The notes under the pieces: generated by a model
Database searches by the model: none
Told to the model about the DNA's origin: nothing
The model's input: the letters and a program-made list of their open reading frames with translations, nothing else
Program-made: the position numbers and the translations under genes
NCBI GenBank assembly: GCA_041674705.1
Contig: JBAYVF010000006.1
Span: 23,241 to 87,240 of the forward strand
Origin: Candidatus Omnitrophota bacterium
Lineage (GTDB): Bacteria > Omnitrophota > Omnitrophia > Omnitrophales > Aquincolibacteriaceae
Length of the DNA stretch: 64,000 bases
Reading direction: 5' to 3'
In this document: one piece after another, positions 1 through 64,000 of the stretch
How positions within the stretch are numbered: the first letter of the stretch is position 1
Layout: each line of letters begins with the position of its first letter

Positions 1-441
1 AAAAACACCGACACTGCAATTTTTAATAAAATTCTCGGCGCGCGCCTTGGTGTAACTGATCGCGACAGAGCCGAGGATGATGCCGAGCGTGACGAAGAAC
101 CAGAAAACCTCACCATTCCGGACGTAATAAGTTGCCAGCCCCGCGAACACGAAAAAATCCGAGTAGCGATCCACGACCGAGTCCAGGAAAGCACCAAAGG
201 GACTTGTCTTGCCGGTCGTGCGCGCCAGAAGACCGTCAAGAAGATCGGCGGCTCCGGCAACGAAAAGGAATACCCCGCCGAGGAAAAGATATCCCTTCGC
301 GTAGATGACGCCGGTCAGGAGGCTTAAGGCCGCTCCTCCGAGCGTCAGTTGCATCGGAGAAATACCCTGCGCCTTCAGGAAAGAGACGATGGCGTTGGCG
401 ATCGGCTCGACTTTAGGATACAGCGTTTCGCGTAGCGACAT
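1..441 (-). CDS. CDP-alcohol phosphatidyltransferase family protein (first 147 codons; 3' end beyond window edge)
   Basis: Not in ORF track because no stop lies in the window. Reverse translation from ATG at 441 gives MSLRETLYPKVEPIANAIVSFLKAQGISPMQLTLGG...AGAADLLDGLLARTTGKTSPFGAFLDSVVDRYSD. This matches DG-x2-AR-x8-G-x3-D-x3-D exactly. It starts 3 nt after the ino1 stop. Confidence 0.8.
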   Translation of the reverse strand, partial: MSLRETLYPKVEPIANAIVSFLKAQGISPMQLTLGGAALSLLTGVIYAKGYLFLGGVFLFVAGAADLLDGLLARTTGKTSPFGAFLDSVVDRYSDFFVFAGLATYYVRNGEVFWFFVTLGIILGSVAISYTKARAENFIKNCSVGVF

Positions 442-443
442 AA

Positions 444-1559
444 CTACCGGGGGCAAGTGCCCTGGATGAACTTGCGAACCAGTTCCTTGGCTTCGTAGTC
501 CACGATCTGTTTGGGCGGATGCTTCATGGTGTAGGCCGACATGGAGATGAGCGGTCCACCGATCTTGCGGTCCCGGGCGATCTTGCAAGCCCGGATCGCG
601 TCGATGGAACAACCGGCGCTATTGGGCGAGTCTTCGACCGAAAGACGCATTTCAGCGGTGACAGGGAAGCCGCCGAATCCACGGCCTTCAATGCGAAGGT
701 AGCAAACCTTGTTGTCATTCTGCCAGGGAACATAATCCGAAGGACCGATGTGGATATTGTCCTCATCGAGCGGAATATCAAGCTGGCTCTGGACCGCCGA
801 GGTTTTGGAGATCTTCTTCGATTCCAGACGTAAGCGATTGAGCATGTTCAGGAAGTCCGTGTTGCCGCCGGTGTTCAGCTGGTAGGTGCGGTCGATCTTG
901 CAACCGCGGTCCATGAAAAGCTTGGCCAGCGTGCGGTGCGTGACAGTGGCGCCGATCTGGGCCTTGATGTCGTCACCGACACAAGGAATACGCTTGGCTT
1001 CAAAGCGTTTCGCCCAGGCAGGGTTAGAGACGATGAAGACCGGCATGCAGTTGATAAGGCTGATGCCTGTTTTCAGGCACGCCTCGGCATAAAACTCGGT
1101 GGCTTTTTGAGAGCCGACAGGGAGGTAGTTCAGGAGAATCTCCGCGCCACTTTCTCTCAGGACCTTTTCCACATTACAGGATTTCTTATCGGAAGGGAGG
1201 AAGGTGCGGTCTTCTTTATAGCTGGCCATATGCTCGGAAACCCCGTCCAGGATATTGCCCATTTCGACCTTGATCTTGCTTTTGGAGACCGAGCCGATGG
1301 ACCAAACGCAGTTGGGTTTTGCGGCAAGCGCCACATCCAGGCGTTCACCCACCTTACGCTTGTCGATGTCAAAAGCAGCCACAACCTCGATATCCTGGGG
1401 GAAATAGCCGCCCATGTCGTAATTCATAAGACCGAGGTGCTCGACAGGCTTGTTTTTGACAGGTTTTTGGCCGGCGAGAGCGCGGTAGTGCTCAATACCC
1501 TGTACGAGCGACGCGGCGCAATTTCCGACACCTACAATAGCGATCTTGATCTTCCCCAT
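444..1559 (-). CDS. ino1: myo-inositol-1-phosphate synthase
   Basis: MGKIKIAIVGVGNCAASLVQGIEHYR is the Rossmann N-terminus typical of bacterial/archaeal MIPS. ATG at 1559 is preceded by GGGAGGAAA. The longer track start at 1616 lacks an SD. Confidence 0.85.
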   Translation of the reverse strand: MGKIKIAIVGVGNCAASLVQGIEHYRALAGQKPVKNKPVEHLGLMNYDMGGYFPQDIEVVAAFDIDKRKVGERLDVALAAKPNCVWSIGSVSKSKIKVEMGNILDGVSEHMASYKEDRTFLPSDKKSCNVEKVLRESGAEILLNYLPVGSQKATEFYAEACLKTGISLINCMPVFIVSNPAWAKRFEAKRIPCVGDDIKAQIGATVTHRTLAKLFMDRGCKIDRTYQLNTGGNTDFLNMLNRLRLESKKISKTSAVQSQLDIPLDEDNIHIGPSDYVPWQNDNKVCYLRIEGRGFGGFPVTAEMRLSVEDSPNSAGCSIDAIRACKIARDRKIGGPLISMSAYTMKHPPKQIVDYEAKELVRKFIQGTCPR

Positions 1560-1741
1560 GGATTTCCTCCCGGTTGATTTATATGAAGACGATGGGATTT
1601 CCAGTCGATGGCGCAATATGATAGCAGTAAGGGTTCGAAAATCAAGCGAAACAAGGCGTTTCTAAGCGTTTTAGGGAACGAAAGTTACAGGAGATACGTC
1701 CGATAACCCTATTCGATAGCTCTTTTCCTATCTTTCTTTTC

Positions 1742-1750
1742 TGTTAGAAT
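1742..1750 (+). promoter_or_regulatory. candidate extended -10 promoter element (TGtTAGAAT)
   Basis: TG-n-TAGAAT lies 57 nt upstream of the 1807 start. No good -35 is visible. Confidence 0.3.
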
Positions 1751-1806
1751 GCTCTCGACTCACGGGATGAAAACCACAATATTTCTTAAAACGAAGGAGT
1801 TACCAG

Positions 1807-2127
1807 ATGGCCTCTTATGAGGATTTTCAGAAATTAGACATTAAAGTCGCTGAGATCGAGACTGTCACCCCGCACCCGAACGCGGATCGCCTCTATGTGC
1901 TGGGCATTAAGATCGGCGAGATTCGCAAGCAGATCGTGGCCGGCATTCGGGCCCATTACACGGAAGAGCAGCTGAAAGGGAAGAAAATCGTCGTGATCGA
2001 TAATCTGGATCCTGCCGTGATCCGCGGCGTAGAATCCCAAGGGATGCTTCTCGCGGCTTCCAACGAGACCCTTCTGACGCTCATCACGCCTGAGCGTCCC
2101 ATTTCAGATGGCGCCAAAGTAAAATAA
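1807..2127 (+). CDS. tRNA-binding domain protein (Trbp111/CsaA-like)
   Basis: 106-aa OB-fold pattern: KLDIKVAEI..V..HPNADRLYVL.I..G...QIVAGI...Y..E.L.GKKIVV..NL.P..IRGVESQGMLLAA. GGAG SD upstream. Confidence 0.75.
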   Translation: MASYEDFQKLDIKVAEIETVTPHPNADRLYVLGIKIGEIRKQIVAGIRAHYTEEQLKGKKIVVIDNLDPAVIRGVESQGMLLAASNETLLTLITPERPISDGAKVK

Positions 2128-2134
2128 ATAAAAT

Positions 2135-2216
2135 CGGGGAACGGCGAACGGGGAACGATGGACGCTTACGTTCCCCGCGGAACGTTTCCCGACATATTCT
2201 TGTAAAAGAATATGTC
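2135..2216 (+). terminator. two consecutive hairpins after the tRNA-binding protein gene
   Basis: cggggaacggcgaacggggaacg / cgttccccgcggaacgtttcccg (GAACGG word repeats), then gacatattctt-gtaa-aagaatatgtc. Confidence 0.45.
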
Positions 2217-2237
2217 ATGTGTTAATATTCCGTCCCT

Positions 2238-3572
2238 ATGAACAACCCGCGCGGTTCCCGCACTTCAACAAAGCATCTTGATTTCCAGCCTTTCAAGGCT
2301 TGGCGCTATGACGCCAAGAGCGTTAAAATTTCTTCGGTCCTGGCGCCGCCTTATGATGTGATCTCTCCGGAAAAGCAAAAAAAGCTTTATGAAAATTCGC
2401 CGTTTAACTGCATTCGTCTTATCCTGAATAAAAAAGATCCCGCCGATACGGACCAGAGCAATTCCTACACACGAGCTCGCGATACCTTTCAGGATTGGCA
2501 GAAAAAAGGCGTCCTCATTCAGGAAAAAGAACCCTGCTACTATGTGTACCGGCAGACTTTCAAGGATCCCGTAACTCAAGCCACCAAAAACCGGTTCGCG
2601 CTCTTGGGTCGCGTCCGGCTTGAGCCGTTCGAAAAAGGCATTATCGTTCCTCATGAGAAGACGCTCCGCGGCCCCAAAGAAGATCGCATGCGGCTTCTGC
2701 GGACCGTACAGACCAATTTTTCTCCCGCGTTCGGTCTTTACAAAGATAAAGGATTCGAGGTCCGGAGCATGATCCAGGACCCGATGAATTCCAGCCCTAT
2801 CTTTGAGGCCGAGGACGACGACAAGATTGTGCACACGCTTTGGGCGATCGAGGATCCTGACATTATCGCCAAACTCCATAAGGCGCTGCAGTCCAAGAAA
2901 GTTTATATCGCGGACGGGCATCACCGTTATGAAACTGCGCTGGAATATGCCCGGCTGCAGAGGGAAGAGAAGCATTCGGCAGATATGGTGCTTTTCCCAT
3001 TCGATTATATGTATATGGCGCTCGTGAGCTTTGATGATCCGGGGTTCATTGTTCTTCCCACGCACCGGATTCTGACGAAGCTTGGCATGGACGGCGGCGA
3101 AGCCCTTCGCCGGCTGGGAGAATATTTTAAAATCGAAAAAGTTTCGCTCGAAAAATTAAAAGAGATGACGGCTTCTTATGATCAGGAAGGAAAGATCTTC
3201 GGAATGGTTCTCAGCGAAGGATGTTTCCTTCTCACCATGGTCGACAAGGAAAAAGCGAAAGCGCGGATGGTCCAGGGCAAGCCCGACGTTTGGTACGATC
3301 TGAACGTGAACGTGCTGGCGCATCTGATCTTTGTCGAACTCCTCGGACTTACAGAAGATCGATGGGAAGCGGTCTTGAAATTCGAGCACACAGTTGACGG
3401 GGCCGTGGCGCCCCTGCAAAAAGGCGAGGCTGAAGCGGTTTTTCTTTTGCAGCCGCCCAAGGTCGAAATGCTCGAGAAGATGGGCGCCGTCAACGAGCGC
3501 ATGCCCCAAAAATCCACCTATTTCTATCCCAAGCTCGCGACCGGGCTTGTTTTTTATTCACATAAAGAATAA
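2238..3572 (+). CDS. DUF1015 family protein
   Basis: 444 aa. Contains VYIADGHHRYETAL and FKAWRY..., as I recall for DUF1015. Function unknown. Confidence 0.65.
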   Translation: MNNPRGSRTSTKHLDFQPFKAWRYDAKSVKISSVLAPPYDVISPEKQKKLYENSPFNCIRLILNKKDPADTDQSNSYTRARDTFQDWQKKGVLIQEKEPCYYVYRQTFKDPVTQATKNRFALLGRVRLEPFEKGIIVPHEKTLRGPKEDRMRLLRTVQTNFSPAFGLYKDKGFEVRSMIQDPMNSSPIFEAEDDDKIVHTLWAIEDPDIIAKLHKALQSKKVYIADGHHRYETALEYARLQREEKHSADMVLFPFDYMYMALVSFDDPGFIVLPTHRILTKLGMDGGEALRRLGEYFKIEKVSLEKLKEMTASYDQEGKIFGMVLSEGCFLLTMVDKEKAKARMVQGKPDVWYDLNVNVLAHLIFVELLGLTEDRWEAVLKFEHTVDGAVAPLQKGEAEAVFLLQPPKVEMLEKMGAVNERMPQKSTYFYPKLATGLVFYSHKE

Positions 3573-3614
3573 TTTCAAGATCCGCGAAGTCCTCACTCGT
3601 TTTTCGGGTGCCTT

Positions 3615-4973
3615 ATGCCGCTGGTGATCGAAACCTTCCGCTCTTCAAAAACTCCCTGGGAGGTTTTTCAAGCAGTTCACGCAAGCTCCAAAACTTGCTT
3701 CTTTCTGGACAGCCCTCACCACGCCCCGCCCGATCAAGTCTATTCCTATATAGGCATGAATCCGGCCGTTGAGATCCGTCTGGAAGAAAAGGCCCTCTCT
3801 ATAGAAGGCGAACTGAACGGAAAATATCCCGCCCGCGAATTTTTCCCTGTTCTCAAAAAAGCCTTCAGGAAATATCAAACCCGTGGCCCGAACGCTTATC
3901 CGTTCTTTACAGGAGGATTCGTCGGCTATTTGGGATACGAAGCCGCAGATCTTTGCGACAAAATAAAATTCCGGGCAAAGCCGGGTCCGGACGTCCCCCG
4001 AGGCTATTGGGGTCTTTTCCGGGACGTGATCGTTTATGATCATCAAAAGTGCGTTTATTATCTCGCGGCCCATGATCGGGGAGCGGAAAAATTAAAAATT
4101 TATTTTGAAAAAGCCGCTCCGAACACAAAACAGCGTTTTAAGATGAATCGGTTGACGGCGGAAATGATGAAAGGGCAGTTCAAGGGGATGGTTAAAAAAG
4201 CCAAGGCATATATCGTGGCCGGGGATATTTATCAGGCGAATCTTTCGCAGCGTTTTTCATTCGGATACGAAGGCTCTTCTCTGGAACTTTACGGCAAGCT
4301 TCGCGCGATCAATCCGTCGCCTTTTTCCTGTTTTTTGAAAGCAGGAGATCTTGAGATCGTGAGTTCATCCCCCGAGCGGCTGGTCCGGAAGAAGGGCCGC
4401 CTGTGTGAGACGCGGCCGATCGCGGGAACGTGTCCCGCCCGTGGCGCCTCGAGGCGGGTCGCTGAGTGGCGAAAAAAACTTCTTCAAAATGAAAAAGAAA
4501 AATCCGAACATCTGATGCTCGTGGATCTTGAGCGGAACGATCTCGGCCGCGTCTGCGATTACCGCTCCGTGAAGGTTCGGGAGTTTATGACGCTTGAAAA
4601 ATATTCCCACGTGGTGCACATCGTTTCCAGGATCACGGGGAAGCTTAAAAAAAACAAGGACGCGCTCGACGTGATCCGGGCCATGTTTCCTGGCGGGACG
4701 ATCACGGGGTGCCCCAAGATCCGTTGCATGCAGATCATCGATGAGCTTGAGCCCGTGCAACGCGGCATCTATACCGGATCTTTGGGCTATATCGATTTTC
4801 ATGGGGATATGGATCTGAACATCGTGATACGGACCCTTCTTTTGAAAAACGGAAAAGGGCATCTTCAGGTGGGCGCGGGCATTGTGTACGATTCGGATCC
4901 GGAAAAGGAATATGAAGAGACACTTCATAAAGCAGCGGCGTTAGTGAAGGCATTAAAAGAAGCATCCATATGA
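3615..4973 (+). CDS. pabB: aminodeoxychorismate/anthranilate synthase component I (chorismate-binding enzyme)
   Basis: C-terminal chorismate-binding blocks: SSPERLV, EHLMLVDLERNDLGRV, FPGGTITGCPKIRCMQIIDELE, RGIYTGSLGY. The pabB call over trpE rests on the adjacent class-IV aminotransferase and the folate context. Confidence 0.7.
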   Translation: MPLVIETFRSSKTPWEVFQAVHASSKTCFFLDSPHHAPPDQVYSYIGMNPAVEIRLEEKALSIEGELNGKYPAREFFPVLKKAFRKYQTRGPNAYPFFTGGFVGYLGYEAADLCDKIKFRAKPGPDVPRGYWGLFRDVIVYDHQKCVYYLAAHDRGAEKLKIYFEKAAPNTKQRFKMNRLTAEMMKGQFKGMVKKAKAYIVAGDIYQANLSQRFSFGYEGSSLELYGKLRAINPSPFSCFLKAGDLEIVSSSPERLVRKKGRLCETRPIAGTCPARGASRRVAEWRKKLLQNEKEKSEHLMLVDLERNDLGRVCDYRSVKVREFMTLEKYSHVVHIVSRITGKLKKNKDALDVIRAMFPGGTITGCPKIRCMQIIDELEPVQRGIYTGSLGYIDFHGDMDLNIVIRTLLLKNGKGHLQVGAGIVYDSDPEKEYEETLHKAAALVKALKEASI

Positions 4974-5045
4974 CACCAAGACACAAGGACACAAAGTCAC
5001 CAAGTGAAAAACGGGTGACTTGGCAACCTGGTGGCAGGTGACTTG
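4974..5045. repeat. word-repeat palindromic element, GTCACCAAG family
   Basis: caccaagacacaaggacacaaagtcaccaagtg...ggtgacttggcaacctggtggcaggtgacttg. Core stem is aagtcacc/ggtgactt. It shares the 15-mer aggacacaaagtcac with the element at 54308-54376, in inverted orientation. Confidence 0.7.
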
Positions 5046-5048
5046 ACG

Positions 5049-5906
5049 ATGAACTACAAAATCTATCAAAATGGAAAAGAGGTTAGCGGGGAACTTTCGT
5101 TCGATCTCATGCGAACGGAAGCGGCCGGCATTTTTGAAAGCATGCGCGCCTACGATGGCCGGATCTTTCACGAGGAAGAGCATCTCTTTCGGCTTTTAGA
5201 ATCTGCAAAGACCGTGGGCTACCAACCCTTCCCTGACGCGGCGAAACTCCGTCTGGAAATAAGAATGGCGCTCAAGGCCTCCGGGCAGAAAGAGGGTTTT
5301 GTCCGTTTGACCCTATGGGAAGGAAAGACTTTTGTGGTCCTGGGAAGCCGGACGCATGCCAAAGAGCTCTACGAAAAGGGCGTGGTGCTTAAAACCGCTT
5401 CCTTTCCTCGTGGCGGACCGAACACCTTTCCCTGGCAAGCTAAGACCTCAGCGTATCAACAGGCCATTTTAGCCAGCACGGAGCCTCATCCCGACAACAT
5501 CTATGAGTGGGTATTCCTGGATCAAGGGGGTTTTCTCACCGAAACACGCACCGGAAATTTTTTTATCGTCCAATCCCTCAAAAACGGAAAAGCGACGCTG
5601 TTGACACCGCCTGAGCACGGAATCTTGAATGGAGTGACCCGTAGGTTTGTGATAAAATGCGCCCTCGAACTCGGGATACCGGTCCGAGAAGTTCCGATGA
5701 CCCGGCATGAATTTTTCAATGCGGATGAAGCTTTTCTTTGCAACACTTCCTGGGAGGTCCTGCCGGTCCGTGAACTCGATGGCCGCGCGATCGGCACGGG
5801 AAAACCCGGTCCCGTCACTTTAAAACTGCACCGTTTCTTTAAAAGGAGGGTTCAACAAGATGTCACGTCACACCGTTCGCCGCGCACTCATAAGCGTCTC
5901 CGATAA
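5049..5906 (+). CDS. pabC: class IV aminotransferase, probable aminodeoxychorismate lyase
   Basis: Fold-type IV pattern: EEHLFRL..S, GILNGVTR, with Glu/Arg blocks. ATG 5049 is preferred because the track start 5031 lies inside the upstream hairpin. The 3' end overlaps purH by 47 nt. Confidence 0.6.
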   Translation: MNYKIYQNGKEVSGELSFDLMRTEAAGIFESMRAYDGRIFHEEEHLFRLLESAKTVGYQPFPDAAKLRLEIRMALKASGQKEGFVRLTLWEGKTFVVLGSRTHAKELYEKGVVLKTASFPRGGPNTFPWQAKTSAYQQAILASTEPHPDNIYEWVFLDQGGFLTETRTGNFFIVQSLKNGKATLLTPPEHGILNGVTRRFVIKCALELGIPVREVPMTRHEFFNADEAFLCNTSWEVLPVRELDGRAIGTGKPGPVTLKLHRFFKRRVQQDVTSHRSPRTHKRLR

Positions 5907-7437
5907 AACCGGCCTTATTCCTTTCGCTAAAACACTGCGCAAGCACGGCGCGGAGATCCTCTCCACCGGCGGCACCTTGAAAGCCCTTAAAGAAGCCAAA
6001 GTTCCCGCGATGGCGGTCGAAGATTACACGGGATTTCCCGAAATGCTCGACGGGCGCGTGAAGACCCTTCACCCGAAGATCCACGGCGGCCTTCTTTTTC
6101 TTCGTCATAAGAAAAGCCATCAAAAGCAGGTCAAGGCGCATGGCATCAAGCCCATCGATCTTGTCGTCGTGAATCTCTATCCTTTTGAGGAAGCGACGAG
6201 CAAAGGGAACCTGAGCATGGATGACGCCAAGGAATTCATTGATATCGGCGGACCTTCGATGCTTCGTTCCGCGGCGAAGAACTATCAGTCGGTGACCGTC
6301 ATCACGGATGTCGCGGATTATGAGCGCGTCGCGAAAGAACTCGACGAACACAAAGGAAGCGTCACGGACGAAACCCGCTTCGCGCTTTCTCAGAAAGTTT
6401 TCGAAAAAACTTCCGCTTATGATGCGGTGATCAGTCAATTCATGGCCAAGCACAAGAAAAAGACGGGCGATGAACCCGCGCTGCCGTCGCAATTCGTTTT
6501 TCATTTTAAAAAAGCGCAGGATCTCCGGTATGGCGAGAACCCTCACCAGAAAGCCGCTTTTTATGTGCCGACCACACACAAGGCCTCGGCCTCCTGGACC
6601 CAGCTTCACGGCAAAGAGCTTTCCTTTAATAATCTTATGGATGTCGATGCGACGCTGGACGTCTTGGCGGAATTCAACGCGCCGGCAGCCTGTGTGATCA
6701 AACACAACAATCCGTGCGGGATCGCGCAAGACACGCAGGCCCTGGTGGCGGTCGACAAAGCGATCGATGGCGATATTCTTTCGGCGTTCGGCGGGATCGT
6801 GGGCGTGAATCGTTGCTGCGATCGCAAGATCGCGGAAAAAGTCCTCGAGAAGCTTGCCTTTTTTGAAGTCATGGTCGCGCCGTCCTTTAAACCGGGAGCC
6901 TTGAAACTTCTGAAGGCCCGGAAAAATCTCCGTCTGATCGAGGTTCATCAATTCCGCGACGAAAATCTCTACGATGTGAAGTTCCTTCGCACGGGAATCC
7001 TCGTACAGGAAAAAAACCGGCCCATCAAGGACCATATGGCAGAACTGAAGAAGAAATTGCACTTTGTCACGAAGGCCAAGCTTTCTGAAGCGGAGACCGA
7101 GGAGCTGATCTTTGCGTTCCAGTGTTCCAAGGTCGTGAAATCAAACGCGATTGTGCTGACCCAGGGCAAACACACGGTGGGGATCGGGGCGGGGCAGATG
7201 TCCCGCGTGGATTCTGTGCAGATCGCGATGCAGAAGGCCGGATACCTTACCGAAGGCGCGATGCTCGGCAGCGATGCCTTTTTCCCGATGCCGGACTCGA
7301 TCGAAGCGGCGGCCAAGCACAAGATCAAAGCCATCATCCAGCCCGGCGGGTCAATCCGCGATGCGGACGTGATCGCAGCTTGCGATCAGGCGGGTATTGC
7401 GATGGCTTTCACCGGCGAGCGGCATTTTAAACATTAA
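5860..7437 (+). CDS. purH: bifunctional AICAR transformylase / IMP cyclohydrolase
   Basis: RALISVSDKTGLIPFAK (MGS-like N-terminus), YGENPHQKAAFY, QPGGSIRD, FTGERHFKH C-terminus. Confidence 0.95.
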   Translation: MSRHTVRRALISVSDKTGLIPFAKTLRKHGAEILSTGGTLKALKEAKVPAMAVEDYTGFPEMLDGRVKTLHPKIHGGLLFLRHKKSHQKQVKAHGIKPIDLVVVNLYPFEEATSKGNLSMDDAKEFIDIGGPSMLRSAAKNYQSVTVITDVADYERVAKELDEHKGSVTDETRFALSQKVFEKTSAYDAVISQFMAKHKKKTGDEPALPSQFVFHFKKAQDLRYGENPHQKAAFYVPTTHKASASWTQLHGKELSFNNLMDVDATLDVLAEFNAPAACVIKHNNPCGIAQDTQALVAVDKAIDGDILSAFGGIVGVNRCCDRKIAEKVLEKLAFFEVMVAPSFKPGALKLLKARKNLRLIEVHQFRDENLYDVKFLRTGILVQEKNRPIKDHMAELKKKLHFVTKAKLSEAETEELIFAFQCSKVVKSNAIVLTQGKHTVGIGAGQMSRVDSVQIAMQKAGYLTEGAMLGSDAFFPMPDSIEAAAKHKIKAIIQPGGSIRDADVIAACDQAGIAMAFTGERHFKH

Positions 7438-7438
7438 C

Positions 7439-7497
7439 GTGAGTACGGCGTACGGTGTACGGCGTCCCGCGTTTTTTTCTCCGTACGCCGTACGCCT
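7439..7497. repeat. word-repeat palindromic element, GTACGGCG family (terminator position after purH)
   Basis: gtgagtacggcgtacggtgtacggcg - tcccgcgtttttttct - ccgtacgccgtacgcc. Confidence 0.7.
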
Positions 7498-7509
7498 TAT
7501 GCCGTGTTT

Positions 7510-8760
7510 ATGAACTACTCCCAATCCCTTCGTTATTTAAACGCTTTCATCGATCTCGAAAAACTCGCCCAACTGCCCAAGAACCCTTTTTTCAATCTTG
7601 AACGGATGGAGCATTTGCTCAAAGCAGCGGGCCATCCGGAAAAGAATTTTTCCCCCATTCTGATCGCAGGCACTACAGGAAAAGGTTCGACCGGTTTTTT
7701 CCTCGAATCGATCCTTAAGGCCAATCGCATCCGCACGGGCTATTATCACTCACCGCATGTCGAAGATCCGCGCGAGCGAATACGCATTCAGGGAACCATG
7801 GCATCTCCCAGGCTGTGGGCCGAAGGGCTTTCCGAGATCCAGAAACTTCTCCGCAAAAACCCTCTTCCGAAAGCCTGCGGCGTTCTGACCTATTTCGAGA
7901 TCCTGACGTTTCTTGCCACTTGGATTTTTGCGAAAGCGGGTGTCAAGATCGGCATTTTCGAAATCGGGCTCGGAGGCCGGCTTGATGCAACCAATATCCT
8001 CAAAGCGCCGCTGGTGATCCTCACGCCCATTCATCTTGATCATGAAGCGTTCCTGGGCAACACGATTTCAAAGATCGCCGCTGAAAAAGCCGCGATCATC
8101 AAACCACGGAACCGCGTCGTGGTTGGGAAACAATGCCCGGAAGCGCTCCGGGTGATCCTTGGAGCCGTGAAACAAAAAAAAGGAATTTTATGGAAGGCAA
8201 AGCCGGCGACGGGTATTCCGCTCGGGCTCGCCGGGGATTTTCAAAAAATGAATGCCGGCGTCGCGTTGAAAGCCGCCGAGATCTTGCGGAAGGATTTTAA
8301 TTTGTTAATAACGCCTGAGCGATCAGGAAAAGGATTGCTGGCGAAGCACTGGAAAGGCCGGATGGAAACTTTCCTTCAAGGCGGACGCCGGTTTATCTTG
8401 GATGGCGCGCACAATCCGATTTCGATGAAAGAATTGGTTCGATCCCTCGAAATGCAGCGAGTCCGAAACCCCTGGCTTGTCTTCGGAGCAATGAATGATA
8501 AGAATAGTCGTGAGATGCTCCGGAGTCTGAGCCGGTTTTTTTCGAAGGTGGTCCTGACCGGTATCGCGGGAAATCGCGCCAAGCCTGTCGCGATGCTCGT
8601 CTCTGAGGCGAAAGGACTTTTCAAATGCGTTCTCACGGCTCAGAATGTCGAAGAGGCGTTGGATCTTGCGAGAAAAGGAACAAATCCCGGCGCCACCGCC
8701 GTTGTCACGGGATCTTTTTATCTGGTGGGTGAGGCGCGAAGGATCTTAAACCATGTCTAA
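7510..8760 (+). CDS. folC: folylpolyglutamate synthase / dihydrofolate synthase
   Basis: Mur-ligase P-loop IAGTTGKGST, LDGAHNP, and HLDHEAFLG. Confidence 0.85.
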   Translation: MNYSQSLRYLNAFIDLEKLAQLPKNPFFNLERMEHLLKAAGHPEKNFSPILIAGTTGKGSTGFFLESILKANRIRTGYYHSPHVEDPRERIRIQGTMASPRLWAEGLSEIQKLLRKNPLPKACGVLTYFEILTFLATWIFAKAGVKIGIFEIGLGGRLDATNILKAPLVILTPIHLDHEAFLGNTISKIAAEKAAIIKPRNRVVVGKQCPEALRVILGAVKQKKGILWKAKPATGIPLGLAGDFQKMNAGVALKAAEILRKDFNLLITPERSGKGLLAKHWKGRMETFLQGGRRFILDGAHNPISMKELVRSLEMQRVRNPWLVFGAMNDKNSREMLRSLSRFFSKVVLTGIAGNRAKPVAMLVSEAKGLFKCVLTAQNVEEALDLARKGTNPGATAVVTGSFYLVGEARRILNHV

Positions 8761-10144
8761 ACTCGATTTCGAAGACACCATCGCCGCAATCGCGACTCCC
8801 GCGGGCGAGGGAGGCATTGCGGTGATCCGCGTCAGCGGTCCAGGGGCGTTTGAAGCCGTCGAGCCATTTTTTGTTTCCCCTGAACATGAAAAATTGAAGG
8901 ATACGCCCGCCAATACGATCCGCTGGGGAAAGTTTACAGACCCTGCGGGACTTCTCGTGGATCAGGTGCTTGTCAGCTGTTTCCGCGCTCCGCGGTCCTA
9001 TACCGGGCAGGACGTGATCGAGATCAGCTGTCATGGGGGTGTCGCGGTCACAAGGAAGATCCTGGGTTCTTTGCTTGGGAAAGGCGTCCGTCATGCGGAG
9101 CCCGGAGAATTCACACGCCGGGCTTTTCTGAGCGGAAAGATCGATCTTACCCAAGCAGAAGCAGTGCTCGATCTGATCCACGCCAAAAGCGATCGCTCGC
9201 TTGACATCGCGGTTCGTCAACTTTCCGGCGCTCTTTCCCGTACGCTTAGAGAGTTAAAAGATTCGCTCGTCAGACTTTTGGCTCACATGGAAGCTTATCT
9301 TGATTTCCCGGAAGAAGACCTGGAAGTGGATGTTAAGACCGGCATGCAAAAACAATTCACAAGCGTTCAGGAAAAAATTCGCTCTCTTATCGCGGGCTTT
9401 GGACGCAACCAGTTGATCCGCGAAGGCATGCTCGTGACCCTCGTGGGAAAACCCAATGTCGGGAAATCCTCGCTTTTTAACTCGCTTCTTGAGCGCGACC
9501 GCGCGCTTGTTTCCGATCTGCCGCACACCACGCGCGATCATTTAGAAGAAGCTCTTGAGATCCGCGGGCTCTATATCCGTCTGCGAGACACCGCAGGACT
9601 TATTTCTACGCCGGAACATCCCCTGGATAAAATGGGTATGGACCGCACCTTGGAGGCGATCAAGGAAAGCCACGTCGTGCTTTATGTGATGGATGGTTCC
9701 GTGCCGATCGAGGAGCAAGATCGCCACGTTTTTAAAAATATTCCCCAGGACAAGACCGTGCTTGTGCTTATAAATAAATCCGATCTCTCCTCCCGGGTCA
9801 AAGTGAAGGAGCTTAAGCTGTTCTTGGAAGAAAAACCCCTGATCCGGATCTCCGCAAAGACGCGCGAGGGATTCGGGGAGCTCGAAGAAAAGATCGCGGG
9901 GTGTTTGGAGAAAGGAACTTCCGAGGCGGGGGAGCAGATCACGAAACTCCGTCATAAAAAGGCATTAGAATCCGCGCTCGAAGCGATACAACGAGCTGAG
10001 GGCTCATTTAAAGGAAAAATGTCACTCGAATTTGTGACGCCCGACCTTCGCTTGGCCCTGGAAGCCATGAAAGAGCTGACAGGAGAGGTTTATTCCGAGG
10101 ATCTTCTGGATGTGATCTTCTCGGAATTCTGCATTGGCAAATAA
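8753..10144 (+). CDS. mnmE: tRNA uridine-5-carboxymethylaminomethyl modification GTPase
   Basis: G-domain GKPNVGKSSLFN, DTAG, NKSD. C-terminal FCIGK. 8-nt overlap with folC. Confidence 0.95.
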   Translation: MSKLDFEDTIAAIATPAGEGGIAVIRVSGPGAFEAVEPFFVSPEHEKLKDTPANTIRWGKFTDPAGLLVDQVLVSCFRAPRSYTGQDVIEISCHGGVAVTRKILGSLLGKGVRHAEPGEFTRRAFLSGKIDLTQAEAVLDLIHAKSDRSLDIAVRQLSGALSRTLRELKDSLVRLLAHMEAYLDFPEEDLEVDVKTGMQKQFTSVQEKIRSLIAGFGRNQLIREGMLVTLVGKPNVGKSSLFNSLLERDRALVSDLPHTTRDHLEEALEIRGLYIRLRDTAGLISTPEHPLDKMGMDRTLEAIKESHVVLYVMDGSVPIEEQDRHVFKNIPQDKTVLVLINKSDLSSRVKVKELKLFLEEKPLIRISAKTREGFGELEEKIAGCLEKGTSEAGEQITKLRHKKALESALEAIQRAEGSFKGKMSLEFVTPDLRLALEAMKELTGEVYSEDLLDVIFSEFCIGK

Positions 10145-10180
10145 ATTTTCAGAAACATTGAAAATTTATTTTAAATAGCG

Positions 10181-10208
10181 TTGACATCAGAAGTTTCTTT
10201 GCTATCCT
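10181..10208 (+). promoter_or_regulatory. candidate sigma70-type promoter (TTGACA-16-TATCCT)
   Basis: Perfect -35 with an A/T-rich upstream tract. The -10 coincides with the first bases of the 86-bp repeat copy. Confidence 0.4.
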
Positions 10209-10285
10209 TGTCTCGATTTATTTTCTAAAGGGTGACAAGGATTGCCCCAATTTCAAATTTGTTGAAATTGATAGGTATTGGGACT
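10201..10285 (+). repeat. CCCAAT-family dispersed element, full-length diverged copy
   Basis: ...ggattgccccaatttcaaatttgttgaaattgataggtattgggact is collinear with the copies at 43130-43215 (reverse complement) and 51267-51352. Confidence 0.8.
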
Positions 10286-10494
10286 AGAATTCCTCTCGCC
10301 GAGCAAATTTGAAAAAATTTTCGATAAGAAAAATAAAAGGCCCATGATTTTTAAAGATTTGATTCGCCGGCAGCGGGAAAAAAGAAGCGAGAGTCTTCGC
10401 GTGAGTTCGAAGCCCGGAAAAAAGAAAACGTAATCTTTTAAAGCGTCGATCCATCCCCATACAAAATAAGCTCAATGAAAAAATGGGATGTTCG

Positions 10495-10510
10495 ATACTA
10501 TATGTAGTGG
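10495..10510 (+). promoter_or_regulatory. NrdR-box-like palindrome 1
   Basis: atACTATATgTAGTGg compared with the published NrdR box consensus acaCwAtATaTwGtgt, upstream of an RNR gene. Confidence 0.5.
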
Positions 10511-10526
10511 ATGGGCATAACGCAAT

Positions 10527-10542
10527 CACCCACATATAGTGA
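10527..10542 (+). promoter_or_regulatory. NrdR-box-like palindrome 2
   Basis: cacCCACATATAGTGa is the inverted partner of box 1. The centres are about 33 bp apart. It lies 44 nt before the nrdJ ATG. Confidence 0.45.
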
Positions 10543-10585
10543 TGTTTAATAAGCTTTTAAAAAGTTTAAGGAGAGATAACGCTTT

Positions 10586-13500
10586 ATGAAGACAGCAAAA
10601 CTGCCATCCGTTCAGGAAGGACAAAGCCTCGGCCGAGGACTTGTATTCAGGAGATTTTTCACAAAGCCGGACGTTCACCCCCTGGATGAGATCAAATACG
10701 TCAAGCGCAGCTCGGTGATCACGAATCCTGACGGTTCGGTGGTTTTCAAGATGGAAAACGTTGAAGTCCCCGAGAGCTGGAGCCAGCTTGCGACCGATAT
10801 TGTTGTTTCAAAATATTTCCGGAAGGCGGGAGTTCCTGAAACCGGGTCCGAGGTAAGCGCGCGACAGGTGGTGTCTCGCATTGCCCATTCGATCCGCGTG
10901 GCGGGTGAAAAGCTTGGGGGTTATTTTAAAACTCCGGCCGATGCGCAAGTCTTTGAAGAAGAAATGCTCCATTTATTGATCCAGCAGAAATGCGCCTTTA
11001 ATTCTCCCGTCTGGTTTAATTGCGGGATGGACCTTTACGGGATCAAGGGGAGTGGCGGCAATTATTATTGGGACCCGGTGACCGACACGATCCAGCAATC
11101 CACGGATTCTTATTCCAACCCGCAATGTTCCGCCTGTTTTATTCAGTCCGTCGATGACAATCTAATGTCCATTTTCGATCTGATCAAGAATGAAGCCCGG
11201 CTTTTCAAGTTCGGATCCGGAACCGGGACGAACTTTTCAAAACTCCGCGGCCGCCAGGAAAAACTCTCAAGCGGCGGGACGTCGTCCGGACTGATGTCGT
11301 TTTTGGAAGTGCTGGATCGCGGGGCGGGCGCGACAAAATCCGGCGGGACCACGCGCCGTGCGGCGAAGATGTGCTGTCTCGATCTCGATCACCCCGAGAT
11401 CATGGATTTTATTAACTGGAAAGTCCGCGAAGAAAAGAAAGTCGCCGCGCTTATCGCGGCCGGGTATTCCTCGGATTTCAACGGAGAGGCCTATAAGACG
11501 GTCGGGGGACAAAATTCGAATAATTCCGTGAGGATCTCGGACGAATTTATGCGCGCCTATCTGAATGACGGAAAATGGCAGACGCGTTTTCGCACGACCG
11601 GGGATGTTTGCGAAACTTTTCAAGCCAAGGACATGATGGACCAGATCGCGTTCGCGGCTTGGGCGTGCGCGGATCCCGGCGTCCAATTCGACACGACGAT
11701 CAATGATTGGCATACCTGCGCCAACACCGATCGCATTCACGCCTCCAATCCTTGTTCGGAATATATGTTCCTGGATAATTCAGCGTGTAACCTGGCTTCG
11801 ATCAATGTCATGAAATATCTCAAGGCCGACGGGACGTTTGATGTCGACGGGTTCCGTCACACCACGCGTGTTTTTATCACGGCCATGGATATTCTGGTGG
11901 ATTACGCCTCGTATCCCACCGAGCAGATCGCCGGAAACAGTCATGTTTACCGGCCACTTGGAATTGGTTACGCCAATCTTGGAAGCCTCCTTATGGTGAA
12001 CGGCATTCCCTACGACAGCGCCGAAGCTTCCGCGATCTGCAGCGCCCTTACCGCGATCCTGACGGGGCATGCCTACCGGACCTCAGCCGAGATCGCCGCT
12101 TCGAAAAACCCATTCTCCGATTACAAGAAAAATGAAAGTTCGATGTTACGCGTGATCGAAAAACACCGGGCGGCCGCGCACAAGATCCCGGCCGAGCATT
12201 GCTGGCAGGATATTCTGGTGGCGGCGCATGAAGATTGGGAAGACGCGTTTGAGATCGGGAAGCTTTACGGCTATCGTAACGCGCAGGTTTCCGTGATCGC
12301 ACCGACCGGCACGATCGGGCTCCTTATGGATTGCGACACGACCGGGATCGAGCCGGATTTTGCGCTCGTAAAATTCAAAAAGCTCGCCGGCGGCGGTTAT
12401 TTCAAGATCATCAACCAGGGTGTCCCCGCGGCTTTGCATAAACTCGGATATTCCGAAAGCGAAATTCAGAACATCATTGAGTATATCCAGGGCACTTCGC
12501 GCCTTGAAGGGACGCCGTGGATCAATCGCGCGACTTTGGCCGCAAAAGGTTTCACGAGCCCCGAACTGGATAAGATCGACTCCATGTTGCCGTCGGTATT
12601 TGATCTTAGTTTTGCTTTTACGAAATGGACGCTTGGGGAGGATACCCTGAAGCGTCTTGGTTTCAAGGCAGAAGATTATAACCATCTCCGGTTCAACGTG
12701 CTTGAGGCGCTCGGTTTCTCGAAAGCAGAGATCGAAGAAGCCAACGGCGTGGTGTGCGGCATGATGACGATCGAAGGCGCGCCGCTTCTCAAGCCTGAAC
12801 ATTTACCGGTCTTTGATTGCGCGAACCGGTGCGGAAAACACGGCAAGCGTTTCATTGAACCCATGACGCATGTCCGGATGATGGCCGCGGCGCAGCCGTT
12901 CATTTCCGGCGCCATTTCCAAGACGGTGAATCTCCCGCACGAAAGCACGGTGGAAGACATCGAAAAGATCTACGTGGAATCCTGGAAAATGGGGCTGAAG
13001 GCCGTCGCGCTCTACCGGGATGGCTCCAAGTTGTCACAGCCGCTGAATACCAAGTCCGGCGATTCGGCTTCGGATAAAAAAACCGAAAAGAAAAATGAGA
13101 TCCAGACGGCGCATCCTCTGGTCCTGCAGCGCAAGCGCTTGCCCAAAAAGCGCGCGGGGATCACGGTCGAATCCCGTGTCGGGGGCCAAAAGATCTATCT
13201 CCGGACCGGAGAATATCCAGACGGAACGATCGGTGAGATCTTTGTCGATATGCACAAAGAAGGCGCCGCGTTCCGTTCCATGATGAACTGCTTTGCGATC
13301 GCGGTTTCGCTCGGGCTTCAGTACGGGGTCCCTCTTGATGAATTTGTGAATGTCTTCACCTTCACCCGTTTCGAACCGCAGGGGCTTGTGGACCATCCGA
13401 ATATCAAGCTCTCCACCTCGATCGTGGATTATCTTTTCCGTGTGTTGGGTATGGAATATCTTGGGATGACGGAATTCGTCCAGATCCCGCCCAAGCCCGA

Positions 13501-13759
13501 GGATCTTCAGATCAATAAAAAAACAGTTTCCGCAATTGCGCAGGCCCCCGCGATCGAGGCCCCCGCTTCGGTTCAAGACCCGGTCCCCTCCGTGAGCGTT
13601 GTCAAAAAGAACACTTCCCTCAGCGCTGCCGGCGCGAACGAGCATCTGGCGAACATGATGGGCGATGCGCCCTTCTGCACGAATTGCGGCCATGTGACCG
13701 TGCGAAGCGGCTCCTGCTATAAGTGCCTGAATTGCGGCAATAGTATGGGATGCTCGTAA
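10586..13759 (+). CDS. nrdJ: adenosylcobalamin-dependent (class II) ribonucleotide reductase
   Basis: 1057 aa. Active-site block HASNPCSEYMFLDNSACNLASIN. C-terminal Cys cluster CTNCGH..GSCYKCLNCG. AAGGAGAG SD. Confidence 0.9.
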   Translation: MKTAKLPSVQEGQSLGRGLVFRRFFTKPDVHPLDEIKYVKRSSVITNPDGSVVFKMENVEVPESWSQLATDIVVSKYFRKAGVPETGSEVSARQVVSRIAHSIRVAGEKLGGYFKTPADAQVFEEEMLHLLIQQKCAFNSPVWFNCGMDLYGIKGSGGNYYWDPVTDTIQQSTDSYSNPQCSACFIQSVDDNLMSIFDLIKNEARLFKFGSGTGTNFSKLRGRQEKLSSGGTSSGLMSFLEVLDRGAGATKSGGTTRRAAKMCCLDLDHPEIMDFINWKVREEKKVAALIAAGYSSDFNGEAYKTVGGQNSNNSVRISDEFMRAYLNDGKWQTRFRTTGDVCETFQAKDMMDQIAFAAWACADPGVQFDTTINDWHTCANTDRIHASNPCSEYMFLDNSACNLASINVMKYLKADGTFDVDGFRHTTRVFITAMDILVDYASYPTEQIAGNSHVYRPLGIGYANLGSLLMVNGIPYDSAEASAICSALTAILTGHAYRTSAEIAASKNPFSDYKKNESSMLRVIEKHRAAAHKIPAEHCWQDILVAAHEDWEDAFEIGKLYGYRNAQVSVIAPTGTIGLLMDCDTTGIEPDFALVKFKKLAGGGYFKIINQGVPAALHKLGYSESEIQNIIEYIQGTSRLEGTPWINRATLAAKGFTSPELDKIDSMLPSVFDLSFAFTKWTLGEDTLKRLGFKAEDYNHLRFNVLEALGFSKAEIEEANGVVCGMMTIEGAPLLKPEHLPVFDCANRCGKHGKRFIEPMTHVRMMAAAQPFISGAISKTVNLPHESTVEDIEKIYVESWKMGLKAVALYRDGSKLSQPLNTKSGDSASDKKTEKKNEIQTAHPLVLQRKRLPKKRAGITVESRVGGQKIYLRTGEYPDGTIGEIFVDMHKEGAAFRSMMNCFAIAVSLGLQYGVPLDEFVNVFTFTRFEPQGLVDHPNIKLSTSIVDYLFRVLGMEYLGMTEFVQIPPKPEDLQINKKTVSAIAQAPAIEAPASVQDPVPSVSVVKKNTSLSAAGANEHLANMMGDAPFCTNCGHVTVRSGSCYKCLNCGNSMGCS

Positions 13760-13761
13760 GG

Positions 13762-13828
13762 CGATAAGGCGTACGGAGTACGGCGAAAACATAAAAAGCA
13801 TGACGCCGTACGCCTTCCGCCGTACGGA
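13762..13828. repeat. word-repeat palindromic element, GTACGGCG family (terminator position after nrdJ)
   Basis: aaggcgtacggagtacggcg - 18 nt - cgccgtacgccttccgccgtacgg. Confidence 0.7.
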
Positions 13829-13870
13829 TGCTGGCTCTTTAAGTGAAAATGAAGTAATATTTTACCCACC

Positions 13871-15643
13871 ATGACCTCCCACGAACCCATTGAAGCGACC
13901 GAGAAACTTTTTACACGCACCCGCTCGCGGTCTTTTCGAGGATGGATCCGCTTTGGGGTTTACTTCCTGATCATCGGCGTTTTCGCCCTCCTTTTGGGAA
14001 CGCACAAGCTGGATCGTCTCGAAGCTCTCGTTCGCGACAGTTTCTTAAAACAGGTTACCTGGGGGCAAGCCCATCCGGGGATTGTCCTGATCGAAATCCC
14101 GGAAACGGCTTTAGCGGAGATAGGTCCCTGGCCGTGGCCCCGAAGTTATCACGCGATTATGGCGCGCCTTTTAAGCGAATGGAAGGCGGCCGCAGTGGTT
14201 CTTGATCTCGACCTGTCCGAACCGACCGATCCCAAGAACGATCAGGATCTGGCGCAATCTCTTGGAAAGGTTGAAATCCCTTTTTATCTTCCGGTGGAGC
14301 TGAAACCCCAACAAGAGAAAAAATTCTGGGTGCATGGGATGCCCGTCGTGCTGGAGAGCGGCGAAGGCAAGAGAAGCTGGATCCATCCTTTGCCAGAGTT
14401 TGAGAAAGAAGCCCGGGGCGTCGGTCATAGTTATCTCGCTTCGGACCCCGACGGCCTTCTGAGAAGATTCGATCCCTTCATCACAGAGGGAAAAGAAAGC
14501 CATCTTTTTCTTCCGCTTCGCGTGGCGTTCGACCAAATGAAAAAACCCATCCCTTCGCCCCAAGAGTGGGAGAGGCTCGAAGATTTTCAGGGGAAGATTC
14601 TGATCCCCTGGAGCGAGGCGTGGGACCGCGGATTCACGCGTTACAATTACGCGGACCTGATTCATAGTTTTTATGCGATCCAGAAAGGGATGCGGCCCGT
14701 CATCGACCCCGGCATGGTTGCCGGAAAGATCTGCCTGGTGGGGCCCGTTGCGCCCGGGGCAACGGATCTTAAAGTCACACCTCTTAGCAGTGCGTATGCA
14801 AGGATCGGTGTTTACGCTCAGGTTTTGAATGCGGCGTTGACCAGCAACTGGGTGCGGCCCGTGTCGTTCCTGGGAAACATCCTTTGCCTTTTAGGGTGCG
14901 GAGTTTTGGCGATGACCTTATTTGTCGCGCTGAGCGGAGCGTGGTCGCTTGTGGCAGGGCTTTTACTTGTCGTCGGATGGTTCGCGTTCTGCTTCACGGT
15001 TTTCGCAAAGTGGCATTTAGGGTTCTACGTGGTCACTCCGGCCCTGCTTATGTTCTGTCTTTTCATTTTTACAGCGATCTATGCCCAGGCCACCGCGATG
15101 CGTGAAAAGTCGCATCTCTTTCACCTCGCCACGCGGGACGGACTGACCGAGCTTTATGTGATCCGTCATTTTCGTCTGATCATGAACCAGATCGTGCGTG
15201 AAGCAAGTTCCCGAAAACAGCCCTTGTCGGTCATCTTGCTCGATATCGACAACTTTAAAAAGATCAACGATACCTACGGGCATCCCGCAGGGGATATGGT
15301 GCTTAAAAAAACGGCGGCCATTATCCTTGCTTTTATCCGGAAGCGCCGGCCTTTTCGGGAGATCGATTTCGCGGCGCGCTACGGCGGTGAGGAATTCATC
15401 ATCATGCTCCGGAAAGCCGGCCTCCAGGAGGCCGCCGAGGTTGCGGCCGAACGCATCCGGAAAAAGATCGAAGAAACAAAGTTTGAGTGGGAAGGAAAAG
15501 CGATCCGGGTCACGGTGAGTTTGGGGGTCGCGGTTCGTCATGCGGGGGAAAACGTTCCTGACCCGATGGTCCATCGGGCCGATGCCGCCCTGTATAAAGC
15601 CAAAGAAGCCGGAAAAAATCGCGTTTGGAGTGAAGGCCGGTAG
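13871..15643 (+). CDS. CHASE2 sensor domain-containing diguanylate cyclase
   Basis: N-terminal TM, then IVLIEIPETALAEIGPWPWPRSYHA (CHASE2), three TM helices, then a GGDEF domain with RYGGEEF. An RxxD I-site (REID) sits at the canonical spacing. Confidence 0.85.
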   Translation: MTSHEPIEATEKLFTRTRSRSFRGWIRFGVYFLIIGVFALLLGTHKLDRLEALVRDSFLKQVTWGQAHPGIVLIEIPETALAEIGPWPWPRSYHAIMARLLSEWKAAAVVLDLDLSEPTDPKNDQDLAQSLGKVEIPFYLPVELKPQQEKKFWVHGMPVVLESGEGKRSWIHPLPEFEKEARGVGHSYLASDPDGLLRRFDPFITEGKESHLFLPLRVAFDQMKKPIPSPQEWERLEDFQGKILIPWSEAWDRGFTRYNYADLIHSFYAIQKGMRPVIDPGMVAGKICLVGPVAPGATDLKVTPLSSAYARIGVYAQVLNAALTSNWVRPVSFLGNILCLLGCGVLAMTLFVALSGAWSLVAGLLLVVGWFAFCFTVFAKWHLGFYVVTPALLMFCLFIFTAIYAQATAMREKSHLFHLATRDGLTELYVIRHFRLIMNQIVREASSRKQPLSVILLDIDNFKKINDTYGHPAGDMVLKKTAAIILAFIRKRRPFREIDFAARYGGEEFIIMLRKAGLQEAAEVAAERIRKKIEETKFEWEGKAIRVTVSLGVAVRHAGENVPDPMVHRADAALYKAKEAGKNRVWSEGR

Positions 15644-15706
15644 CTCTTCTCGCGTCTTGACCTATCCCAAGGAAAACAATACACTTTCACTTCTCGGACG
15701 CTGGGT

Positions 15707-15757
15707 GAAGGATGGAGGAGGGTGAAAAGTCAGGCACCATCCGCCATCCGTCTTCCG
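15707..15757. repeat. palindromic element, GGATGG family
   Basis: gaaggatggaggagggtg - loop - caccatccgccatccgtcttc. It shares stem words with 51145-51222 and 28565-28650. Confidence 0.7.
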
Positions 15758-15846
15758 CAATCCTGTTTTACGTGGAGGGATGGCAGAGTCATTCGCGGTT
15801 TCGCGGCGAATGACTTCGAGGAGTAAAGCGACGAGAGGTCTTCAGA

Positions 15847-16110
15847 ATGGAACAACGTTGGTCTCTTTATATTCTTGAGTGTCGCACGAAAGATTTGTAT
15901 GTGGGCATTGCTCAGGATGTGCAGAAAAGACTGGAGTTGCACAATAAGGGGCGTGCATGCCGGTACACTAAATTTCGAGGACCTGTGACGTTAGTTCATG
16001 AAGAATACTGCGGTGGTTACGCTGAAGCACGAAGACGGGAAAGAGAAGTCAAAAAGTTTTCTAGGATCAAGAAGTTAGCTTTAAGAGACCTCTCGTCACC
16101 AAAGACGTGA
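15847..16110 (+). CDS. GIY-YIG nuclease family protein (UPF0213-like, 87 aa)
   Basis: WSLYILECRTKDLYVGIAQDVQKRLELHNKG...YTKFRGPVTLVHEE.....A.RRERE.K pattern. Confidence 0.8.
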   Translation: MEQRWSLYILECRTKDLYVGIAQDVQKRLELHNKGRACRYTKFRGPVTLVHEEYCGGYAEARRREREVKKFSRIKKLALRDLSSPKT

Positions 16111-16144
16111 CTCGAGGTCCCAAAAATTATAAAACAAATTTTTG

Positions 16145-16230
16145 GGAGGGATGGCAGAGTGGTCGAATGCGGCGGTCTCGCCACCGCCTGCGAAGCGGCG
16201 GGGTCCCGCCTCTTTTTAGGCGGGAAAAAC
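16145..16230 (+). pseudogene. tRNA-Ser-like 5' fragment followed by a hairpin (non-functional tRNA remnant)
   Basis: The first ~36 nt (GGAGGGATGGCAGAGTGGTCGAATGCGGCGGTCTCG) are near-identical to the tRNA-Ser(CGA) 115 nt downstream. There is no 7-nt anticodon loop, T-arm or 3' acceptor. It ends in cccgcc-tcttttta-ggcggg. Confidence 0.5.
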
Positions 16231-16259
16231 TAGCATTTTTTGATCGGCCGTTCGTTTAG

Positions 16260-16346
16260 GGAGAGGTGGCAGAGTGGTCGAATGCGGCAGTCTCGAAAAC
16301 TGTTAATCGCGCAAGCGGTTCGGGAGTTCGAATCTCCCCCTCTCCG
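16260..16346 (+). tRNA. tRNA-Ser(CGA)
   Basis: Hand-folded cloverleaf: acceptor GGAGAGG/CCTCTCC, anticodon arm GCAGT-CTCGAAA-ACTGT, long variable arm, T-arm GGGAG-TTCGAAT-CTCCC. No encoded CCA. Confidence 0.9.
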
Positions 16347-16383
16347 TTTTGCTATGATTTTTAAATAAAAAAAGGAATAGAAA

Positions 16384-18078
16384 TTGGAATATCTGATCTT
16401 CGCCAGGAAATTCAGGCCGCAGACGTTTGAAGAGATCGTGGGGCAGGAGACCATCACCACGACCTTGAAGAACGCCATCCGCCAGGAACGCGTTCCGCAA
16501 AGCTTTCTTTTTTCCGGGCCTCGAGGTGTGGGAAAAACCTCAACCGCGCGTATTCTCGCCAAGGCTCTGAATTGTAAAGAAGGTCCTACCGAAAAACCCT
16601 GTGGCAAATGTATTTCCTGTAAAGAGATCGAGCAGGGGAATTCCATGGATGTGCTCGAAGTGGACGGTGCGTCGAACCGCGGCATTGAAGAGATCCGAAC
16701 ACTTCGCGAGAATGTAAAATTCAAACCTTCTTCGGGCCGCTACAAGATCTACATCATTGACGAAGTCCATTCCTTGACCGGCGATGCTTTTAATGCCCTC
16801 TTAAAGACCCTCGAAGAGCCGCCGGCGCATGTGAAATTTATTTTCGCCACGACGGAAGCCCACAAGGTGCCTCTCACGATCCTGTCGCGCTGTCAGCGGC
16901 TTCAATTCAAAAGGATCTCGGTCCCTGAAGCGGTTGAAAAACTTGAGAAGATCGCGCAGAAAGAAAAACTGAAGTGCGAGAAGAACGTGCTTTTCATGAT
17001 CGCGAAGGCTACGGAAGGCGCGCTTCGCGACGCGGAAAGTCTTTTAGACCAACTGGCGAGTTTTTCCGAAGGGAAGATCAAAGAAGAAGACGTCTTAACG
17101 CTTCTCGGTCTTGCGCCGGAAGCGATGTATGTTTCGGTTCTTGTGGCGATCCGCGAGAAAAAAGGGGATGAGATCTTTGGTCTCGTGAAAAAGCTTTATG
17201 AGGAAGGCGCCGACCTCGCGCAATTCGCGAAGGGGCTCTTCGAAGTTTTCCGTCATCTCTTGGTCTTGAAGACCGCGGTCAAAGCGGAGGCGTTGATCGA
17301 AGCGAGCTCCGACATGATCGTGAAGTTGAAGAAGCTGACGACCGATTTCCCGCAGGGCGAGTTGCTTTTGGCTCTTTCAATCCTTCAAAACTTGCAGATC
17401 CAGCTGCGCCGTCCGGTGGCCTCGCCCAAACTGCTCCTGGAGGCCGCGCTCCTCAAGCTTGTTTATATGGATGGCATGAAATCCGTCGACAGTCTTATCC
17501 AGAACGCTTCTTTAGCGTCGAGGGGGAGTTCCGCAGCTCCGGCCATGGAAAAAAAAACACTAAAACCGGTCACGGCCGCTAGCAGAGTTGAAATTCCTCA
17601 AAAGGGGACAGGCACCGTTTCTTCGGGGACTGGCTCCTTTTCCGCAGGAAAAGGTGCCTGCCCCCCTCAAAAAGAAACGGAGCCTGTCCCCCCAGAAGGC
17701 CTGACGCTCAATGATGTCGAAAAGGTATGGCCTCAAGTGATCGAGCTTGTAAAAGCCAAGCGCATGTCCTTGAGTCTTTATCTTGCCGAAGCCGAGCCGG
17801 CAGAAGTAGAAGGTTCGGTGATCGTCCTGGGGCTTCCCTCCGAATTCCGTTTTCATAAAGAGACGCTCGAAAAAGATCTGAACAAGCAGGTTATCGAAGA
17901 CGCGTTCGCGCAAGCCTTGGCTGTCAAGGTCCGGGTCCAATGTGTTGTGACCGAACGCGACGGGACGACTCAGGAAGCGGCCGAGGAAAGAGCCTCGGCT
18001 CAAGACGAAGGCGTGCCTGATATTGTTTCAAAGGCCCTTGAAATTTTCGACGGTTCCAAAGTTATCCGCAAAGATTGA
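16384..18078 (+). CDS. dnaX: DNA polymerase III subunit gamma/tau
   Basis: TTG start. FRPQTFEEIVGQ, P-loop GPRGVGKTSTARILAK, Zn module CGKCISC, DEVH. 564 aa. Confidence 0.9.
   Translation: MEYLIFARKFRPQTFEEIVGQETITTTLKNAIRQERVPQSFLFSGPRGVGKTSTARILAKALNCKEGPTEKPCGKCISCKEIEQGNSMDVLEVDGASNRGIEEIRTLRENVKFKPSSGRYKIYIIDEVHSLTGDAFNALLKTLEEPPAHVKFIFATTEAHKVPLTILSRCQRLQFKRISVPEAVEKLEKIAQKEKLKCEKNVLFMIAKATEGALRDAESLLDQLASFSEGKIKEEDVLTLLGLAPEAMYVSVLVAIREKKGDEIFGLVKKLYEEGADLAQFAKGLFEVFRHLLVLKTAVKAEALIEASSDMIVKLKKLTTDFPQGELLLALSILQNLQIQLRRPVASPKLLLEAALLKLVYMDGMKSVDSLIQNASLASRGSSAAPAMEKKTLKPVTAASRVEIPQKGTGTVSSGTGSFSAGKGACPPQKETEPVPPEGLTLNDVEKVWPQVIELVKAKRMSLSLYLAEAEPAEVEGSVIVLGLPSEFRFHKETLEKDLNKQVIEDAFAQALAVKVRVQCVVTERDGTTQEAAEERASAQDEGVPDIVSKALEIFDGSKVIRKD
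17549..17557 (+). promoter_or_regulatory. A9 slippery run in dnaX (candidate recoding / transcriptional slippage site)
   Basis: GAA AAA AAA ACA at codons 389-392. The -1 frame stops at 17580-17582 and the +1 frame stops at 17561-17563. Confidence 0.45.
17604..17691. repeat. 88-nt imperfect palindrome inside dnaX coding sequence (in frame)
   Basis: ggggacaggcaccgtttctt..ggactggctccttttcc / ggaaaaggtgcctgcccc..aagaaacggagcctgtcccc. Encodes GTGTVSSGTGSFSAGKGACPPQKETEPVP in the tau linker. Confidence 0.75.
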
Positions 18079-18096
18079 TCCATCGGGAGCCCAGCC

Positions 18097-18696
18097 ATGA
18101 AAGCCTATTCGGAAATAATGACGAGATTGGTTGAGGCGCTCTCCAAACTCCCAGGTATCGGCCGGCGTTCGGCCGAGCGCATGGTTTTCCACCTCCTGAA
18201 AACAAAAAAAGAAGATGCGCTCACGCTCGGAGAGCTCATCAAGCAGCTTCGCGAGAGCGTGGTGTTTTGCAGCGTTTGCCATAATTTCTCGGATCAAAAA
18301 CTTTGCCATGTTTGTTCGGACCCGGGCCGCGATCAGGGGCTTATTTGCGTCGTCGAAGATCCCAAGGACGTTGTGGCGATCGAAAAGACCGGAAGCCATC
18401 GCGGGGTCTATCACGTACTGCTGGGGGCGCTATCGCCGCTGGACGGGATCGGGCCGGATCAGATCTGCATTCAGGATCTTCTGGAACGCGTGAAGCAGAA
18501 AAAAGTCCGGGAAGTCATTCTCGCGACCAACCCCAACACCGAAGGCGATACGACCGCGCTTTATCTCGCGAAAGTTTTGACACCTTCCAAAGTCAAAGTG
18601 ACGCGCCTGGCGCGCGGCATCCCGGTCGGCAGTTATATTGAATACACGGACCAGGCCACGCTCGCCCGCGCTTTTTCAGGCAGACATCTCGCATGA
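18097..18696 (+). CDS. recR: recombination protein RecR
   Basis: LPGIGRRSAERM helix-hairpin-helix, Zn finger CSVCHNFSDQKLCHVC, Toprim VVEDPKD...ATNPNTEGD. Confidence 0.95.
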   Translation: MKAYSEIMTRLVEALSKLPGIGRRSAERMVFHLLKTKKEDALTLGELIKQLRESVVFCSVCHNFSDQKLCHVCSDPGRDQGLICVVEDPKDVVAIEKTGSHRGVYHVLLGALSPLDGIGPDQICIQDLLERVKQKKVREVILATNPNTEGDTTALYLAKVLTPSKVKVTRLARGIPVGSYIEYTDQATLARAFSGRHLA

Positions 18697-19502
18697 TCTC
18701 TTCTTTTAAGGGGATGACGGCGCTTGTCACCGGTGCTTCTTCCGGGATCGGCAAGGCCCTGGCGCGCGAACTCGCGGGACAAGGCGCGAACCTGATCCTC
18801 GTCTCGCGTAATGCCCAACGCCTGGAACAAGAAGCAGAAGATCTCAGGATCCGTTTTGGTGTGAACGTCCATGTTTTCCCTGAGGATCTGGAGCGTTTGG
18901 AAGAGCGGCTGGAGCTTTTTGCATGGATCCAGAAGATGGGTCTCATCGTGGACGTTCTTGTGAATAATGCCGGTCTTGCGCATTACGGTCCGTTCGGAGA
19001 AACAAATTTTGAGGATACGGCAGCAATGCTGGACCTGAACATTCACGCGCTCACGCATTTGACGAGGCTTTTTCTCCCAGGAATGCTTGAAAGAAAAACA
19101 GGTGGAGTTTTGAATGTGGCTTCCACCGCCGGCTTTCAACCCCTTCCTTATCTTTCGGTGTATGCGGCGACCAAGGCTTTTGTGCTCAATTTTTCCGAGG
19201 CGTTAGGGGAAGAATGCCGAGGCCGTGGCGTTCGCGTTTTTTGCCTCTGTCCGGGGAATACACTCACACGTTTTCATCAGACCGCCGGGATCGATAAGAA
19301 AAGAATGTTCTTCAGCGCTTCAGCCTCGGATGTCGCGCGTTTTGCGCTCAGGAAATTTTTGAAGACGAACCAGCCTTCGGCGATCTTTGGTTTTTGGAAT
19401 AAACTCATGATCTATGCGGAGAGATTAAGCCCGAGACGGCTGACCGTGTTCGTGACGGGGATGATGTATCGATCGAACGGGACCGGAGACCCGAGACCAT
19501 AG
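18693..19502 (+). CDS. SDR family oxidoreductase
   Basis: TGASSGIGKALA and the YAATKAF catalytic motif. ATGA overlap with recR. Confidence 0.85.
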   Translation: MISSFKGMTALVTGASSGIGKALARELAGQGANLILVSRNAQRLEQEAEDLRIRFGVNVHVFPEDLERLEERLELFAWIQKMGLIVDVLVNNAGLAHYGPFGETNFEDTAAMLDLNIHALTHLTRLFLPGMLERKTGGVLNVASTAGFQPLPYLSVYAATKAFVLNFSEALGEECRGRGVRVFCLCPGNTLTRFHQTAGIDKKRMFFSASASDVARFALRKFLKTNQPSAIFGFWNKLMIYAERLSPRRLTVFVTGMMYRSNGTGDPRP

Positions 19503-19556
19503 ACCAACGCACCACGTTTTAAAGTCTCTGGTCTCTCGTCTCAAGTCTTCGGTCTG
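19480..19556. repeat. word-repeat palindrome (GAGACC words) spanning the SDR stop codon
   Basis: ggaccggagacccgagaccatagacc ... gtctctggtctctcgtctcaagtcttcggtctg. The left arm encodes the last residues GTGDPRP. Confidence 0.6.
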
Positions 19557-19576
19557 TGCTGTTAAGCTAAAGAGAG

Positions 19577-19605
19577 TTGCTAGCGCCGCTTTTCTTGATT
19601 AGAAT
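19577..19605 (+). promoter_or_regulatory. candidate promoter for tRNA-Gly (TTGCTA-17-TAGAAT)
   Basis: Spacing is 17 nt. The -10 ends 25 nt before the mature tRNA 5' end. Confidence 0.4.
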
Positions 19606-19630
19606 GACTTCCGTTTCGCGCATCAAACAC

Positions 19631-19701
19631 GCGGGCATAGCATAATGGTAATGTCCTAGCCTTCCAAGCTAGTCATGCGGGTTCGATTCCCGCTGCCCGC
19701 T
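19631..19701 (+). tRNA. tRNA-Gly(TCC)
   Basis: Hand-folded: acceptor GCGGGCA/TGCCCGC, anticodon arm CTAGC-CTTCCAA-GCTAG, T-arm GCGGG-TTCGATT-CCCGC. Confidence 0.9.
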
Positions 19702-19891
19702 GATTTCCAATAAATCAGCACGGTGCCGTCACGTCTTAAGGATAGACGTGTACGGCAACCGCGCTCTTTCTGGGTGGCTGGAAGAAAGCGCCGACCGCAG
19801 ATCGAAACTACAAGTTTCGATCTGTTTGCGGCACCAACGCACAAGCGTTGGTGTTCCCGCCGTCTTCAAAAACACACCTCTTGCGAATTGG

Positions 19892-20791
19892 ATGCGAATG
19901 ATTCAAAAAATTTTATTCCTCGTCGAATACGCCATCTTCAGGGCCCTGGCATTTCTTCTCCGTCTCATTCCTCTTCGAATAAGTTACAAAACGGCTGATG
20001 TCTTGGGGGTGTTCGTTGTCCGGATCCTGGGGATTCGGCGTGAGACCATGCTGAAAAATCTTCGCCTGGCATTCGGGAAGGAAAAGGATGAAGCCGAACT
20101 TCTCCGGATCGCCGAGGAGTCGATGGCGAACCTCGGCAAACTCGTTTTCGAATTCATCCGAACACCGGAAGCTTCCGCCTACCCCGAGCGGTATATGGAA
20201 CCGCCAGACGTATCGCCGCTGATGGAAGCTGTGAAGAAAAAAGGCGGTTTTATCGCGATTGTTTCGCATTTCGGAAATTGGGAGTGGTTGGCAATTCCCA
20301 TCCAAAAAGACGGCCTTCATGTGCATGCCGTGGGCCGTCCCCTCAAAAATCCTTATCTTTACCGTTATGTCCGGGAAATTCGCGAAGCGGCGAACCTGAC
20401 CAATATCGAAAAGTCAGGCGCGGTGCGGTCCTCTCTCGAGGTGCTTAAAGAGCGGGGGATTCTGGCGGTGCTGATCGATCAACATGAAAGCCGGGGATCG
20501 ATGTGGGTGAATTTTTTTGGCCGCAAAGCCGCGACGAGCACTTTGCCGGCAATGCTTGCCCTTAAATATGAATATCCGGTGCTTCCCGCGTTCTTTTATC
20601 GCGATGAGAGCGGTTGCTCGAAAATTAAATACGGACCACTTTTCCCCCTGATCCGGACCGGAGATCTTCAAGCTGATTTATTGGCTAATACCCAGCAGTA
20701 TGTAACTAAGATCGAGGAAGAGATCCGAAAACGGCCCGGCGACTGGCTTTGGGCCCATCGGAGATGGCGCGCCCCGGAAGTAAAGGTTTAA
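19892..20791 (+). CDS. lysophospholipid/lipid A biosynthesis acyltransferase (LpxL/HtrB family)
   Basis: N-terminal TM, SHFGNWEW acyltransferase motif, LIDQH block. ATG 19892 is preferred because the track start 19748 lies in a hairpin array. Confidence 0.7.
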   Translation: MRMIQKILFLVEYAIFRALAFLLRLIPLRISYKTADVLGVFVVRILGIRRETMLKNLRLAFGKEKDEAELLRIAEESMANLGKLVFEFIRTPEASAYPERYMEPPDVSPLMEAVKKKGGFIAIVSHFGNWEWLAIPIQKDGLHVHAVGRPLKNPYLYRYVREIREAANLTNIEKSGAVRSSLEVLKERGILAVLIDQHESRGSMWVNFFGRKAATSTLPAMLALKYEYPVLPAFFYRDESGCSKIKYGPLFPLIRTGDLQADLLANTQQYVTKIEEEIRKRPGDWLWAHRRWRAPEVKV

Positions 20792-23700
20792 GCAGCGGAG
20801 GAGATGACGACGTAATTCTGGACCAAGGCTTCGACGAAAGCACGAACCTCGGAACGAAAACGTCCGGTCTGGTCATAAAGAAAGCCGTTCTTCATTTGCA
20901 GGTCTTCAGGCCGATTGACAAGTAGCGCCAGAACGATGCCATCCATGCCGTCTAGGGCAAAACATTCTTGAAGATGTGGAACAATCCTCGGCTCCGCCCT
21001 GCCTAATCTTGCTTTGAATGCTCCTACCGTATCTCGTTCCATATCCGAGAAACCAAAGACCGGGATCTTTCCAGACCTCGCCATTTCAGGCAACCGGATA
21101 TCAACGGTAGCAACCGACCGTAACGCCACCACGCGATTACTATATTGTCCGTGAACAACATCCGGGATCACTAGTCGGATCTCCGAACGTCTTGTCCCCG
21201 CCAAGCAAAGAAGTTTTTTAAAATCCGTCGCCGTCATTAAATCTATCGTCGTCTGCTCAATTACAAGCACCGCCTTGTTCATGATAGGCGCTATCGGTTG
21301 AACTCTCGCCTCAGAACGAACCGGTGCGTCTTTGGCCATCGCCGCGTCTCCACTCGCTACCGCCTGATCAGTCATAGTTTCCGAATAAATACCATAAACC
21401 ATCTCGAGTTGAGCCAAACCAGTCTGAAGCCCCTTCTTATATGCCATGAGCGTTAGCAACGCATCCGCTCGATCAATAGGATTCGCTCTAAGACGATTTT
21501 CAAGACCGCCAACATCCTGTGCTTGAAGCCACCGAATATCATCGATGCCTTTTTTAATCTCAACCAACACTTCCTTTATTAATGAGACAACGTCCGTACG
21601 CGACATTTTCTTCCAATCCTGTCTATATTGATTGTCAAAAGGAATCTTTTTTGAAAAAATATCACGCTGAATGCCTTGATTCCGCTTATTAATCATTTCA
21701 AGTCGATTGTTAATTTCGGCTATTTCAGCCACCTCTTCTTCCTGTAAATAGACCTCCGCTGAACTCCATAATCCGAGGGCCTGACGAAGCGTATAATTTA
21801 ATTTGTCGCCGAATAAAAGAGTTAGCGCCTCGGCCATCTGATATAAATGTTCATCGGACAGCTCCCCACGTTTAAGCGTTAAGGCAGCTTTACGCAACAG
21901 AGAACCCGCCATCAAAAATCTCTCCGCTCCTTGCCCTCGATAAAAGGCGGATTCCCGCTCAAGGAACTCATCAATCGTCAGCTTCCCTTCGCGGAAAGAC
22001 TGTTCGCTCTGATCAGGTTCTTTGCCTGTTGTCACATGGAATCGTAAAAGAGTCCCTTCTGTCGTCAATGCAGCAAGGCGCGTCTGCGTCTCCGCCTCGG
22101 AGATACCCAGGAGACTGGCCACTTCTTCTACCTTGAATCCACCGACGATGCTATTGATGGGATAATGGGAAAGACTCGCCACCGCAGCATCTTCGCTCCG
22201 CATCTCGGAGCGGACCGTTATGTCTTTAGCCATCGCGCGGTCGGCCTCGGCCGCCTTCATCTCCCTGCCGTCCGCCGTGAAAATCTCTTTCTCTTCGCCT
22301 GTATCGGGGATACGGGGAAATTCAACGGGGGCGGTCATCAAATCAGGCCCATGCCCCAGCCAGGACAAACTCATTTTACCGTCAGACAATATCTTGACGC
22401 TTCGGATCTTCGTTGGCTCTTTCTTGTCCGTGTAAGGATTAACGAATAATATTTTCACGCCTGACGGAAGTTTGATGAGCGTGCGCTGCACGCCAAAGAT
22501 ATCTTCGTTCTCGGCCAATACTTCTCCTTTGGCGCTCAATCCATCGAGGAGCTGCATCCATTCTTGCCGTGAAAAGGCATGGCTTTTCGTGAACTCAGAC
22601 ACGCTGTCGATCGTCTCATAACTGGCCGTGGGGTACATCGGGGTAAGTTTTATCACATCAATTTTATTGCTGAAACTTTCAGCAAACCTTTCGAGATCTG
22701 AAACATTGTCGATCCCGCTCTTGAACGCGATCAAATTAACTCTCAAAGTCTTGCCCCTGGACATTAGAAAACGATTGATCTCCTCTATTTCCCCTATCGT
22801 GAGCGTCGATGTTTCCATAATGGCGTCATTTCGTTTCTTGTCATAATGATGATAGGAGATATTAACCGATGTGATCGAGGAATTCCCGACAAGCTCCAGA
22901 ATATTTTTATCTCTCAAGGGCGTTCCGTTCGTCGTAACAGTGACCTCGTCTAATTGATCCTTGACCTTATCCAATTCCCCCAACACTTCTCCTAAATGCC
23001 GTGCGAGCAAAGGTTCCCCCCCCAGCAACACGACATCTTTCACATGATAAGCGCTCATGGCTTTGCTAAGCTTTTGTGGAAAATTACGCGCCACAGCCTC
23101 ACCGCTATGTTGCGACCCTGTTTTATTAATACAAAAAGCGCAGTTACCGTTACAGAGGTCGGTCATGACAATACTCAGACTGGTTTCATCGGCTATCTGA
23201 TAGAGGCCCTCGCCGATACGAACAGGAGTCAAAGAATCATCCATTAAACGCATTTCTCGAATGTAAGGCACACTGCTTTTTGTTTGGTTGTGCCCAGGGG
23301 CCTCCGCCGCGTCGGGAGGCATCTGATCTGAAATGGGAGAAAGAGGGCTCTGTTCCCAATTTTCCTGACTTTCTATTCGAGGTAAATCTGTAAACTTATT
23401 ATCGGGTCTCGGGCCTTGCTCTATTAAATCCACACTATCTAACCCCAGGCCGTCCACCCGAGCAAATTCTTTAGAGCTATCAATACTCGAAAGCATTTCT
23501 GCACCTCTAGGATTTTTGTCATTTGGCTCCTTCTCAGCGGCAGGTTCTTGTTTCAACCGCATTTCGGAGCGCTTGTCTAGAGCGGTTCGATTTGGCTTAT
23601 TCCGTTGCGAGTCTCTAAGGCTACGCGCCTTTCCCGGCCGAATGGCAACCCATAAATCGGAGGTTTCAATAAACCGGCGCCTCAAGAACTCAACATCACA

Positions 23701-26700
23701 ACCAAGCCCTAAAAACATGTGCGAAAGACGGGCTAATAGAGAAAAACCTTCCTGATTAGGGAAATGGCACCCTTTTTCTGAATAATAATAACTTAAATAA
23801 TGGTTCAAAATCAGCCACTGCGGCGTCACTTCCGCCATCAAGCAGATCCAATCTCGTAAAACCCTCCCTTCGGATACAAGTCTCTTCAAAACCGACAGAC
23901 CCTTCTCGGCACGCCGCCATGCCTTGACCGCAACAGAAGCGGGCAACCGATCACTGTGATCAAAAATTTCAGCCACCTCTTTCAGGGGAAGAATTTCGCC
24001 CAAAAACATGTCGTCCAAGGCATGATTGCCAACCACTAGATGCGGGTTACGCGGCAAAGATTCCATTCCTTCCCGTAAAGTCTTTTGGATGGAAACAACT
24101 TTCACTCCGGGGACAAGTCTTTGATAGGAATCCACAGCTTTTTTGATCACTTTCGCAGGTTCAAGAACATAAACGGTACCAAGAAAACCGTATTTTTTGA
24201 GCCCCCACGCAATTTGTGAACCCGAACCCGGCGCTACTTCGACAACAACCCCATCTTTAGGCAACTGAATTTTTTTAAAAATATCTTGCCAAATAAGGCC
24301 CATGAACTGGTCCCATGTCATTCGCGCTGGGTCAAATTGACTCAAATCAAAGGACATGCCAGGGGATCCCGCCTTGCCATTCGTATCCATGGATGAAACT
24401 TGTCGCATTTGTTGTAATCGCTCAAGGCCTTTTATAACCGAAGGGTCGTCTTTCATAAAAGGAGCAAAAACAGGCCGTGAAGGTCCAAGCGATTGTAGTC
24501 TGAATTTTCGGTTCTTGAATAACAATGTCGGAACCAAATTTTCAAGAAGCTTCTGGTTATCGAAAGCAGGGCTGATCACCCACATTTCATCATCGTGCCT
24601 TTCGATCGCACAGTCATATTTTTTCCCGTTCAGCCTTATGGACCAAGATCCTTGTTCTTTTGGCATTTCCTCTTGATCAAAAAAGGCGGTAAAAAACCGG
24701 AAACTGCCGTCCTTAGAAAGCAATTTTCCAGAATAGCCATTAACATAAAGTTCCATGTCGGCAAGATAATAATTATCAAAAATACGGGAAGGAACGCGCC
24801 TACTGGCTTGCACGATCTTATCGATCAACAGCGAAAATCGTTCTGCCTTGATTTTCCTGCCTTGATACATTTCCACGAGATTCTGTTTGATCCGGCGTCC
24901 GAAGAGAGGCGACAAATAGGAACGATCCTCATTCACAATATAGGCCTTCATTTCCGCAGAATCCTCTAAAGGCGCGAAAACCGATCCTCGAATCTTTGCA
25001 AAAAGAGAATCATACGCAAAGATGAAGAACAGTGCCCTTCGACAACAATCTTCAAGCATCCCATCGTCTTGAACCACATACCCGTGCTCTTCGACATAGC
25101 GCTTCATGAAATCCGGAATCGCGTCATTTTCCTTCCGTTCAGTTTCCGCATCGGGATTCAGCAACAGAAAAAACGCTTTTTCAATACTCCATTGAGGACT
25201 TCTTCGGAGAAGCGGGTAATACCGGAAGAAATTAGAAAAATCAAAGACGGCAAGCTCATCATGATCGGGAGCATGAATATCCCATGCATTGTAACGCGGG
25301 AGCATCATGCGTGACAGGGCCTGAAATTCATCGGCTAATATTTTTAGTTCTCTTTCGAACTGCTGGCCTACGGCGTCTTTAAATGGCGTGGACAATCCCA
25401 TGAGATCAAGGAACCTTGTTCGGATCTGCGACGCATAAGCCTCCTCCATGGCGTGTTTTAGATCTTTTAAAGACACCTTGCCGCGATTAACTTCGCTTTG
25501 CGCTAAACCTTCCAAAATCATTAATTGACCGTTCTGCTCTAATCCAAATAAATTGGTTGTATAGAATGTTTTTCCAACGACTTGAGGCGGACGGTGACGG
25601 ACAGAAAGGACCGTGTCATAATCAAGCATACGGCCTTCCACCGAGATATTGCCTGCCGACCATGCTCCGTGAAAGATCCTTTCAATAAACTTTTCAGCCT
25701 CCCCTTTTCCAAACATGGTTGCCACACGAAGCATTCTTTTTTTGTTAAGTGGCTCGTTTTTTTTAAATAAATGCGTCGGACGATCCAAGCTTCCATCATC
25801 CATACGAACTAAGAGAGCCGCTGCTTCCCTGGATCCCGGCCACGAAGGATTATCAAAAGTCTTTACCGCATCAATGATCCCGAGTACCGGCGCCGTACCA
25901 GTACGGAGGTCGTAGTGCAAGGAATTGGAAACGATGGCTTCCCATACTGCGGTCGGAAGATCAAGAAAGCCGTCCGAATGCCATTTATCTGACTCGTGAC
26001 TCACGAGAGCTGTTTTAACCCCTTTCACATTGAAACGAGAACCTATATAAAAAGCACGTCCTGAACCCAAGTTACCATTCGTCGCGATACCGGTCGGATC
26101 GAATTGATAATCCACAAAAACAGGCAAATACTTTTCAAGCTTAAGCCCATCTGAACCTTGACCGCGTTTAAGCGTGGCCACGGAAAATTGACGTTCTATA
26201 GCGTCCAACATATTTTTTGAATCCGTCCACGGCGGAAGAAACCGGCCCAGCATGGCGCGGTTTCCATAGATGCCCGCCATGGACTCTACCGGATCTTTAT
26301 AAGCAGTTTGTCGGATGAATGACGAACGGCCCAGACGATCCAAGGCCTGAGGTTCCTTACGCATCTCCTGTTCGAGAGAAAGAATCGGCCTTAAGCAAAA
26401 AGCCATCCACGAGTCACTCTCAAAACCCTCAGTTTCAACAATCATTTCGGATTCCAGATCCCTTGTATTTTTAGGCACCGAAGCAGAAATTTGCTCAAAA
26501 AGGTCTTTGGCCCTTCTGAAATCATCAGAAGAAATCCGGTCATTGCGAAGCAGAGCATCACGACTTGCTATGACAAAAGCTGGTGACGCTTTTATAAAAA
26601 AGCTCTTCCAGTCCAGCCCGCGAGAACTATCCTCCGATGACATCCTTGTGAATGCATTGACAATCACCCCATCCACAGGGTTTAAAAAGCCACTCCCTTG

Positions 26701-28887
26701 ATTGAATGCGTCCAGAAGGACAGGAATAATCTTGGCTCCAGGCAAAAGGTGACGGTATCTTTCTAAATTTCGAAGGACCGCTTTATTTCCACCTGTCAGC
26801 ATTAATGTGCCTTTAAATTTCCTGGAGGCTAGCACTTCAGGCACGGATGACGGTTCGGAGGATACAAATTCGATCAAAGATCCTTTTTCCGGAAATTGAT
26901 AACGGTCTAAAAGAAGTTGCCAAATCCGCTGGGCAGCCACACGGCGGTCCTTTTCAGGGATCTTTTCGAGCCTTGAATTTAAAGGAACTTCTTGGTCGTC
27001 GCGCGATTCGCTTCGGCGAGACATTACATTTTTTTTAAGGGAAAGATCCTGGGCATGAACTGATCCCATTTCGTCAATACCAGCAGCTTGCCTTCCATTC
27101 GTTTCCTGCATCTCGAAGCGAGTGGTTCGCTCATGATTTAAATCTCGCATTTCAGCTCTTCCAATCACACGATGGAGCGTTCCAAGATCGGCGTTGCGGT
27201 CTGCATACAGAGCATTGGCTACGGCCAAAACCTCCATGCGGCCTTCAGAGCGAGCAAAAATGCGCTCGGCCGGGACCATGGTTGCAGGGGCCAAAGGTTT
27301 TGTGGCAATTGCCCGCTCGAACGGAAAGTCACCGTCTGTCATAAGCTTTTTATAGAACGCTTCGTGACGAGGGCTGGGCTTGGTGATTCGCGGACTGACG
27401 ACGAGGTAACTGATCCCTTTGACTTCGAGGACGCGTTTGATGTTCTCCTTATGGAATCCTCCATATACCAAAATTGCCGGCTCGATGCCGGGCAATTTCG
27501 AACTCGAAGTTCGAAGCTCGAAGTTCGAAGTTTCGGCATTATCTTTGTTCTTTGCGTTTTGCTCTTTTCCCTTTTCAAGAAAATATTTATCCAACATCTC
27601 CGAAAGTGAATTGTCACGCTGATGGGCGATTTCGTAGAATTTAATCGCATCCTTGATGTTTTGCTCCCACATCCGGGAGAGGATAAGCGTCTTTGGCGAC
27701 TGGCTGAAAATAAACTTAGCGAAGGAATCCGTATCAAATGTTTTAAGGCTGTTTTTGACCGCCTCATATTCTTCTTGGGATACTTGAAGGTCGTTCAGAC
27801 GGTCGAGAAGGCTTAGGATTTTGTAATACTCAAGAAGCTGCTTATCTTCCGCCTTATGCAAGTAAGTTTCCGCGACCGCTTGCTCAAGTTTAATAAGCTC
27901 GCCGAAGATTTCACGGGCATCAATGTGTTTGGCTTTTTCGATGACAGCCGGATCATTCGAGCGAATGGCTTCAAGAATAAAGCTGAAAAGACCGTCAGCG
28001 TGGAGCGCAGAGCGTTTAACGCTTAGCTTTTTGTCGTTTCTGTCCCCTCTACGCTCTACGCTATCCGCTAGTGAAAATGTCCTTCCAAGATAAGTAAAAA
28101 GGTCGAGCTTCTTGGCATCGAACTGTTCCTTGATCTTGAGCCATTCCTTGAGCGCTTTTGGAAACCGGGCATCGGCAAGTGACTTTAATTCCTTTTCGAG
28201 CGCCTTGAGATCTTTGGTGATGACGTCTTTCTTTGCCGCAGAGAGACGGTATTGTCCGATGTTTTCTTTGTGGAGCTTTAGGGAATCAGCGCCAACGAGG
28301 TTGAAATCCTTTGTCCGGTTAATGTGGGCGTATTCCGCACCGCCTACGCGAAGATGGTCCATCAGGAAGTAAGAGACCTTTTCTTTGATCGTGAGGTCTT
28401 TGATGAACCCGAAATAGTTGTCCGTAGGCACCGGGCCTTCATAGCCCTCCTCGAAGACTGTCTTAATGCCGTCATGCGCGACTAGGTGGTTGATGATCTT
28501 GGCGATATTTTCCTGAGCTTCGAGCGAGTCATGGGCGTCTTGCAGAAAGACTATGGTCTTTCTGCCGGATATCGGATGAAGGATGGAGGATGGCGCCAAA
28601 CCTTTGGTTTTCAGTTCTTCGCCATCCGCCATCCGCTGCCCGCCATCCGGGGCAAAATAGACCTCGTCTATTTTGCCAAGTTCGGGAGGGATCCGGATCT
28701 TTACATCACGGACCAGGCGAGAAAGATCCTTGGATGGATCCCCTCCCTGAACATTGGCATTGACTGGTTGGGCGAATGCAGGGGGCACATAGTTGAGAAG
28801 GCCTGTAAACAGAAAAAGCGCCGCTGTGATAATGGCGACGCCTCTTTTGAATGGGTTTCTCCCGAAGGGAGTATTTTGTATTCTCAT
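20788..28887 (-). CDS. giant multidomain protein (2,699 aa): signal/anchor, unknown N-terminal region, SelO-like, methyltransferase-like, radical SAM, unknown C-terminal modules
   Basis: Single uninterrupted ORF. The motifs are quoted in the domain sub-features and findings. The stop overlaps the lpxL-like stop region by 4 nt (convergent genes). Confidence 0.85.
   Translation of the reverse strand: [2699 protein letters not shown]
22500..23190 (-). other. radical SAM core region of giant ORF (approx. aa 1900-2130)
   Basis: [19 protein letters not shown] (CxxxCxxC at 23131-23154), [29 protein letters not shown]. Confidence 0.7.
23730..24390 (-). other. class-I SAM methyltransferase-like Rossmann region of giant ORF (approx. 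aa 1500-1720)
   Basis: [14 protein letters not shown] (motif I-like), GTVYVLEP (acidic end of beta2), [11 protein letters not shown] (motif IV-like). Confidence 0.45.
25000..26400 (-). other. SelO/YdiU-like pseudokinase (AMPylase-fold) region of giant ORF (approx. aa 830-1295)
   Basis: [22 protein letters not shown] aligns with E. coli YdiU [42 protein letters not shown] aligns with [42 protein letters not shown] aligns with [21 protein letters not shown]. Confidence 0.6.
27485..27539. repeat. palindromic word-repeat (CGAAGTT words) in frame inside giant ORF
   Basis: atgccgggcaatttcgaactcgaagttcgaagctcgaagttcgaagtttcggcat. Encodes ..[18 protein letters not shown].. Confidence 0.65.
27998..28062. 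repeat. palindromic word-repeat (CTACGC words) in frame inside giant ORF
   Basis: gcgtggagcgcagagcg - 27 nt - cctctacgctctacgct (14/17 complementary by hand). Encodes ..[21 protein letters not shown].. Confidence 0.55.
28565..28650. repeat. GGATGG-family palindromic element in frame inside giant ORF
   Basis: ccggatatcggatgaaggatggaggatggcg - cctttggtttt.. - cgccatccgccatccgctgcccgccatccgg. Encodes ..[29 protein letters not shown].. Confidence 0.7.
28771..28887 (-). other. signal-peptide-like / N-terminal anchor segment of giant ORF (aa 1-39)
   Basis: [16 protein letters not shown] (basic), [15 protein letters not shown] (hydrophobic), then [10 protein letters not shown] (AxA-type site). Confidence 0.6.
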
Positions 28888-29148
28888 TTGCCTGGTCCGA
28901 CAAACTTTTACAAATCGCTTAGTAATCGGAAAGGTAACACCTATCTCCAGGATGTCAAACTGACGGCTAAGTGGGACACCTTATACGTGTTCCATGTTAT
29001 AAATTGCTATATATTGCAAATTTTTAACTTAAAAAAACTCAACAAGGAATTGCACCACTGACCCAATTCATGGAACGTTCACAATCCCGAACGCGAAATG
29101 ATCTGCAGAATCTCTCTCATCTCTCAGAAAGCTTCCAGGATACTCTCG

Positions 29149-29176
29149 TTGACTTTCACGAAATTCCTTCTATAAT
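29149..29176 (+). promoter_or_regulatory. candidate sigma70-type promoter for the nusA operon (TTGACT-16-TATAAT)
   Basis: Near-consensus hexamers 88 nt upstream of the nusA ATG. Confidence 0.55.
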
Positions 29177-29200
29177 ACGCTTATCAATTTTGGGAATGCG

Positions 29201-29234
29201 AAGAAGTGGGCGCACAAACCCACTTCTTTTTTTT
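29201..29234 (+). terminator. intrinsic-terminator-like hairpin plus T8 in the nusA leader (candidate attenuator)
   Basis: aaGAAGTGGG-cgcacaaa-CCCACTTCtt followed by tttttttt. It lies between the candidate promoter and the nusA SD (GGAAGGA). Confidence 0.55.
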
Positions 29235-29263
29235 CTCCGAAAACGGAAGGAATCAGGGACAAA

Positions 29264-30508
29264 ATGTCACAGGATTTGCTCGCTTCACTGGAATATATCG
29301 AAAAAGAGAAGGGGATCACCAAAGAGGTCCTCTTGGATGCGCTCCGTCATGCCCTGATTTCCGCCTGCCGCAAAGGTTCTCCGGAAAAAGGAGACGCCTT
29401 TGACGTTCAAATTGATCCCAAGACCTTTCGCATCACCATGTTTCTGGACGGGAAAGAGATCAATGATCCCCGTTTCGGACGTATTGCCGCGCAAACCGCC
29501 AAACAAGTCATCATTCAGAAAATCCGCGAAGCCGAACGCGAATCCATTTTTGAAGAATACAGCCACAAGCAGGGCGACATCGTTTCCGGAAGCGTTCATC
29601 GGATCGAATCGAAAGCAATCATTGTGGACTTCGGAAAAACCGAAGGCATCTTGCCCGCGCGCGAACAATCACCGCTCGACAGTTTCCGTCAGGGGAATGT
29701 GGTGCGCGCCTACGTGATGGAAGTGAAAAAAACATCCAAAGGGCCAGAGGTCATTTTGTCGAGAACCCATCCGGACCTTGTGACGCAATTTTTTGAAATG
29801 GAAGTGCCGGAAATTCACGACGGGCTCGTAAAGGTTAAGGCCGTCGCGCGTGAGGCCGGATCCCGCACCAAGATCGCCGTAACTTCGTCCGATGAAAAGA
29901 TCGATTGCGTCGGCTCCTGCGTGGGCGTTCGCGGGCAGCGCGTCAAAAGCATTGTGCGTGAGCTTGGCGGTGAAAAGATCGATATTATCCGTTATAGCGA
30001 CGACATCGAGACCTACATTAAAAACGCAATGGCGCCGGCCGAGCTGAAAAAGATCACGCTTAATCCGGACCGGCAAAGCGCCGAGATCCTGGTTGAAGAC
30101 GATCAGTTGTCGCTTGCCATCGGGAAAAAGGGCCAGAATGTGCGTCTTGCGTCCAAACTGATCGGCTGGGAACTCGACGTGCGTAGCGCCACGCAAAAGA
30201 TCCCTCTCGGTTCGCTGGATGGCATCGGAGAAAAGACAGAGCAGATCCTTAAGGAAGCCGGGATACAGGGGCTTCGGGAACTCCTTCGAAAAACAGTGGA
30301 AGAGCTTTCCGAGATCCCGGGCATCGGTCCCAAGACCGCCGAGAAGATCCTCGCGTCGGCTAAAGAAGCCGCGACAAAAAAAGGCGAAGCGGGTAAAATC
30401 ATCGAGAAAGCGGTTCCGGCGGAAACGCCCGAGGCGAATAACGCCGCGGAAGAAATAGAAAAGAAGGCTCCTGAGGCTGAAAAGGGGCAGGAAGAGGCGG
30501 GTGCGTAA
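29264..30508 (+). CDS. nusA: transcription termination/antitermination factor NusA
   Basis: MSQDLLASLEYIEKEKGI N-terminus, S1 and two KH regions (LAIGKKGQNVRLASKL), C-terminal HhH. Confidence 0.95.
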   Translation: MSQDLLASLEYIEKEKGITKEVLLDALRHALISACRKGSPEKGDAFDVQIDPKTFRITMFLDGKEINDPRFGRIAAQTAKQVIIQKIREAERESIFEEYSHKQGDIVSGSVHRIESKAIIVDFGKTEGILPAREQSPLDSFRQGNVVRAYVMEVKKTSKGPEVILSRTHPDLVTQFFEMEVPEIHDGLVKVKAVAREAGSRTKIAVTSSDEKIDCVGSCVGVRGQRVKSIVRELGGEKIDIIRYSDDIETYIKNAMAPAELKKITLNPDRQSAEILVEDDQLSLAIGKKGQNVRLASKLIGWELDVRSATQKIPLGSLDGIGEKTEQILKEAGIQGLRELLRKTVEELSEIPGIGPKTAEKILASAKEAATKKGEAGKIIEKAVPAETPEANNAAEEIEKKAPEAEKGQEEAGA

Positions 30509-30509
30509 C

Positions 30510-32717
30510 ATGGCCGAAAAGAAAGAAAAAGCCAAAGAAAAAAAAGCAGCGATCAAAAAACCCTCCAAAGCCCCTGCCGAGAAAAAAACGGCGTCCCAAA
30601 AATCCGTCACAACGAAGACGGTGAAAGAAAAAAAATCTGCCGTTAAAGCCTCGCCTAAAACAAAAATTGCCGCAGAGATCAAAACCCATGAAAAGAAATC
30701 CGTTGTAGAAATAAAGTCTCCCGCAGCGAAGCCTGCGGCCCCAGCCGTTTCGAAAGTTGTTGCAGTTCCGCCCATAAAAAAATCAGAAGCGCCCGTCGTT
30801 CCCATTCACGAGAAGAAGCCTGAGCCTAAACCTGTCGAGCGTAAAGCCCCGGAGGTCTCGCCGTCCAAGGCGGTCCCTGTCGTGGAAGCGCCTAAAGCAA
30901 AGGTAGAAGTCCCGGCGCCGCAAGCTCCCAAAGCAGTTGTTCCTCCGCCTCCTCCCGTGAAACCTGTTGTGGAGATCCGTTTTCCGATCACCGTCGGGAA
31001 TTTGGCTCAAAGAATGAATCGAAGGATCCCGGAGGTCATTAAAGCGCTTATGGGAATCGGCATTTTCGCGAACGTGAATCAGCTTTTAAATGAAGAGATC
31101 GTTTATGCCGCCGGGGAAGCTCTCGGGATCGAGATCCGTAAAAAAGCGGATGAGGCCAAAGAGATCATCGAAAGCGGCGTCGAAGAAGATTCTACCAAGC
31201 TGAAGCCGCGCCCGCCGGTTGTGACCATGATGGGGCATGTCGACCATGGGAAGACATCTCTCCTGGACGCGATCCGCAACACGAACGTGGCGGCCAAGGA
31301 AAAAGGGTTTATTACTCAGCATATCGGCGCATATGGCGTGGATATCCCAGGCAAAGGGCATGTGACATTTCTAGACACGCCGGGCCATGAGGCCTTTACG
31401 GCCATGCGTGCCCGTGGCGCGAACGTAACGGATGTGGTGGTTCTCGTGGTGGCGGCCGATGATGGCGTGATGCCCCAAACGATCGAGGCCATTGACCATG
31501 CCCGCGAGGCCGGGTGTCCGATCGTTGTGGCCATGAATAAAACAGATCTCGCGAATGCCAACCCCGCCAAGGTGCTGGGCGAACTTCAGAAGATCGGACT
31601 CGTGCCGGAAGAGTGGGGCGGCAAGACGATCGTTGTGAAAGTTTCCGCGAAGACCGGCAAAGGGATTGAAGATCTTCTGGATATGCTACTTCTCGAGGCC
31701 GAAGTACTGGAGTTAAAAGCGAACCCCGATCGTTTGGCCGTGGGCATTGTGATCGAAAGCCATATTTCCAAAGGAAGCGGGCCCGTTGCGAGCGTGGTCG
31801 TTCAAAAAGGGACGCTCAAGCTCGGCGACATTGTCGTTGCCGGGCAATTTACGGGACGCATTCGTGCCATGAAAAATGATCGCGCCAAAACAGTGCGCGA
31901 AGCCGGACCCGCTTATGCGGTAGAGCTTTCCGGTTTAAACGGCGTGCCCGAAGCCGGAGAAACGGTTTATGCGGTGGCGGATGAGAAGACCGCCAGAACG
32001 ATTACGGAACAAAAGATCCTTGAGCTCCGCGAGCGGCAAATGCGTGGAACCCCGAAACACATGTCGCTTGAAAGTCTCTATTCCAAGTTATCCGAAGGGA
32101 ATTTCAAGGAGCTGAAGATCATTCTCAAGGCGGACACGCAGGGTTCCATCGAGGCGCTCACCCAGTCGCTTGATAAGATCAGCTCTGAAAAATGCCGGCT
32201 CCATGTCATTCATGGCATTGTCGGAGGGATCAACGAATCGGACGTAATGCTTGCCGCGGCCTCCGATGCGATCATCATCGGTTTCCACGTGAAAGCCGAT
32301 CCGAAGGCGCAGATCCTGGCCGAGCAAGAAGGTGTCGACCTCCGTTTTTACAGCATCATTTATGACGCGGTTGAGAAGATCCGCAAGGCGATGGAAGGTA
32401 TTCTGGAGCCGGATCTTAAGGAGGTTGTTGAGGGCAAGACCAAGGTTCGTCAGATCTTCAAGTCCTCCCGGGTCGGGAATATCGGCGGAGCGATCGTGAT
32501 GAAAGGCCGTATCACGCGGCAACACCGCGTGCGCCTTGTGCGTAACAATGTGGTGATCTTTGACGGGAAGTTGTCGTCTCTCAAGCGTTTCAAAGACGAC
32601 GTTAAAGAAGTCGCCGAAGGTTATGAGTGCGGGGTGGCTCTGGAAGGTTTCAATGATCTTCGCGAAGGGGACATGCTGGAATCTTATCGCATCGATAAGT
32701 TTGCCGCAAAATTATAA
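30510..32717 (+). CDS. infB: translation initiation factor IF-2
   Basis: [24 protein letters not shown]. Lys/Pro/Ala-rich N-terminus. ATG lies 2 nt after the nusA stop. The track alternative is GTG 30501. Confidence 0.95.
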
Positions 32718-32735
32718 AAAGGCAAGCCTTTTAAA

Positions 32736-32862
32736 CTCCAATCACCAAGAAACAAGAACCAAACAAACTCCAACAACCAAAATCCAAACGTTAACAAAAA
32801 GAAATTTTTGTTTTTGATTATTGGTATTTGGTCATTGCTTGGTTATTGGATCTTGGAATTTT
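32736..32862. repeat. long imperfect palindrome of CCAA/TTGG words between infB and rbfA
   Basis: ctccaatcaccaagaaacaagaaccaaac... / ...ggtcattgcttggttattggatcttggaattttg. Confidence 0.55.
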
Positions 32863-32899
32863 GTATTTCGACAAAGAAATTTTCTTTGAACGCCAGGGG

Positions 32900-33349
32900 A
32901 TGACTCCTATGCAAGGAAAACGGACCGAACGCGTGGCATCCCTCCTTCAAATGGAATTGGGCACGCTTATTCTGGAAAGGATCAAAGATCCGCGTCTGGG
33001 TTTTGTGACCGTCATGCATGTCAAGATCACCCCGGACCTCAAGTCTGCCGTAGTGTTCATCAGCGTGATGGGGGATAAGAAGAAAAAAGAAGAAACGCTC
33101 AAGGTCCTCGAGCGCGCGGCGGGGTTCCTTCAGCACGAGGTGGGTCTGGCGATCCAGATGCGTTACACGCCGAAGCTTCAATTTGAGTTGGACGACTCTC
33201 TCGACAAGGATTTTGAAATAGGCCAGGTTATTCACAAGATCGAAGAAAAGGACAAGCCCAATTCTCCATCAGAAAATTCAAAGGTTAATTGGACTAGCCC
33301 TGGCGACCTTCTATCAGAAAAAAATCAAAGCCAGGACAAGGCCGCTTAA
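32900..33349 (+). CDS. rbfA: ribosome-binding factor A
   Basis: KRTERVASLLQMELGTLILERIKDPRLGFVTV...V.I.PDLK.A.V..S. The start could be ATG 32900 or 32909. The C-terminal 30 aa come from the repeat element. Confidence 0.85.
   Translation: MTPMQGKRTERVASLLQMELGTLILERIKDPRLGFVTVMHVKITPDLKSAVVFISVMGDKKKKEETLKVLERAAGFLQHEVGLAIQMRYTPKLQFELDDSLDKDFEIGQVIHKIEEKDKPNSPSENSKVNWTSPGDLLSEKNQSQDKAA
33251..33340 (+). repeat. 90-nt CCCAAT-family element translated in frame at the rbfA 3' end
   Basis: 75/90 nt identical (hand alignment, no gaps) to 39090-39179 in ftsK. Encodes DKPNSPSENSKVNWTSPGDLLSEKNQSQDK. Confidence 0.85.
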
Positions 33350-34089
33350 TGGACGTGAACTTTATCGACGGCGTTCTCTTGGTCGACAAGCCCGAGAACT
33401 GGACTTCCCACGATGTCTGCGCGTTCGTGCGCCGGCGCTTCGGGATTAAAAAAGTCGGGCATGCCGGAACCCTCGATCCTCTTGCCACAGGGCTTTTGGT
33501 GCTCCTGCTTGGCAAAGCGACCAAAAACTCCATGCAGTTAAGCGCTTGCGATAAGGAATATTTCGGTGCGTTGGAGCTGGGCGTTCAAACCGATTCTCAT
33601 GATCGTCACGGAAAAGTTACCGCCGAAGCGCCCTGGGAGCCTATCACGCTCGAGATGATCCGCGCCAAGGCCGCTCAGCAGTTTACCGGCGACATCGTTC
33701 AGGTGCCGCCCATGGTTTCTGCCCTGAAACACGAAGGAACGCGCCTTTACAAGCTCGCGCGCCAGGGCAAGACTGTGGAACGCGAGGGGCGGCCGGTCAC
33801 AGTACATGAATTCCGTTTTGACAAAAAAGACGGAAAGTTCGTAGAATTCCTGGCCTACGTCTCGAAAGGCACCTATGTTCGCACGCTCGTGAACGATCTC
33901 GGCGAGGCTCTGGGTTGTTTCGCGACAATGGCGCGCTTGCGCCGGCTCCGTAGCGGTTCGTTCAGGTTGGAACAGAGCGTTACGATCGAGGATATGAAGA
34001 ATTTCACTCCAGCCCAACTTCGTGAAAAAGTGATCCCCTTAAGCGCCACACACCTCCATGCAGATCATACCGGACCTTCAAAAGTATAA
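33349..34089 (+). CDS. truB: tRNA pseudouridine(55) synthase
   Basis: GHAGTLDPLATGLLVLLLG catalytic Asp block. TAATG overlap with rbfA. Confidence 0.9.
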   Translation: MDVNFIDGVLLVDKPENWTSHDVCAFVRRRFGIKKVGHAGTLDPLATGLLVLLLGKATKNSMQLSACDKEYFGALELGVQTDSHDRHGKVTAEAPWEPITLEMIRAKAAQQFTGDIVQVPPMVSALKHEGTRLYKLARQGKTVEREGRPVTVHEFRFDKKDGKFVEFLAYVSKGTYVRTLVNDLGEALGCFATMARLRRLRSGSFRLEQSVTIEDMKNFTPAQLREKVIPLSATHLHADHTGPSKV

Positions 34090-35080
34090 GGGCCGTTCGT
34101 CCAGACCCATTGTTCTCGCGCTTGGGAACTTTGACGGCTTTCATCTCGGCCATCAGAAGCTTCTGCGGTATGTCGTTAGCCAAGCGAAAAAAGAACATGC
34201 GCTTGCCGCAGTTCTAACCTTTCCTGAGCATCCGCATAGCATTCTTCATCCTGACCGTAAACCCATGATGCTCATGAGCCTGGAGCAGAAACTTTTTTAT
34301 CTGGCCGAAGCCGGGATCGACCTTTGTTTTTTGCAATCCTTTACCCCGGCGTTCTCAAAAATGACGCCGCGGGATTTTGCGGAAAAAGTTCTCGTAAAAA
34401 AGCTTCACATCCGCGAGATCTGCATGGGACACGACGCTCATTTTGGTCGCGGCCGGAAAGGGGATACGGGGCTCATGAAGGAGCTCGCTAAGACGAACGG
34501 ATTTCTTTTCAGGAAAATGAAGCCCGTGATGTCGGGAGGAAAACCCGTCTCGAGTTCCCGTGTTCGCGAACTTCTTATGAAAGGCGAGATCGAGCGAGCC
34601 GGGAAATGTCTCGGCCGGCCTTTCAGCATGTTCGGCAAGGTGATCCAAGGAAAAGGCCACGGGCTTCATCTCGGGTTCCCGACGGCTAATCTCGAAGTTC
34701 ATTCCGAGATTCTTTTGCCCCTGGGCGTCTATGTGGCTTCGGGACGTTTTTTGTCCCGCCCCCCTTCTTGCTTTCGCAAGAAAGCAGGGGGGCACGCTTT
34801 AAAATCAGCGTGGCTTCCGGGAGTCGCGAATTTCGGGAAACGGCCGACTTATCCCAAAGCAGAAACGCCACGGCCGGTCCTGGAACTGCACCTCCTGGAT
34901 TTCAAAGGGAAAGTTTACGGTCAAATGATGGAGATCGCCCTGCATCGGTTCCTTCGACCGGAGAAGAAATTTCCCGCCGAAAAGGCCCTTAAAGTACAAA
35001 TTCAGCAAGATGTTCAGGCCGCAAGGCGTTATTACAGATCAAGAAATCGCTTCAGAAATACGGGAGAGGCGAAATTTTGA
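34058..35080 (+). CDS. ribF: bifunctional riboflavin kinase / FMN adenylyltransferase
   Basis: LGNFDGFHLGHQ, SSSRVRE, GFPTANL, NFGKRPT, E.HLLDF. Confidence 0.9.
   Translation: MQIIPDLQKYKGRSSRPIVLALGNFDGFHLGHQKLLRYVVSQAKKEHALAAVLTFPEHPHSILHPDRKPMMLMSLEQKLFYLAEAGIDLCFLQSFTPAFSKMTPRDFAEKVLVKKLHIREICMGHDAHFGRGRKGDTGLMKELAKTNGFLFRKMKPVMSGGKPVSSSRVRELLMKGEIERAGKCLGRPFSMFGKVIQGKGHGLHLGFPTANLEVHSEILLPLGVYVASGRFLSRPPSCFRKKAGGHALKSAWLPGVANFGKRPTYPKAETPRPVLELHLLDFKGKVYGQMMEIALHRFLRPEKKFPAEKALKVQIQQDVQAARRYYRSRNRFRNTGEAKF
34758..34793. repeat. 36-nt GC-clamped hairpin in frame inside ribF
   Basis: gccccccttcttgc-tttc-gcaagaaagcaggggggc. Encodes an extra loop (..RPPSCFRKKAGGH..) between GVYVASG and the NFGKRPT block. 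Confidence 0.6.
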
Positions 35081-35094
35081 AAATCATTAAAATC

Positions 35095-35124
35095 TGGACA
35101 AGGCGAGGGTTGCTGGGGTATACT
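35095..35124 (+). promoter_or_regulatory. weak candidate promoter for rpsO (TGGACA-18-TATACT)
   Basis: Hexamer match only. Confidence 0.25.
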
Positions 35125-35188
35125 CCCGAGCCTTCAACGACTATAAAAAAGACGTAACTCAAACAAAGACGAGGAGTTAGAAGAAAAA

Positions 35189-35458
35189 ATGGCATTAGCA
35201 AAGACGAAGAAAAAAGAGATCATTTCGAAATACAAGATCAGCAAGAACGATTCAGGGTCCGATGAGGTGCAGATCGCCCTCCTTACCGAGCGCATCAACG
35301 GTCTTTCCGGACATTTTGGAAAAAATGTCAAGGATCACCATTCGCGTTACGGGCTTATCAAGATGGTCAGCCGCCGTAAAAGGCTTCTGAAGCATCTCCA
35401 AAGAGAGACCCCTGAAAAATATCAGCAGATCATCGCTCGCCTTGATCTGAGGAAGTAA
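35189..35458 (+). CDS. rpsO: 30S ribosomal protein S15
   Basis: 89 aa. GSDEVQIALLTERINGLSGHF..N.KDHHSRYGLIKMVSRRKRLLKHL. Confidence 0.95.
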   Translation: MALAKTKKKEIISKYKISKNDSGSDEVQIALLTERINGLSGHFGKNVKDHHSRYGLIKMVSRRKRLLKHLQRETPEKYQQIIARLDLRK

Positions 35459-35538
35459 TTTCCTCGTTTCAGATGGAAAATCAGCCTGTCCTTATCTTGA
35501 AGAAGTCCCAACCTCACAATCGAAAGGTGTAACCTCAC

Positions 35539-37722
35539 ATGACAAACGTCTCAAAAGTTTCTACTCAGATCGGGGGCCGCGAAGTGTCCCTGGAAACCGG
35601 GCGCATGGCCAAGCAGGCTCATGGCGCCGTGCTCGCCCAATGCGGCGGGACCGTGATCCTGGCAGCCGTGGTCGCGGCAGCGGATAAGAAAGAGATCCGC
35701 GATTTTTTCCCGCTCACCGTGGATTACCGTGAACGCACGTACGCCGCCGGGAAGATCCCGGGAGGTTTTTTCAAGCGGGAAGGGCGTCCCTCTGAAAAGG
35801 AGATCCTGACCTCGCGCCTGATCGACCGGCCCATCCGTCCGCTTTTCCCCGAAGATTATCTTAACGAAGTGCAAGTCTCAGTCACGGTGCTGTCGATCGA
35901 CGGCGAGAACATGACCGAGATTTTCGCCATGAACGCGGCTTCGGCGGCGCTCATGATCTCGGACATTCCTTACACGACCGCTCTCGGCGCCGCGCGCGTC
36001 GGGCTCGTGGACGGACAATTCATCGTGAATCCCACGCACCAGGAGCTTGAAAAGAGCGCCCTGGACCTCGTGGTCGCCGGGACGCTTGAAAAGATCGTCA
36101 TGATCGAAGCGGGCGCCCAGGAGATCTCGGAAGAGCAAATGCTTGAGGCCCTCAAAGTCGGGCATGAAGCGGTCAAGCAAGCCGTGAAGTTGCAGCTCGA
36201 CCTTGTGAAAAAGGCCGGCAAGACCAAGAAAGCCGTGAAGCCGCTTCAATTCCAGGCGGGTATGGAAAAAAAGATCGAGGCCGCGATCGGCGGGGAGTTC
36301 GAAAAAATGTTCTCTCAGTCAGGCAAGGAAGCGCAGGAAGCGTTCCTGAAAGGTCTTTATGAAAAGGCCCTTGCGCAGTGCGACACCAAGGCTGAAGATT
36401 TTGATGAGGCCCTCGTGAAGATCGCGTTTGCGCGGCTCGAACACGAAAAGATCCGTGATTTTGTGCTTTCGACCGGCAAACGTCCGGACGGACGCGGCGA
36501 ACGCGATATCCGTCAGATCACCTGCGAGATCGGCATTTTGCCGAGGACGCACGGATCTTCACTTTTTACCCGCGGTCAGACCCAGAGTTTGAGTGTGGTT
36601 ACGCTCGGCACGGGCGATGACGAACAGACGATCGATGCTCTGGAGAAAAATTACTCCAGGCGTTTTATGCTCCATTATAATTTTCCGCATTACAGCGTGG
36701 GCGAGGTCGGCCCCAATCGCGGAACGGGTCGTCGTGAGATCGGTCACGGGGCGCTTGCTTCACGCGCTTTGGAACCTATTCTCCCTTCCCAGGAAGATTT
36801 TCCGTATACCATTCGTCTCGTTTCCGAGATCATGGAATCCAATGGGTCGAGTTCCATGGCCACGGTTTGCGGCGGAACGCTCGCGCTTATGGATGCCGGG
36901 GTGCCTGTCAAGGCGCCGGTGGCTGGCATCGCGATCGGGATGGTGTCTGACAAGAGCCGCTGGAAAGTTTTGACCGATATCGCCGGGATCGAAGACCATT
37001 TGGGCGATATGGACTTCAAGGCCGCGGGAACCCGCGAAGGCCTTACGGCGCTTCAGATGGATATGAAGATCGACGGTATTACCGAAGCCCAGCTCAAGGA
37101 AGCGTTCGATCACGCCAAACAGGCGCGCTTCAAGATCCTGGACAAGATCGCGGCTTGCATCAAAACTCCGAAGGAACTTTCGGAATTTGCGCCGCGCATT
37201 ACGACCCTCAAGATCGATCCGGAAAAGATCGGCATGTTGATCGGTCCCGGAGGCAAGAATATCCGCAAGATCGTCGAAGAAACCGGCGCCAAGATCGACA
37301 TCGAAGATGACGGCCGTGTTTTCATTGCCGCGATGAGCAGTGAGTCCTCTGCTGCCGCGATCGCGCGCGTTCAGGCCGTGACCGAAGACGCCGAGATCGG
37401 CAAGATCTATGACAGCACGGTCCAGAAGCTCATGGTGTTTGGCGCGTTCTGCGAAGTGTTGCCCGGGAAAGACGGGCTTTGCCACGTTTCCGAGATCACC
37501 GAAGGATTTGTAAAAAGCGCCGGGGATTATCTCCGCGTGGGGGACAAGGTAAAAGTGAAGGTCCTCAGTGTCGATGAACGGGGCAAGATCAGCTTGAGCA
37601 TCAAGCAAGCGATGACCGAACCCCTTCCGATACTTCCTGAAGATCAAAGGACGGTCGTGGAAGCAGCTCCTCCGAGACGTGATCGCGATGATCGCGGTGG
37701 AAGAGGCCGGCCTCGCCGCTAA
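35539..37722 (+). CDS. pnp: polyribonucleotide nucleotidyltransferase (PNPase)
   Basis: Two RNase PH domains (FPLTVDYRE.TYAAGKIPGGFFKREGR; RPDGR...IR), then KH (GPGGKNIRKI) and S1. 727 aa. Confidence 0.95.
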   Translation: MTNVSKVSTQIGGREVSLETGRMAKQAHGAVLAQCGGTVILAAVVAAADKKEIRDFFPLTVDYRERTYAAGKIPGGFFKREGRPSEKEILTSRLIDRPIRPLFPEDYLNEVQVSVTVLSIDGENMTEIFAMNAASAALMISDIPYTTALGAARVGLVDGQFIVNPTHQELEKSALDLVVAGTLEKIVMIEAGAQEISEEQMLEALKVGHEAVKQAVKLQLDLVKKAGKTKKAVKPLQFQAGMEKKIEAAIGGEFEKMFSQSGKEAQEAFLKGLYEKALAQCDTKAEDFDEALVKIAFARLEHEKIRDFVLSTGKRPDGRGERDIRQITCEIGILPRTHGSSLFTRGQTQSLSVVTLGTGDDEQTIDALEKNYSRRFMLHYNFPHYSVGEVGPNRGTGRREIGHGALASRALEPILPSQEDFPYTIRLVSEIMESNGSSSMATVCGGTLALMDAGVPVKAPVAGIAIGMVSDKSRWKVLTDIAGIEDHLGDMDFKAAGTREGLTALQMDMKIDGITEAQLKEAFDHAKQARFKILDKIAACIKTPKELSEFAPRITTLKIDPEKIGMLIGPGGKNIRKIVEETGAKIDIEDDGRVFIAAMSSESSAAAIARVQAVTEDAEIGKIYDSTVQKLMVFGAFCEVLPGKDGLCHVSEITEGFVKSAGDYLRVGDKVKVKVLSVDERGKISLSIKQAMTEPLPILPEDQRTVVEAAPPRRDRDDRGGRGRPRR

Positions 37723-37734
37723 GCAGCGTTTTAA

Positions 37735-37787
37735 AAAAGGGGGCAGGCTACTTTTCCAATAAAGTGGCCTGCCCCTTTTAATTTTTT
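37735..37787 (+). terminator. intrinsic terminator after pnp
   Basis: aaaagggggcaggc-tacttttccaataaagtg-gcctgcccctttt followed by a T-rich tract. Confidence 0.7.
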
Positions 37788-37796
37788 GAGGATGCT

Positions 37797-38246
37797 ATGA
37801 AAGAAATTCAAGTCCTGATCAAGACCTTACCGCATTTCGAAGGCTTGCCTCTTCCGCAGTATCAGACCGAAGGTGCGAGCGGCATCGATCTCCTGGCGGC
37901 CTGCCAAGAACCTGTCACGATCCAGCCGGGGGACCGGGTTTTAGTTCCCACGGGTATCATTATTGCTCTTCCGAGGCATCTCGAGGCTCAGATCCGTCCA
38001 CGAAGCGGCCTTGCGATCAAACACGGCATTACGCTCCTCAATACCCCCGGGACGATCGACTCCGATTATCGCGGCGAGATCCAGGTCATTTTGATCAATC
38101 ACGCGAAAGAAGCTTTTACCGTAACGCGCGGTATGCGGATCGCCCAAATGGTCCTTGCCGAAGTGGTTAAGGCGAAGCTCGAGGTAGTCGATAATCTTGA
38201 TGGAACGCGCCGGGGTGCCGGCGGTTTCGGCCATACCGGCCACTGA
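37797..38246 (+). CDS. dut: dUTP diphosphatase
   Basis: GASGIDL, PRSGLA, GTIDSDYRGE, and C-terminal RGAGGFGHTG. Confidence 0.95.
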   Translation: MKEIQVLIKTLPHFEGLPLPQYQTEGASGIDLLAACQEPVTIQPGDRVLVPTGIIIALPRHLEAQIRPRSGLAIKHGITLLNTPGTIDSDYRGEIQVILINHAKEAFTVTRGMRIAQMVLAEVVKAKLEVVDNLDGTRRGAGGFGHTGH

Positions 38247-38354
38247 ACCGTAGCGGACAGCGTTAAGCGCTAAGCGTTCAGGATTGCCAAAAAATAAATC
38301 CGTTCATTATTAATATTCTTTACGCTGTTCGCTTAACACCTATCTCTAGGATTT

Positions 38355-40853
38355 ATGAAAAAAGAACGAGTCAACGAGATCTGGGGCGTTTTTTTCCTTT
38401 TGCTGGGGCTCTTCACTTTTGCGAGCCTTTTTTTCTATCGCGCTGAGGATATCGCGTTCTATTCTTCACATCCCACTTTCCCCGTCGCCAATTACGCCGG
38501 AGTTTTTGGCGCCTATGTTGCTTTCGGGCTTTTTCTTGTTTTTGGCGTGAGCGCCTTCGTCATCCCCTTTGTTTTTCTTCTTTGGGCAGAATGTTTTTTT
38601 CTTCAAAAAGTTCCCGAGCGGAAACTCTTCAAATTTATCGGGCTGGCCATTGCGCTTCTCTCGATCGCAACGATCGTGGCGATCACCGTCGGGCCCCAGC
38701 AACGCTTCGTCTATGGCGGCGCGTTCGGGTACGTGGCAGGCAACCATCTTCTGCGCTATTTCGGACGCTTGGGAAGCTATATTCTGGCCGGTTCTGCACT
38801 TTTACTCTCGCTTCTTCTCGCGACAGATTTTCTTCTCTATCCCTTATTTCGCGCGATCCTCGGGAAACTCCAAGCGCTCTTCTCAGGCGTTGCCGAACGG
38901 ATCTCTCGCGAGCCTCAAAAAAATGGAAATGCGGCTCTTTTGAAAAAGGAGCAGGAGCGACAAGCGAGGGATTTGAAACAGCGGGAGAGGGAAAAGGAAA
39001 AAGCGAAAGAAAAAGAAAAATCGGCGCCGCGAATGCCGGACATGCCGCTCAAGATCAAGACCTATCAACCGACCGCGGGCATGGCGGATGATAAGCCCAA
39101 TTCTCAATCAAAAAATTCAAAGGGTAATTGGACTAATCTTGGCAACCTTCAGTCAGAAGAAAATAGAGGCCAGGATAAGACGAAGGCTGAAAAGAAGCCC
39201 AAAGAAGAAGCGAAAGAGGCTGTGAAGAAACAGGTGCCGCAGCTTGCGGCTCCAAAAACGGAAGTTTCGAGCAAGGAAAAGCCATCAGAAAAGGGTTCCA
39301 GCGGCGAGGCCACCTTTAAAGGCGTGATCGGTTCCCAGATCAAGGCTGATGCGAATTATCAATTTCCCTCCGTAGATCTCTTGAAAAGACCGAAGGAAGA
39401 TGTGGTGGGTGGAGGCGATGATCTCGAAGCCAATTCCAAAGCCATCGAAGCGACGCTTGCCGAATTCGAGATCGAGGTCAAGGTGGTCGAGGTAGAGCAG
39501 GGGCCGAAGATCACGCTTTATGAGATCCTTCCGGCACCGGGCGTTCGCGCCAATTCGATCGCGGCCTATGAAGATGATATCGCGATGGCGCTTAAGGCCA
39601 CCAGCATCCGGATGATCATTCCGATCCCCGGGAAACAGACGATCGGGATCGAAGTCCCGAATTCTGTATCCCGGCCGATCCTGGTACGCGAGATGATCGA
39701 GAATCCTGATTTTCGTTCTCAGAAATGCATGCTGCCTTTGATCCTCGGGAAAGACACGAGCGGAAGGCCGATGATCGCGGACCTGGCGGCTATGCCCCAC
39801 ATTCTGATCGCCGGAACCACGGGAAGCGGCAAAACTGTTTGCATTAATTCCATTATCGCCGGGTTTCTTTATCACTGTACGCCTTCTCAGTTAAAACTTG
39901 TTATGGTGGATCCGAAAATGGTCGAGCTCGCCGTTTACAACAAGATCCCGCACATGCTTTCGCCCGTGGTGACGGATGTGCGCAAGGCGTCCAACACGCT
40001 CAACTGGGTCGTGATGGAAATGGAAAAACGGTACCGTCTTTTTGCTACGGTGGGTGTAAGAAATATTGTTGGGTTTAACACCCGCGAACTTTCCGAAGAA
40101 GGCGTGAAACAGGTTGAGGCGGCGGGGGATTCCGAAAATGTAATTCCGGCCTCGATCCCTTACATTGTGGTCATCATCGACGAGCTTGCGGATCTCATGC
40201 TGGTGGCGCAGGATAAGGTTGAGACCGCCATCACACGCCTTGCCCAGCTTTCCCGCGCGGTCGGTATCCACTTGATCCTTGCGACGCAGCGACCCTCAGT
40301 GGATGTCATCACGGGCGTTATCAAAGCGAATTTTCCGGCCCGTGTTGCGTTCAAAGTAGCCTCCGTCGTAGACTCCCGAACGATTCTCGATAACAAAGGG
40401 GCTGATAAGTTACTGGGCCGCGGGGATATGCTTTTTGTGCAACCTGGAAGCGATAATATGATCCGGGGACAAGCGCCGCTCATTGAAGACGAAGAGATCA
40501 ATCGCATCGTGGCTTTTACTGCGACTCAGGGAAAACCGGAATACCATTCCGAGATCCAGTCCGTGCAGAATAGCTCCATGCCGGGAGGCGCCGGAGAAAA
40601 AGATGATATGTTCGAAGAAGCGAAGCGCATTGTTCTCACCACGCGTCAGGCTTCGACCTCCTATTTACAGCGACGCTTGAGACTCGGGTATTCGCGGGCG
40701 GCCCGTGTTGTGGATCAACTGGAGGCTGCAGGCGTGATCGGCCCACAAGACGGAGCGAAGCCTCGCGAGATCCTTTTGCCGAACCCGACCGGAGACTACG
40801 CTGAAGCCACTCCCGTTGATGCTGGCGCCGAGGACGAAGACGATAACGTCTAG
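38355..40853 (+). CDS. ftsK: DNA translocase FtsK
   Basis: Four N-terminal TM helices, a low-complexity linker, motor domain GTTGSGKTV, IIDELADL, ATQRPSVDVITG, and gamma wHTH YLQRRLRLGYSRAARVVDQLE. Confidence 0.95.
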   Translation: MKKERVNEIWGVFFLLLGLFTFASLFFYRAEDIAFYSSHPTFPVANYAGVFGAYVAFGLFLVFGVSAFVIPFVFLLWAECFFLQKVPERKLFKFIGLAIALLSIATIVAITVGPQQRFVYGGAFGYVAGNHLLRYFGRLGSYILAGSALLLSLLLATDFLLYPLFRAILGKLQALFSGVAERISREPQKNGNAALLKKEQERQARDLKQREREKEKAKEKEKSAPRMPDMPLKIKTYQPTAGMADDKPNSQSKNSKGNWTNLGNLQSEENRGQDKTKAEKKPKEEAKEAVKKQVPQLAAPKTEVSSKEKPSEKGSSGEATFKGVIGSQIKADANYQFPSVDLLKRPKEDVVGGGDDLEANSKAIEATLAEFEIEVKVVEVEQGPKITLYEILPAPGVRANSIAAYEDDIAMALKATSIRMIIPIPGKQTIGIEVPNSVSRPILVREMIENPDFRSQKCMLPLILGKDTSGRPMIADLAAMPHILIAGTTGSGKTVCINSIIAGFLYHCTPSQLKLVMVDPKMVELAVYNKIPHMLSPVVTDVRKASNTLNWVVMEMEKRYRLFATVGVRNIVGFNTRELSEEGVKQVEAAGDSENVIPASIPYIVVIIDELADLMLVAQDKVETAITRLAQLSRAVGIHLILATQRPSVDVITGVIKANFPARVAFKVASVVDSRTILDNKGADKLLGRGDMLFVQPGSDNMIRGQAPLIEDEEINRIVAFTATQGKPEYHSEIQSVQNSSMPGGAGEKDDMFEEAKRIVLTTRQASTSYLQRRLRLGYSRAARVVDQLEAAGVIGPQDGAKPREILLPNPTGDYAEATPVDAGAEDEDDNV
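39090..39179 (+). repeat. 90-nt CCCAAT-family element translated in frame in the ftsK linker
   Basis: Encodes DKPNSQSKNSKGNWTNLGNLQSEENRGQDK. 20/30 aa and 75/90 nt identical to the rbfA copy, in the same reading frame of the element. Confidence 0.85.
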
Positions 40854-40897
40854 TCCGTTGCCCGTCGTATAACGTCGGAGACAAGAACGGTCCTTAC

Positions 40898-41533
40898 GTG
40901 ATACAAACTCCCGGAAACGAAAAAAAAGTCCTGCTTCATTCGTGTTGCGCTCCGTGTTCCTGCTCGATCATTCAGCGTATGGTGGAGAACGGCAGCGAGC
41001 CGACGGTTTATTTCTACAATCCCAATATTTACCCCAAAGAAGAATATGAGCATCGCAAACGCGAAGTCATCCGCTTTATCAAAAAAAATGGCATTCCTTT
41101 TGTCGATGCGGATTACGAGATCGATGGATGGCTTGAAGCTATAGAAGGCCATGAGAAAGACGCGGAGCGGGGAAAGCGCTGCACGATCTGCTTTGAGATG
41201 CGTCTCGGGAAGGCCGCAGCTTATGCCGCAGGCAATGGCTTTAAAGTGTTTGCGACCAGCCTCGGCATTTCCCGCTGGAAAGATCTCGCACAAGTGAATC
41301 GCGCGGGAAAACACGCCGCCTCTTTATTTTCAGGGCTTGTCTATTGGGATCACAACTGGAGGCTCTCAGGCGGGCAGGAACAGATGGAAAGGATCGCGAA
41401 AGAAGAGAATTTTTACCGTCAAAATTATTGCGGCTGCCTTTATTCCCTCGAGGAATCTGCGAAGCGGTCCCAATACTCATCAATTTCCATGAAGGGGAAA
41501 TTGGGGCAGCCCAAGTCGCCATCAATGAAATAA
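40898..41533 (+). CDS. queH: epoxyqueuosine reductase QueH (DUF208)
   Basis: LLHSCCAPCS, C.IC...R, and YCGCLYS Cys pattern. Confidence 0.8.
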   Translation: MIQTPGNEKKVLLHSCCAPCSCSIIQRMVENGSEPTVYFYNPNIYPKEEYEHRKREVIRFIKKNGIPFVDADYEIDGWLEAIEGHEKDAERGKRCTICFEMRLGKAAAYAAGNGFKVFATSLGISRWKDLAQVNRAGKHAASLFSGLVYWDHNWRLSGGQEQMERIAKEENFYRQNYCGCLYSLEESAKRSQYSSISMKGKLGQPKSPSMK

Positions 41534-41573
41534 AAATATAGACTTGGGCGGAATCTTGCCAAAAAATCCGCGA

Positions 41574-41651
41574 CCCTGGCTTTTATTTTTAATTTATGGT
41601 AGCCAGGGCCGCCCCAATCTCAGCTACGCTTCGATTGATTGGTATTGGGAC
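41574..41651. repeat. composite hairpins related to CCCAAT family, between the convergent queH and DUF190 genes
   Basis: ccctggct-...-agccaggg followed by ccccaatctcagctacgcttcgattgattggtattgggac. Confidence 0.55.
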
Positions 41652-41653
41652 GG

Positions 41654-41986
41654 TCAGCCTGCCCTGTAGAGAAGGACGTTCGCTTTTTCGAGAGTCACGA
41701 GGCCTTCCTTGACCATCGGATCCAAAAGCGGCAGGAATTTCGCGATCTTCTCCTCGCTGTCCACGATCTCGATCACAATAGGAAGATCCTCGGAAAGGCG
41801 CAGGATCTTTGTCGTGTGCAAGTGGCTTTTGCAGCCAAATCCCATAAAACCTTTAATCGCAGTAGCGCCCGCCAATCCTTCTTTTTTAGCAAGGAGAACG
41901 ATCGCTTCATAAAGGGGACGGCCTTCCCACTTGTCTGCTTCGCCGATAAAAACCCTTAACAGTTTTCCGTCTTCAGGTATTTTCAT
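41654..41986 (-). CDS. DUF190 domain protein (CrcB-associated)
   Basis: 110 aa. LLRVFIGE.DKWEGRPLYEAIV..A...GLAGATA..G..GFG. Confidence 0.75.
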   Translation of the reverse strand: MKIPEDGKLLRVFIGEADKWEGRPLYEAIVLLAKKEGLAGATAIKGFMGFGCKSHLHTTKILRLSEDLPIVIEIVDSEEKIAKFLPLLDPMVKEGLVTLEKANVLLYRAG

Positions 41987-42135
41987 GAATTGTTCCCCCG
42001 TTAGAGATAGGAAACGCTTTTTAGAAAGCGTTTCCGTGGGTTACTAAGCATCGACTGCGCTGAAATCATTTCGTTTTTAACCGCCCCATCCCAGCGAACT
42101 ATTCACATCCCAATCTCTAACGGGGCAAGCTCCTG

Positions 42136-42510
42136 TTAGATCCACCGAGCGAGCATGACGCCCAGCCGGAAAACCAGAAAGCCCAGGATCACGCTCAGGG
42201 CGATATTCATAAAGGCATAAAGGCTTTCGCCGTCTTTGGTGAGATTCGCGGTTTCAAGGATAAAACTCGAAAAAGTGGTGAAGGCGCCGCAAAAACCGAT
42301 CATGAGGAATACGCGAGCGGCAGGTCCCAACAGGAATTTTTCTTCGGCGAGGACAGCGAGAAAGCCGATCGCGAAGCAACCGATAAGATTGACTACCAGG
42401 GTCCCAAAGGGGAATGTGACTCCGAAGACGCGGTGGACGGCTCCCGAAAGGAAGTAGCGGGCAAAGGTTCCGAGAACACCGCCAGCCGCCAAACCGATCC
42501 ACTTCGCCAT
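42136..42510 (-). CDS. crcB: fluoride efflux channel CrcB/FluC
   Basis: MAKWIGLAAGGVLGTFARYFL....FPFGTLVVNLIGCFAIG...GFCGAFTTFSSF. ATG 42510 is preferred over the track start. Confidence 0.9.
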   Translation of the reverse strand: MAKWIGLAAGGVLGTFARYFLSGAVHRVFGVTFPFGTLVVNLIGCFAIGFLAVLAEEKFLLGPAARVFLMIGFCGAFTTFSSFILETANLTKDGESLYAFMNIALSVILGFLVFRLGVMLARWI

Positions 42511-42526
42511 TTTAGAGATCTCCGTA

Positions 42527-43129
42527 TTATTTTTTTCCGCCAAAAGGCTTGGCGGATCCGCCTCCGGCGGACTTACCGACGGTGAAGGCCTGGCCGAGGA
42601 ACTTGCCGGTCGCATAATAAGCGCTTGTGCCCGGATCGAACATGAAAGCTTTCATTTTTTCCGGATCGGGAAAGCCTTTGGAGTTGAGCGCCGACTCTTC
42701 CACCTTGATATCCTTGATCTCGCCGATGAATTGCGTGTGAATGCCGAGCTTGTGCGTTTCTTTCAGCGTGCATTCCAGGACGAAAGGAAATTCCTTGATG
42801 TAGGGTGCGTCGACGAGATCGCTTTTGACGGGCGTCAACCCCGTAGCCTTAAATTTATCTTCGGTCTTCCCGGAAACGATCCCGAAATAATCCGCTTCTT
42901 TCATATGTTTTTCGGAAGGAATATTTACGGTGAAGGCTTTTTTCGCCAGAATGTTCTCATAGGTCTTGCGATGATCGCGTATCGAGACCGTCACGCAAGG
43001 CGGTTCGGAGCAGGCGATGCCGCCCCAGGCCACGTTCATGGCGTTGGGAGCGCCTTTCGCGTCATAAGAACAGACGATCAGGACAGGAGTCGGAAAGAGA
43101 AGCGTTTTGGTACCGAGCGATTTTTTCAT
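42527..43129 (-). CDS. flavin reductase-like FMN-binding domain protein
   Basis: LLFPTPVLIVCSYDAKGAPNAMNVAWGG split-barrel pattern. ATG 43129 is preferred, because the track extension MKGIGT is read from the repeat element. Confidence 0.75.
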   Translation of the reverse strand: MKKSLGTKTLLFPTPVLIVCSYDAKGAPNAMNVAWGGIACSEPPCVTVSIRDHRKTYENILAKKAFTVNIPSEKHMKEADYFGIVSGKTEDKFKATGLTPVKSDLVDAPYIKEFPFVLECTLKETHKLGIHTQFIGEIKDIKVEESALNSKGFPDPEKMKAFMFDPGTSAYYATGKFLGQAFTVGKSAGGGSAKPFGGKK

Positions 43130-43215
43130 AGTCCCAATACCTTTCAATTTTTGCGAAGCAGAAATTGGGGCAATCCCAACTGCCCTTTATGTAAAGAAAT
43201 CAAAAGTTGGGATAG
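43130..43215 (-). repeat. CCCAAT-family 86-bp element, copy abutting the flavin reductase start codon
   Basis: Its reverse complement is 77/86 identical (hand alignment) to 51267-51352. It ends ...gaaaggtattgggact directly before the ATG. Confidence 0.9.
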
Positions 43216-43231
43216 ACGCCACCAAAAAAGT

Positions 43232-43978
43232 TTAACGGCCTTCGATATTGAGCACGTGCGTTTTCTTTTTCAGGAAACGGAAAACAAGATAGATCACAAG
43301 GGAGGTCCCAAAAAAGATCCACCAAAAAGGCGCGATCTTATGGTCGGGTTTCGTAAAAAGGTCCGCGGCGATCCCGAGCACGGTGAGGGCAGAGATCATG
43401 CCAAATTGTGTCGAATGCTCCCGGCGCAACACGGTCTTCCACGCGTACGGGAGTTCCGGTTTTTGAAACCCCGAGAATTTTGGAATAAAGACGGGCGTTT
43501 TCAAGGACCATTCCACGAATGTCTGCCCAAATTTCTGGCGCAGGAATTCTTCTTCCGTGAAAATGATGCGCTCGTAGAAGATCCAGAAAATAGCAATTCC
43601 TGCGAGCGTGAACCACCAAACCTGGATAAAGAGTAGAAGTCCAAGGCAAATGAGGAAATTTCCAAGATAAAGAGGGTTGCGGACCACCGAATACAAACCC
43701 TTGGTGTTCAGACTTTCCGCGACCTGGGTTTGCGTGTTGCGTCCCGAAGTTCCTCTTGGAACATAACCGGCCACGAGGCAGCGCACGATGAACCCCGAAA
43801 GGGAAATGAGGATGCAGATCGCTTTCCAGAGGCTGCCGGAAAAACCGCTGAAGAATGGATGAGAATATTGGGGATCCAGGAGCGCTGCGACGACCAAGGG
43901 GCCTACCAGGAGAGGAAGGTAACTTCGGTGACGGAAGAGGAACGCGCCTTGTTTTTCATAAGTTTCTTTGAGAGCCAT
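43232..43978 (-). CDS. isoprenylcysteine carboxyl methyltransferase (ICMT/PEMT-like) family membrane protein
   Basis: Multi-TM. LNTKGLYSVVRNPLYLGNFLI...ERIIFTEEEFL block. Confidence 0.65.
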   Translation of the reverse strand: MALKETYEKQGAFLFRHRSYLPLLVGPLVVAALLDPQYSHPFFSGFSGSLWKAICILISLSGFIVRCLVAGYVPRGTSGRNTQTQVAESLNTKGLYSVVRNPLYLGNFLICLGLLLFIQVWWFTLAGIAIFWIFYERIIFTEEEFLRQKFGQTFVEWSLKTPVFIPKFSGFQKPELPYAWKTVLRREHSTQFGMISALTVLGIAADLFTKPDHKIAPFWWIFFGTSLVIYLVFRFLKKKTHVLNIEGR

Positions 43979-44076
43979 AACGACCTTTCAGGTTTTACCG
44001 CTATTTTAAAATATCAACAATGAAACAACCGATCCAACGATTTTATTCTAATTCTTCTTTCAGGAAAAAGACAGTT

Positions 44077-44721
44077 TTAAGGCTTTTTCCTCGAACTTGC
44101 CCCGTGAGACGGGGTGAACAACCATTCCCTTAAGATCGGGAGAAAAGAAAGAACAATCACGACCAGGATAACCCAGTGAACTTTTTTTTCAATGTTCGGG
44201 ATCGTGCGGCCGAGAGAAAACCCCAGGAGCGTCATACTCGCGATCCAGCCCAACCCACCGCCGATACTGTAAGCGAGGAATTTTCGGTAGGGCATCCGGC
44301 CGACGCCGGCCACGGTCGGGGCAAAGGTTCGGACGATCGGGACAAAGCGCGCCAGGATGAGTGTTTTTGCGCCATATTTATCGTAAAACTTTTGTGTCCG
44401 GGTCAAATGGTCCTTATGAAAGAAAAAAGAATCGGTACGGCTGAAAAGCTTCGGGCCGAAATGACGCCCAAGCCAGTAACCGGTATTGTCGCCGGCGATT
44501 GCGGCCAGGGCGAGCAAAGGGATAAGGATTTCGATCCGGAGCGCGCCTTCTACTGCCGCGAAAAGACCGGCCGTGACAAGCAGCGAATCGCCCGGGAGGA
44601 AAAAACCGGCGAGAAGCCCTGTTTCGGCATAAATGATGATCACAAGGACTGTGTAACCCCCCCAGCGGATAAGGTCCTGGAAGTGATAAAGCTTAGAAAA
44701 AAATTCGTGTAACCATTCCAT
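44077..44721 (-). CDS. DedA family membrane protein
   Basis: FLPGDSLLVTAG and RFVPIVRTFAPTVAGVGRM motifs. Confidence 0.85.
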   Translation of the reverse strand: MEWLHEFFSKLYHFQDLIRWGGYTVLVIIIYAETGLLAGFFLPGDSLLVTAGLFAAVEGALRIEILIPLLALAAIAGDNTGYWLGRHFGPKLFSRTDSFFFHKDHLTRTQKFYDKYGAKTLILARFVPIVRTFAPTVAGVGRMPYRKFLAYSIGGGLGWIASMTLLGFSLGRTIPNIEKKVHWVILVVIVLSFLPILREWLFTPSHGASSRKKP

Positions 44722-44739
44722 GAATGCCCCTTGTCGCAG

Positions 44740-46365
44740 CTATTTGATTGAGAGGATCTTATTTTCTTGAGTCGTGATGGTATCAAGTTTTCCCCATAAT
44801 TGGAAGAATAGTTCGGGCCTGAAACGGAAAAGCGGTTCAAGGCCTTGGGAGGTTGAGGCGTAAAAGATTTTTTCGTTTATTAATTTCTGTAAAACTTCAA
44901 CGCCCGTGGCCGATCGGCGATCCCGCTTCGAGGCGATCGCCAGCGCCTCGGAAAGGGGGATTGTTTTTGAGGCAAACGAGATGCCTTTCAGGAAGTTCAG
45001 GATACGGGTCGTGATAAGAAGCGTGTAAAGATCCTCACGCTTGAAATCCCGGGTTTCGATCGCCATGGCCGTGAGGCGCGCTGTGAAGACATCGGTTTCG
45101 GAAGGGGCATCAAAATGCCTGGCGATAGGCGAATGCGGAATAAGATAAAAAGGGGAAGCGCCCAGAAGCATAGGGAGCTTGGCGTTAAAAAGGAGTGTCT
45201 TGATCATGGAGGCAAGCGTGTCGCCCGGGAGTCCCAGGATCTGATAAGCAACGACCTTAAAGCCGAGCGCTGCTGCGTTTTTTAAAACTTCGCGGTATTT
45301 CGCGAGCGGGTTGGGCCTCTGGACTGTCTTAAGTAAAGCCGTGTTTGTGCTTACAAGCGAAAGGTTCAGATGTGTGAATCCCGCTTGTCGCATAAGTTTG
45401 AGGATGCTGCGGTCGAGCGTCCAGTAGCAGACTCCGTTCATGGCGAGGAGCTGGATATCTTTTAGGGGGAATTCCCGGATAAGTTGTTTACACAGCCCGG
45501 TCATTTCCTTCCGGTCGAACGTAAGGTTGTCATCTTCGAAATCAAAGACACGATAACCTTCGTTGTAACGCTGCTTGATCTCGGTGAGAATGCTTTTGGC
45601 GGAGCGCCTGCGGCATTTATGGCCGAACGTCTTGTGGACCGAACAAAAAGCGCAGCGGTAAGGGCATCCGCGTGACGTGATGATGAAACAAAGGGGCTTC
45701 TTCTCAAAAAGATAATGATTCTGAGGAAGGTCAGAAAAATCGGGGAATGGAAGCGCTTCGATCGGGAAGTTCTCTTTTCGCGGATTTAAAATCAATCGCC
45801 CGCGCTTTTTATATCCAAGATTCGGGATCTTTGCGAAATTTTTGCCACTCTTTAAAACCTTCAAAAATTCCACGAACGGCTTTTCGCCTTCGCCCTGAAT
45901 TACGAAGTCGATCGCCGGATGCGCGAGCATGGTTTCCGGCATGGCGGACACGTGAGCACCTCCGATCAGAATGGGAACATCCCAACGCTTTTTGATCGCT
46001 TCCGCGCAGCGGAAAACCTCGCGATGATAAGGGGCAAAAAGAGCTGCGATGCCGACAAGATCCGGCTTTTCTTTCGCAACTTCTTCAGCGATCGTCTCAA
46101 AATCCGCGCCGAAGTGATAATAGTGATGGAAAGTCGAGAAAGGGCTTTTGTCATCTTTGGAATAATAATCTTTTAAATAGGCGAGCTCTTTCGGGAGCGG
46201 GATCGTTTTCCGGCCCCAACCGTGGTGGTAATCTCTGATCGTGACCCGGACTCCTGGGATATGTTTTTGCGCCGCGGCTTTGAGATAGGCCAGGCCGATC
46301 GGTTGGAGACGGATGTCCGTATTGTAGAAATCCTCGACCGGAGGTTGTAAAAGCAGGACCTTCAT
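44740..46365 (-). CDS. B12-binding domain-containing radical SAM protein
   Basis: N-terminal MKVLLLQPP...GLAYL...DLVGI..GG.H (cobalamin-binding-like), then SRGCPYRCAFCS. ATG 46365 gives an ATGA overlap with the upstream gene. The track start is 46395. Confidence 0.8.
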   Translation of the reverse strand: MKVLLLQPPVEDFYNTDIRLQPIGLAYLKAAAQKHIPGVRVTIRDYHHGWGRKTIPLPKELAYLKDYYSKDDKSPFSTFHHYYHFGADFETIAEEVAKEKPDLVGIAALFAPYHREVFRCAEAIKKRWDVPILIGGAHVSAMPETMLAHPAIDFVIQGEGEKPFVEFLKVLKSGKNFAKIPNLGYKKRGRLILNPRKENFPIEALPFPDFSDLPQNHYLFEKKPLCFIITSRGCPYRCAFCSVHKTFGHKCRRRSAKSILTEIKQRYNEGYRVFDFEDDNLTFDRKEMTGLCKQLIREFPLKDIQLLAMNGVCYWTLDRSILKLMRQAGFTHLNLSLVSTNTALLKTVQRPNPLAKYREVLKNAAALGFKVVAYQILGLPGDTLASMIKTLLFNAKLPMLLGASPFYLIPHSPIARHFDAPSETDVFTARLTAMAIETRDFKREDLYTLLITTRILNFLKGISFASKTIPLSEALAIASKRDRRSATGVEVLQKLINEKIFYASTSQGLEPLFRFRPELFFQLWGKLDTITTQENKILSIK

Positions 46366-47096
46366 CGCTTCTTCGGGGAGACCCTGAGCAGGCAATCTTC
46401 CAGATCTTCTGGAAGCGGAGATTCAAGCGTGAGCAATTTGCCGCTTGTCGGATGCGGGAAGATCAGCCGCCAGGCGTGAAGAAACATCCGGTGAAGACCG
46501 AGCGCCGCCTTCAGTTCCTTGTTGAGCGTAAAATTTCCGTAGAGCCGGTCGCCGGCCACCGGATGACCGTGATAGGCCGACTGCACGCGGATCTGGTGCG
46601 TTTTTCCGGTCAAAAGTTCGATCTCCAGAAGCGATAGATTGAACTTCGGAAAATATTCTTTCATTTTATAATTCAAAAATGCGTTGGGCCGGCCGAGCGT
46701 GCTGATCGCTGAACGGATCCCTCCCTCGGACCGTCGTTCCATCATGTTATCGCGCCATATCCCGTGCGCCGGCATCGGCTTTCTTGAAACAAGAGCAAGA
46801 TAATTTTTTTTGACGGCTCGTTCCTCGAATGCTTTTCGGCAAGCCGCGACGCTTTTCTTGTTCTTGGCCGCCAGAAGCACTCCGGAGGTGTCTTGATCGA
46901 GGCGATGGATGAGCCAGATCGGGCCTTGAGGTGTTTGAAATCGACGATCCCCAAGATCATAAGGACCTTCGAAAGCGGAGGAGAGGCTTTTGGATCCAGG
47001 ATTTGGATGTGAGAGGACCCCTTCCGGCTTGTCAATGACGAGCAGATCGGCGTCCTCAAAGAGGATCGGGCATTGCGTAAAAAAGGAGTTTGCCAT
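46362..47096 (-). CDS. RluA family pseudouridine synthase
   Basis: HRLDQDTSGVLLAAK catalytic block and THQIRVQ. The start is ATG 47096 or GTG 47129. Confidence 0.8.
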   Translation of the reverse strand: MANSFFTQCPILFEDADLLVIDKPEGVLSHPNPGSKSLSSAFEGPYDLGDRRFQTPQGPIWLIHRLDQDTSGVLLAAKNKKSVAACRKAFEERAVKKNYLALVSRKPMPAHGIWRDNMMERRSEGGIRSAISTLGRPNAFLNYKMKEYFPKFNLSLLEIELLTGKTHQIRVQSAYHGHPVAGDRLYGNFTLNKELKAALGLHRMFLHAWRLIFPHPTSGKLLTLESPLPEDLEDCLLRVSPKKR

Positions 47097-47121
47097 TAGG
47101 AAAAGGACCTTTTTAAATGCG

Positions 47122-47189
47122 CCCGCCACAAAGCGCTGGCGGGTCCGTCCGACAGCGCGAGCGGACGGGTCCGCCGCGCTGTTTGGCGG
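47122..47189 (-). other. three tandem short GC hairpins, each with GCGC in the loop
   Basis: On the minus strand: ccgcc-aaacagcgc-ggcgg, ccgtccg-ctcgcgctgt-cggacgg, cccgcc-agcgctttgt-ggcggg. They lie between the small ORF stop and the rluA-family start. There is no U-tract. Confidence 0.4.
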
Positions 47190-47190
47190 A

Positions 47191-47274
47191 TTAGCTGCAG
47201 CAGCAACCGCAGCGGGATTTTTTCGCTGTTTTCTTAGTTTTCTTTTTTGCGGCTTTTTTTGCTTTTTTGGCCAT
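47191..47274 (-). CDS. unannotated small ORF, 27 aa, polybasic with C-terminal Cys cluster (MAKKAKKAAKKKTKKTAKKSRCGCCCS)
   Basis: Below the ORF-track length cut-off. ATG is preceded by AAAGGAG plus a 5-nt spacer. It lies 26 nt downstream of the GDT1-like stop on the same strand. Confidence 0.55.
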   Translation of the reverse strand: MAKKAKKAAKKKTKKTAKKSRCGCCCS

Positions 47275-47300
47275 GACGACTCCTTTGGGTTGAATTGCGG

Positions 47301-47573
47301 TTAAATTTTATTGAAGAACATCAACATCCCGATGACCACGAACGCTGTGGCGCCGCCATAACGTATGAACTCCGGTTTGACGTATTTTGCCAGGAGAGTC
47401 CCGAGAATGACCGAGATCAGCGTGACAAGCGCATAGCCCGCGATCGATCCCAGGAATACGGACAAAGGTTTCCCGGTCTTGGAGGCCATGGTGATCCCCA
47501 CGAGTTGCGTCTTATCGGCAAGTTCCGCAAAGAAGATAGCGCTTAAGGTTGCTAAAAAAATTTTCCAATCCAT
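47301..47573 (-). CDS. UPF0016 (GDT1/TMEM165-like) single-repeat cation transporter subunit
   Basis: 90 aa, 3 TM, with the E-x-G-D-K-T-type motif as FAELADKTQL. Confidence 0.7.
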   Translation of the reverse strand: MDWKIFLATLSAIFFAELADKTQLVGITMASKTGKPLSVFLGSIAGYALVTLISVILGTLLAKYVKPEFIRYGGATAFVVIGMLMFFNKI

Positions 47574-47643
47574 AAAAGTCTCCTTGAAAGGTGATTGACA
47601 AAAGGAATTGTACCATAAAGTACTCGTCGCGCACTGAGCGGAC

Positions 47644-50199
47644 TTAATATCCGTATTTCTTTACGTACCAGGACTTGATCTTTTGCGTCAGGGTCAGATA
47701 GGCGAGGACGATCACAAGGACCGAGAAACCGTAACCCCAGGTCGGCGGAACAAAGCCGAAGAATTTTCCCCAAGGGGAAAGCGTGACGGCAAAAGCGGTT
47801 CCGACGATACAAAGCGACATTTGGACCAGGAACCGGCTAGGGCGGCTTTCGAGGAACGGTATCTTGGCGGTTCGGATGATATAAATAATAAAGGTTTGAG
47901 TGCAGAGCGACTCCAGGAACCAGCCGGTATGGAAAAATTCCTGCGAGGCATGGAAAACAAAAAGCAAGATCCCGAAAGTCAAAAAATCAAAGAGGGAACT
48001 GATCGGGCCAAAGATGAGCATGAACCGGCGGATCGCGGCGATATCCCAACCTTTGGGAGTTTTCAGATATTCATCATCCACCTTATCGGTCGGGATGGCG
48101 ATCTGGGAGACGTCGTAAAGAAAATTATTGAACAAGATCTGGATCGGAAGCATCGGAAGAAAGGGAAGGAAAAGGCTCGCGCCGGTCATGCTGATCATAT
48201 TCCCGAAATTAGAACTCGAACCCATCTTGATGTATTTCATGATGTTCCCGAAGGTTCTGCGACCTTCCAACACGCCGTCCTCAAGGACCAGGAGGCTTTT
48301 TTCAAGCAGGATAATGTCCGCGGATTCTTTGGCGATATCGACGGCGTTATTGACAGAAATGCCGACGTCCGAGGTTTTAAGGGCCGGCGCGTCGTTGATG
48401 CCGTCTCCCAAGTATCCGACGATCTGCCCGTTCTCATGAAGCGCATGAATAACACGTTCCTTCTGAAGCGGGGAGAGGCGTGCGAAGACGGTGGTTTTTT
48501 TGACCAGTTCCCGGAGCGTGATATCGCTGGCGGCCTCCAGCGTATCACCCGTGACGATCTCGTGGACATCCAACCCGACATGGCTGCAGATCTTTTTGGT
48601 GACTAGTTCGTTGTCGCCAGTCAGCACTTTGAATTCGATGCCAAGATTTTTCAGGCGATGGATCGTTTCCTTGGCGCTGGGTTTCGGCGGGTCAAGGAAC
48701 GCGAGGTAGCCGATCAGGACGAGGTTCTTTTCATCGTCCTTGCTGTAAACGCTTTTTTTCTCCGGCATGTTTTTATAGGCCACGGCCAGGACCCGGAAGC
48801 CGTCGGCGCTCAAAGAGTCGTATTCTTCCTTAAGATCGGAAAGGATCAAATTTTCCATTTCCAGGATCTCGCCGTCGAGTTCGTAATGACTGCAGCGTTT
48901 AAAGATCTCTTCGGGGGCGCCTTTGGAAATAAGCGTTTGTTTTCCCTCGGCTTCAACAATGACCGACATGATCCTGCGCGAAAAATCGAACGGGATCTCA
49001 TCCTCTTTTTTATATTGTTCGGTCAGCACCAGTTCGTGCTTCAGGATCGCGCGGTCGAGCAAGTTCTTGAGGCCGGTCTGATAGAAACTGTTGATGAAGG
49101 CGTATTTGAGGACCTCTTCGTTTTCAGCCCGGACCACGTCGCAGTGACGTTCGAGCACGACATCATCCAGCGTGAGGGTGCCGGTCTTGTCCGTACAGAT
49201 CACGTTCATGGCGCCCAGGTTCTGGATCGAATTGAGACGCTTTACGATCACCTTTTTTTTGGACATAGCGATCGCTCCTTTGGAGAGATTGATCGTCACG
49301 AGCATCGGCAGCATTTCTGGCGTCAAGCCGACGGCGACGGCAAGAGAAAAAAGCAAAGCCGTTTTCCAATCGCCTTTGGTGAACAGATTGATCACAAAGA
49401 TCGCCGCGACCATGACCATCATGACTTTGATCATAAGCCAAACGAAACGATTCACCCCTTTGTCGAAACTGGTTTGCGTGCGGATATTCGCCAAGCGCCT
49501 CGAAACTTCTCCAAATTGAGTGTCGATGCCGGTTTTAATCACCAGGCCCAGAGCTGTGCCGCTCACCACGCTGGATCCCATGAACGCGATATTGGTCAGG
49601 CTGGTGACGGAAAGGCCTTGGGTGTTGATCGGGGCCGCGATTTTTTCAATGGGGAAGGATTCTCCTGTCAGGGAGGACTGATTGATGAACAGGTCTTTAC
49701 AGGAAAGGATGCGGAGGTCGGCAGGGATCATGTCGCCTGCGTAAAGGTCCACGATATCGCCCGGGACGATCTCTCGCATTTTGATCTCGGTTGGTTTTCC
49801 ATCCCGGTTCACGGTGGCGGTGGCGCGTACGAGTTCGCTCAGCTTTTCGGCCTCTTTATTGGACTTGTATTCCTGGAAAAAGGACAAAAAAACGCTGAGG
49901 AAGATCATGAGCAGGACCAGCAACGCCTGGATATCTTCTCCGAAGCAGAGAGAAAATGTGGCGATGACCAAAAGGATGATAACGAGCGGATCCGTAAATT
50001 TCTGGAGAAGCTGCCACAACGCGGTCCGCTTCTTTTTTTTGGCCGGTTCGTTGTAACCGTGTTTTTCAATGCGTAAAGCGGCTTCCTCTTCGGAGAGGCC
50101 TCCCCACGAGGTCATGAATTCTTTGAGGAGCTCCTCGGCGGTTGCCGCGCTAAAAAAAGAAACCGGCTTTTGATTTTTGGGATTCTGAGGATTTGGCAT
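47644..50199 (-). CDS. mgtA: magnesium-translocating P-type ATPase
   Basis: ICTDKTGTLT, TGDN, GDGINDAPALK. 851 aa with MgtA-like N-terminus and TM layout. Confidence 0.85.
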   Translation of the reverse strand: MPNPQNPKNQKPVSFFSAATAEELLKEFMTSWGGLSEEEAALRIEKHGYNEPAKKKKRTALWQLLQKFTDPLVIILLVIATFSLCFGEDIQALLVLLMIFLSVFLSFFQEYKSNKEAEKLSELVRATATVNRDGKPTEIKMREIVPGDIVDLYAGDMIPADLRILSCKDLFINQSSLTGESFPIEKIAAPINTQGLSVTSLTNIAFMGSSVVSGTALGLVIKTGIDTQFGEVSRRLANIRTQTSFDKGVNRFVWLMIKVMMVMVAAIFVINLFTKGDWKTALLFSLAVAVGLTPEMLPMLVTINLSKGAIAMSKKKVIVKRLNSIQNLGAMNVICTDKTGTLTLDDVVLERHCDVVRAENEEVLKYAFINSFYQTGLKNLLDRAILKHELVLTEQYKKEDEIPFDFSRRIMSVIVEAEGKQTLISKGAPEEIFKRCSHYELDGEILEMENLILSDLKEEYDSLSADGFRVLAVAYKNMPEKKSVYSKDDEKNLVLIGYLAFLDPPKPSAKETIHRLKNLGIEFKVLTGDNELVTKKICSHVGLDVHEIVTGDTLEAASDITLRELVKKTTVFARLSPLQKERVIHALHENGQIVGYLGDGINDAPALKTSDVGISVNNAVDIAKESADIILLEKSLLVLEDGVLEGRRTFGNIMKYIKMGSSSNFGNMISMTGASLFLPFLPMLPIQILFNNFLYDVSQIAIPTDKVDDEYLKTPKGWDIAAIRRFMLIFGPISSLFDFLTFGILLFVFHASQEFFHTGWFLESLCTQTFIIYIIRTAKIPFLESRPSRFLVQMSLCIVGTAFAVTLSPWGKFFGFVPPTWGYGFSVLVIVLAYLTLTQKIKSWYVKKYGY

Positions 50200-50207
50200 G
50201 AGGAAGT

Positions 50208-51089
50208 CTAACTCATTAAAATATTAATCACAATCCCCGCGGTAAGGCTTACGAGAACGAGGAGGCCCATGATGAAAGCGGTTTCTTTGCGGTCCTTGTT
50301 CTCTTGAAAAAGGACCAGTATCCCCAGGCCGCCGCTCGCTGAAAGGCCCGCAATGGCCGAACCGAAGGTGATGGCGCCTTTCAAATAAACCTCGGTGATC
50401 GCGACGGAGGCAGCGCAATTCGGGATAAGCCCGACCAGAGTCGCGATCAAGGGCTGGAAAAAAGTTCCCGAGAAAAAGACGCGCTCCAGGCCCGCTTCTC
50501 CAAATTTCGCGACCACAAAGCCGATCGCCAGAGAAACCGCAAAAATAAAAAACAGAACCTTCAGGGTGTGCTTAAGCGGAAAAAGGAAAAAAGTTTTCCA
50601 GCGGGGGATCCCCTGGCCGTGTGTGTGGCAATCGCAGGATCGGTACCCTCCCTCGGGAACAATGGGGGCGTGCGGAACATGCGGCTCCCCAGAGGAATTT
50701 CTTTTAAAGATAAGATCGACCGCGTATCCGGCGATCGTCGCAAGAACCACCTTTGTGAGTAAAAGACTAAGAACCAAGGGGGCTGCGTTGTGTTGGGCGA
50801 GAATCACCGGGATCGCTTCATCCGAAGTTGAAATAAAAACGGCGAGCAGCGTTCCTCGCGAAATACACCGGCGGGTATAAAGCGTGGCGGCGACCACCGA
50901 GAAACCGCATTGAGGTATACAGCCTAAAAGCGCACCCAAAAAAGGCGCCACGCCCATTTTGTGGCTGATCTTTTCTCCGAGGAAAGATTCCGACTTGTTC
51001 TCAAGAAACTCGAGCGCGATATAAATGCCCAAAAGAAGCGGCAGCATCCCCATCGTGTCTTTGAGTGTTTCCATCAAGATTTGATTCAT
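50208..51089 (-). CDS. polytopic membrane permease, possibly a metal-ion exporter family
   Basis: About 10 TM helices. GCIPQCGFS and TSDEAIPV motifs, two homologous halves. The family assignment is from memory only. Confidence 0.35.
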   Translation of the reverse strand: MNQILMETLKDTMGMLPLLLGIYIALEFLENKSESFLGEKISHKMGVAPFLGALLGCIPQCGFSVVAATLYTRRCISRGTLLAVFISTSDEAIPVILAQHNAAPLVLSLLLTKVVLATIAGYAVDLIFKRNSSGEPHVPHAPIVPEGGYRSCDCHTHGQGIPRWKTFFLFPLKHTLKVLFFIFAVSLAIGFVVAKFGEAGLERVFFSGTFFQPLIATLVGLIPNCAASVAITEVYLKGAITFGSAIAGLSASGGLGILVLFQENKDRKETAFIMGLLVLVSLTAGIVINILMS

Positions 51090-51144
51090 GAATGAGGATA
51101 GTACTTTGGAATATTGGCAAAATCAACAATCCAGAATTATTTGA

Positions 51145-51222
51145 CTGGATGGAGGAGGGCGGACGGAGAATGGTGTTTGGTTTTGGCGTCGCCCGCCATC
51201 CACCATCCGTCTCCCGTTTTTT
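51145..51222. repeat. palindromic element, GGATGG family, followed by T6
   Basis: ggatggaggagggcgg (51147-51162) pairs with ccgccatccaccatcc (51193-51208), 14/16. The loop contains gtttggtttt, as in the intragenic copy at 28565-28650. Confidence 0.7.
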
Positions 51223-51266
51223 AGTCCCGCTTGCGGTTGCCAGTTGATTCTGCCAGAATAGCTCTG

Positions 51267-51352
51267 TTATCCCAACTTTAAATTTCTTTGCATAAAGGAT
51301 AGTTGAGATTGCCCCAATTTCTACTTCGTAAAAATTGAAAGGTATTGGGACT
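51267..51352 (+). repeat. CCCAAT-family 86-bp element, copy abutting the 51353 start codon
   Basis: Inverted partner of 43130-43215. It ends ...gaaaggtattgggact directly before the ATG. Confidence 0.9.
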
Positions 51353-51550
51353 ATGAAAAATTATGTCTGGAAGTATCTTCTTCCCGGGATTGCCCTCATA
51401 GCATGCGCGTTCTGGGTCGGGACGCTGCCCAACATGGTTTTTTCTTTCCTCGGTTTTCTCTCGTTCTTTTTGGCCGGCGTAGCCCTTATCATAGAAGGAC
51501 GGAAACAATGCTTTTCCTGTAAAGGGAAAGGCACGGAGAACGGCGAGTGA
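51353..51550 (+). CDS. small membrane protein (65 aa, 2 TM, C-terminal CFSC)
   Basis: ATG 51353 is preferred, because the track extension MKGIGT is read from the repeat. No recognisable family. Confidence 0.45.
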   Translation: MKNYVWKYLLPGIALIACAFWVGTLPNMVFSFLGFLSFFLAGVALIIEGRKQCFSCKGKGTENGE

Positions 51551-51587
51551 TGAACATCGAACGCCTTGGTTTCGAGGGATTCCCGGT

Positions 51588-52121
51588 ATGAACCATCCAT
51601 CGGGTCAATCTTCGCCGAGGGCTTCCGGCGTTCGAGGGCTCACGATAATTTTACTGGGTCTTTTTTTTGCGGCGGTAGTAATCTTTATTTTCCTTTCAAG
51701 ATCACCGTTGCCGGAAAGGGCCCTTTCAAGAGCGGGACAAGCCGCGGCTGAAAAGCCAATGGGCTCCACACTTTTATCAGAGGCAAGCGCCCCCGAGATT
51801 CTTCAGGAAAAGGATGTCGCTGAAAAATCAGTTTATACTTTAAGTGAAGTGGCCCTTGAGCCGGAGCTTCTTGAAATTCCGGGCGCAGGAGAAGCGGACC
51901 AAAAAAAGTTGGGCTATAATCTCGGCATTGAAGATGTCACTGGCCGGGGGAATGTACGTGCCTCGAATTTAAAGATAGGCGTTGATTATAAGGTATCTAA
52001 AAATTCCTCTGTGGGGATAGAGGCGAGACAGGGAGTCCACGATACGCAAGATGCCGCAGCCTGGGGAGCGTCGGTGGATGACGAGACTGCGGCCCGGGCT
52101 AAATACAAACTATCGTTCTGA
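51588..52121 (+). CDS. hypothetical protein with N-terminal TM/signal anchor and OMP-like C-terminal YKLSF
   Basis: GLTIILLGLFFAAVVIFIFL hydrophobic segment. The terminal aromatic residue resembles a beta-barrel sorting signal. Confidence 0.4.
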   Translation: MNHPSGQSSPRASGVRGLTIILLGLFFAAVVIFIFLSRSPLPERALSRAGQAAAEKPMGSTLLSEASAPEILQEKDVAEKSVYTLSEVALEPELLEIPGAGEADQKKLGYNLGIEDVTGRGNVRASNLKIGVDYKVSKNSSVGIEARQGVHDTQDAAAWGASVDDETAARAKYKLSF

Positions 52122-52147
52122 TCCGATCTTTTTAAACGGAGATTTTA

Positions 52148-52540
52148 ATGACCTACTTTAAAGTTGTGAGCATCGTGTTGGGAGGTTGGATGGTCGCCGG
52201 AGGCTTGTGGGCTGTTTTGGGATCGGAAAGCCTGAAGCAACTTGTTGTGAGGCTTTATCCTGAAGCGCGGCCCCGTTGGATGAAGCCCGCCGGGGCGCTG
52301 GTGCTTGCGCTTGTGTTATGGACCTGGGCGGAGTTCGTGAAGACTGTGAATATGGAGAATTTTGTGGTGACGCTTGTGGTGAGCCTTGGGCTCGTCAAGA
52401 TGGTGCCGCTCGTCTTCCTTTATAAGAAGTCCCGGGAGTTCCTGATGGCGCTTACGGCGGAGCCACTCGCGTTCCGTGTCGTGGTCCTCAGCTCCGCTGC
52501 CGTGGGTCTGGCGCTTTTGATGATGGGGCTATTCTTTTAA
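52148..52540 (+). CDS. hypothetical integral membrane protein (130 aa, 4 TM)
   Basis: ORF with a GGAG-like SD (aaacggag). Hydrophobic throughout. Confidence 0.45.
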   Translation: MTYFKVVSIVLGGWMVAGGLWAVLGSESLKQLVVRLYPEARPRWMKPAGALVLALVLWTWAEFVKTVNMENFVVTLVVSLGLVKMVPLVFLYKKSREFLMALTAEPLAFRVVVLSSAAVGLALLMMGLFF

Positions 52541-52565
52541 TTCTCAGGGCTGCAGGTCTGGGTTC

Positions 52566-52596
52566 CCTGACTTTTTATTTCTTCAAGGAAGTCAGG
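52566..52596. terminator. hairpin between convergent genes (52148-52540 and atpC)
   Basis: cctgactt-tttatttcttcaagg-aagtcagg. Confidence 0.45.
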
Positions 52597-52613
52597 ACAA
52601 CCACGACTTTCCA

Positions 52614-54297
<1,684 letters not shown>

Positions 54298-54307
54298 TTA
54301 GAATGTC

Positions 54308-54376
54308 GCAAAGTCACAACGTCACCAAGTCACCGCGTCGTCTTTGTGACTTTGTGTCCTGGTGACTTTGTCACGT
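54308..54376. repeat. word-repeat palindromic element, GTCACCAAG family, between atpD and atpG
   Basis: gcaaagtcacaacgtcaccaagtcacc ... tttgtgactttgtgtcctggtgactttgtcac. The right arm overlaps the atpG stop. Confidence 0.7.
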
Positions 54377-55240
54377 GGTCTTTAGGGCTTGTGAGCCCGA
54401 AACGATTTCAATAAGTTCTTTGGTGATCGCTGCCTGCCGGATCTTATTTCTCAAGAGGACAAGCGTGTCGATCAGTTCTTTCGCGTTCTCAGTCGCCTGA
54501 TGCATGGCATTCATGCGCGCCATGTGTTCCGAGATCATGGATTCCATGAAGATCATCCGCATTTTAGCCGCAAAGACGATCGGGACGAGCCGTGCGAACA
54601 AAGCTTCACGGCTAGGCTCCAGGATGTAAGGACTGGATGTCTCAAGACGTTCGCCCGCGGTTGCTTTCAACGGGAACGGCAGGAGTTTTTCTGTTGTGAC
54701 GTGATAAACCGACCGACCCGTGAAATGAGGGTAAATGGCGTAGACTGCGTCGACCTTTTTTTCGGAAAAAAGGTCTTCGATCAAAAGACCGATCTCCGTG
54801 ATCATAAATTCAAAGGGGACCGCGTGAGTGTCTGGGAAGTCCTGGAACCATGTGTGACCGGCCCGCGAAAGAGCGTTCACGCCGATTTTTCCGACACCCA
54901 CAAGAACCTGTGTTTTGGGGTTGGTTTGCAAAAACTTTTTGGCTTCTCCGACAAGAACGTGATTGTAGGAACCGCAAAGACCGGTGTCGGAGGTGATCAC
55001 CAGAAGCGCCGACTTTTTTTCTTCGCGCTTTTCAAGCAAAGGATGTTCGAGCGGCATATCCGCGCTGAGCAACCGATTCAGGATCCCCTCCAAAGCCTCG
55101 GCATAAGGAGTGGCCTGTTCGCGCAGTTTTTGAAAGCGTTTAAGCTTTGACGCGGCCACCATTTCCATGGCGCGTGTGATCTTTTGGGTGTTTTCAACAC
55201 CGCGGATCCTGTTTTTGAGTGCTCGCAGTTGGCCTGACAT
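54371..55240 (-). CDS. atpG: F1 ATP synthase subunit gamma
   Basis: LKNRIRGVENTQKITRAMEMVAASKLKR and C-terminal ITKELIEIVSG. Confidence 0.95.
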   Translation of the reverse strand: MSGQLRALKNRIRGVENTQKITRAMEMVAASKLKRFQKLREQATPYAEALEGILNRLLSADMPLEHPLLEKREEKKSALLVITSDTGLCGSYNHVLVGEAKKFLQTNPKTQVLVGVGKIGVNALSRAGHTWFQDFPDTHAVPFEFMITEIGLLIEDLFSEKKVDAVYAIYPHFTGRSVYHVTTEKLLPFPLKATAGERLETSSPYILEPSREALFARLVPIVFAAKMRMIFMESMISEHMARMNAMHQATENAKELIDTLVLLRNKIRQAAITKELIEIVSGSQALKTT

Positions 55241-55276
55241 TTTTCCGATTCTCGGGGGACAGGGGCCGTTCCCCGG

Positions 55277-56779
55277 TTATTTAAAAATGCTTTTGAATTT
55301 TACGATCGCTCGCTTTAGATTCTCTTTTAACGTGTCGGAAAGGACTTTTTTCTCCGCGATCTCCATGAAGATCTCCGGATAATCCTTGTCGATGAAATTC
55401 AGAAGCCCTTTTTCAAAATTCCGGACTTGAAAAACAGGAATGTCGTCCAGCAATCCCTCATTTCCAGAGAAAATGCTCACGACTTGGCTTTCAAGAGGAA
55501 GCGGCTGCAGGTCGGTCTGTTTCAGGATCTCGACCATGCGCTCGCCGCGCGTAAGCTGATCCTTGGTGGCTTTGTCGAGGTCCGTCGCGAGTTGGGCGAA
55601 GGCCTGAAGTTCGCGGTACTGGGCGAGAGCGAGGCGCAGTGTGCCCGCGACTTGTTTCATGGCTTTCGTCTGGGCATTCCCGCCGACACGTGAAACCGAA
55701 AGCCCGACGTTAATAGCGGGGCGCACGCCCGCATAAAAAAGATCCCCCTCCAGATAGATCTGTCCGTCCGTGATCGAGATGACGTTTGTCGGGATATAAG
55801 CTGAAATGTCTCCCAGTTGGGTTTCAATCACAGGAAGCGCGGTCAGCGAGCCGCCGCCCAGGTCTTCGCGCATTTTGGCCGCGCGTTCAAGCAGACGCGA
55901 ATGAAGATAAAACACATCTCCCGGATACGCTTCTCGTCCCGGCGGTCGTTGTAAAAGAAGCGAGATTTCCCGGTAAGCGACGGCATGTTTGGAAAGATCG
56001 TCATACATCACCAAGGCATGCTTGCCGGTGAACATGGATTCTTCGCCGATCGCGGCGCCGGCATAAGGCGCGAGATATTGAAGGGGAGCCGGATCGTCGG
56101 AAGAAGCCGAGACGATCGTGGTGTATTCCATGGCGCCGTGTTTTTCAAGCGTCTCCGTGAGCGCCACAACGCTCGAGAGTTTTTGGCCGATCGCGACATA
56201 AATGCAATGAACGCCGGTGGTCTTTTGATTAAGGATCGCGTCGATCAGGATGGCGGTCTTACCAGTCTGGCGATCGCCAATGATGAGTTCGCGCTGGCCG
56301 CGACCGATCGGGATCATAGCGTCAATGGACTTGATACCGGTCTGGAGCGGTTCTTTTACCGGCTGGCGCTGGACGACGGACGGGGGCAGGGATTCGATCG
56401 GGCGTGTTTTTTTTGCAACGATCGGGCCTTTTCCATCCAGTGGCTCTCCGAGCGGGTTGATGACGCGGCCTTTTAACGCCTCACCGACAGGGACTTGGGC
56501 GATCTTGCCTGTGCGTTTGACCTGATCGCCTTCTTTGATGGTGCGGCCTTCGCCGAGAATCACCACTCCGACATGATGCGGCTCCAGATTGAGCACGAGA
56601 CCCGTCGTTCCATCGTGGAATGTGACGAGCTCGCCGGCCATGGCTTCGTCCAGCCCATAAACGCGGGCAATCCCGTCGCCCACTTGTAGGACATAACCCA
56701 CGGATTGCATTTCGAGTTTCGTTTCGTATTTCTGGATCTCTTTTTGAATGGCTTGCGTGACTTCTTCGGGTTTAAGCAT
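55277..56779 (-). CDS. atpA: F1 ATP synthase subunit alpha
   Basis: [10 protein letters not shown]-loop. 500 aa. Confidence 0.97.
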
Positions 56780-57339
56780 TATAAAATTCCCTCTGTTTCC
56801 ATATTTGCAAAAAGTTTTTGTTGGATCTCATGAAGACGATTTTTGAAACTGCAATCGATCTCTTTACCGTCAAAGCGCAGGATGAATCCACCCAAGATGC
56901 CGCGATCGGTCCGGGGGATGAGGCGGATCTCGGAGCGAAATTTTTTTGTGAGCGCGGTCTTGAATCTCCCCATAGCTTCAGAAGAAAACGGTACGGCGGA
57001 GAGCATCTCGACTTCCTGAACGCCTTGTTTTTTCTCAAAGCGTTCATGAAACATTCTTTCGATGTTCGGCACAAGCGCAAATCGTTTTTTGTCGATCAAA
57101 ACACGGAGAAATCGTTGCAAGAGCCCTGTTTTCCCCCCAGCGAGAGCGCTTAACGCCAGCGCGTATTTTTCCGGGCTTGTAAGCGTGGGATTGGCCATGA
57201 GGAGCAGGATCTTCGGCTGAGCTTCCAGACTCTTGGCAAGCGCATGAAGCCCGGCGTCTATTTCGACGAGACGGCCTTCTTTTTCTGCAAGCTCAAAAAG
57301 GGCGCGGGTATAACGGCCCGCAGCGATCGTGTCGCTCAT
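56779..57339 (-). CDS. atpH: F1 ATP synthase subunit delta (OSCP)
   Basis: [13 protein letters not shown]-terminus, operon position, 186 aa. Confidence 0.85.
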
Positions 57340-57836
57340 GGTTTTTTCTCGAGTTCCCCGAGAATTTCGAGGGCTTTTTTCTCTTGTTCGGCGCCGTCCA
57401 TCTTTTCCGTCAGGATCTTTTCTGCGACGCGGATCGAAAGACTGGCGATCTCCTGGCGGAGCGTGACCCGCGCTTTCTCGATCTCAAGTTCGATATTCGC
57501 TTTTGCTTTTTCAAACGAGGTCTGGGACTCCAGCCGCGCCTTTTCTTGGATCTCCCGCGCGAGATGGCGTCCTTCCCGAACCGCTTCCTGCATCTTGGCG
57601 CGGGCTTCTTCCTCGATCTTCTGGAGATGCGCGAGGTAATCTTTTTGCAATGTCGCAACCTCTCGTTTGGTTTTCTCGATTCCGCTCCATTCGCTTTCGA
57701 AGCGTTCGCGCCGGGACCGGATGATCGCCAGAAGCGGTTTCCAGGCGAACTTCTTGAGCACAGCGAAAACGATCAAGAAGGCGACGAGCTGGACCAAGAC
57801 CTCTGAGAGATGGATGTTTTCTTGAAAGAATTCCAT
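57336..57836 (-). CDS. atpF: Fo ATP synthase subunit b
   Basis: Single N-terminal TM followed by a long charged helix. Operon position. Confidence 0.85.
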   Translation of the reverse strand: MEFFQENIHLSEVLVQLVAFLIVFAVLKKFAWKPLLAIIRSRRERFESEWSGIEKTKREVATLQKDYLAHLQKIEEEARAKMQEAVREGRHLAREIQEKARLESQTSFEKAKANIELEIEKARVTLRQEIASLSIRVAEKILTEKMDGAEQEKKALEILGELEKKP

Positions 57837-57849
57837 AAACGTTTGGGAG

Positions 57850-58080
57850 TTAGATCTTTCCCATCAGTACGAATCCGAAGATCAACACATAAAGCGTTAA
57901 CGCTTCGATCAGCGCGCAACCCGCCATCATGTTGACCAGGATCTTTTGAGAAGCTTCGGGTTGGCGGCCGGTGGCGTCCATCGCGGAGGCGACGGCTTTC
58001 CCGAGGCCCAGCGCCGATCCAAACGCCGTGATGGCGAGTCCGATCGGAAGTGCGAAACCTAGTGCGACATGTGAATCCAT
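57850..58080 (-). CDS. atpE: Fo ATP synthase subunit c
   Basis: 76-aa hairpin. GRQPE loop and the ion-binding Glu in ALIEALTLY. Confidence 0.95.
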   Translation of the reverse strand: MDSHVALGFALPIGLAITAFGSALGLGKAVASAMDATGRQPEASQKILVNMMAGCALIEALTLYVLIFGFVLMGKI

Positions 58081-58091
58081 AGTGATTCTCC

Positions 58092-58952
58092 TTACGTTGA
58101 GGGTGAATGAACAGAACCAGATGCTTTTTCGGATGCCGCAACAGGGTCCTCGTCATGATCATGCGGCAGGATCAATGAAATATACACGGTTGAGAGCAAA
58201 AGGAAAACAAAAGCTTGGATAAAACTGAAGAGGATGACGAGGACATTGGCGAAAAGCTGGAAAAAGAATGGGAGCCAATAATACATGACGTTAAGTTCCG
58301 CGAATTTATAAAGCAGCTTGTCCTCGCTTGAGACATTGGCGAAAAGACGAAGCGAGAGGCTTAAAGGGACGGCAAAGAACTCGATGCTTAAATTGATAAC
58401 GAGCATGAGGGGCATCAGCACAAGTCCCAGGATCCCAACCGGGTTTCCAGCGAGATGTTTCGCGTAGTTGACGAAGCCATGTTCCTTGATGCCAACCCAT
58501 TGAATATAGACCGTGGTGATGAGCGCCAAGGCGATCGTCGTGCTCCATGTGCCGGTGGGTGATTTCATCAAAGGGATAAGCCCCAGCCAATTCTGGAGAA
58601 GAATATAAATGAAAAGCGTTCCGAGGAAGGGGACATGTTCCATACCCCGGGGTCCGAGGATGCCGGTGACGAATTCGGCGAGACCTTCCATGACGATCTC
58701 CCAGCGGTTTTGAAGACCTTGGGGGATGAAGGCTTTTTTTCGAGCAGCGCGAATGGATTGAAGTGTGATAAAGCCAAGGATTAAAAACGAAAAAATGAGA
58801 TTTTCCCAGGAAAATAAAAAATGAACAAAATGGGATTTTGGGAAAAAATGCTCCAGGACGGTGATCAGGTTCGGAAGTTCCTCGGCGGCTTTTTCCTGGA
58901 CCTGGGCCACGGCTTGCACGGCGGTTGTCACATTCTGTTCAGTGATGCTCAT
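58092..58952 (-). CDS. atpB: Fo ATP synthase subunit a
   Basis: LSLRLFANV (essential Arg block). Polytopic, 286 aa. Confidence 0.9.
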   Translation of the reverse strand: MSITEQNVTTAVQAVAQVQEKAAEELPNLITVLEHFFPKSHFVHFLFSWENLIFSFLILGFITLQSIRAARKKAFIPQGLQNRWEIVMEGLAEFVTGILGPRGMEHVPFLGTLFIYILLQNWLGLIPLMKSPTGTWSTTIALALITTVYIQWVGIKEHGFVNYAKHLAGNPVGILGLVLMPLMLVINLSIEFFAVPLSLSLRLFANVSSEDKLLYKFAELNVMYYWLPFFFQLFANVLVILFSFIQAFVFLLLSTVYISLILPHDHDEDPVAASEKASGSVHSPST

Positions 58953-59194
58953 AAATCCTTTTTCTCGCTTCCTTTATATAGAAGCCTCAGGATTCGTACG
59001 GTTTGGATGGCCGAGCCGACGAGTCCTAGAAGCACAAACGCCAGGGTGGTGCCAGGGGCCCAGCCCCGTTTTGAGATCAACCATTGGCTGATCAAATAAC
59101 CCGCCAAAGGACCGCTCAGGAGGATCGTGGGCAGGGTGAGTGCCAGTCCGAGCATCCAAAAAAGCTTCCGAAGATCTTTCTTGATGGTGTCCAA
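58949..59194 (-). CDS. AtpZ/AtpI-like small membrane protein
   Basis: 81 aa, 2 TM, located immediately upstream of atpB with an overlap. Confidence 0.55.
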   Translation of the reverse strand: MDTIKKDLRKLFWMLGLALTLPTILLSGPLAGYLISQWLISKRGWAPGTTLAFVLLGLVGSAIQTVRILRLLYKGSEKKDL

Positions 59195-59295
59195 GGGATC
59201 CGGGGTGGGTTCTCACCCAACGCATGCGTGCTTTTAGTCAAAAAACTTGTTGGGCGATATTATCTTGCAAATCATATTTCTTTGCAAGGCAAGAT

Positions 59296-59367
59296 GCGCG
59301 TACGGCGAAAGGCGTACGGCGTAACGCGATTAACTTTTGCCGTACTCTCTGCGCCTTCCGCCGTGCG
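59296..59367. repeat. word-repeat palindromic element, GTACGGCG family (divergent region atp operon / 59438 gene)
   Basis: gcgcgtacggcgaaaggcgtacggcg ... gccgtactctctgcgccttccgccgtgcg. It shares gcgccttccgccgt with the 13762 copy. Confidence 0.65.
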
Positions 59368-59437
59368 AAGATAAATTTTATTCTGGATTTTATGATCTTC
59401 TGCCGATACAGTAGTTCACTGGGAGGCATAGAAAATT

Positions 59438-60193
59438 ATGTTCAAAGGACTTTTCAAGCTCATCTTCGGACTGATACGCCTGGCGTTTTTTCTCGTTTTA
59501 TTGATGGTTATTTTTCACACCTGGGCGATCAAGCAAGCCCTTACGTTTACGCTGAGTTATCAGCTGGGCGCGGATGTCTCGATTCAGAATGTGAAAATGG
59601 ACTGGAAGAATACCGGGTTTGAGGTCCAGGGCCTGGAGATCGGGAATCCCTACAGTTTTCCCCGGGGGATTTTGGCGGATATCCCGCTTGTGATTATTTC
59701 TGTGGATCTTCCGAGCATCTCCCAGGGTGTTTTACGGCTCAAAACCGTGGGATTTGACCTCCGGGAGCTTCAGGTGATGAACGTTCCGCAGAAGGGTTTG
59801 AATGTCTTAGAGTTGAAGCCATTAAAGAAAAGCAATGAAGAGCGTTCTTCTTCGCGAGAGGCCGTTCGAACCCAGATCAAAAGATATACGCCCGAAGTGA
59901 TGATCGACGAGCTTATCTTTTCCATCGGAGATATCAGCTACTTGGATACGACGGGTGCTTCCATGAAACAAAATCGTTACCGGGCCGGGATCCGCGGGGC
60001 GACTTATTACAATATTCGCGGAACCCAGGATATGACCGCGATCGTGGTGGGGGAGGCTTTAAAAAAAATGGGCTTGGGTTATCTTGAATCGCAATTCAAA
60101 AATCTCCAAAGTCGCGCCGTTTCCTCCGCGGTAAAAAAGAGCGGTCTCTTTGGCCGGGTGATGGAAGCCTTGAGCGGGAATTCCGCAAGCTAA
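59438..60193 (+). CDS. hypothetical membrane-anchored protein (251 aa)
   Basis: N-terminal TM FKLIFGLIRLAFFLVLLMVIF. No family recognised. Confidence 0.45.
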   Translation: MFKGLFKLIFGLIRLAFFLVLLMVIFHTWAIKQALTFTLSYQLGADVSIQNVKMDWKNTGFEVQGLEIGNPYSFPRGILADIPLVIISVDLPSISQGVLRLKTVGFDLRELQVMNVPQKGLNVLELKPLKKSNEERSSSREAVRTQIKRYTPEVMIDELIFSIGDISYLDTTGASMKQNRYRAGIRGATYYNIRGTQDMTAIVVGEALKKMGLGYLESQFKNLQSRAVSSAVKKSGLFGRVMEALSGNSAS

Positions 60194-60330
60194 CCTCGTA
60201 ACTCCTTTCAAGAAAACAAGTTAGGAGCATCCATTCGAAGGCAAGGGGGCTTGTTTTCCAGGAGTTCGAGCTGTGTTTTAGAGGCTGCCGGGTTCAGGAA
60301 AAAAGCAGCCAAAAGATTTTTTTAAAAAGC

Positions 60331-60358
60331 TTGACACGATTTTCTTTTTCACTAGAAT
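60331..60358 (+). promoter_or_regulatory. candidate strong promoter for tRNA-Thr/tuf (TTGACA-16-TAGAAT with A/T-rich UP-like tract)
   Basis: aaaagatttttttaaaaagcTTGACAcgattttctttttcacTAGAAT. Confidence 0.5.
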
Positions 60359-60504
60359 GTCCACTCTTTCCTTGGGAGAGCTGTCTCCGCTTAGGGTGAT
60401 TTCTGTCTTCAAATGCGGATGTTTTTTAAAGGAAAAAAGCTTTTTATTTTTGCTGTGGTGAAAGTGTCGTAGCGAGCGATCGAAAGCGCTGAGCAGGATC
60501 AAGC

Positions 60505-60577
60505 GCTGGAGTAGCTCAGTTGGTAGAGCACATCCTTGGTAAGGATGAGGTCCTGGGTTCAATTCCCAGCTCCAGCT
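60505..60577 (+). tRNA. tRNA-Thr(GGT)
   Basis: Hand-folded: acceptor GCTGGAG/CTCCAGC, D-arm GCTC-AGTTGGTA-GAGC, anticodon arm CATCC-TTGGTAA-GGATG, T-arm CTGGG-TTCAATT-CCCAG. Confidence 0.9.
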
Positions 60578-60617
60578 TAGGATGCGAAAAACAAAACCTC
60601 AATAAGGGAGAACTTAT

Positions 60618-61817
<1,200 letters not shown>

Positions 61818-61827
61818 CATCTCGTTC

Positions 61828-61866
61828 GTCCCAATTTGCAATGAAATTTAAAATGAAAATTGGGAC
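61828..61866. repeat. CCCAAT-type hairpin directly after tuf
   Basis: gtcccaattt-gcaatgaaatttaaaatga-aaattgggac. Confidence 0.55.
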
Positions 61867-62053
61867 AGCACTGATTTCCGATTAGAAACTAATAGAAAAT
61901 CAGGCGGCCACAAATCCTAGCATTTTTTGGCGAAGCCCTGCAGGCTGTAAGACGTTTATTTTCGCCGTAAGAGGTCTTACAAGCCGAAATCATTATTTGA
62001 AAGCCGTGTTTTTTCCGCGGTTTTTTTAAGACAAAGGAAAAGGTTTTATTTCG

Positions 62054-62203
62054 ATGCAAGAGATTATTTCCCTCATGTCGACCTGCGATCATAAGTCGAC
62101 TTATTGGACACGAAAAAACAAAAAACAGAATCCAGACAAGATCGAGCGGAAGAAGTATTGCCCGAGCTGTCGGAAGCGTGTCCTGTTTCGGGAGAAGAAA
62201 TAA
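62054..62203 (+). CDS. rpmG: 50S ribosomal protein L33
   Basis: Below the ORF-track cut-off. MQEIISLMSTCDHKSTYWTRKNKKQNPDKIERKKYCPSCRKRVLFREKK matches the L33 pattern ..Y.T.KNK.N.P.K.E.KKYCP.CRK...H.E.K. Canonical position before tRNA-Trp/secE. Confidence 0.85.
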   Translation: MQEIISLMSTCDHKSTYWTRKNKKQNPDKIERKKYCPSCRKRVLFREKK

Positions 62204-62228
62204 GCTTTTTCGGAGCCACACGGGACAG

Positions 62229-62302
62229 AGGCCTGTAGCTCCAATTGGTAGAGCGGCGGTCTCCAAAACCGCATGTTGCAGGTTCGAGTCCTGCCAGGCC
62301 TG
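62229..62302 (+). tRNA. tRNA-Trp(CCA)
   Basis: Hand-folded: acceptor AGGCCTG/CAGGCCT, anticodon arm GCGGT-CTCCAAA-ACCGC, T-arm GCAGG-TTCGAGT-CCTGC. Confidence 0.9.
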
Positions 62303-62501
62303 TTTTGCAAGGCTGTTTTGGCAGGAGGAGAAGGGAGTCCCTGCTGTCAAACATGACATGCCGTCATGTTTGAAGGGACGGGTGGCCGACCCGGAGCGCG
62401 TAGCGAAGGGCGCCGAGTCCCCGACGAAGGCGGGCAAGCTGCCAGGCCTGTTTTAAATACGGGCGGTACATTGGGACTCGAAACAACGCGAGGATGTTCA
62501 A

Positions 62502-62684
62502 GTGCAAAAAGCAACGAATTTTTTTCGGGAAACGCAGCAGGAGCTCAAAAAAGTCACCTGGCCGACTTGGAATGAGTTGTGGCAGGCGGCTACGGTAGTC
62601 ATTATTGTGACTTTCCTCACTTCCGCGTTCATCGCGGGCGTGGATTTCTGCATCTCGAATATCCTCCGGATGTTGATCAGTTAA
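62502..62684 (+). CDS. secE: preprotein translocase subunit SecE
   Basis: GTG start with GAGGA SD. FFRETQQELKKVTWP plus a single TM. Canonical position. Confidence 0.9.
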   Translation: MQKATNFFRETQQELKKVTWPTWNELWQAATVVIIVTFLTSAFIAGVDFCISNILRMLIS

Positions 62685-62688
62685 ATTT

Positions 62689-63222
62689 ATGGCCGACGCA
62701 AAGTGGTATGTAGTTCATACACAGACAGGCGTGGAAAATAAGGCTCGCGCGAGCTTGATCAGTCACGCGGAGACCGCGGGGCTTCCGCACTTGATCCATG
62801 AAGTGTTGATCCCGCTTGAAAAGGTCAGCGAAGTCAAGGGCGGCAAGAAAAGGATCAGCGAGAGGAAATTTTTTCCCGGCTATATTCTGGTCAAGATGGA
62901 ATTGACCGATGAGAGTTGGTACCTGGTTCGCAACACGCCGGGGATTTCTGGATTTATCGGGTCGGGAAAGAATCCGATCCCGCTCACGGAAAAAGAAGTC
63001 AACGCGATCATCCTTGAGCAGGAAGAAAAGCAGACGAAGCCGAAGCCGAAAGTTGAATTCGAAGAAGGCGAGAGCGTCCGGGTCAAAGAGGGCTCTTTCG
63101 CGAATTTTAATGGCACGATCGAACAGATCAATCCGGACCGCGGAAAAATGCGCGTGCTCGTCACGATCTTCGGCCGGCCGACACCCGTCGAACTTGAATA
63201 CTGGCAAGTAGAAAAGATCTAA
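62689..63222 (+). CDS. nusG: transcription termination/antitermination protein NusG
   Basis: [18 protein letters not shown] domain and C-terminal KOW ([21 protein letters not shown]). Confidence 0.95.
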
Positions 63223-63224
63223 AA

Positions 63225-63650
63225 ATGGCAAAAGAAATCAAAACGAAAATTAAATTGCAGATCCCCGGCGGACAAGCCAATCCGGCTCCTCCGATCGGTC
63301 CTGCGCTTGGTCAGCATGGTGTCAACATTATGGAGTTCTGCAAGCAATTCAACGAGCGCACCAAAGACCGTCCGGGCACGATCCTTCCGGTGGTGCTGAC
63401 GGTTTATAAAGACAAGTCCTTTACTTTCATTCTCAAGTCGCCGCCGGTCGCTGCGGAGATCAAAAAAGCTGTGGGGCTTGCGAAGGCTTCTTCGGAGCCC
63501 GGCCGCGTGATCATCGGCAAGATCACCCACGCGCAGGTCATCGAGATCGCGCGGAAAAAAATGGTCGACCTTAATACCACCAAGATCGAAAGCGCGTGCC
63601 GCATTGTGGAAGGCGCGGCTCGCAGCATGGGCATCGAAGTCGTAAAATAA
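63225..63650 (+). CDS. rplK: 50S ribosomal protein L11
   Basis: [34 protein letters not shown]. Confidence 0.97.
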
Positions 63651-63670
63651 AAATTAGAACAGGACAGACG

Positions 63671-64000
63671 ATGAAACGCAGCAAGCGGTATCAAAAACGG
63701 GCAACTCTGGTAGAAGAAGGGAAGCTTTATTCTCTTCCCGAGGCCGTTAAGATCCTCAAAAAAGTTGAAAAAAGCAAAGCGGACGAAACGATTTCTCTTA
63801 GTTTCCAGCTGGGCGTTCGCGCCGAGCAAGGGGATGAGAACGTTCGTGGCACCGTCAGTTTGCCGCATGGTAGCGGCAGGTCCTTGCGCGTGCTTTGTTT
63901 TGCTAAAGGCGAGAGCGCCCGGGATGCCGAAACGGCCGGAGCGGATTTTGTCGGAGCCGAAGAGCTTGTGGAAAAAGTGAAGAACGGTTTTCTTGATTTT
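63671..64000 (+). CDS. rplA: 50S ribosomal protein L1 (5' part; runs off window)
   Basis: Not in the track because no stop lies in the window. MKRSKRYQKRATLVEEGKLYSLPEAVKILKKVEKSKADETISLSFQLGV....DENVRGTVSLPHG. Confidence 0.9.
   Translation, partial: MKRSKRYQKRATLVEEGKLYSLPEAVKILKKVEKSKADETISLSFQLGVRAEQGDENVRGTVSLPHGSGRSLRVLCFAKGESARDAETAGADFVGAEELVEKVKNGFLDF

Follow-up and report, generated by a model that had tools for sequence, protein, structure and literature searches.

A palindromic element with arms built from GGATGG and CCATCC units occurs three times in a stretch of 64,000 nucleotides from a Candidatus Omnitrophota contig (the window), twice between genes and once inside a giant open reading frame. 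The question is whether these loci are copies of one dispersed element, as the original prediction held, or hairpins that arose separately. We consider it probable that they are copies of a short non-autonomous palindromic repeat of the REP/RPE type, found across Omnitrophota, which is primarily selfish or neutral rather than a dedicated regulatory RNA.

Three palindromic copies in the window

The three loci with shared stems are present as had been described:

15695–15765, plus strand: W1, arms (GGGTGAA)(GGATGGA)(GGAGGGT) and (CCATCCG)(CCATCCG)(TCTTCCG), loop GAAAAGTCAGGCA
28565–28650, plus strand: W2, an inverted repeat with four units per arm, left arm GGATATC GGATGAA GGATGGA GGATGGC, loop CGCCAAACCTTTGGTTTTCAGTTCTTCG, right arm CCATCCG CCATCCG CTGCCCG CCATCCG
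51145–51219, plus strand: W3, arms GGATGGA GGAGGGC GGACGGA GAATGGT and GCCCGCC ATCCACC ATCCGTC TCCCG, followed by TTTTTT

W1 is intergenic, 51 nt past the stop codon of a CHASE2-GGDEF gene (13871–15643) and 81 nt ahead of a GIY-YIG ORF. W3 has divergent genes on either side, an ArsP_2-like one on the minus strand (50208–51089), with W3 placed 55 nt upstream of its start codon, and 51588–52121 on the plus strand. The terminator-like position proposed for both intergenic copies therefore applies to W1, at the 3' end of a gene, but not to W3, which lies between divergent genes in spite of its T-run.

With up to two mismatches, the motif CCATCCRCCATCC has 12 matches in the window against 2.8 expected, a number that none of 100 shuffles reached, and nine of the 12 fall in the three loci. 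An nhmmer profile made from 15 copies, all of them from other genomes or metagenomes (Omnitrophota assemblies) and none from the window, recovered W2 (E 1e-17), W1 (E 5e-13) and W3 (E 8e-12) at full length, with no fourth window match below E 0.01 (next best E 0.02); the count of three copies refers to roughly 72 kb of source-genome sequence. The loop sequence TTTGGTTTT is common to 28565–28650 and 51145–51222, as originally noticed. Taken whole, the three loops differ considerably from one another, and therefore no window copy is a recent copy of another. When folding energies were scored against dinucleotide shuffles, all three copies proved more stable than the controls: W1 at -27.8 kcal/mol (z -3.0), W2 at -49.1 kcal/mol on the minus strand, which is the sense strand of the giant ORF (z -4.9), and W3 at -34.4 kcal/mol, also on the minus strand (z -4.5).

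The window holds at least six hairpin families whose arms consist of 7–8-nt tandem units, GGATGG being accompanied by GTACGGC, GGGGAAC, GAGACC, AAGTCAC and TAAGCG. Most of these hairpins begin no more than 8 nt from a stop codon and some are intra-operon, the one at 4982–5033 by virtue of its two neighbouring genes:

2136–2190: (GGGGAAC)-unit hairpin, 8 nt past the stop codon of a tRNA-binding-domain gene
4982–5033: (CAAAGTCA)-type hairpin with units of about 8 nt, between a chorismate-binding (pabB/trpE-like) gene and a class IV aminotransferase gene
7438–7512: GTACGGC copy 1, (GTACGGC)3/(GTACGCC)3, in the purH/folC-like gap directly after the stop codon, dG -42.5
13755–13826: GTACGGC copy 2, overlapping the stop codon of a class II ribonucleotide reductase gene, a weak cross-match to the GGATGG profile (E 0.02)
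19471–19555: (GAGACCN)4/(GGTCTCN)4 hairpin, overlapping the end of a short-chain dehydrogenase gene
38252–38333: (TAAGCGY)-unit hairpin, 5 nt past the dUTPase stop codon
54305–54373: (CAAAGTCA)-type hairpin in the atpG-atpD gap, within the ATP synthase operon
59293–59368: GTACGGC copy 3, intergenic, upstream of 59438–60193, dG -41.3

The GGGGAAC unit is found in two other Omnitrophota loci (L023, L078) and the GAGACC unit in L031.

Related copies in other Omnitrophota

The choice of homology over convergence, made in the original prediction, is borne out by the similarity of copies at non-homologous loci, which within and between genomes are about 79–85% identical over the whole length. W2 agrees in 67 of 79 positions (85%, full length) with a copy inside the ValRS gene of another Omnitrophota MAG (L027b), a match that extends to the irregular outer GGATATC-GGAKGAA units and to the loop's right half, and in 65 of 80 with L121. 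W3 agrees in 62 of 78 positions (79%) with the second copy in the same MAG (L027a), with which it also has the T-rich tail CTCCCGTT(A)TTTT in common, and W1 and W2 are identical in 57 of 71. Several copies may stand on one contig, with three in L061 and two each in L027 and L026.

A clear consensus emerges from an alignment of 18 copies (A2). The element is about 70–90 nt long, one arm being a degenerate tandem array of (GGATGGA)n heptamers and the other of (CCATCCG)n, with three to five units per arm in numbers that differ among copies; the A-rich loop of about 15–35 nt often reads CG(T/C)(A/C)AAACC...TTCG. With arms of this kind the folded strand alternates between 6-bp helices and A·G (or C·U) mismatches. 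Compensatory covariation was not found in the aligned copies (RNAalifold covariation term +0.32, most pairs invariant), and G-to-A changes in one arm are uncompensated (GGAGGG facing CCATCC); the absence of covariation fits shared descent, not a selected RNA fold. Hairpins with GGATGGY arms were also found in Planctomycetota, Acidobacteriota, Gemmatimonadota and Verrucomicrobiota, and their presence in so many unrelated phyla shows that arms of this type can originate repeatedly.

Copies are located both beside genes and in frame within genes, essential ones included; at least six of approximately 24 family members are of the latter kind, in both orientations. In ValRS, the alignment with 1gax has a 22-residue gap exactly over the element, and UvrD has about 20 extra residues compared with PcrA (1pjr), these two copies coming from independent assemblies. 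Three long ORFs elsewhere also contain in-frame copies (L083, 2666 codons; L095, 907 aa; L061, 738 aa).

The copy inside the giant gene

The features relevant to the coding copy are as follows:

20788–28887, minus strand: giant ORF hosting W2, 2699 aa, with a signal-peptide-like N-terminus
28564–28644, minus strand: the W2 insertion proper, 81 nt (27 codons), a gap in the orthologue L003 in a pairwise DNA alignment
28651–28677: 12-bp perfect palindrome GGCAAAATAGAC ctc GTCTATTTTGCC, adjoining W2 and encoding GKIDEVYFA

At its N-terminus the giant protein has a domain whose family occurs in Omnitrophota; residues 1906–2024 form a radical-SAM domain. W2, read in frame from the opposite strand, supplies residues 80–108 (PDGGQRMADGEELKTKGLAPSSILHPISG), so the predicted translation near the N-terminus is confirmed. 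An annotation artefact, in which the gene starts downstream of an untranslated W2 or the window is mis-assembled, is hardly credible. The 2699-aa call is indeed the longest possible ORF, and a second assembly (L125) covers window positions 1–13572 only and not W2. However, residues 1–79, the signal-peptide-like segment included, are conserved in the homologues P0001, P0003 and P0010, which makes the start upstream of W2 real; the segment downstream of W2 is conserved in the same frame in the same three proteins, and homologous elements are in frame in ValRS and UvrD.

The L003 orthologue is 82% identical and has the 81-nt gap where W2 stands; divergence of the flanks leaves the ends of the insertion imprecise to within a few bases, and no target-site duplication is visible in this alignment. 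The site is also empty in P0003 and P0010, as it is in eight more distant homologues; 10 of 14 homologues are without any insert there, and conservation of the segment at the protein level was not encountered among them. The two close relatives without W2, one compared at the DNA level and one at the protein level, show that new copies arise by insertion, and the segment is an insertion into coding DNA, as had been suspected. In L001 another heptamer hairpin (ACGGAAT units) occupies the very same protein site, which could reflect a local hairpin-generating process instead of independent insertions. The palindrome adjoining W2 is missing from the corresponding position of the L003 orthologue. 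The insert is predicted to form a low-confidence coil between two strands, with a mean pLDDT of 52 that makes this prediction weak.

Origin of the repeats and their likeness to known systems

If the elements are dispersed non-autonomous repeats, an activity supplied in trans would recognise the hairpin in single-stranded DNA and copy each element whole, and arm length may drift through 7-nt slippage. Purifying selection would spare coding copies for three reasons: the GGATGGN unit is free of stop codons on both strands, the insert is a whole number of codons long, and the landing sites are variable loops in which additional residues can be accommodated. Intergenic copies would be transcribed into stable hairpins, which may incidentally stabilise 3' ends, and the T-tailed subtype represented by W3 may terminate transcription. 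No transposase was found among the 49 ORFs of the window or among 20 scanned ORFs in or beside copies elsewhere, no terminal-repeat or target-duplication signature is visible and no excision footprint was found, so that mobility rests on the presence/absence comparison and on the dispersed homologous copies.

A selected cis-regulatory RNA (a Rho-independent terminator, an mRNA 3'-stabiliser or an RNase site), with the coding copy an accident, is an unlikely alternative source of these hairpins. Enterobacterial REP elements have such effects, most such hairpins of the window hug stop codons, a T-run ends both W3 and L027a, and every copy folds well below its shuffled controls; but the pairs do not covary, W3 is not preceded by a gene in its own orientation whose transcript it could end, no U-tract adjoins W1, and the in-frame copies in both orientations, at least six of approximately 24, tell against it. 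Hairpins of the same class inside operons (pabB-pabC-like, purH-folC-like and atpG-atpD) are a further objection, since termination there would be harmful. It is decidedly unlikely that the hairpins are convergent, that is, inverted heptamer arrays grown in situ through replication slippage and intrastrand template switching without copying between loci. Heptamers are the commonest class of long SSRs in many bacteria, with polymerase slippage proposed as their source (Mrazek et al. 2007, as summarised in PMC4679880; PMC4692102), and Xanthomonas GGGAATC arrays are often inverted pairs (PMC4692102); unit number varies from copy to copy, different lineages have different heptamer hairpins at one protein site, GGATGGY hairpins span many phyla and a perfect palindrome absent from the orthologue adjoins W2. 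In-situ growth does not, however, account for unrelated loci agreeing at full length in their outer units, A/G spacer asymmetry, loop motifs and 3' tail, for the recovery of all three complete copies by a foreign-genome profile, or for the all-or-none state of W2 between orthologues.

The elements might also be REPs or REPINs in the strict sense, moved by a RAYT (an IS200/IS605-like Y1 transposase) whose gene lies in another part of the genome, but this is unlikely. REPs and REPINs too are short, GC-rich and imperfectly palindromic, fold into hairpins as single-stranded DNA or RNA, lie just past stop codons and between cistrons, occur as several families per genome and have no obvious target duplication, and the regular hairpin mismatches are such as Y1 transposases require (PMC3116915). 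Against this, a Y1_Tnp domain is absent from the 49 window ORFs and from the 20 ORFs scanned elsewhere, REPs are extragenic by definition and defined by RAYT association whereas the GGATGG family is often found inside genes, and its arms are built of heptamers instead of one conserved 16–20-mer.

The dispersed-repeat reading can be set beside other known systems. Integron attC sites are imperfect palindromes after ORFs, recognised as folded single strands and provided with 7-bp core boxes. The GGATGG elements resemble them in being imperfect palindromes that follow ORFs, and we rejected identity with attC on the absence of the GTTRRRY/RYYYAAC core, a cassette array and an integrase, the neighbours being core housekeeping genes. 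Bacterial MITEs (Correia/NEMIS, ERIC, RUP, BOX, SPRITE) are also short and non-autonomous and sometimes form in-frame fusions or terminators (PMC10969869), but they have IS-matching terminal inverted repeats and target-site duplications, neither of which is visible here. The Xanthomonas GGGAATC, cyanobacterial STRR/GGGGAYT and Beggiatoaceae TAACTGA repeats share 7-nt tandem units and intergenic enrichment (PMC4692102, PMC4679880), and 70–75 of the GGGAATC cases are convergent inverted pairs able to form stem-loops (PMC4692102). Their units differ from those of the GGATGG family, and the literature treats them as SSRs that arise in situ or as G-quadruplex formers, of up to 14 units, not as whole elements copied with conserved loops. 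The Xanthomonas study set coding-region repeats aside from its transcript analysis without characterising them (PMC4692102) and the Beggiatoaceae study tabulated some in-ORF repeat sets (PMC4679880); element-wise in-frame insertion into conserved genes is reported in neither paper.

A close parallel in dispersal and in-frame insertion is offered by the Rickettsia palindromic elements (RPEs), dispersed palindromes of several families, many of them in frame in unrelated housekeeping genes (PMC10969869). Both groups encode a conserved peptide in frame at fold-compatible sites, and a transposase is known for neither (PMC10969869). RPEs are about 100–150 bp long, lack tandem heptamers and occur only in Rickettsia, an obligate intracellular alphaproteobacterium, whereas the GGATGG elements measure 70–90 nt, have periodic 6-bp helices and occur in Omnitrophota. 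The original designation as a second RPE-like family is thus upheld as to RPE-likeness, by the in-frame copies in ValRS, UvrD and the three long ORFs, and is too narrow as to "second", the window alone holding at least six families.

Homology of the elements within and between genomes

The three loci built from GGATGG and CCATCC units are present in the window as originally described:

15695-15765: W1, intergenic copy
28565-28650: W2, copy in frame near the N-terminus of the giant ORF (20788..28887, minus strand, 2699 aa)
51145-51219: W3, intergenic copy

Allowing up to two mismatches, the motif CCATCCRCCATCC occurs 12 times in the window against 2.8 expected, a number reached in none of 100 shuffles, and nine of the 12 matches fall inside W1, W2 and W3. 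The loop string TTTGGTTTT is common to W2 and W3, as had been claimed. Folding energies, the control proposed with the original prediction, show every locus to be more stable than its dinucleotide shuffles: W1 (15700-15765) folds at -27.8 kcal/mol (z -3.0), W2 (28560-28655) at -42.8 (plus strand, z -2.9) and -49.1 (minus strand, z -4.9), and W3 (51140-51225) at -34.7 (plus, z -2.2) and -34.4 (minus, z -4.5).

When one genome per species was scanned for GGATGGNGGA-N15-45-CCATCCRCCATCC, at least 116 loci were returned, and a metagenome scan with a stricter two-arm pattern returned four, whose contigs supply further copies. The copies in Omnitrophota MAGs (JAZDFE01, JAZDJU01, CAIJHQ01, MHFU01 and JAHQRI01) and in the unclassified CAYZYT01 have three features in common with the window copies: a GGATGG-A left arm and a CCATCC-G right arm, which give an A·G mismatch at every seventh position; an A-rich loop start CG(T/C)(A/C)AAACC; and, often, the right-hand loop end GTTCTTCG. 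An nhmmer profile built from 15 copies from other genomes and metagenomes, with none from the window, matched W2 (E 1e-17), W1 (5e-13) and W3 (8e-12) over their full length and nothing else in the window below E 0.01. In pairwise comparison, W2 agrees with one of two copies in a foreign locus (L027b) at 67 of 79 positions (85%), irregular outer units GGATATC-GGA(T/G)GAA included, and with a copy in another locus, L121, at 65 of 80; W3 agrees with the companion copy L027a at 62 of 78, with the common tail CTCCCGTT(A)TTTT, and W1 with W2 at 57 of 71. The likeness thus reaches well past the heptamer unit. As had been predicted, the loci are homologous and belong to one family, and this homology spans the whole element at non-homologous sites, both within and between genomes. 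Sequence comparison further indicates that subtypes of the family are common to different genomes. Another contig (ENA ERZ27247358, k141_1120147) is 99.985% identical to the window over 13.6 kb, and its 7.7 kb of new sequence contain no further GGATGG copy.

In-frame copies in protein-coding genes

W2 is translated in the frame of the giant ORF as residues 80-108 (PDGGQRMADGEELKTKGLAPSSILHPISG). Homologues of residues 1-436 of this ORF all come from uncultured bacteria, those named being Candidatus Omnitrophica/Omnitrophota. The W2 site, an indel hot spot in an alignment of 14 homologues, lies between conserved ELGxIEE and KTIxYIQDAHDSLEAQENIAKII blocks; it is empty in ten of them and holds different, unrelated inserts in the other four. 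The close relatives P0003 (78% identical in this alignment) and P0010 keep the MRIQNTPFG... N-terminus and are devoid of the W2 segment, and an orthologous locus, L003, whose flanks are 82% identical at the DNA level, shows a gap of 81 nt (27 codons) that coincides exactly with the W2 hairpin. The N-termini of the homologues and the gap in L003 therefore imply that the start of the giant ORF is genuine, that W2 is translated and that it is an insertion. The original prediction of insertion in coding DNA stands: a segment conserved at the protein level in homologues was looked for and not found. Compared with L003, W2 is present or absent as a whole, and no duplicated flank is visible between the filled and the empty site, where the flanks have diverged and a duplication of 2-3 nt could escape. 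In an AlphaFold (AF2) model of the N-terminal domain, residues 82-107 form a low-confidence coil between strands 75-79 and 110-114; with a mean pLDDT of 52, the model is too poor to place the insert on the surface. Directly beside W2, in the CDS, positions 28651-28677 form a perfect palindrome of 12 bp around a 3-nt loop (GGCAAAATAGAC ctc GTCTATTTTGCC), at whose position L003 has non-palindromic sequence; hairpin-templated repair at the site of insertion may have left this palindrome behind.

The same N-terminal domain contains a self-complementary (TCGAAGY)4 array at 27504-27533, encoding ETSNFELRTSSS, and an ACGCTCT-unit hairpin at 27997-28063, encoding SLADSVERRGDRNDKKLSV, both at sites of indels or different inserts in homologues. 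A homologue of the domain from another lineage, found in a different metagenome (L001), carries four in-frame inserts (472-555, 778-945, 1402-1521 and 1651-1758) built from ACGGAAT, ACGGATA and GGATCAC heptamers; at the exact protein site of W2 it has a hairpin (ACGGAAT)4/(ATCCGTT)4, and the three other heptamer-type inserts lie elsewhere in the gene. In the giant ORF this N-terminal domain is joined to long stretches that lack annotation and to a radical-SAM domain (residues 1906-2024); relatives have it as a separate protein of 330-720 aa, and on the contig of one homologue, P0001, the next gene encodes a 3839-aa protein.

Of about 24 copies, at least six are in-frame parts of genes, and the element is found in both orientations relative to its host genes. 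The L027b copy lies inside valyl-tRNA synthetase, where comparison with Thermus ValRS (1gax) gives a 22-residue gap precisely over the peptide ADIGGRMEDGVKPGSSPSAIRHPSF, and a copy in L031 lies in UvrD at a place where PcrA (1pjr) is shorter by about 20 residues. Three long ORFs house further copies: one that stays open over all 8 kb of its locus (L083), one of 907 aa (L095) and one of 738 aa (L061), which is a homologue of the giant protein's N-terminal domain. In L064, the C-terminal tail of shikimate dehydrogenase is made up of a copy. In-frame copies are tolerated. Homologous copies are dispersed over non-homologous loci, and copies absent from homologues lie in frame in unrelated conserved genes (the giant gene, ValRS, UvrD and the long ORFs of L061, L083 and L095), which places the element in a class like the Rickettsia palindromic elements (RPEs), defined by function and not as a sequence family; the RPE-like nature suggested originally is strengthened by the additional in-frame copies outside the giant gene.

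Three heptamers make up seven codons, so that an arm read in any frame yields cyclic permutations of DGGWRMA and PS(A/S)I(R/L)HP, and this is why the peptides at different insertions are similar. Neither strand of the GGATGG unit contains a stop codon; since the same is true of half of all heptamers as arrays, stop-freeness is permissive, not explanatory. A search with the synthetic translated consensus (DGGWRMA...PSAIRHP) recovered only hypothetical ORFs of 27-76 aa (matches P0042-P0114) and none of the long host proteins. These "hypothetical proteins" of public gene calls are translations of mis-called intergenic GGATGG-type hairpins, i.e., an annotation artefact.

A nested palindrome is present in frame in the DnaX tau linker (17604-17691, inside dnaX, 16384..18078). 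An inner hairpin (GGGGACTGGCTCCTTTTCC / GGAAAAGGTGCCTGCCCCC) lies between its outer arms (GGGGACAGGCACCGTTTCTT / AAGAAACGGAGCCTGTCCCC), which are 95% complementary; the entire structure has a folding energy of -60.7 kcal/mol, encodes KGTGTVSSGTGSFSAGKGACPPQKETEPVP and probably represents another in-frame palindromic element family, of a non-heptamer type.

Structure, known systems and proposed mode of spread

RNAalifold analysis of 18 copies recovered the stem, with every seventh column unpaired and most pairs invariant; no compensatory covariation was detected among these copies (covariation term +0.32), and GGAGGG variants of the arm face an unchanged CCATCC. A scan of the window at Rfam gathering thresholds returned no family for the GGATGG element and only four tRNAs:

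16260-16346: tRNA-Ser-CGA
19631-19701: tRNA-Gly-TCC, about 75 nt after a GAGACC hairpin
60505-60577: tRNA-Thr-GGT
62229-62302: tRNA-Trp-CCA

The lack of covariation and of an Rfam family implies that the hairpin is inherited as sequence, without compensatory evolution, which argues against a dedicated structured RNA.

An intrinsic (Rho-independent) terminator consists of a GC-rich hairpin and a U-tract after a co-oriented gene, and none of the three copies is so arranged. W1 begins 51 nt past the stop codon of a GGDEF gene and has no adjacent U-tract, W2 lies in a CDS, and W3, which does have a T-run, sits between divergent genes, 55 nt upstream of a start codon and with no co-oriented upstream gene. 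Of the two kinds of sites named in the original prediction, coding DNA is borne out by W2; W1 alone occupies a gene-3' position, and neither W1 nor W3 is placed like a simple terminator. A strong bidirectional intrinsic terminator is found after pnp (37736-37779), with an A-run, a 19-bp GC-rich stem (17 of 19 paired) and a T-run; the organism therefore uses canonical terminators, and these look unlike the heptamer hairpins.

Nearly half of the Rickettsia RPEs are inserted in frame in unrelated genes (PMC10969869). The GGATGG elements resemble these palindromic repeat families in behaviour and differ from them in host phylum and size. With REP/REPIN sequences they share their hairpin nature and placement, as imperfect hairpin-forming palindromes near gene 3' ends (PMC3116915), but their distribution is not strictly extragenic; the REP class in the strict sense is rejected on account of the intragenic copies and of the lack of any RAYT among 49 window and 20 other ORFs. 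The construction of the arms is like that of inverted heptamer SSR pairs in Xanthomonas (PMC4692102), and in its tandem 7-nt units in inverted orientation the element agrees with heptamer simple-sequence repeats of the inverted-pair type. Although palindromic throughout, it does not belong to the classical MITEs: neither a target duplication (the flanks have diverged) nor a terminal-repeat signature matching an IS transposase was seen. Readings as attC or CRISPR-like sequences are ruled out on sequence and context.

The element would be copied by a trans-acting activity that recognises the hairpin. IS200-like and Y1_Tnp genes, like RAYT genes, are not present among the 49 window ORFs or the 20 ORFs flanking or near copies elsewhere, and the window ORFs include no transposase. 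In L061, two copies flank a gene for an SRPBCC-type protein, not a transposase. Orientation relative to local GC skew, examined for a strand bias of the IS200/IS605 kind, is concordant at nine loci and discordant at six, a split that carries no information. The length of the arms may alter by 7-nt slippage. The number of units per arm ranges from three to about six and the two arms can differ, a variation in line with the slippage that, according to work cited in PMC4679880, has been proposed as an explanation of bacterial heptamer repeats. Selection would filter coding insertions to 3n lengths in permissive loops, and any terminator or stabiliser effect of intergenic copies would be secondary.

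Alternatively, each hairpin could have arisen locally, by slippage and template switching at its own site. This scenario is hinted at by the perfect palindrome adjoining W2, which is absent from L003, and by the occurrence of different inserts at one protein site, but it cannot account for full-length identities of 79-85% between unrelated loci, and we consider it the minority explanation.

Other heptamer hairpins and wider distribution

The window covers a housekeeping region (purH, class II RNR, dnaX, recR, nusA-infB-rbfA-truB-ribF, pnp, ftsK, the atp operon and tuf) and contains many other hairpins whose arms consist of 3-4 tandem 7-nt units (8 nt in the AAGTCAC pair) of varied sequence.

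Hairpins with other units in the window
2136-2190: GGGGAAC hairpin
4982-5033: AAGTCAC-type hairpin, ~8-nt units CAAAGTCA, between pabB-like and aminotransferase IV genes
7438-7512: GTACGGC hairpin (three-copy family), starts at or overlaps the purH stop codon
13755-13826: GTACGGC hairpin, starts at or overlaps the class II RNR stop codon
19471-19555: GAGACC hairpin
38252-38333: TAAGCG hairpin
54305-54373: AAGTCAC-type hairpin, ~8-nt units, related to 4982-5033, between atpG and atpD
59293-59368: GTACGGC hairpin

A reverse-complement partner within 90 nt accompanies 11 of the 21 period-7 direct runs in the window, and 4 of 43, 2 of 32, 0 of 2 and 0 of 2 runs with periods of 5, 6, 8 and 9, respectively. 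Seven other-unit hairpins start at most 8 nt from a stop codon or overlap it, and three of these have a REP-like placement between seemingly co-transcribed genes (pabB-like/aminotransferase, purH/folC-like and atpG/atpD). An 87-aa ORF with a GIY-YIG nuclease domain (Pfam E 6e-13) is found at 15847-16110, downstream of W1 at a distance of 81 nt; by tblastn, a homologue is found about 1 kb from the element in L023 and in no other fetched locus, and the association is probably a coincidence.

Omnitrophota loci that were fetched solely for their GGATGG copy also contain units known from the window, namely GGGGAAC (L023, L078), GTACGGC (L023), GGTCTC (L031) and CCACGCT (L023, L095), and the repertoire of unit families is therefore common to the phylum. 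No description of such elements in Omnitrophota was found in the literature searched, and a 2026 survey of complete Omnitrophota genomes makes no mention of a palindrome, hairpin, heptamer, tandem repeat, MITE or inverted repeat. It is conceivable, if on balance doubtful, that we are dealing with mobile hairpin elements of heptamer periodicity, a class not described before, in Omnitrophota, and perhaps in the wider PVC group, Acidobacteriota and Gemmatimonadota, with several unit families per genome that are common across the phylum, spread by a hairpin-specific mechanism and routinely colonise genes in frame, including essential ones (ValRS, UvrD, DnaX). If so, heptamer-hairpin elements would be the counterpart of Rickettsia RPEs in free-living bacteria and a continuing source of protein-length growth in Omnitrophota, a phylum known for giant genes.

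To our knowledge, in-frame colonisation of proteins by palindromic selfish DNA has been a textbook oddity limited almost solely to Rickettsia, and RPE-type behaviour is now seen in an unrelated, uncultured phylum. The architecture of tandem heptamer arms with periodic mismatches is distinctive and easily searchable; it offers a handle on the spread of hairpin repeats without an obvious transposase, bears on the over-representation of heptamer repeats in bacteria and raises the question of whether such insertions add to the unusually long Omnitrophota proteins. In practical terms, the elements give rise to spurious small ORFs in database gene calls and put non-homologous segments into alignments of conserved proteins.

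Outside Omnitrophota, GGATGGY-armed hairpins occur, among the matches listed (L004-L119), in Planctomycetota, Acidobacteriota, Gemmatimonadota, Verrucomicrobiota, Chitinophagaceae, some Gammaproteobacteria and others, and several copies per genome are found, among the same matches, in Gemmataceae MAG SMAG_U11579, an Acidobacteria gp7 AA8 MAG, and Planctomycetota and Chitinophagaceae MAGs. Given that about 1,200 classes of unit are possible and that the genomes number 185,000, such an occurrence across phyla is compatible with independent origins, and we do not claim GGATGG as a special unit. The Gemmataceae and Acidobacteria copies inspected have perfectly complementary arms and genome-specific loops. 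One Thermoguttaceae/Planctomycetota subtype, cggattttGGATGGYGGA...CCATCCGCCATCC, is kept between MAGs.

Follow-up and report, generated by a model that had tools for sequence, protein, structure and literature searches.

The window examined here, a 64,000-nt stretch of Candidatus Omnitrophota DNA, carries a small cassette within a tRNA-Ser(CGA) gene, and this cassette is probably a selfish element. Its sole gene encodes a bare predicted GIY-YIG nuclease, which would be expressed from the tRNA promoter and would spread by means of repair. The cassette belongs to a family found in Omnitrophota next to tRNA-Ser genes, whose members usually rebuild the tRNA. The family is apparently undescribed; a search of the full-text literature, mostly without subscription journals, returned no description of GIY-YIG/tRNA-gene elements of this kind.

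Layout of the cassette locus

The locus is flanked by a CHASE2-GGDEF gene and dnaX, and an identical contig is present in the metagenome data set SRR6484325. The locus comprises the following features.

15657..15685, +, promoter-like site of the resident tRNA-Ser(CGA) gene, TTGACC-17-TACACT (promoter scan)
15686..15773, +, native pre-tRNA leader with a conserved hairpin at ~15694-15765
15774..15789, +, tRNA-Ser positions 1-16, the original 5' end of the invaded gene, upstream of the insert (16-mer repeat)
15787..15815, +, hairpin A (AGTCATTCGC ... GCGAATGACT), the leftmost feature of the insert (perfect 10-bp inverted repeat)
15812..15840, +, left arm, GACTTC-GA-GGAGTAAAGCGAC-GA-GAGGTC, an inverted copy of the right arm
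15847..16110, +, GIY-YIG nuclease gene, 87 aa, stand-alone UPF0213/Slx1-like type (Pfam PF01541)
16087..16119, +, right arm, GACCTC-TC-GTCAC-CAAAGAC-GTGAC-TC-GAGGTC, a hairpin of two helices and a conserved TC/TC internal loop (motif scan)
16118..16147, +, hairpin B, an AT-rich palindrome (TCCCAAAAATT ... AATTTTTGGGA) directly adjoining tRNA +1 (inverted repeat)
16145..16160, +, repeat of tRNA positions 1-16 that closes the insert on the right (16-mer repeat, family pattern)
16145..16213, +, decayed tRNA-Ser behind the cassette (90% identity to the intact tRNA over 41 nt)
16197..16217, +, terminator-like hairpin GGCGGGGTCCCGCC followed by TCTTTTT (terminator scan)
16260..16346, +, intact tRNA-Ser(CGA) (ARAGORN; Rfam, 58 bits)

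Exact copies of the direct repeat GGAGGGATGGCAGAGT lie at 15774-15789 and 16145-16160, and a third copy with two mismatches (16260-16275) forms the start of the intact tRNA. In a shuffle control allowing up to three mismatches to the 16-mer, three matches were reached in 1 of 100 shuffles. The 12-mers GACGAGAGGTCT (15830-15841) and AGACCTCTCGTC (16086-16097) are exact inverted copies of each other; the left one is included in the left arm together with a Shine-Dalgarno-like run, GAGAGG, and the right one in the right arm, which overlaps the last codons of the ORF. Away from the cassette locus, no copies of the 16-mer, the 12-mer or CTCGARRTCC are present within the 64-kb window. Both 16-mers, both 12-mers, the 87-aa ORF, the broken tRNA half and the intact tRNA-Ser(CGA) are all located where the first-pass annotation had placed them. 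Its observation that only the GIY-YIG ORF lies between the 16-mers holds as well, as these 355 nt contain one sensible ORF (15847-16110). Short overlapping ORFs aside, this is the only ORF of the insert with a domain match. Neither an integrase nor a transposase is encoded in the insert, in agreement with the earlier claim.

The intact tRNA-Ser(CGA) lies 115 nt downstream of the tRNA copy of the cassette. Its acceptor stem reads GGAGAGG/CCTCTCC, whereas both tRNA fragments have GGAGGGA instead. At gathering thresholds, an Rfam search of the whole window returned only the real tRNA and noise, and a search of 15600-16450 at E<=10 detected no intron, riboswitch or known structured RNA. The noise consists of sX4 and plastid UTR matches overlapping the tRNA and of weak microRNA models on the leader, which match only because of its hairpin.

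Occupied and empty alleles of the tRNA gene

Loci of related genomes represent both states of the tRNA-Ser(CGA) gene by dnaX, occupied in the window and L077 and empty in L072, L073 and L081. In L072 and L081, a promoter and leader of the window type run straight into an intact tRNA-Ser(CGA), and in L073 this tRNA is found intact just upstream of dnaX. The leader at 15686..15773 aligns with the sequence directly before the intact tRNA in L072 and L081, and the alignment places the promoter hexamers at the homologous position in empty L072 and occupied L077. On the 3' side of the intact tRNA-Ser(CGA), towards dnaX, the window has the native flank CCGTTTTGC in common with L073 and L081. Homology to the intact tRNA of L072 ends after GGCAGAGT.

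Given an empty site with matching promoter and leader, 15774-15789 can be assigned as the original 5' end of the tRNA, and the insert as 15790-16160. The insert measures 371 bp and interrupts the D loop of tRNA-Ser(CGA) after position 16, so that the native promoter, the leader and the first 16 nt of the tRNA gene remain upstream of the cassette. Hairpin B is not present before the intact tRNAs of the empty sites L072 and L081. At the equivalent site, L077 carries a gene of 84% identity together with a 31-nt fragment, and the tRNA that follows the gene is intact; L080 harbors a non-coding insert behind a 12-nt fragment. Taken together, the empty and occupied alleles in related genomes bear out the initial proposal of an insertion into a tRNA-Ser gene.

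Odd inserts are also seen 3' of the tRNA in L073 and L077. SRP RNA or another known RNA was considered for these and dropped, as Rfam returned no match.

The tRNA copy behind the cassette in the window is decayed. Positions 16140-16180 share 90% identity with 16255-16295, and the copy retains the 5' strand of the acceptor, the D arm and both anticodon-stem strands (GCGGT/ACCGC); its anticodon loop has 6 nt, CTCGCC, the T arm is lost, and its end forms the terminator-like hairpin with a T run. The sequence from 16145 is not scored as a functional tRNA, with no call by ARAGORN even at 70% thresholds and no tRNA match in Rfam at E<=10. We also rejected the idea of a functional but unusual tRNA, since the only calls that ARAGORN made with lowered thresholds or in mitochondrial mode were spurious, being placed at other coordinates or on the opposite strand. 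The first-pass description of a half without a normal anticodon loop and T arm is accurate, but the 3' acceptor, described as absent, possibly survives in a degenerate strand, TCCCGCC, paired at 6 of 7 positions.

The same annotation took a disrupted paralogue to be what the insertion leaves. The decayed copy is real, but the usual outcome is an intact tRNA, as in L077 and ~40 other loci. Because the tRNA is normally rebuilt in these loci, the decayed copy of the window is best read as a secondary event or an older layer rather than as what the cassette normally leaves. It may have decayed later, or it may have been an already redundant older copy.

A family of tRNA-linked cassettes in Omnitrophota

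The 87-aa protein matches PF01541 at residues 5-73 (49.3 bits, cutoff 22.6, E 6.4e-13). This is its sole Pfam domain match, with no linker or C-terminal DNA-binding domain. The family profile matches 1ZG2 (BH0048, E 4.7e-17) and 1YWL (EF2693, E 5.5e-12) in the PDB, and 1YWL and the UPF0213 proteins have been placed in the Slx1 cluster (PMC1564403). Across 19 homologues, the predicted catalytic residues Y8, Y18, R28 and E65 are invariant and H32 nearly so. For the gene, dN/dS amounts to 0.07-0.10. The low dN/dS and the invariant catalytic residues indicate that the gene is kept functional. A phage origin of the gene was considered and set aside: searches of PHROG and NCBIfam returned no match for the protein, and IMG/VR viral contigs gave only two distant matches (35-40% identity).

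Close homologues (at least ~47% identity) occur in 49 Omnitrophota loci, all of them from metagenome assemblies like the other loci compared. A tRNA on the same strand lies downstream in 44 of the 49, at no more than 130 nt in 40 of these 44. The linked tRNAs comprise 41 tRNA-Ser (GGA, GCT, CGA, TGA) and 3 tRNA-Glu; two of the five loci without a downstream tRNA end at a contig end. The layout with linked tRNA and flanking repeats is confined to the Omnitrophota clade, as the distant members sampled (<=40% identity) have no nearby tRNA in 16 of 16 loci.

The shared order runs from a 5' tRNA fragment through a hairpin, the left arm, the ORF, the right arm and an AT-rich hairpin to a complete tRNA. 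In ~22 loci the fragment matches the downstream tRNA exactly over 10-33 nt, from a start at -3 to +1. About one third of the loci have no recognisable left fragment, and in L005, L006/L031, L038 and L042-46 the fragment and the downstream tRNA differ. Close homologues are found nearly always at tRNA 5' ends with equivalent repeats, a positive outcome of the check proposed with the first-pass annotation. The recurrence of this layout in dozens of independent assemblies argues that the repeats are not due to chance.

In this phylum, a second, divergent GIY-YIG lineage is associated with copies of tRNA-Ser(GGA), at their T-arm end, and may point to more than one origin of the tRNA-targeting strategy.

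The hairpins follow the same pattern. Most family members display a hairpin in the position of hairpin A, with a different sequence, and nearly all have hairpin B directly before the tRNA. The two arms are inverted copies of the form GAYYTC-NN-hairpin-NN-GARRTC, although those of a single element are often non-identical. For the left arm, the form GAYYTC-GA-...-GA-GARRTC is seen in other loci, and its outer stem varies between loci but mostly stays paired. When the right arms of 27 loci are aligned by position, covariation is strong: 97.5% of cells are paired and 8 of 11 pairs show changes on both sides; none of 500 shuffles was as good, and slid controls reached 12-51%. Many chance matches came from a looser arm scan, which was left out of the statistics. 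A GCGAAGC mini-hairpin motif recurs in arms and hairpins. Mismatched positions in the arms are oriented as 14 G-T against 6 A-C, which weakly favors folding of the sense strand.

The 12-bp inverted repeats reported at first are real, but on their own they are not the termini of the element; each is the inner half of one of two inverted hairpin arms, ~30 nt in length. The alternative of a conserved long-range stem around the ORF was rejected, as the 12-mers show no compensating changes and the local hairpins covary instead. Long-range complementarity is 12/12 only in the window and L077 and drops to 7-11/12 elsewhere, with most loci at 7-10/12.

Several features hint at mobility. Arms occur in tandem or solo in L003, L042-46, L050 and L052, and L002 harbors an ORF-less mini copy (3300-3455) that keeps both arms and both hairpins. 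On one contig (L050), two copies identical at 280 of 284 nt precede tRNA-Ser(GCT) and tRNA-Ser(CGA). The tRNA isoacceptors are mixed across the protein tree.

Proposed spread, rival readings and known elements

The native tRNA promoter probably drives the cassette now. It is the only promoter-like site that the scan detected upstream of the ORF, and no such site was found in the interval between ORF and tRNA in the window and L077. Transcription from it would place the ORF in an extended pre-tRNA leader; by cutting at the 5' end of the tRNA, RNase P would part the mRNA from the tRNA, and the end hairpins could shield the mRNA. The right end of the cassette is a second tRNA 5' segment that starts exactly at +1, and in a typical member it continues into a complete tRNA.

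From these sequence comparisons we infer copying that is nuclease-driven and repair-mediated. The nuclease might break the tRNA-Ser gene, or a hairpin or cruciform of the gene or of the arms, after which host repair would copy the cassette from an occupied allele, with the upstream tRNA fragment and the rebuilt tRNA acting as short homology arms. As insertion regenerates the target, repeated invasion is proposed to give tandem arrays. Since the isoacceptors of tRNA-Ser have a conserved 5' sequence, jumps between paralogous genes could occur. The duplicated segment varies from 10 to 33 nt and hence is not a simple fixed target-site duplication.

Some observations weigh against a selfish cassette. 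The protein has no DNA-binding domain, the left fragment is missing or mismatched in part of the loci, and the arms are often unequal. The G-T excess in the arms also fits, weakly, a purely RNA-level role of the hairpins. In the window itself, the tRNA behind the cassette is non-functional and a terminator-like hairpin precedes the intact tRNA.

More tentatively, the cassette may represent a new class of mobile element, with an Slx1/UPF0213-type nuclease as structure-specific mobility enzyme. The enzyme would act on the inverted hairpin arms of the element and on tRNA-gene stem-loops; the target of insertion would be the 5' half of tRNA-Ser or tRNA-Glu genes, which the element would rebuild while capturing the tRNA promoter. 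This would be the first role for the large UPF0213 family, and we consider it possible but doubtful.

A domesticated host gene is an unlikely explanation. It supposes a UPF0213 nuclease with a tRNA- or DNA-repair-linked job, co-transcribed with tRNA-Ser; the hairpins would be RNA processing or stability signals, and the fragments would stem from recombination among similar tRNA-Ser genes. Strong purifying selection, a protein devoid of a DNA-binding domain, the excess of G-T wobbles over A-C mismatches on the sense strand of both arms, and a native tRNA promoter as the sole promoter-like site before the ORF all agree with it. COG4123 is a tRNA m6A37 methyltransferase. Prokaryotic Slx1-like domains that are fused to or in an operon with the COG4123 methyltransferase and a TrmH-like tRNA methyltransferase (PMC1564403) also agree with such a host gene. 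However, the gene is missing at the equivalent site in close relatives and thus is dispensable, and near-identical copies lie at two different tRNA genes of one contig. Regulation would hardly explain an ORF-less mini copy or arms that occur solo and in tandem, and the two arms are inverted copies including the internal loop, as expected for recognition of DNA and not for 5' and 3' RNA signals.

Even less probable is a hairpin-dependent cut-and-paste or copy-out transposon, with the GIY-YIG protein acting as structure-specific transposase on the arms and the tRNA duplication arising from staggered cuts or from an att-like block on a circular intermediate. Such an element could account for inverted, hairpin-forming arms with a conserved 2x2 internal loop, for the MITE-like ORF-less derivative and for the GCGAAGC motif repeated in arms and hairpins. 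Slx1-type enzymes cleave branched DNA, which is also in its favor. The UPF0213 proteins fall into the Slx1 cluster (PMC1564403). On the other hand, the duplication varies in length, neither an excision footprint nor a circle junction was found, and the arm sequences are unequal at the two ends of a single element. Moreover, GIY-YIG enzymes are hydrolytic nucleases and are not known to have strand-transfer activity.

The results at hand already contradict a remnant of a tRNA-integrating island or prophage, a group I intron with its homing endonuclease, or chance repeats by a tandem tRNA duplicate in decay. In favor of these readings, tRNA genes are a classic target of integration, introns are classic carriers of GIY-YIG genes and a decayed tRNA copy is present in the window, but the insert is only 371 bp long with no integrase or other ORF of note, the duplication is at the tRNA 5' and not the 3' end, Rfam returned no intron or other family at E<=10, viral contigs gave just two distant matches (35-40% identity) and PHROG none, and the layout is repeated in more than 40 independent loci.

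The selfish cassette preferred here resembles free-standing and intron-encoded GIY-YIG homing endonuclease genes (I-TevI, I-BmoI, phage T4 Seg), which also show presence or absence at a defined site in a conserved gene, leave the host gene functional and presumably spread by cleavage followed by host repair. Unlike the I-TevI type, the protein of the cassette is an 87-aa catalytic domain alone, with neither linker nor DNA-binding domain. The cassette has no intron, and the host gene is kept by duplication of its 5' segment and not by splicing; it also has inverted hairpin arms and resides in Omnitrophota chromosomes rather than in phages or organelles. With stand-alone UPF0213/Slx1-like proteins (B. 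halodurans BH0048, E. faecalis EF2693, E. coli YhbQ), the cassette protein shares domain family, size and catalytic residues. For these proteins no function has been established, and neither linkage to tRNA genes nor repeats at their flanks have been reported.

Tyrosine-integrase islands and prophages likewise target tRNA genes and carry a partial tRNA that rebuilds the gene, with a partial copy at the other junction. The cassette is their mirror image: the repeat corresponds to tRNA positions 1-16 (10-33 nt in relatives), from about +1, and not to the 3' part, and the promoter-proximal fragment is discarded. It also lacks an integrase and measures 0.37 kb as opposed to 10-100 kb. IS200/IS605, REP/RAYT elements and MITEs share hairpin ends, ORF-less derivatives and tandem clusters with the cassette, which differs in having no HUH (Y1) or DDE transposase (its only Pfam match is PF01541), mutually inverted arms, insertion confined to tRNA 5' halves and a long, variable target duplication (10-33 nt). 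Terminal inverted repeats as in TIR transposons are present (15812-15840 and 16087-16119), and are imperfect in many loci. Compared with a group I intron in a tRNA anticodon loop, the junction of the cassette is in the D loop with a 16-nt duplication, and its non-coding parts of only ~57 and ~50 nt gave no Rfam intron match. Penelope-like retroelements of eukaryotes also possess a GIY-YIG-type endonuclease, and they make target duplications of varying length; the cassette differs by its bacterial host, its tRNA-gene target and the lack of a reverse transcriptase.

Selfish nuclease genes usually spare the host gene by means of a self-splicing intron or an intein, and tRNA-gene integrating elements usually combine an integrase with rebuilding of the 3' end. 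The solution of the cassette appears to be a third one: its 0.37 kb include a spare 5' segment of the tRNA, such that the tRNA is rebuilt behind the insert, with a probable takeover of the strong tRNA promoter. Should the 87-aa nuclease be the mobility enzyme, the cassette would rank among the smallest autonomous mobile elements known, the widespread UPF0213/YhbQ family would gain a function, and the protein would be a compact, possibly structure-guided, tRNA-gene-specific nuclease. For annotation, the cassettes matter as a source of tRNA fragments, pseudo-tRNAs and tandem repeats, which can confuse tRNA counts and assemblies of Omnitrophota.

Occupied and empty sites at tRNA-Ser(CGA)

In the window, which derives from a Candidatus Omnitrophota genome, the first-pass annotation had described a GIY-YIG cassette lying between duplicates of a tRNA-Ser 5' end and inverted 12-mers, beside a decayed tRNA-Ser copy. 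This description held as a whole. The 16-nt GGAGGGATGGCAGAGT is found exactly at 15774 and 16145, with a third copy carrying two mismatches at 16260, and GACGAGAGGTCT at 15830 has its exact reverse complement at 16086. Over its first 36 nt, tRNA-Ser(CGA) shares 90% identity with the sequence starting at 16145, which was not recognised as a tRNA by Rfam or by ARAGORN, for the latter also at lowered thresholds.

Features of the window locus
13871-15643, CHASE2-GGDEF gene flanking the cassette locus
15694-15765, long leader hairpin of the native pre-tRNA, conserved in L072 and L081, both empty sites
15847-16110, ORF of 87 aa with a GIY-YIG domain match
16197-16217, terminator-like hairpin separating pseudo-tRNA from intact tRNA
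16260-16346, intact tRNA-Ser(CGA)
16384-18078, dnaX flanking the cassette locus, with recR next

The leader hairpin gave weak, meaningless microRNA matches in Rfam.

Related contigs (L-numbers denote contigs or loci fetched from related genomes and metagenomes) chosen by close DnaX homologues of 77-86% identity provided the empty sites that the first-pass annotation had proposed to look for. In L072, the same GGDEF gene is followed by a promoter-like TTGACC-17-TACACT, a leader hairpin and then directly the intact tRNA-Ser(CGA); its alignment with the window matches through promoter, leader and tRNA nucleotides 1-16 and diverges thereafter. L081 is also empty, with promoter and leader as in the window, and so is L073, where an intact tRNA-Ser(CGA) was confirmed just upstream of dnaX. 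By the empty-site alignment, the resident tRNA gene originally began with 15774-15789, and the inserted DNA is 15790-16160, whose 371 bp include tRNA positions 1-16 a second time. The same site is occupied in L077 by a gene 84% identical to that of the window, where a 31-nt tRNA fragment precedes the element and an intact tRNA-Ser(CGA) comes directly behind it. Occupied and empty alleles of one site are a sign of mobility.

In L080 the site differs again: a non-coding insert of about 230 nt separates a 12-nt fragment from the full tRNA-Ser(CGA). This small insert (L080 480-718; TCCCAA...TTGGGG, CCTTGTCA...TGACAAGG) lies in the D-arm region of the tRNA-Ser 5' fragment and is the sole one there; in L028 (1866-1960), an insert similar by eye lies within the tRNA fragment that precedes the type-1 cassette. 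A different insert of about 190 nt separates tRNA-Ser(CGA) from dnaX in L073 (2258-2455) and L077 (about 2130-2292) and is absent from the window. Within it are the tRNA's T-loop and 3' acceptor segment in inverted orientation, along with TCGAGGTCC and CTTCGAGG, which resemble motifs of the cassette arms; its last part repeats the tRNA 3' end directly (CCTATCCTCTCCG in L073, CCTCCCTCTCCGCCA in L077). No Rfam family matched it.

Both tRNA fragments in the window carry the acceptor strand GGAGGGA, mismatched to the intact tRNA (GGAGAGG/CCTCTCC), and the native flanks lie upstream of the first fragment and downstream of the intact tRNA. The simplest account of the pseudo-tRNA would be a layered history of three steps. 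An older event would have placed a partial or redundant tRNA copy with a spacer before the functional gene; this copy would have drifted, with an altered acceptor strand, an anticodon loop reduced to 6 nt and loss of the T arm; and the cassette would then have inserted at its position 16. Similar layering is seen at a tRNA-Glu gene in L014, where the cassette is followed by a 30-nt fragment whose acceptor differs, then by a hairpin and finally by the full tRNA.

Cassette layout and hairpin arms

Reading the flanks across loci gave the following layout.

Layout of the type-1 cassette, left to right
1, 5' tRNA fragment of 10-33 nt matching the tRNA downstream, with its start at -3 to +1
2, hairpin A, sequence differing among loci
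3, left arm, GAYYTC-GA-(loop, often with GCGAAGC)-GA-GARRTC
4, ORF, between left and right arm
5, right arm, GAYYTC-TC-(inner stem-loop)-TC-GARRTC
6, hairpin B, palindromic and AT-rich
7, complete tRNA, at the right end

Since the left arm is the right arm inverted, the ORF is bracketed by two hairpins that together make up an imperfect inverted repeat, about 30 nt on each side. For the right arm, 27 loci picked by position rather than pairing were aligned: 97.5% of cells are paired and 8 of 11 pairs show both-sided changes, with 45 double-sided changes versus 11.8 in shuffles. This score was reached in none of 500 shuffles, and slid controls were 12-51% paired. The 12-mers are the inner halves of the two arms. 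As a conserved long-range stem they were rejected: complementarity is 12/12 in the window and L077 only, 11/12 in L028 and 7-10/12 elsewhere, without compensation, indicating a by-product of the two arms. The first-pass interpretation is largely right in placing an insertion at tRNA-Ser, as the empty sites attest, with three corrections: insertion normally rebuilds an intact tRNA, the decayed copy in the window being secondary or older; the 12-mers belong to the arms and are no element ends of their own; and the part of the nuclease in mobility is putative.

Wobbles on the sense strand (14 G-T versus 6 A-C) weakly favor folding of that strand, hinting that the hairpins may act also, or only, in RNA. 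In many related loci, the loops of the left arm and of both hairpins, A and B, repeatedly contain the heptamer GCGAAGC or its complement GCTTCGC. As DNA, this heptamer forms a mini-hairpin of unusual stability, and its recurrence may hint at a single-stranded DNA stage. In the window, heptamers of this type lie at 15826-15832 (a loose variant) and at 16190-16196, within the pseudo-tRNA.

Linkage to tRNA genes and proposed spread

Protein-alignment scans of species-representative genomes and metagenomes yielded 70 loci. The association of other GIY-YIG copies with tRNA genes, which the first-pass annotation had suggested checking, is strong: of the 49 loci with a protein identity of about 47% or more, 44 have a same-strand tRNA downstream (41 tRNA-Ser with anticodons GGA, GCT, CGA or TGA, and 3 tRNA-Glu), within 130 nt of the stop codon in 40 of the 44. 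Two of the remaining five are cut by the contig end. As a negative control, 16 scanned loci of distant homologues (at most 40% identity; mostly Lysobacterales and other Gammaproteobacteria) held no tRNA anywhere; the link is specific to closer homologues of the window protein. The flanking genes vary among loci, also a sign of mobility, and only L050 shares dnaX. We conclude with high confidence that the cassette is an insertion element whose specific targets are the 5' halves of tRNA genes.

In L002, L003 (~2350-2840) and L007, the cassette and tRNA-Ser(GGA) directly follow a gene that by eye resembles a TadA-type (tRNA-editing) cytidine/adenosine deaminase. Two distant clade members, 47-48% identical, have another layout and no tRNA downstream: in L018 (2781-3312) the gene is preceded by an intact tRNA-His and two hairpins, and in L019 (880-1226) an inverted-T-arm-like sequence (GGATTCGAACCCC) stands directly before the ATG.

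Further signs of mobility come from copy number and derivatives. At least two type-1 genes are present in L050, together with additional arm remnants and a single divergent-type gene; two L050 copies, before tRNA-Ser(GCT) and tRNA-Ser(CGA), are identical at 280 of 284 nt. Loci with different anticodons intermingle in a neighbor-joining tree, where the window (CGA) is sister to L028 (TGA) and L004 (GCT) is nested within GGA loci. Solo or tandem arms precede the tRNA fragment in L003, L042-46, L050 and L052. An ORF-less copy of about 155 bp (L002 3300-3455) has hairpin A, then the left and right arms about 30 nt apart, then hairpin B; a 15-nt tRNA fragment precedes it and the next tRNA copy follows it. 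It looks like a MITE-type derivative of the type-1 cassette.

The cassette is positioned with the native tRNA promoter and leader upstream and the rebuilt tRNA downstream, and no promoter-like site was found between ORF and tRNA in the window or L077. The ORF would be transcribed as pre-tRNA leader and freed by RNase P, with a GAGAGG run in the left arm, 7-12 nt before the ATG, as possible ribosome-binding site. For spread, the nuclease would break a tRNA-Ser gene, and an occupied allele would be the template from which host repair copies the cassette. The tRNA fragment upstream and the rebuilt tRNA would act as short homology arms. The duplicated block always begins at the mature tRNA 5' end, as selection for identity within the tRNA alone would lead one to expect. 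Junctions are frequently at GGTC|ATTTT, in D-loop GTGGTC (L010) or anticodon-stem GCGGTC (L037), which suggests microhomology joining on the left. Insertion regenerates the target and predicts tandem arrays, which are observed. Several features fit copying less well: the duplication varies in length, the left fragment is missing in about a third of loci or unlike the downstream tRNA in a few, and the wobble orientation weakly favors folding of the sense strand. Our confidence in nuclease-driven, repair-mediated copying is moderate.

The cassette is best placed among nuclease-encoding selfish elements targeting tRNA genes. In the proposed model it works like a homing endonuclease gene, but it is no I-TevI-type enzyme, having no DNA-binding domain, intron or phage context. 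It mirrors tRNA-integrating islands, with a 5' tRNA block where integrase-type islands carry 3' blocks, but lacks an integrase; it resembles hairpin/TIR elements in its hairpin ends and mini derivatives, but lacks an HUH or DDE enzyme. No description of the family was found in the full-text literature searched, most subscription journals lying outside its coverage, and there is a real chance that the cassette represents a new class of element.

The GIY-YIG protein and a second lineage

The window protein consists of a UPF0213-type catalytic domain standing alone, and neither NCBIfam nor PHROG gave a match. The family profile matches BH0048 (1ZG2, E 4.7e-17) and EF2693 (1YWL). The latter structure has been assigned to the Slx-1 cluster, and prokaryotic Slx1-like domains occur in fusions or operons with COG4123 methyltransferase and TrmH-like tRNA Gm18 methyltransferase (Dunin-Horkawicz et al., PMC1564403). 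Y8, Y18, R28 and E65 are invariant in homologues, and dN/dS between the window gene and five relatives is 0.07-0.10, indicating that selection keeps the protein working. COG4123 we take to be the tRNA m6A37 methyltransferase TrmN6/YfiC; if so, the Slx1-like domain has an older, unexplained tRNA link.

A second GIY-YIG lineage, about 37% identical, is tied to tRNA-Ser at the opposite gene end; the type-1 arms are absent from its copies in the four loci listed.

Second-lineage loci
L002, 3455-3942
L007, 3393-3770
L050, 2240-2740
L054, 555-854

In L002 and L050, a tRNA-Ser(GGA) copy extends up to the T arm, with one or two GC-rich hairpins in the T loop and the 3' acceptor strand lost, and is followed by the GIY-YIG gene and a complete identical tRNA. 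The gene lies behind an intact tRNA, with no second tRNA copy, in L007, and just upstream of tRNA-Ser(CGA) in L054.

What the first reader, a model, noticed from the sequence alone, without database searches (positions are those of the whole stretch)
17545..17582. dnaX carries an A9 run at the tau/gamma boundary with immediate stops in both alternative frames
SEEN: codons 388-392 read ATG GAA AAA AAA ACA, with nine consecutive A at 17549-17557. The -1 frame then reads K K N T K T G H G R and stops at 17580-17582. The +1 frame reads K K K H and stops at 17561-17563. The site lies after the ATPase and clamp-loader domains, at about residue 390 of 564.

ESTABLISHED: E. coli makes gamma by -1 ribosomal frameshifting at A AAA AAG. 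Thermus thermophilus makes gamma by transcriptional slippage on an A9 run, with stops close by in both shifted frames.

INFERENCE: this gene probably also produces a truncated gamma-like product by slippage or frameshifting.
Basis: partly seen in the sequence, partly recalled or inferred. Interest (0 to 1): 0.6.

Follow-up and report, generated by a model that had tools for sequence, protein, structure and literature searches.

The report
Conserved A9 slippage site in dnaX
The DNA-replication gene dnaX of this uncultivated Omnitrophota bacterium carries a run of nine A's, kept unchanged across diverged relatives, that most likely makes RNA polymerase slip and so yields a shortened "gamma" clamp-loader protein, a trick already known from Thermus.

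Summary
dnaX (16384-18078, 564 aa) has an A9 run at 17549-17557, just after clamp-loader domains I-III. The +1 frame stops at 17561-17563 and the -1 frame at 17580-17582.

The run alone could be chance, but comparison shows selection. Eleven lineages of one Omnitrophota clade (61-89% aa identity, synonymous sites saturated) all encode GAA AAA AAA A-N (A9, once A10) in the same phase. This sits inside an otherwise hypervariable linker. Of 75 clade proteins, 73 read EKK followed by T, S, I or N, all residues with A-first codons. Stops in both shifted frames lie closer than the genes' own background.

There is no E. coli-type SD element or hairpin. A ribosomal heptamer needs only seven A's, yet nine are conserved. 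This favours Thermus-type transcriptional slippage, giving about 43.5-44 kDa gamma (392-399 aa) alongside 62 kDa tau.

In 137 distant dnaX genes, A>=9 runs are about 160-fold enriched just after domain III, in 24 genes.

Verdict: supported, unproven experimentally, and a new member of a known kind. A strong palindrome at 17604-17691 is lineage-specific and not part of the site.

The parts
16384..18078 (+). dnaX coding sequence (tau, 564 aa, 62.0 kDa; TTG start; stop included)
   Evidence: ORF list; Pfam DNA_pol3_delta2, lid, gamma3 and DnaX_C; PDB matches to E. coli gamma/tau at E=3e-80; homologs are named DNA polymerase III subunit gamma/tau in Candidatus Omnitrophota.
16384..17493 (+). Part encoding domains I-III (aa 1-370), the clamp-loader core kept in both tau and the predicted gamma
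   Evidence: Pfam domain limits; collinear with E. coli DnaX 1-327, whose crystallised gamma core is residues 1-373.
17549..17557 (+). A9 homopolymer, the proposed slippage site (G AAA AAA AAA C; zero frame GAA AAA AAA ACA = E389 K390 K391 T392)
   Evidence: It is the only homopolymer of 9 or more in the 64 kb. It is invariant as A9, or A10 in L165, in 11 of 11 diverged relatives in the same phase. Only 5 of 44 invariant K/E columns have an invariant codon, and 3 of those 5 are this site.
17550..17556 (+). In-phase heptamer A_AAA_AAA inside the run (potential -1 ribosomal slip site; rival or minor route)
   Evidence: Read directly from the sequence and frame. It is flanked by further conserved A's at 17549 and 17557 that a heptamer does not need.
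17561..17563 (+). TAA stop in the +1 frame, read in transcripts with A8 (392 aa, 43.5 kDa) or A11 (393 aa, 43.7 kDa)
   Evidence: In relatives the +1-frame stop lies 1-22 codons after the site, mean 6.5 against a null of 22.5, P~0.0004.
17580..17582 (+). TAG stop in the -1 frame, read in transcripts with A10 (399 aa, 44.2 kDa, tail NTKTGHGR)
   Evidence: In relatives the -1-frame stop lies 1-16 codons after the site, mean 7.9 against a null of 24.8, P~0.003.
17701..17970 (+). Part encoding the DnaX_C domain (aa 440-529), present only in tau and lost in the slipped products
   Evidence: Pfam PF20964, E=1.5e-10.

Best explanation
dnaX of this Omnitrophota bacterium is a single gene with two products.

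1. When RNA polymerase transcribes the A9 tract (17549-17557), the all-A:T hybrid lets the nascent RNA realign. The mRNA population then carries A9 plus a share of A10, A11 and possibly A8.
2. Ordinary translation of A9 mRNA (or A12) gives full-length tau of 564 aa. A10 mRNA terminates at the TAG at 17580-17582, giving 399 aa. A8 or A11 mRNA terminates at the TAA at 17561-17563, giving 392 or 393 aa.
3. The short products keep ATPase/clamp-loader domains I-III and lack the linker and the C-terminal DnaX_C domain. They are therefore gamma-like subunits that cannot tether the polymerase.

Shown here: the sequence anatomy, the nucleotide-level conservation of the run, and the closeness of stops in both frames. 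Inferred: that slippage occurs, that it happens mainly during transcription rather than translation, and that the short product is used. I put about 0.8 on programmed gamma production at this run by either route, and about 0.65 on transcription being the main route.
For: (1) Eleven lineages at 61-89% aa identity all read GAA AAA AAA A-N in the same phase. The same-codon fraction at shared K/E residues is 0.42-0.72, against about 0.51 for random, so synonymous sites are saturated.

(2) Of 44 invariant K/E columns, only 5 have an invariant codon, and 3 of these are the site. The A-ending codon fraction elsewhere is 0.61, so 33 of 33 has probability about 7e-8 if lineages are independent.

(3) E, K and K are conserved 11/11 while the flanking linker columns score 2-5/11. 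Of 75 clade proteins, 73 read EKK+T/S/I/N. In the DNA the base after the second Lys codon is always A, while the next base varies (C, G, T or A), and Ser is AGT in both sampled cases. This shows the ninth A is constrained rather than the amino acid.

(4) Non-homologous stops lie close by in both shifted frames in all 11 lineages. The joint mean of the farther stop is 10.6 codons against a null of 35.8, with 0 of 20,000 resamples reaching it. A +1-frame stop is irrelevant to -1 frameshifting but is needed if transcripts gain or lose variable numbers of A.

(5) No SD-like or hairpin stimulator is conserved, and there is no Rfam frameshift-element match.

(6) Nine A's are conserved although the heptamer needs only seven. 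Nine is the length at which selection against slippage-prone runs becomes evident in many bacteria (PMC1088944). A/T runs in this window drop from 16 of length 8 to 1 of length 9.

(7) In 137 distant dnaX genes, A>=9 runs occur at 3.19 per 1000 codons in the 60 codons after domain III, against 0.02 in domains I-III. The length spectrum there peaks again at 9-10: A7=14, A8=9, A9=17, A10=9.

(8) There is a precedent: Thermus thermophilus dnaX has an A9 run with stops in both non-zero frames (PMC5009743 and PMC1088944).
Against: No transcript or protein data exist for this uncultivated organism. An in-phase A_AAA_AAA heptamer is present, so a ribosomal contribution cannot be excluded. Two of 13 sampled clade members have the run broken by one A->G change (L162 GAA AAA GAA, L163 GAA AGA AAA), so the run is dispensable in some lineages, or those assemblies carry variants. 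Sister Omnitrophota at 58% identity or less lack the site. The lineages are related, so the P-values overstate independence. The slippage threshold of this organism's RNA polymerase is unknown.
Confidence: 0.65

Rival explanations
1. Programmed -1 ribosomal frameshifting. Two tRNA-Lys slip back on the in-phase heptamer A_AAA_AAA (17550-17556) and translation ends at the TAG at 17580-17582, as in E. coli dnaX but without stimulators.
For: The heptamer is in phase in all 11 relatives. The -1-frame stop is close by in all of them. E. coli dnaX uses a related A_AAA_AAG site (PMC5009743).
Against: In E. coli A_AAA_AAA is much less shift-prone than A_AAA_AAG (PMC5009743 section 31). No upstream SD-like element or downstream hairpin at the right spacing is conserved; the 60-nt flanks have z-scores around 0. 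No Rfam frameshift element matches. This model does not explain the conservation of the two extra A's at 17549 and 17557, the close +1-frame stops, or the A9-A10 peak in the cross-phylum length spectrum.
Confidence: 0.15
2. No recoding function. EKK is a conserved protein motif in the linker, for instance a binding or protease-recognition site, and the A-rich codons reflect codon preference. Only tau is made, or gamma arises by proteolysis as in Caulobacter.
For: AAA and GAA are the preferred codons at 58% and 62%. Two relatives tolerate K->E or K->R changes. Proteolytic generation of gamma exists in Caulobacter.
Against: Codon identity is invariant at three adjacent codons although only 2 of 41 other invariant K/E columns are codon-invariant. 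The residue after KK varies among T, S, I and N but always starts with A. Stops are enriched in both shifted frames. Long A-runs are otherwise depleted.
Confidence: 0.08
3. DNA-level phase variation. Replication slippage in the A9 tract switches cells between tau-producing and gamma-only alleles.
For: Homopolymer tracts are hypermutable (PMC1088944 discussion).
Against: dnaX (tau) is essential (abstract), so an out-of-frame allele would be lethal. All 11 run-bearing assemblies are in frame. No gamma-only ORF of about 400 aa appears among the 120 best homologs; the short entries there are cut by contig ends.
Confidence: 0.02

Closest known systems
Thermus thermophilus dnaX transcriptional slippage site (Larsen et al. 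2000; summarised in PMC5009743 and PMC1088944)
   Same: It has a run of nine A's in the sense strand of a single-ORF dnaX, with tau in the zero frame and stops close by in both non-zero frames. The truncated product lacks the C-terminal polymerase-binding part, and no frameshift stimulators are required.
   Different: [quoted passage not shown] The phylum is different (Omnitrophota), and the origin is probably independent because sister lineages lack the site. Slippage is not demonstrated experimentally here.
E. coli dnaX -1 programmed ribosomal frameshift (A_AAA_AAG with an SD-like element and a stem-loop)
   Same: It is the same gene, with the same relative position just after domain III and about two-thirds through the ORF. 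The outcome is the same: gamma lacks the C-terminal domains. An in-phase all-A/Lys heptamer is present.
   Different: The heptamer ends in A rather than G. No conserved upstream SD-like element or downstream stem-loop is present, and no Rfam element matches. The -1 stop is 8 codons away rather than 1. Nine A's are conserved rather than seven.
Two-ORF ('reverse') dnaX genes with A10 runs (Antonov et al. 2013, PMC3711429)
   Same: They have a poly-A tract at the tau/gamma boundary, and transcriptional slippage is the proposed mechanism.
   Different: In those genes the zero frame ends after the run and tau needs the slip. Here tau is the zero-frame product and gamma needs the slip. One example of the reverse type turned up in the survey (L067).
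Caulobacter crescentus DnaX processing by ClpXP
   Same: It has the same end result, a gamma-like form lacking the C-terminus.
   Different: That route is post-translational. It predicts no nucleotide-level constraint, whereas constraint is what is observed here.

Membership tests
Thermus-type dnaX transcriptional slippage | Uninterrupted run of 9 or more A in the sense strand inside a single dnaX ORF, with tau in the zero frame | tested here: met
   A9 at 17549-17557 inside the ORF 16384-18078.
Thermus-type dnaX transcriptional slippage | Site lies downstream of clamp-loader domains I-III and upstream of the tau-specific C-terminal domain | tested here: met
   Domain III ends at aa 370, the site is at aa 389-392, and DnaX_C spans aa 440-529. 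The protein is collinear with E. coli DnaX.
Thermus-type dnaX transcriptional slippage | Stop codons close by in both non-zero frames | tested here: met
   The +1 stop comes after 1 codon and the -1 stop after 8 codons in the window. In 11 relatives the distances are 1-22 and 1-16 codons, shorter than the gene background.
Thermus-type dnaX transcriptional slippage | Run maintained by selection at the nucleotide level in relatives | tested here: met
   11 of 11 lineages have A9 or A10 with saturated synonymous sites, and 3 of the only 5 codon-invariant K/E columns are at the site. Exceptions: 2 relatives with single A->G changes.
Thermus-type dnaX transcriptional slippage | mRNA population heterogeneous in the number of A's | not testable with these tools
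   No transcript reads are available. This needs RNA-seq or RT-PCR deep sequencing.
Thermus-type dnaX transcriptional slippage | Two protein products (tau and gamma) detected | not testable with these tools
   The organism is uncultivated and no proteomic data are accessible.
E. coli-type dnaX -1 PRF | In-phase slippery heptamer A_AAA_AAG | tested here: not met
   The heptamer is A_AAA_AAA, and the base after it is A in all 11 relatives.
E. coli-type dnaX -1 PRF | Shine-Dalgarno-like stimulator about 10 nt upstream | tested here: not met
   The upstream 40 nt are unconserved in the 11 relatives. The window has GGGGGAG 21 nt upstream, but no counterpart recurs.
E. coli-type dnaX -1 PRF | Stable stem-loop a few nt downstream | tested here: not met
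   The 60 nt downstream have z-scores of -1.0 to +1.3 with no common structure. No Rfam match was found. The strong hairpin at 17604-17691 starts 47 nt away and is absent from the relatives.
Two-ORF (reverse) dnaX, Antonov 2013 | Zero-frame stop directly after the poly-A tract, so tau requires a frame change | tested here: not met
   The zero frame stays open to codon 564.

The most novel reading that the evidence does not exclude
Long A-runs (A9-A10) placed just after domain III have arisen repeatedly and independently in many bacterial phyla. They are present in 24 of 137 sampled distant dnaX genes, while the nearest sister lineages of this clade lack them. On this reading Thermus-type transcriptional slippage, not E. 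coli-type ribosomal frameshifting, is the commonest recoding route to gamma. The secondary peak of run lengths at 9-10 would then be a genome-encoded readout of the RNA-polymerase slippage threshold. A second positional class, 26-41 codons before the tau stop, would remove only the conserved C-terminal peptide.
Probability: 0.5. Interest if true: 0.5.

Novelty: new member of a known kind. Interest (0 to 1): 0.35.

Why it matters
The finding extends a recoding mechanism proven only in Thermus to an uncultivated phylum, with unusually clean comparative evidence: a nine-base island of nucleotide invariance inside a hypervariable linker. It also shows that truncating slippage sites can be recognised by comparative analysis. 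Baranov et al. 2005 set those cases aside as hard to assess. For annotation, dnaX in this clade should carry a second gamma product. For biology, it adds to the case that bacteria repeatedly re-invent ways to make gamma, whose role is still debated. It is not a new kind of mechanism.

Tried and rejected
1. E. coli-type stimulators. I folded 60 nt upstream and downstream of the run in 11 relatives and inspected the upstream 40 nt. Nothing is conserved.

2. Rfam scan of 16000-18500 at E<=10. It gave only tRNA-Ser and chance-level hits, and no dnaX frameshift element.

3. T-run as a minus-strand terminator. One weak 5-bp-stem match lies at 17577-17564, within the shuffle expectation (2 found against 0.8 +/- 1.0). 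There is no credible minus-strand gene, and the sequence is not conserved.

4. Strong nested palindrome at 17604-17691 (-60.7 kcal/mol, z -6.8) as a possible stimulator. I rejected it as part of the system. It starts 47 nt after the run, is absent from the other ten run-bearing relatives (z -0.2 to -2.4; only a degenerate remnant in L161), and has no other copy in the window.

Only L081 and L084 were close. The distant loci were reused for the survey.

6. The P0063 look-up returned no DNA.

7. Part 3 had a one-base offset that mislabelled the frames. It was discarded and redone.

8. No tRNA-Lys gene lies in the window, so the Lys-tRNA repertoire could not be assessed.

Full report
**1. The observation**

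The ORF at 16384..18078 on the + strand encodes a 564-aa protein. Pfam assigns the full DnaX architecture: DNA_pol3_delta2/AAA at aa 21-178, ATPase lid at 184-230, gamma/tau domain III at 232-370, and DnaX_C at 440-529. The protein aligns collinearly with E. coli gamma/tau structures over residues 1-329 at E=3e-80. Its closest database homologs are labelled DNA polymerase III subunit gamma/tau of Candidatus Omnitrophota. The gene is followed by recR (18097-18696) and preceded by tRNA-Ser (16260-16346), and relatives share the dnaX-recR order.

Codons 388-392 read ATG GAA AAA AAA ACA, and the nine A's occupy 17549-17557. Simulated transcripts give these products:
- A10: 399 aa, 44.2 kDa, ending EKKNTKTGHGR, stop TAG at 17580-17582.
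- A8: 392 aa, 43.5 kDa, ending EKKH, stop TAA at 17561-17563.
- A11: 393 aa, ending EKKKH.
- A12: tau with one extra Lys.

**2. Is it more than chance?**

Within the window alone the answer is no. A/T homopolymer counts fall about 2.5- to 3-fold per added base (118, 44 and 16 for lengths 6, 7 and 8). About six 9-mers would be expected and one is seen, P(<=1)=0.02. So a single A9 is not improbable, and 9-mers are if anything avoided. The only one present lies at the tau/gamma boundary of dnaX. The decisive evidence had to come from relatives.

**3. Comparative evidence**

A protein search returned a graded series of Omnitrophota DnaX proteins. In the alignment, the tetrapeptide E-K-K-T stands out in a linker that is otherwise hypervariable in sequence and length. 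Of the 75 clade proteins that cover the site (61-89% identity), 62 read EKKT, 8 EKKS, 2 EKKI and 1 EKKN. Two have single substitutions, EKET and ERKT. T, S, I and N are all residues with codons that can begin with A. The 44 next-closest proteins (54-58% identity) lack the motif, and only 3 have any A9-compatible peptide in the linker.

I obtained DNA for 13 distinct clade members and two outgroups. All 11 members with EKK[TSIN] read GAA AAA AAA A-N, that is G-A9 (A10 in L165, where the next codon is AAT). All are in the same phase, with tau in the zero frame. The base after the ninth A is C, G, T or A, and both sampled Ser codons are AGT. The ninth A is therefore constrained, not the amino acid.

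Synonymous sites are saturated among these lineages. The fraction of identical codons at shared K/E residues is 0.42-0.72, against about 0.51 expected at random. Of 44 K/E columns invariant in all 11 sequences, only 5 have an invariant codon, and 3 of those 5 are the three codons of the site. Elsewhere the A-ending fraction is 0.61, so 33 of 33 has probability about 7e-8 under independence. E389, K390 and K391 are conserved 11/11, while neighbouring linker columns score 2-5/11.

**4. Off-frame stops**

In the 11 lineages the -1 frame runs 1-16 sense codons after the site (mean 7.9) and the +1 frame 1-22 (mean 6.5). The same genes' own background means are 24.8 and 22.5, giving resampling P of about 0.003 and 0.0004. 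For the farther of the two stops per gene, the mean is 10.6 against 35.8, reached by 0 of 20,000 resamples. The stops are not homologous: they sit at different positions and use different codons. Predicted short products are 392-418 aa in all lineages.

In the two relatives whose run is interrupted by one A->G (L162, L163), the +1-frame stop lies 37 and 52 codons away. With n=2 this is only a hint of relaxed constraint.

**5. Mechanism**

Both levels of slippage are formally possible, because the run contains the in-phase heptamer A_AAA_AAA. Five observations favour RNA polymerase.

(a) Nine A's are conserved, not seven. The A's at 17549 and 17557 lie outside the heptamer.

(b) Stops are kept close in both shifted frames. 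That is the Thermus arrangement, and it is needed when transcripts gain one or two A's.

(c) No SD-like element or properly spaced hairpin is conserved, and Rfam finds nothing.

(d) In E. coli A_AAA_AAA is far less shift-prone than A_AAA_AAG (PMC5009743).

(e) Nine nucleotides is the length at which selection against slippage-prone runs appears in many bacterial genomes (PMC1088944). This window shows the same drop at 9.

These are inferences. The slippage itself, its efficiency and the use of the short product are untested.

**6. Wider context**

I reused the 160 distant dnaX loci, of which 137 were usable, from many phyla. A>=9 runs occur 26 times in the 60 codons after domain III (3.19 per 1000 codons) and once in 50,805 codons of domains I-III (0.02 per 1000). 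Twenty-four of the 137 genes have such a run there, nearly always with stops within a few codons in both shifted frames.

The run-length spectrum in that segment is bimodal (A7=14, A8=9, A9=17, A10=9). In domains I-III it decays monotonically (30, 5, 1, 0). The feature is therefore recurrent across phyla.

The published record I could find covers Thermus (A9), E. coli and its relatives (PRF), 17 two-ORF genes with A7-A10 tracts, and Caulobacter proteolysis. Baranov et al. deliberately excluded truncating cases from their survey.

**7. Comparison and novelty**

The site meets every sequence-level criterion of the Thermus-type dnaX slippage site that can be tested. It fails the defining features of the E. 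coli-type PRF cassette and of the two-ORF type (see the membership table). It differs from Thermus in position: right after domain III and two-thirds through the gene, against about seven-eighths in Thermus. It also differs in phylum and probably in origin, because sister Omnitrophota lack it. It is a new member of a known kind. The interest is moderate to low for a recoding specialist, with some added value from the clean conservation signal and the cross-phylum survey.

**8. Things that are not part of it**

A nested palindrome at 17604-17691 folds at -60.7 kcal/mol, z -6.8. It consists of four copies of a ~20-nt unit, two direct and two inverted. It encodes part of the linker (KGTGTVSSGTGSFSAGKGACPPQKETEPVPP). 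It has no other copy in the window, survives only as a degenerate remnant in the closest relative L161, and is absent from the other run-bearing relatives. The outgroup L174 has an unrelated strong structure (-51 to -56 kcal/mol, z -6.8; three adjacent hairpins) at the equivalent linker position. These look like lineage-specific palindromic expansions tolerated by the variable linker. Their function, if any, is unknown.

Noticed in passing
window 17604-17691 (+), inside the dnaX linker-coding region: An 88-nt nested palindrome made of four ~20-nt units (two direct, two inverted) folds at -60.7 kcal/mol (z -6.8). It starts 22 nt after the -1-frame stop and stays in frame (KGTGTVSS...EPVPP). It is not found elsewhere in the window and is not conserved in relatives beyond a remnant in L161. 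It could slow ribosomes translating tau or affect mRNA stability; that is speculation.
   Followed up: partly
L174 about nt 1750-1880 (dnaX linker of outgroup P0077, CDS nt ~1150-1280): A relative that lacks the A-run has its own, unrelated cluster of three adjacent perfect hairpins (100-nt window -51.2 kcal/mol, z -6.8) at the equivalent linker position. This suggests palindromic sequences repeatedly arise or insert in the dnaX linker in Omnitrophota.
   Followed up: partly
L044, L053, L056, L075, L116, L131, L140, L104, L007 (distant dnaX loci): There is a second positional class of A9-A11 runs, 26-41 codons before the tau stop and immediately 5' of the conserved extreme C-terminal motif (e.g. 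...QKKKSQDNLLKKKALGHPLVADAVEIFSGTLIDVKIL). Stops lie close by in both shifted frames. Slippage there would remove only the conserved C-terminal peptide. The position recalls the Thermus site (~7/8 of the gene).
   Followed up: partly
L067 (Thermoguttaceae MAG), dnaX codon ~399: An A10 run is followed by a zero-frame stop at codon 405. This is a two-ORF 'reverse' dnaX of the kind described by Antonov et al. 2013, in which tau would need the slip.
   Followed up: no
L162 and L163 (clade members P0015, P0036), site codons: The run is interrupted by a single A->G (GAA AAA GAA ACG and GAA AGA AAA ACG). There is no replacement slippery site in the linker, and the +1-frame stops are 37 and 52 codons away. 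These may be lineages that lost programmed gamma production, or assembly or population variants.
   Followed up: partly
window, whole 64 kb: A/T homopolymer counts fall smoothly to length 8 (44 of length 7, 16 of length 8) and then collapse to a single 9-mer, the dnaX site (~6 expected, P=0.02). This is consistent with genome-wide avoidance of slippage-prone runs of 9 or more.
   Followed up: partly
window 20788-28887 (-): A giant 2699-aa ORF contains a CNGNCAFC (CX3CX2C, radical-SAM-like) motif in its C-terminal third. Nothing further was examined.
   Followed up: no

Follow-up and report, generated by a model that had tools for sequence, protein, structure and literature searches.

What does a short peptide do when it recurs at the junctions of a giant bacterial protein? 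The window, which is the whole stretch of 64,000 nucleotides of Candidatus Omnitrophota DNA analysed here, holds such a protein, encoded on the minus strand by an open reading frame (ORF) of 2699 residues. A preliminary description had drawn attention to two near-repeats of 13 residues at module boundaries, with shorter versions in other linkers, and had offered protease-processing sites in a polyprotein, docking or recognition tags, and a duplicated linker cassette as readings of them. The positions that it gave for the near-repeats are correct, and translation of the minus strand there yields AMAKDAPVRSEAR at 21304-21342 and AMAKDITVRSEMR at 22198-22236; the plus-strand translations are unrelated. 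The shorter versions KRSEMR, GRAEMR, and SRRSESR are likewise all found in the ORF on the minus strand, and to these we add ARSEGR (aa 545-550) and three pentapeptides in the C-terminal domain, RSEIR, RAEPR, and RSEVR. The ORF is organized as follows.

20788-28887, minus strand: giant ORF, 2699 aa; multi-unit protein of an Omnitrophota family with the junction motif
28771-28887, minus strand: putative signal peptide or N-in anchor, aa 1-39; read from the sequence as MRIQNTPFGRNPFKRG, a hydrophobic stretch, and AFA/QP
27298-28704, minus strand: conserved N-terminal domain (N-domain), aa ~62-530; alpha/beta core with a large helical insertion (alignment A1, AF2 model)
27238-27252, minus strand: motif copy 1, RSEGR (in ARSEGR), aa 546-550; directly after the N-domain, with an atypical Gly at position 4
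27145-27159, minus strand: motif copy 2, RAEMR (in GRAEMR, aa 576-581), aa 577-581; Ala variant
27001-27015, minus strand: motif copy 3, RSESR (in SRRSESR, aa 623-629), aa 625-629
23572-27000, minus strand: cargo region without recognizable domains, aa 630-1772; no Pfam match, partly homologous to P0029 aa 884-1669 by high-scoring segment pairs (HSPs)
23557-23571, minus strand: motif copy 4, RSEMR (in KRSEMR, 23557-23574), aa 1773-1777
22213-23556, minus strand: radical SAM unit, aa 1778-2225; MoaA-like radical SAM domain behind a low-complexity leader
22198-22236, minus strand: AMAKDITVRSEMR, aa 2218-2230; contains motif copy 5 (core, 22198-22212)
21343-22197, minus strand: shuffled unit of unassigned function, aa 2231-2515; shares 73% identity with P0001 aa ~1086-1366, with faint Pfam matches only
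21304-21342, minus strand: AMAKDAPVRSEAR, aa 2516-2528; contains motif copy 6 (core, 21304-21318) and lies in a linker predicted to be disordered
20791-21303, minus strand: conserved C-terminal cap domain (C-cap), aa 2529-2699; Rossmann-like alpha/beta fold, model pLDDT 83
21175-21189, minus strand: motif-like RSEIR in the C-terminal domain, aa 2567
20986-21000, minus strand: motif-like RAEPR in the C-terminal domain, aa 2630
20842-20856, minus strand: motif-like RSEVR in the C-terminal domain, aa 2678

A chance origin of these copies is excluded. The pattern RSE.R occurs 7 times in the ORF where 0.069 occurrences are expected (Poisson P=1.3e-12; maximum of 2 in 2000 shuffles), and R[SA]E.R occurs 9 times against 0.14 expected. 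Two observations that could have undone the motif, a frequency no higher than chance and its absence from the junctions of orthologues, are both contradicted, with the frequency far above expectation and the orthologues carrying the motif at their junctions. In 120 homologues there are 604 copies compared to ~9.2 expected, and an independent set of 71 family members gives 270 compared to 1.8.

Across these proteins the core is the pentapeptide R-[S>A>P]-E-[M/V/L/A/I]-R, and the logo is restricted to these five residues, with small residues at positions -1 and +1. At the Arg positions Arg is enriched 185x and Lys just 3.7x, the Glu is never Asp, and aromatic, charged, or Pro residues never occur at position 4. 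RAE.R is the second commonest form, with 819 Ser and 206 Ala overall at position 2, and in whole lineages the Ser is replaced (RAEVR x15 in P0132, RAELR x8 in P0137, and RPEAR x7 in P0145), so its hydroxyl is dispensable. The longer AMAKD form of 13 residues does not hold up as a general motif: of some 870 copies of the motif, ~5 independent sites have it, and it is a rare, lineage-specific tail. DITVRSEMRSEDA is a motif peptide. Synonymous codons at the motif are biased, with CGY at 81% of Arg1 and TCN at 89% of Ser codons; the invariant Ser and Arg of the N-domain, used as a control, share this TCN/CGN preference, which is therefore a feature of sites under constraint. The nucleotide signal is limited to the 15 coding bases of the motif, with none in the flanks of the logo. 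Selection on the motif thus acts at the amino-acid level and with near-absolute specificity.

The motif is carried by a single Omnitrophota protein family, which comprises 8588 clusters at 50% identity in a search of cluster representatives with the N-domain, and the source names and loci of the homologues are all from Omnitrophota. Its members are 1.5-7.7 kAA long and share a layout of a Sec-like N-terminus, a conserved N-domain of ~480 aa, and variable enzyme cargo. The N-termini have an n-region with a net charge of +3 and an uncharged stretch of ~24 aa, and 87% of members have a small-x-small pattern. The genes are chromosomal, lie amid housekeeping genes, and occur as many paralogues per genome; no neighbour family that could supply a dedicated partner or protease recurs across the loci. 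Within the sequence examined, the motif is restricted to the N-domain family. This comparison covers 1.25 Mb of loci, in which motif density is 1.58 per 1000 aa in family ORFs and 0.14 elsewhere, and the remaining motif-bearing ORFs outside the family are cut by a sequence edge and lie on the same strand. When the 2699-aa protein without its N-domain was used as a query, the only match was the protein itself.

The cargo is heavily shuffled between close relatives. Homologues carry 2-9 distinct Pfam domains, including kinase domains (PF00069) in some members, and the 2699-aa protein has only one that is recognizable. This one is the radical SAM domain (PF04055, E=1e-12, aa 1906-2024) of the cargo unit at aa 1890-2200, which contains the CNGNCAFC sequence (CxxxCxxC) of its superfamily and is MoaA-like, with scores far under the equivalog cut-offs. 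The C-cap forms the exact C-terminus of 22 of the 120 homologues, and comparison of its structure with the PDB gave no specific match.

The cargo of the variable middle differs too much between proteins for profiles of homologue coverage to define unit boundaries, and we instead took these boundaries from the clustering of HSP ends together with Pfam coordinates. By this measure 19.6% of HSP ends fall within 15 aa of a motif, compared to 5.2+/-0.7% for shuffled positions. None of 59 motifs lies inside a Pfam domain, though domains cover 24.7% of the sequence (P=5e-8), and the motif often precedes the next domain by ~20-30 aa. The motif occurs family-wide and is excluded from folded domains. 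In the C-cap, the three motif-like pentapeptides sit in folded elements of the model and are not conserved columns in alignment A2. Natural two-domain enzymes, such as the NadE-type pairing of CN_hydrolase with NAD_synthase and pairs of B12 and radical-SAM domains, are left whole. The first motif lies at aa 527 in the median family member, and spacing is bimodal, at 10-75 aa and 200-750 aa, with tandem copies of the shorter class making up about 20% of spacings and linkers holding 2-4 motifs. These linkers are short and poor in hydrophobic residues; the second 13-mer of the ORF falls in a segment of the model where pLDDT is <50 (residues 1-22 of the construct), and about 10 residues separate it from the next domain, which is folded with confidence. 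The placement proposed for the 13-mers is borne out by the unit between them (aa 2226-2528), which recurs with 73% identity in P0001 (aa 1081-1379), where it is bounded by RSEMR and RSEIR, so that homology begins and ends at motifs. In thousands of giant proteins the motif marks almost every junction between enzyme units. As in a polyprotein, a short conserved motif is found where protein-sized units meet and is absent within them.

The fourth residue of the motif varies from genome to genome. In the metagenome-assembled genome (MAG) JAUYMS01, all 22 copies are RSELR, and these are spread over four paralogues that have unrelated cargo and share 44-49% identity in their N-domains. The 22 copies use five different Leu codons, both Ser codon families, and both Arg codon families. 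Similarity of motif variants is 0.61 within the same MAG, compared to 0.37, a difference reached in 0 of 2000 permutations, and the nearest relatives of the paralogues are in other genomes that use other variants. Position 4 is therefore tuned genome by genome across old paralogues, which points to a genome-encoded factor that reads the motif, and the varied codons indicate that this co-evolving reader acts on the protein.

How the motif is read can be framed as cutting or as binding. We consider the chances about even that it serves as a site-specific processing signal in an exported polyprotein. The RSExR copies are short linear recognition motifs that punctuate short disordered linkers between protein-sized enzyme units, and the reader would most likely be a site-specific endopeptidase that cuts the exported polyprotein at the junctions, releasing the individual enzymes. 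The N-domain is a candidate for this endopeptidase, because no other partner of the motif is constant. An unlinked protease that acts genome-wide would account for the covariation at least as well as the N-domain. Among the N-domains of genome-mates, no shared unusual residues that could explain the preference were found (0 columns vs 0.04 at random, and 2 vs 0.53, p~0.1).

The N-domain is weakly indicated, by its predicted structure and conserved residues, as a candidate hydrolase of the TIKI/erythromycin-esterase type. A central parallel beta-sheet core flanked by helices is a trait of the TIKI superfamily (PMC6254334), and the predicted alpha/beta core of the N-domain, together with its helical insertion, may resemble those of TIKI, TraB, ChaN, and erythromycin-esterase proteins. 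Across 17 diverse members, D117-x-H119, E147 (28 residues after H119), and the distal H479 are invariant and are located at the C-terminal ends of predicted strands (AF2 model, pLDDT 72.9). Judged by spacing and not by superposition, this pattern matches the 2His/2Glu arrangement of TIKI-type catalytic residues, which are E3900/H3902/E3930/H4030 in RRSP and H85/E113 in Bcr135 (PMC6254334), with Asp rather than Glu as the first acid. RRSP, a MARTX effector, is a sequence-specific endopeptidase with the TIKI fold (PMC6254334). The helical insertion of the N-domain, at ~250 aa, is much larger than in the TIKI superfamily. The top Foldseek matches in the PDB are EreC, Bcr135, and ChaN, with E-values of 0.1-1. 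Comparison of the N-domain with Pfam, including PF01963, PF04187, and PF05139, gave no match, with one of the 17 members reaching PF04187 at E=0.3; a profile search of PDB sequences returned nothing relevant; and hhalign against E. coli YbaP (TraB family) gave a probability of 0.2%. The TIKI superfamily also includes esterases and inactive binding proteins.

A wider form of the processing model, which we regard as possible and distinctly tentative, is that RSExR is the cleavage code of phylum-wide, Sec-exported cellular polyproteins. Here, a protease that co-evolves in each genome with the motif, and that could be the N-domain, would cut the enzyme strings outside the cell or inside a partner cell. 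The exported strings would consist of enzymes of cytoplasmic type: radical SAM enzymes, NAD synthetase, nucleotide kinases, RNA-modifying enzymes, and sugar-nucleotide enzymes. If true, this code would provide the first cleavage map for Omnitrophota giant proteins.

Binding of the pentapeptide without cutting is rather unlikely in our assessment and is the strongest competitor to processing. In such a docking or 'sticker' role, a partner that binds the motif would tether or organize the enzyme string; this partner could be a hub protein, the N-domain of adjacent molecules, or a component of the surface or of secretion. Scaffold proteins such as CsoS2, CcmM, and EPYC1 use repeated linker motifs to organize their partners. 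The evidence for a specific, co-evolving reader fits docking equally, and tandem copies are as easily explained, since 2-4 motifs at 10-75 aa from each other would provide multivalency. A defined bound conformation is also conceivable, as the motif starts a helix in folded contexts, in RSEVRAFVEAL of the C-cap and in RSELRAIASSVEALG after N-domains. However, a tether has no obvious need to be present at every junction, including those right after the N-domain and right before the C-cap. Moreover, the only constant candidate binding domain is the N-domain, and the linker that follows it has pLDDT <50 in the AF2 model and is not predicted to dock onto it.

Two further explanations are both very improbable. 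In the first, the motif would be a site of post-translational modification, where the Ser is phosphorylated or nucleotidylated, or an Arg is modified, to regulate the linkers. The strictness of the motif, its surface exposure, and its disorder suit such a role, as do the kinase domains of some members, but the lineages with Ala or Pro in place of Ser contradict a Ser-directed modification, and an Arg-directed one is possible but has no specific support. In the second, the motif would act passively as a helix cap or a charged linker stiffener, read by no dedicated factor. Its helix-starting position in two folded contexts and the compositional bias common in linkers agree with this role. A passive element, however, would tolerate Lys for Arg and Asp for Glu, which are essentially absent, would not settle on a single hydrophobic residue in each genome throughout its old paralogues, and would occur beyond one protein family.

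An element at the DNA or RNA level, with the peptide as a by-product, is barely credible, be it a scar or site of recombination that shuffles modules or a recently duplicated linker cassette. Cargo shuffling between close relatives, codon bias, and the 28 of 39 nucleotides common to the two 13-mers favour it. Against it, the signal is confined to 15 coding bases, the same TCN/CGN bias marks invariant N-domain sites, and within one genome the same peptide is spelled with five Leu codons and with codons of either family for Ser and for Arg. The flank logo, the N-domain control, and the within-genome codons largely refute a DNA-level signal; a recombinase acting at the motif would be expected to have a core site matching CGYTCNGARNTNCGN. 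The similarity of the two 13-mers at the DNA level, which the preliminary description had noted, is present and weak, and their Arg and Ser codon families differ. Of the readings offered there, a recognition element at inter-module junctions is strongly supported and proves to extend well past this one protein; the duplicated linker cassette fails as a general explanation because the flanks have no conserved amino acid or nucleotide sequence and the codons are varied, and it applies locally, to the AMAKD tail.

The processing model has partial parallels in known systems. MARTX toxins are large exported proteins with conserved ends, a shuffled array of units, processing sites in linkers, and a built-in protease. 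Their protease is a cysteine protease domain (Peptidase C80) with cleavage after Leu, and they have glycine-rich repeats and type I secretion. Scans of the whole 2699-aa protein with Pfam and NCBIfam gave radical SAM only, with no C80 or RTX match. In contrast to MARTX, the family described here has a Sec-like N-terminus, an Arg-based motif, and metabolic-type enzyme cargo; the likeness shown here is one of position. Viral polyproteins, such as those processed by potyvirus NIa/TEV and picornavirus 3C, likewise have a short, strict peptide at the unit junctions of a single ORF, and their site specificity co-evolves with the protease. Here, in contrast, the genes are chromosomal and bacterial with many paralogues, the linkers often have several sites, and the 2699-aa protein has no recognizable chymotrypsin-like or other viral protease.

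The closest relatives in architecture are within the phylum. A recent preprint described 'multi-enzyme metabolic' long proteins of Omnitrophota (Nielsen & Lui 2026, doi 10.64898/2026.06.07.730766), and structural analysis of Omnitrophota giant genes was earlier blocked by the unknown cleavage points (West-Roberts et al. 2023, doi 10.1101/2023.11.21.568195). These studies cover proteins of >=10 kAA or genes over 20 kb (doi 10.64898/2026.06.07.730766; doi 10.1101/2023.11.21.568195). Their proteins and the N-domain family have in common radical SAM, ROK, response regulator, methyltransferase, HAD, HD, NUDIX, GT1, and starch synthase domains tiled on one chain, a usual N-terminal signal peptide or transmembrane segment, and the question of cleavage. 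The family thus shows the tiling of enzyme Pfams and the signal-like N-terminus of the proteins of Nielsen & Lui, with the 2.7-kAA query below the 10-kAA threshold. Neither study reports a motif at junctions or an N-terminal domain common to the proteins, the two features that define the present family. The junction motif is not described in the literature that we searched, where queries with pentapeptide strings gave noise only.

Omnitrophota giant proteins may act as single chains or as cut pieces. The motif is strict and easily searched, turns the unit boundaries of >8500 protein clusters into candidate processing or docking sites, and offers an objective way of splitting giant proteins into units for structure prediction and annotation. 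It also gives a handle on the reader, through per-genome covariation across 176 complete Omnitrophota genomes. If cleavage occurs, the family would consist of exported multi-enzyme polyproteins that are cellular and have chromosomal genes, which is unusual for bacteria and would bear on the way in which these episymbionts or predators affect their partners. Omnitrophota genomes are small, and the bacteria are thought to rely on hosts or prey. The gene call P0193 (JGI/ENA/Logan) is identical to the ORF at 20788-28887 on the minus strand, and the 2699-aa ORF corrects the NCBI gene call, MFA7255098.1, which comprises aa 551-2699 only and leaves out the first 550 residues.

The preliminary description had placed two 13-residue near-repeats at module boundaries of the giant protein and a shorter KRSEMR in a low-complexity linker. 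Their positions proved right, but the peptides are encoded on the minus strand; at the repeat coordinates the plus-strand translation is unrelated sequence and lacks them. All three lie in a single ORF at 20788-28887 on the minus strand (2699 aa), together with its C-terminal domain (C-cap):

20791-21303, minus strand: C-cap, aa 2529-2699, ending Y-V-V-I-S-x-A-A
21304-21342, minus strand: repeat AMAKDAPVRSEAR, minus-strand translation
22198-22236, minus strand: repeat AMAKDITVRSEMR, minus-strand translation
23557-23574, minus strand: KRSEMR, minus-strand translation

The ORF carries seven RSE.R and two RAE.R pentapeptides, against expectations of 0.069 for RSE.R and 0.14 for R[SA]E.R (nine observed; Poisson P 1e-12 to 1e-13), and the count never exceeded 3 in 2000 shuffles of the ORF. 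The possibility, raised earlier, that the motif occurs at chance frequency therefore does not hold. What recurs is the pentapeptide core; the upstream AMAKD extension, previously counted as part of the linker motif, belongs to the tail of a repeat-bounded unit (aa 2226-2528) and one local copy, and is found at only ~5 independent sites. A single FRSEIR at 56923-56937 on the minus strand lies in a 186-aa ORF (56779-57339) that has no relation to the giant protein, and probably arose by chance. Between motif 4 and the radical SAM domain lies a low-complexity stretch of ~110 aa rich in Pro, Glu, Ser, and Asp (aa ~1778-1890; window 23220-23556, minus strand), far longer than the typical linker of ~40 aa.

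Taken together, the analysis shows a strict junction motif private to one protein family, selected at the peptide level, with a reader that co-evolves with it in each genome. The most economical role for such a motif would be that of a site-specific processing signal by which an exported polyprotein is cut into its enzymes, a role to which we give about an even chance; the reader would then be the conserved N-terminal domain (N-domain) or an unlinked protease. The main rival, a multivalent docking motif, is a good deal less probable. The giant protein would work in a manner analogous to MARTX toxins or viral polyproteins, but it has neither the C80 and RTX elements of the former nor the viral protease of the latter. 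The "multi-enzyme metabolic" long proteins of Omnitrophota share its architecture, although proteins of the query family are smaller (doi 10.64898/2026.06.07.730766). One study of Omnitrophota names unknown cleavage points as a limiting gap (doi 10.1101/2023.11.21.568195), and the papers searched on this phylum mention neither a junction motif nor a shared N-domain. The motif turns this open question into specific experiments.

Family members are proteins of Candidatus Omnitrophota, 1.5 to 7.7 kAA long, in which the N-terminal ~550 residues are the sole common part. The cargo that follows is highly diverse, with NUDIX, PEP-utilising, radical SAM, epimerase, methyltransferase, kinase, HD, and glycosyltransferase units, RNA-modifying enzymes, and sigma-factor regions. 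Across this family the motif is pervasive, strict, and private. RSE.R was observed 604 times in the first 120 homologues (9.2 expected), and RSE[VLMAI]R 270 times in 71 further members found independently (1.8 expected). Information in the logo is limited to the five residues; the flanks add almost nothing to it except a preference for small residues at -1 and +1 and mild acidity downstream. Position 1 is Arg (185-fold enrichment; Lys 3.7-fold), position 2 is most often Ser, followed by Ala (28-fold enrichment) and then Thr, position 3 is exclusively Glu and never Asp, position 4 accepts M, V, L, A, or I but no aromatic or charged residue and no Pro, and position 5 is Arg (His 10-fold; Lys none). 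Whole lineages replace the Ser, as in the homologues P0132 (RAEVR, 15 copies), P0137 (RAELR, 8 copies), and P0145 (RPEAR, 7 copies). Its hydroxyl is therefore dispensable, and modification of the Ser is disfavoured as the motif's function by these Ala and Pro lineages. Across 1.25 Mb of Omnitrophota loci, family ORFs carry 1.58 motifs per 1000 aa vs 0.14 elsewhere; the few carriers counted outside the family are same-strand ORFs cut by a locus edge or just downstream of a family N-terminus, and complete large non-family ORFs contain none.

The motif marks the junctions between units. Hydrophobic content falls for ~20 residues on either side of it, and 19.6% of family-internal BLAST HSP ends lie within 15 aa of a motif (5.2 ± 0.7% for shuffled positions). 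In seven Pfam-rich members, none of 59 motifs falls inside a Pfam domain at a domain coverage of 24.7% (P = 5e-8), and many are located 20-30 aa upstream of the following domain. Natural multi-domain enzymes (CN_hydrolase with NAD_synthase, B12-binding with radical SAM, DHQ synthase N with C) are left unsplit, and the motif therefore separates protein-sized units rather than domains. The proposed location of the repeats at module boundaries is borne out by the unit between them (aa 2226-2528), which recurs with 73% identity as aa 1081-1379 of the homologue P0001, flanked there by RSEMR and RSEIR; homology starts at the first motif and stops at the second. In the query, the second repeat sits in a segment of pLDDT < 50, ~10 residues ahead of a confidently modelled domain. 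Motif spacing is bimodal, at 10-75 aa (several copies per linker) and 200-750 aa. One homologue, P0116, contains a ~50-aa linker cassette twice (aa 532-585 and 1497-1550; R[AS]ELRREANA ... VSKT.xRSELR) with a motif at both ends, so some multi-motif linkers have been duplicated as units; if motifs are cut, such cassettes would release short peptides.

The preferred fourth residue is common to paralogues of one MAG, with a cosine similarity of 0.61 within vs 0.37 between MAGs, a value reached in 0 of 2000 permutations. In JAUYMS01, all 22 copies in four paralogues are RSELR, although their N-domains are 44-49% identical and their cargo is unrelated; in CAYGIT01, RSEAR predominates. Paralogues from these two MAGs are nearer to other-genome proteins with other variants than to genome-mates (the L041 protein, for instance, has 49-52% identity to its genome-mates and 61-63% to proteins of M or L type). 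The preference therefore follows the genome rather than the protein lineage, which calls for a shared reader co-evolving with the motif and argues against a passive linker element. Such a passive structural role is likewise disfavoured by the intolerance of Lys and Asp.

At the nucleotide level, the signal ends at the 15 coding bases of the motif. In the window and 80 Omnitrophota loci, TCN makes up 89% of Ser codons and CGY 81% of Arg1 codons. Control sites, the invariant Ser and Arg positions in the N-domain, have a similar TCN/CGN bias, so the codon bias probably goes with constraint on a site; the excess of CGY at Arg1 over the 43-59% at control sites is not fully accounted for. Copies of the same peptide in one genome are spelled with five different Leu codons, four different Ala codons, and a mixture of codons for Ser and Arg, and the query copies use both codon families of Ser and of Arg. 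Selection therefore acts on the peptide, and these observations disfavour a DNA-level element.

By classical rules, the family N-terminus fits a Sec signal peptide or N-in anchor: the n-region is positive (median +3), an uncharged hydrophobic stretch spans ~24 aa, and 87% of members have small-x-small. With either, the remainder of the polypeptide would lie outside the cytoplasm. The N-domain (~480 aa) matched nothing among Pfam and PDB sequences. Its AF2 model (pLDDT 72.9) combines an alpha/beta core and a helical insertion of ~250 aa, and its best Foldseek PDB matches, at E-values of only 0.1-1, all come from the TIKI superfamily (erythromycin esterase EreC, Bcr135, and ChaN). This superfamily includes esterases and inactive binders as well as sequence-specific endopeptidases (Tiki, RRSP), and has a 2His/2Glu motif (E3900/H3902/E3930/H4030 in RRSP, H85/E113 in Bcr135; PMC6254334) that is mirrored by invariant D117-x-H119, E147 (exactly 28 residues on), and H479 of the N-domain. 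Comparison with E. coli YbaP by hhalign gave no support for TIKI-type kinship, and no unusual N-domain residues common to genome-mates that could encode the genome-specific preference were found. The N-domain is followed in many members by a first motif in the helix-like context RSE[LV]RA[IL]xSSVEALG (alignment of the N-domain; query aa ~540-560), similar to the start of the last C-cap helix, RSEVRAFVEAL; when bound, the motif may take on the conformation of a helix N-terminus. The C-cap, a ~170-aa Rossmann-like domain with no specific PDB or structural match, is found at the very C-terminal end of 22 of 120 homologues, the query among them, and this sub-clade therefore has constant caps at both ends of a shuffled cargo.

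An exhaustive N-domain profile search recovered representatives of 8588 clusters at 50% identity, 3147 of them with E ≤ 1e-30, and in all of these the domain is N-terminal. The NCBI call MFA7255098.1 ("radical SAM protein", 2149 aa) begins at M551, directly after the first motif (RSEGR, 546-550), and so omits the signal sequence and entire N-domain (window 27235-28887, minus strand; aa 1-551). It looks like a start-site error, because the same fusion occurs in thousands of homologues; in JGI, ENA, and Logan the gene call (P0193) has its full length of 2699 aa. The giant gene is flanked by genes for class II RNR, a CHASE2-GGDEF protein (diguanylate cyclase), dnaX, recR, SDR, and lpxL (10586-20791) and by nusA, infB, truB, and ribF (29264-35080), with no sign of a mobile element, and is convergent with or opposite to these housekeeping neighbours. 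Each of the 80 loci comes from an Omnitrophota MAG; genomes have several paralogues, and no neighbour family is recurrent across the loci. Two of the loci have very large ORFs upstream of family genes, cut by the locus edge (L049, 1-9267, plus strand, 3089 aa, no motifs; L029, 2-9667, plus strand, 3222 aa, two motifs), which may represent giant proteins of another kind or members of this family whose motif is a variant.
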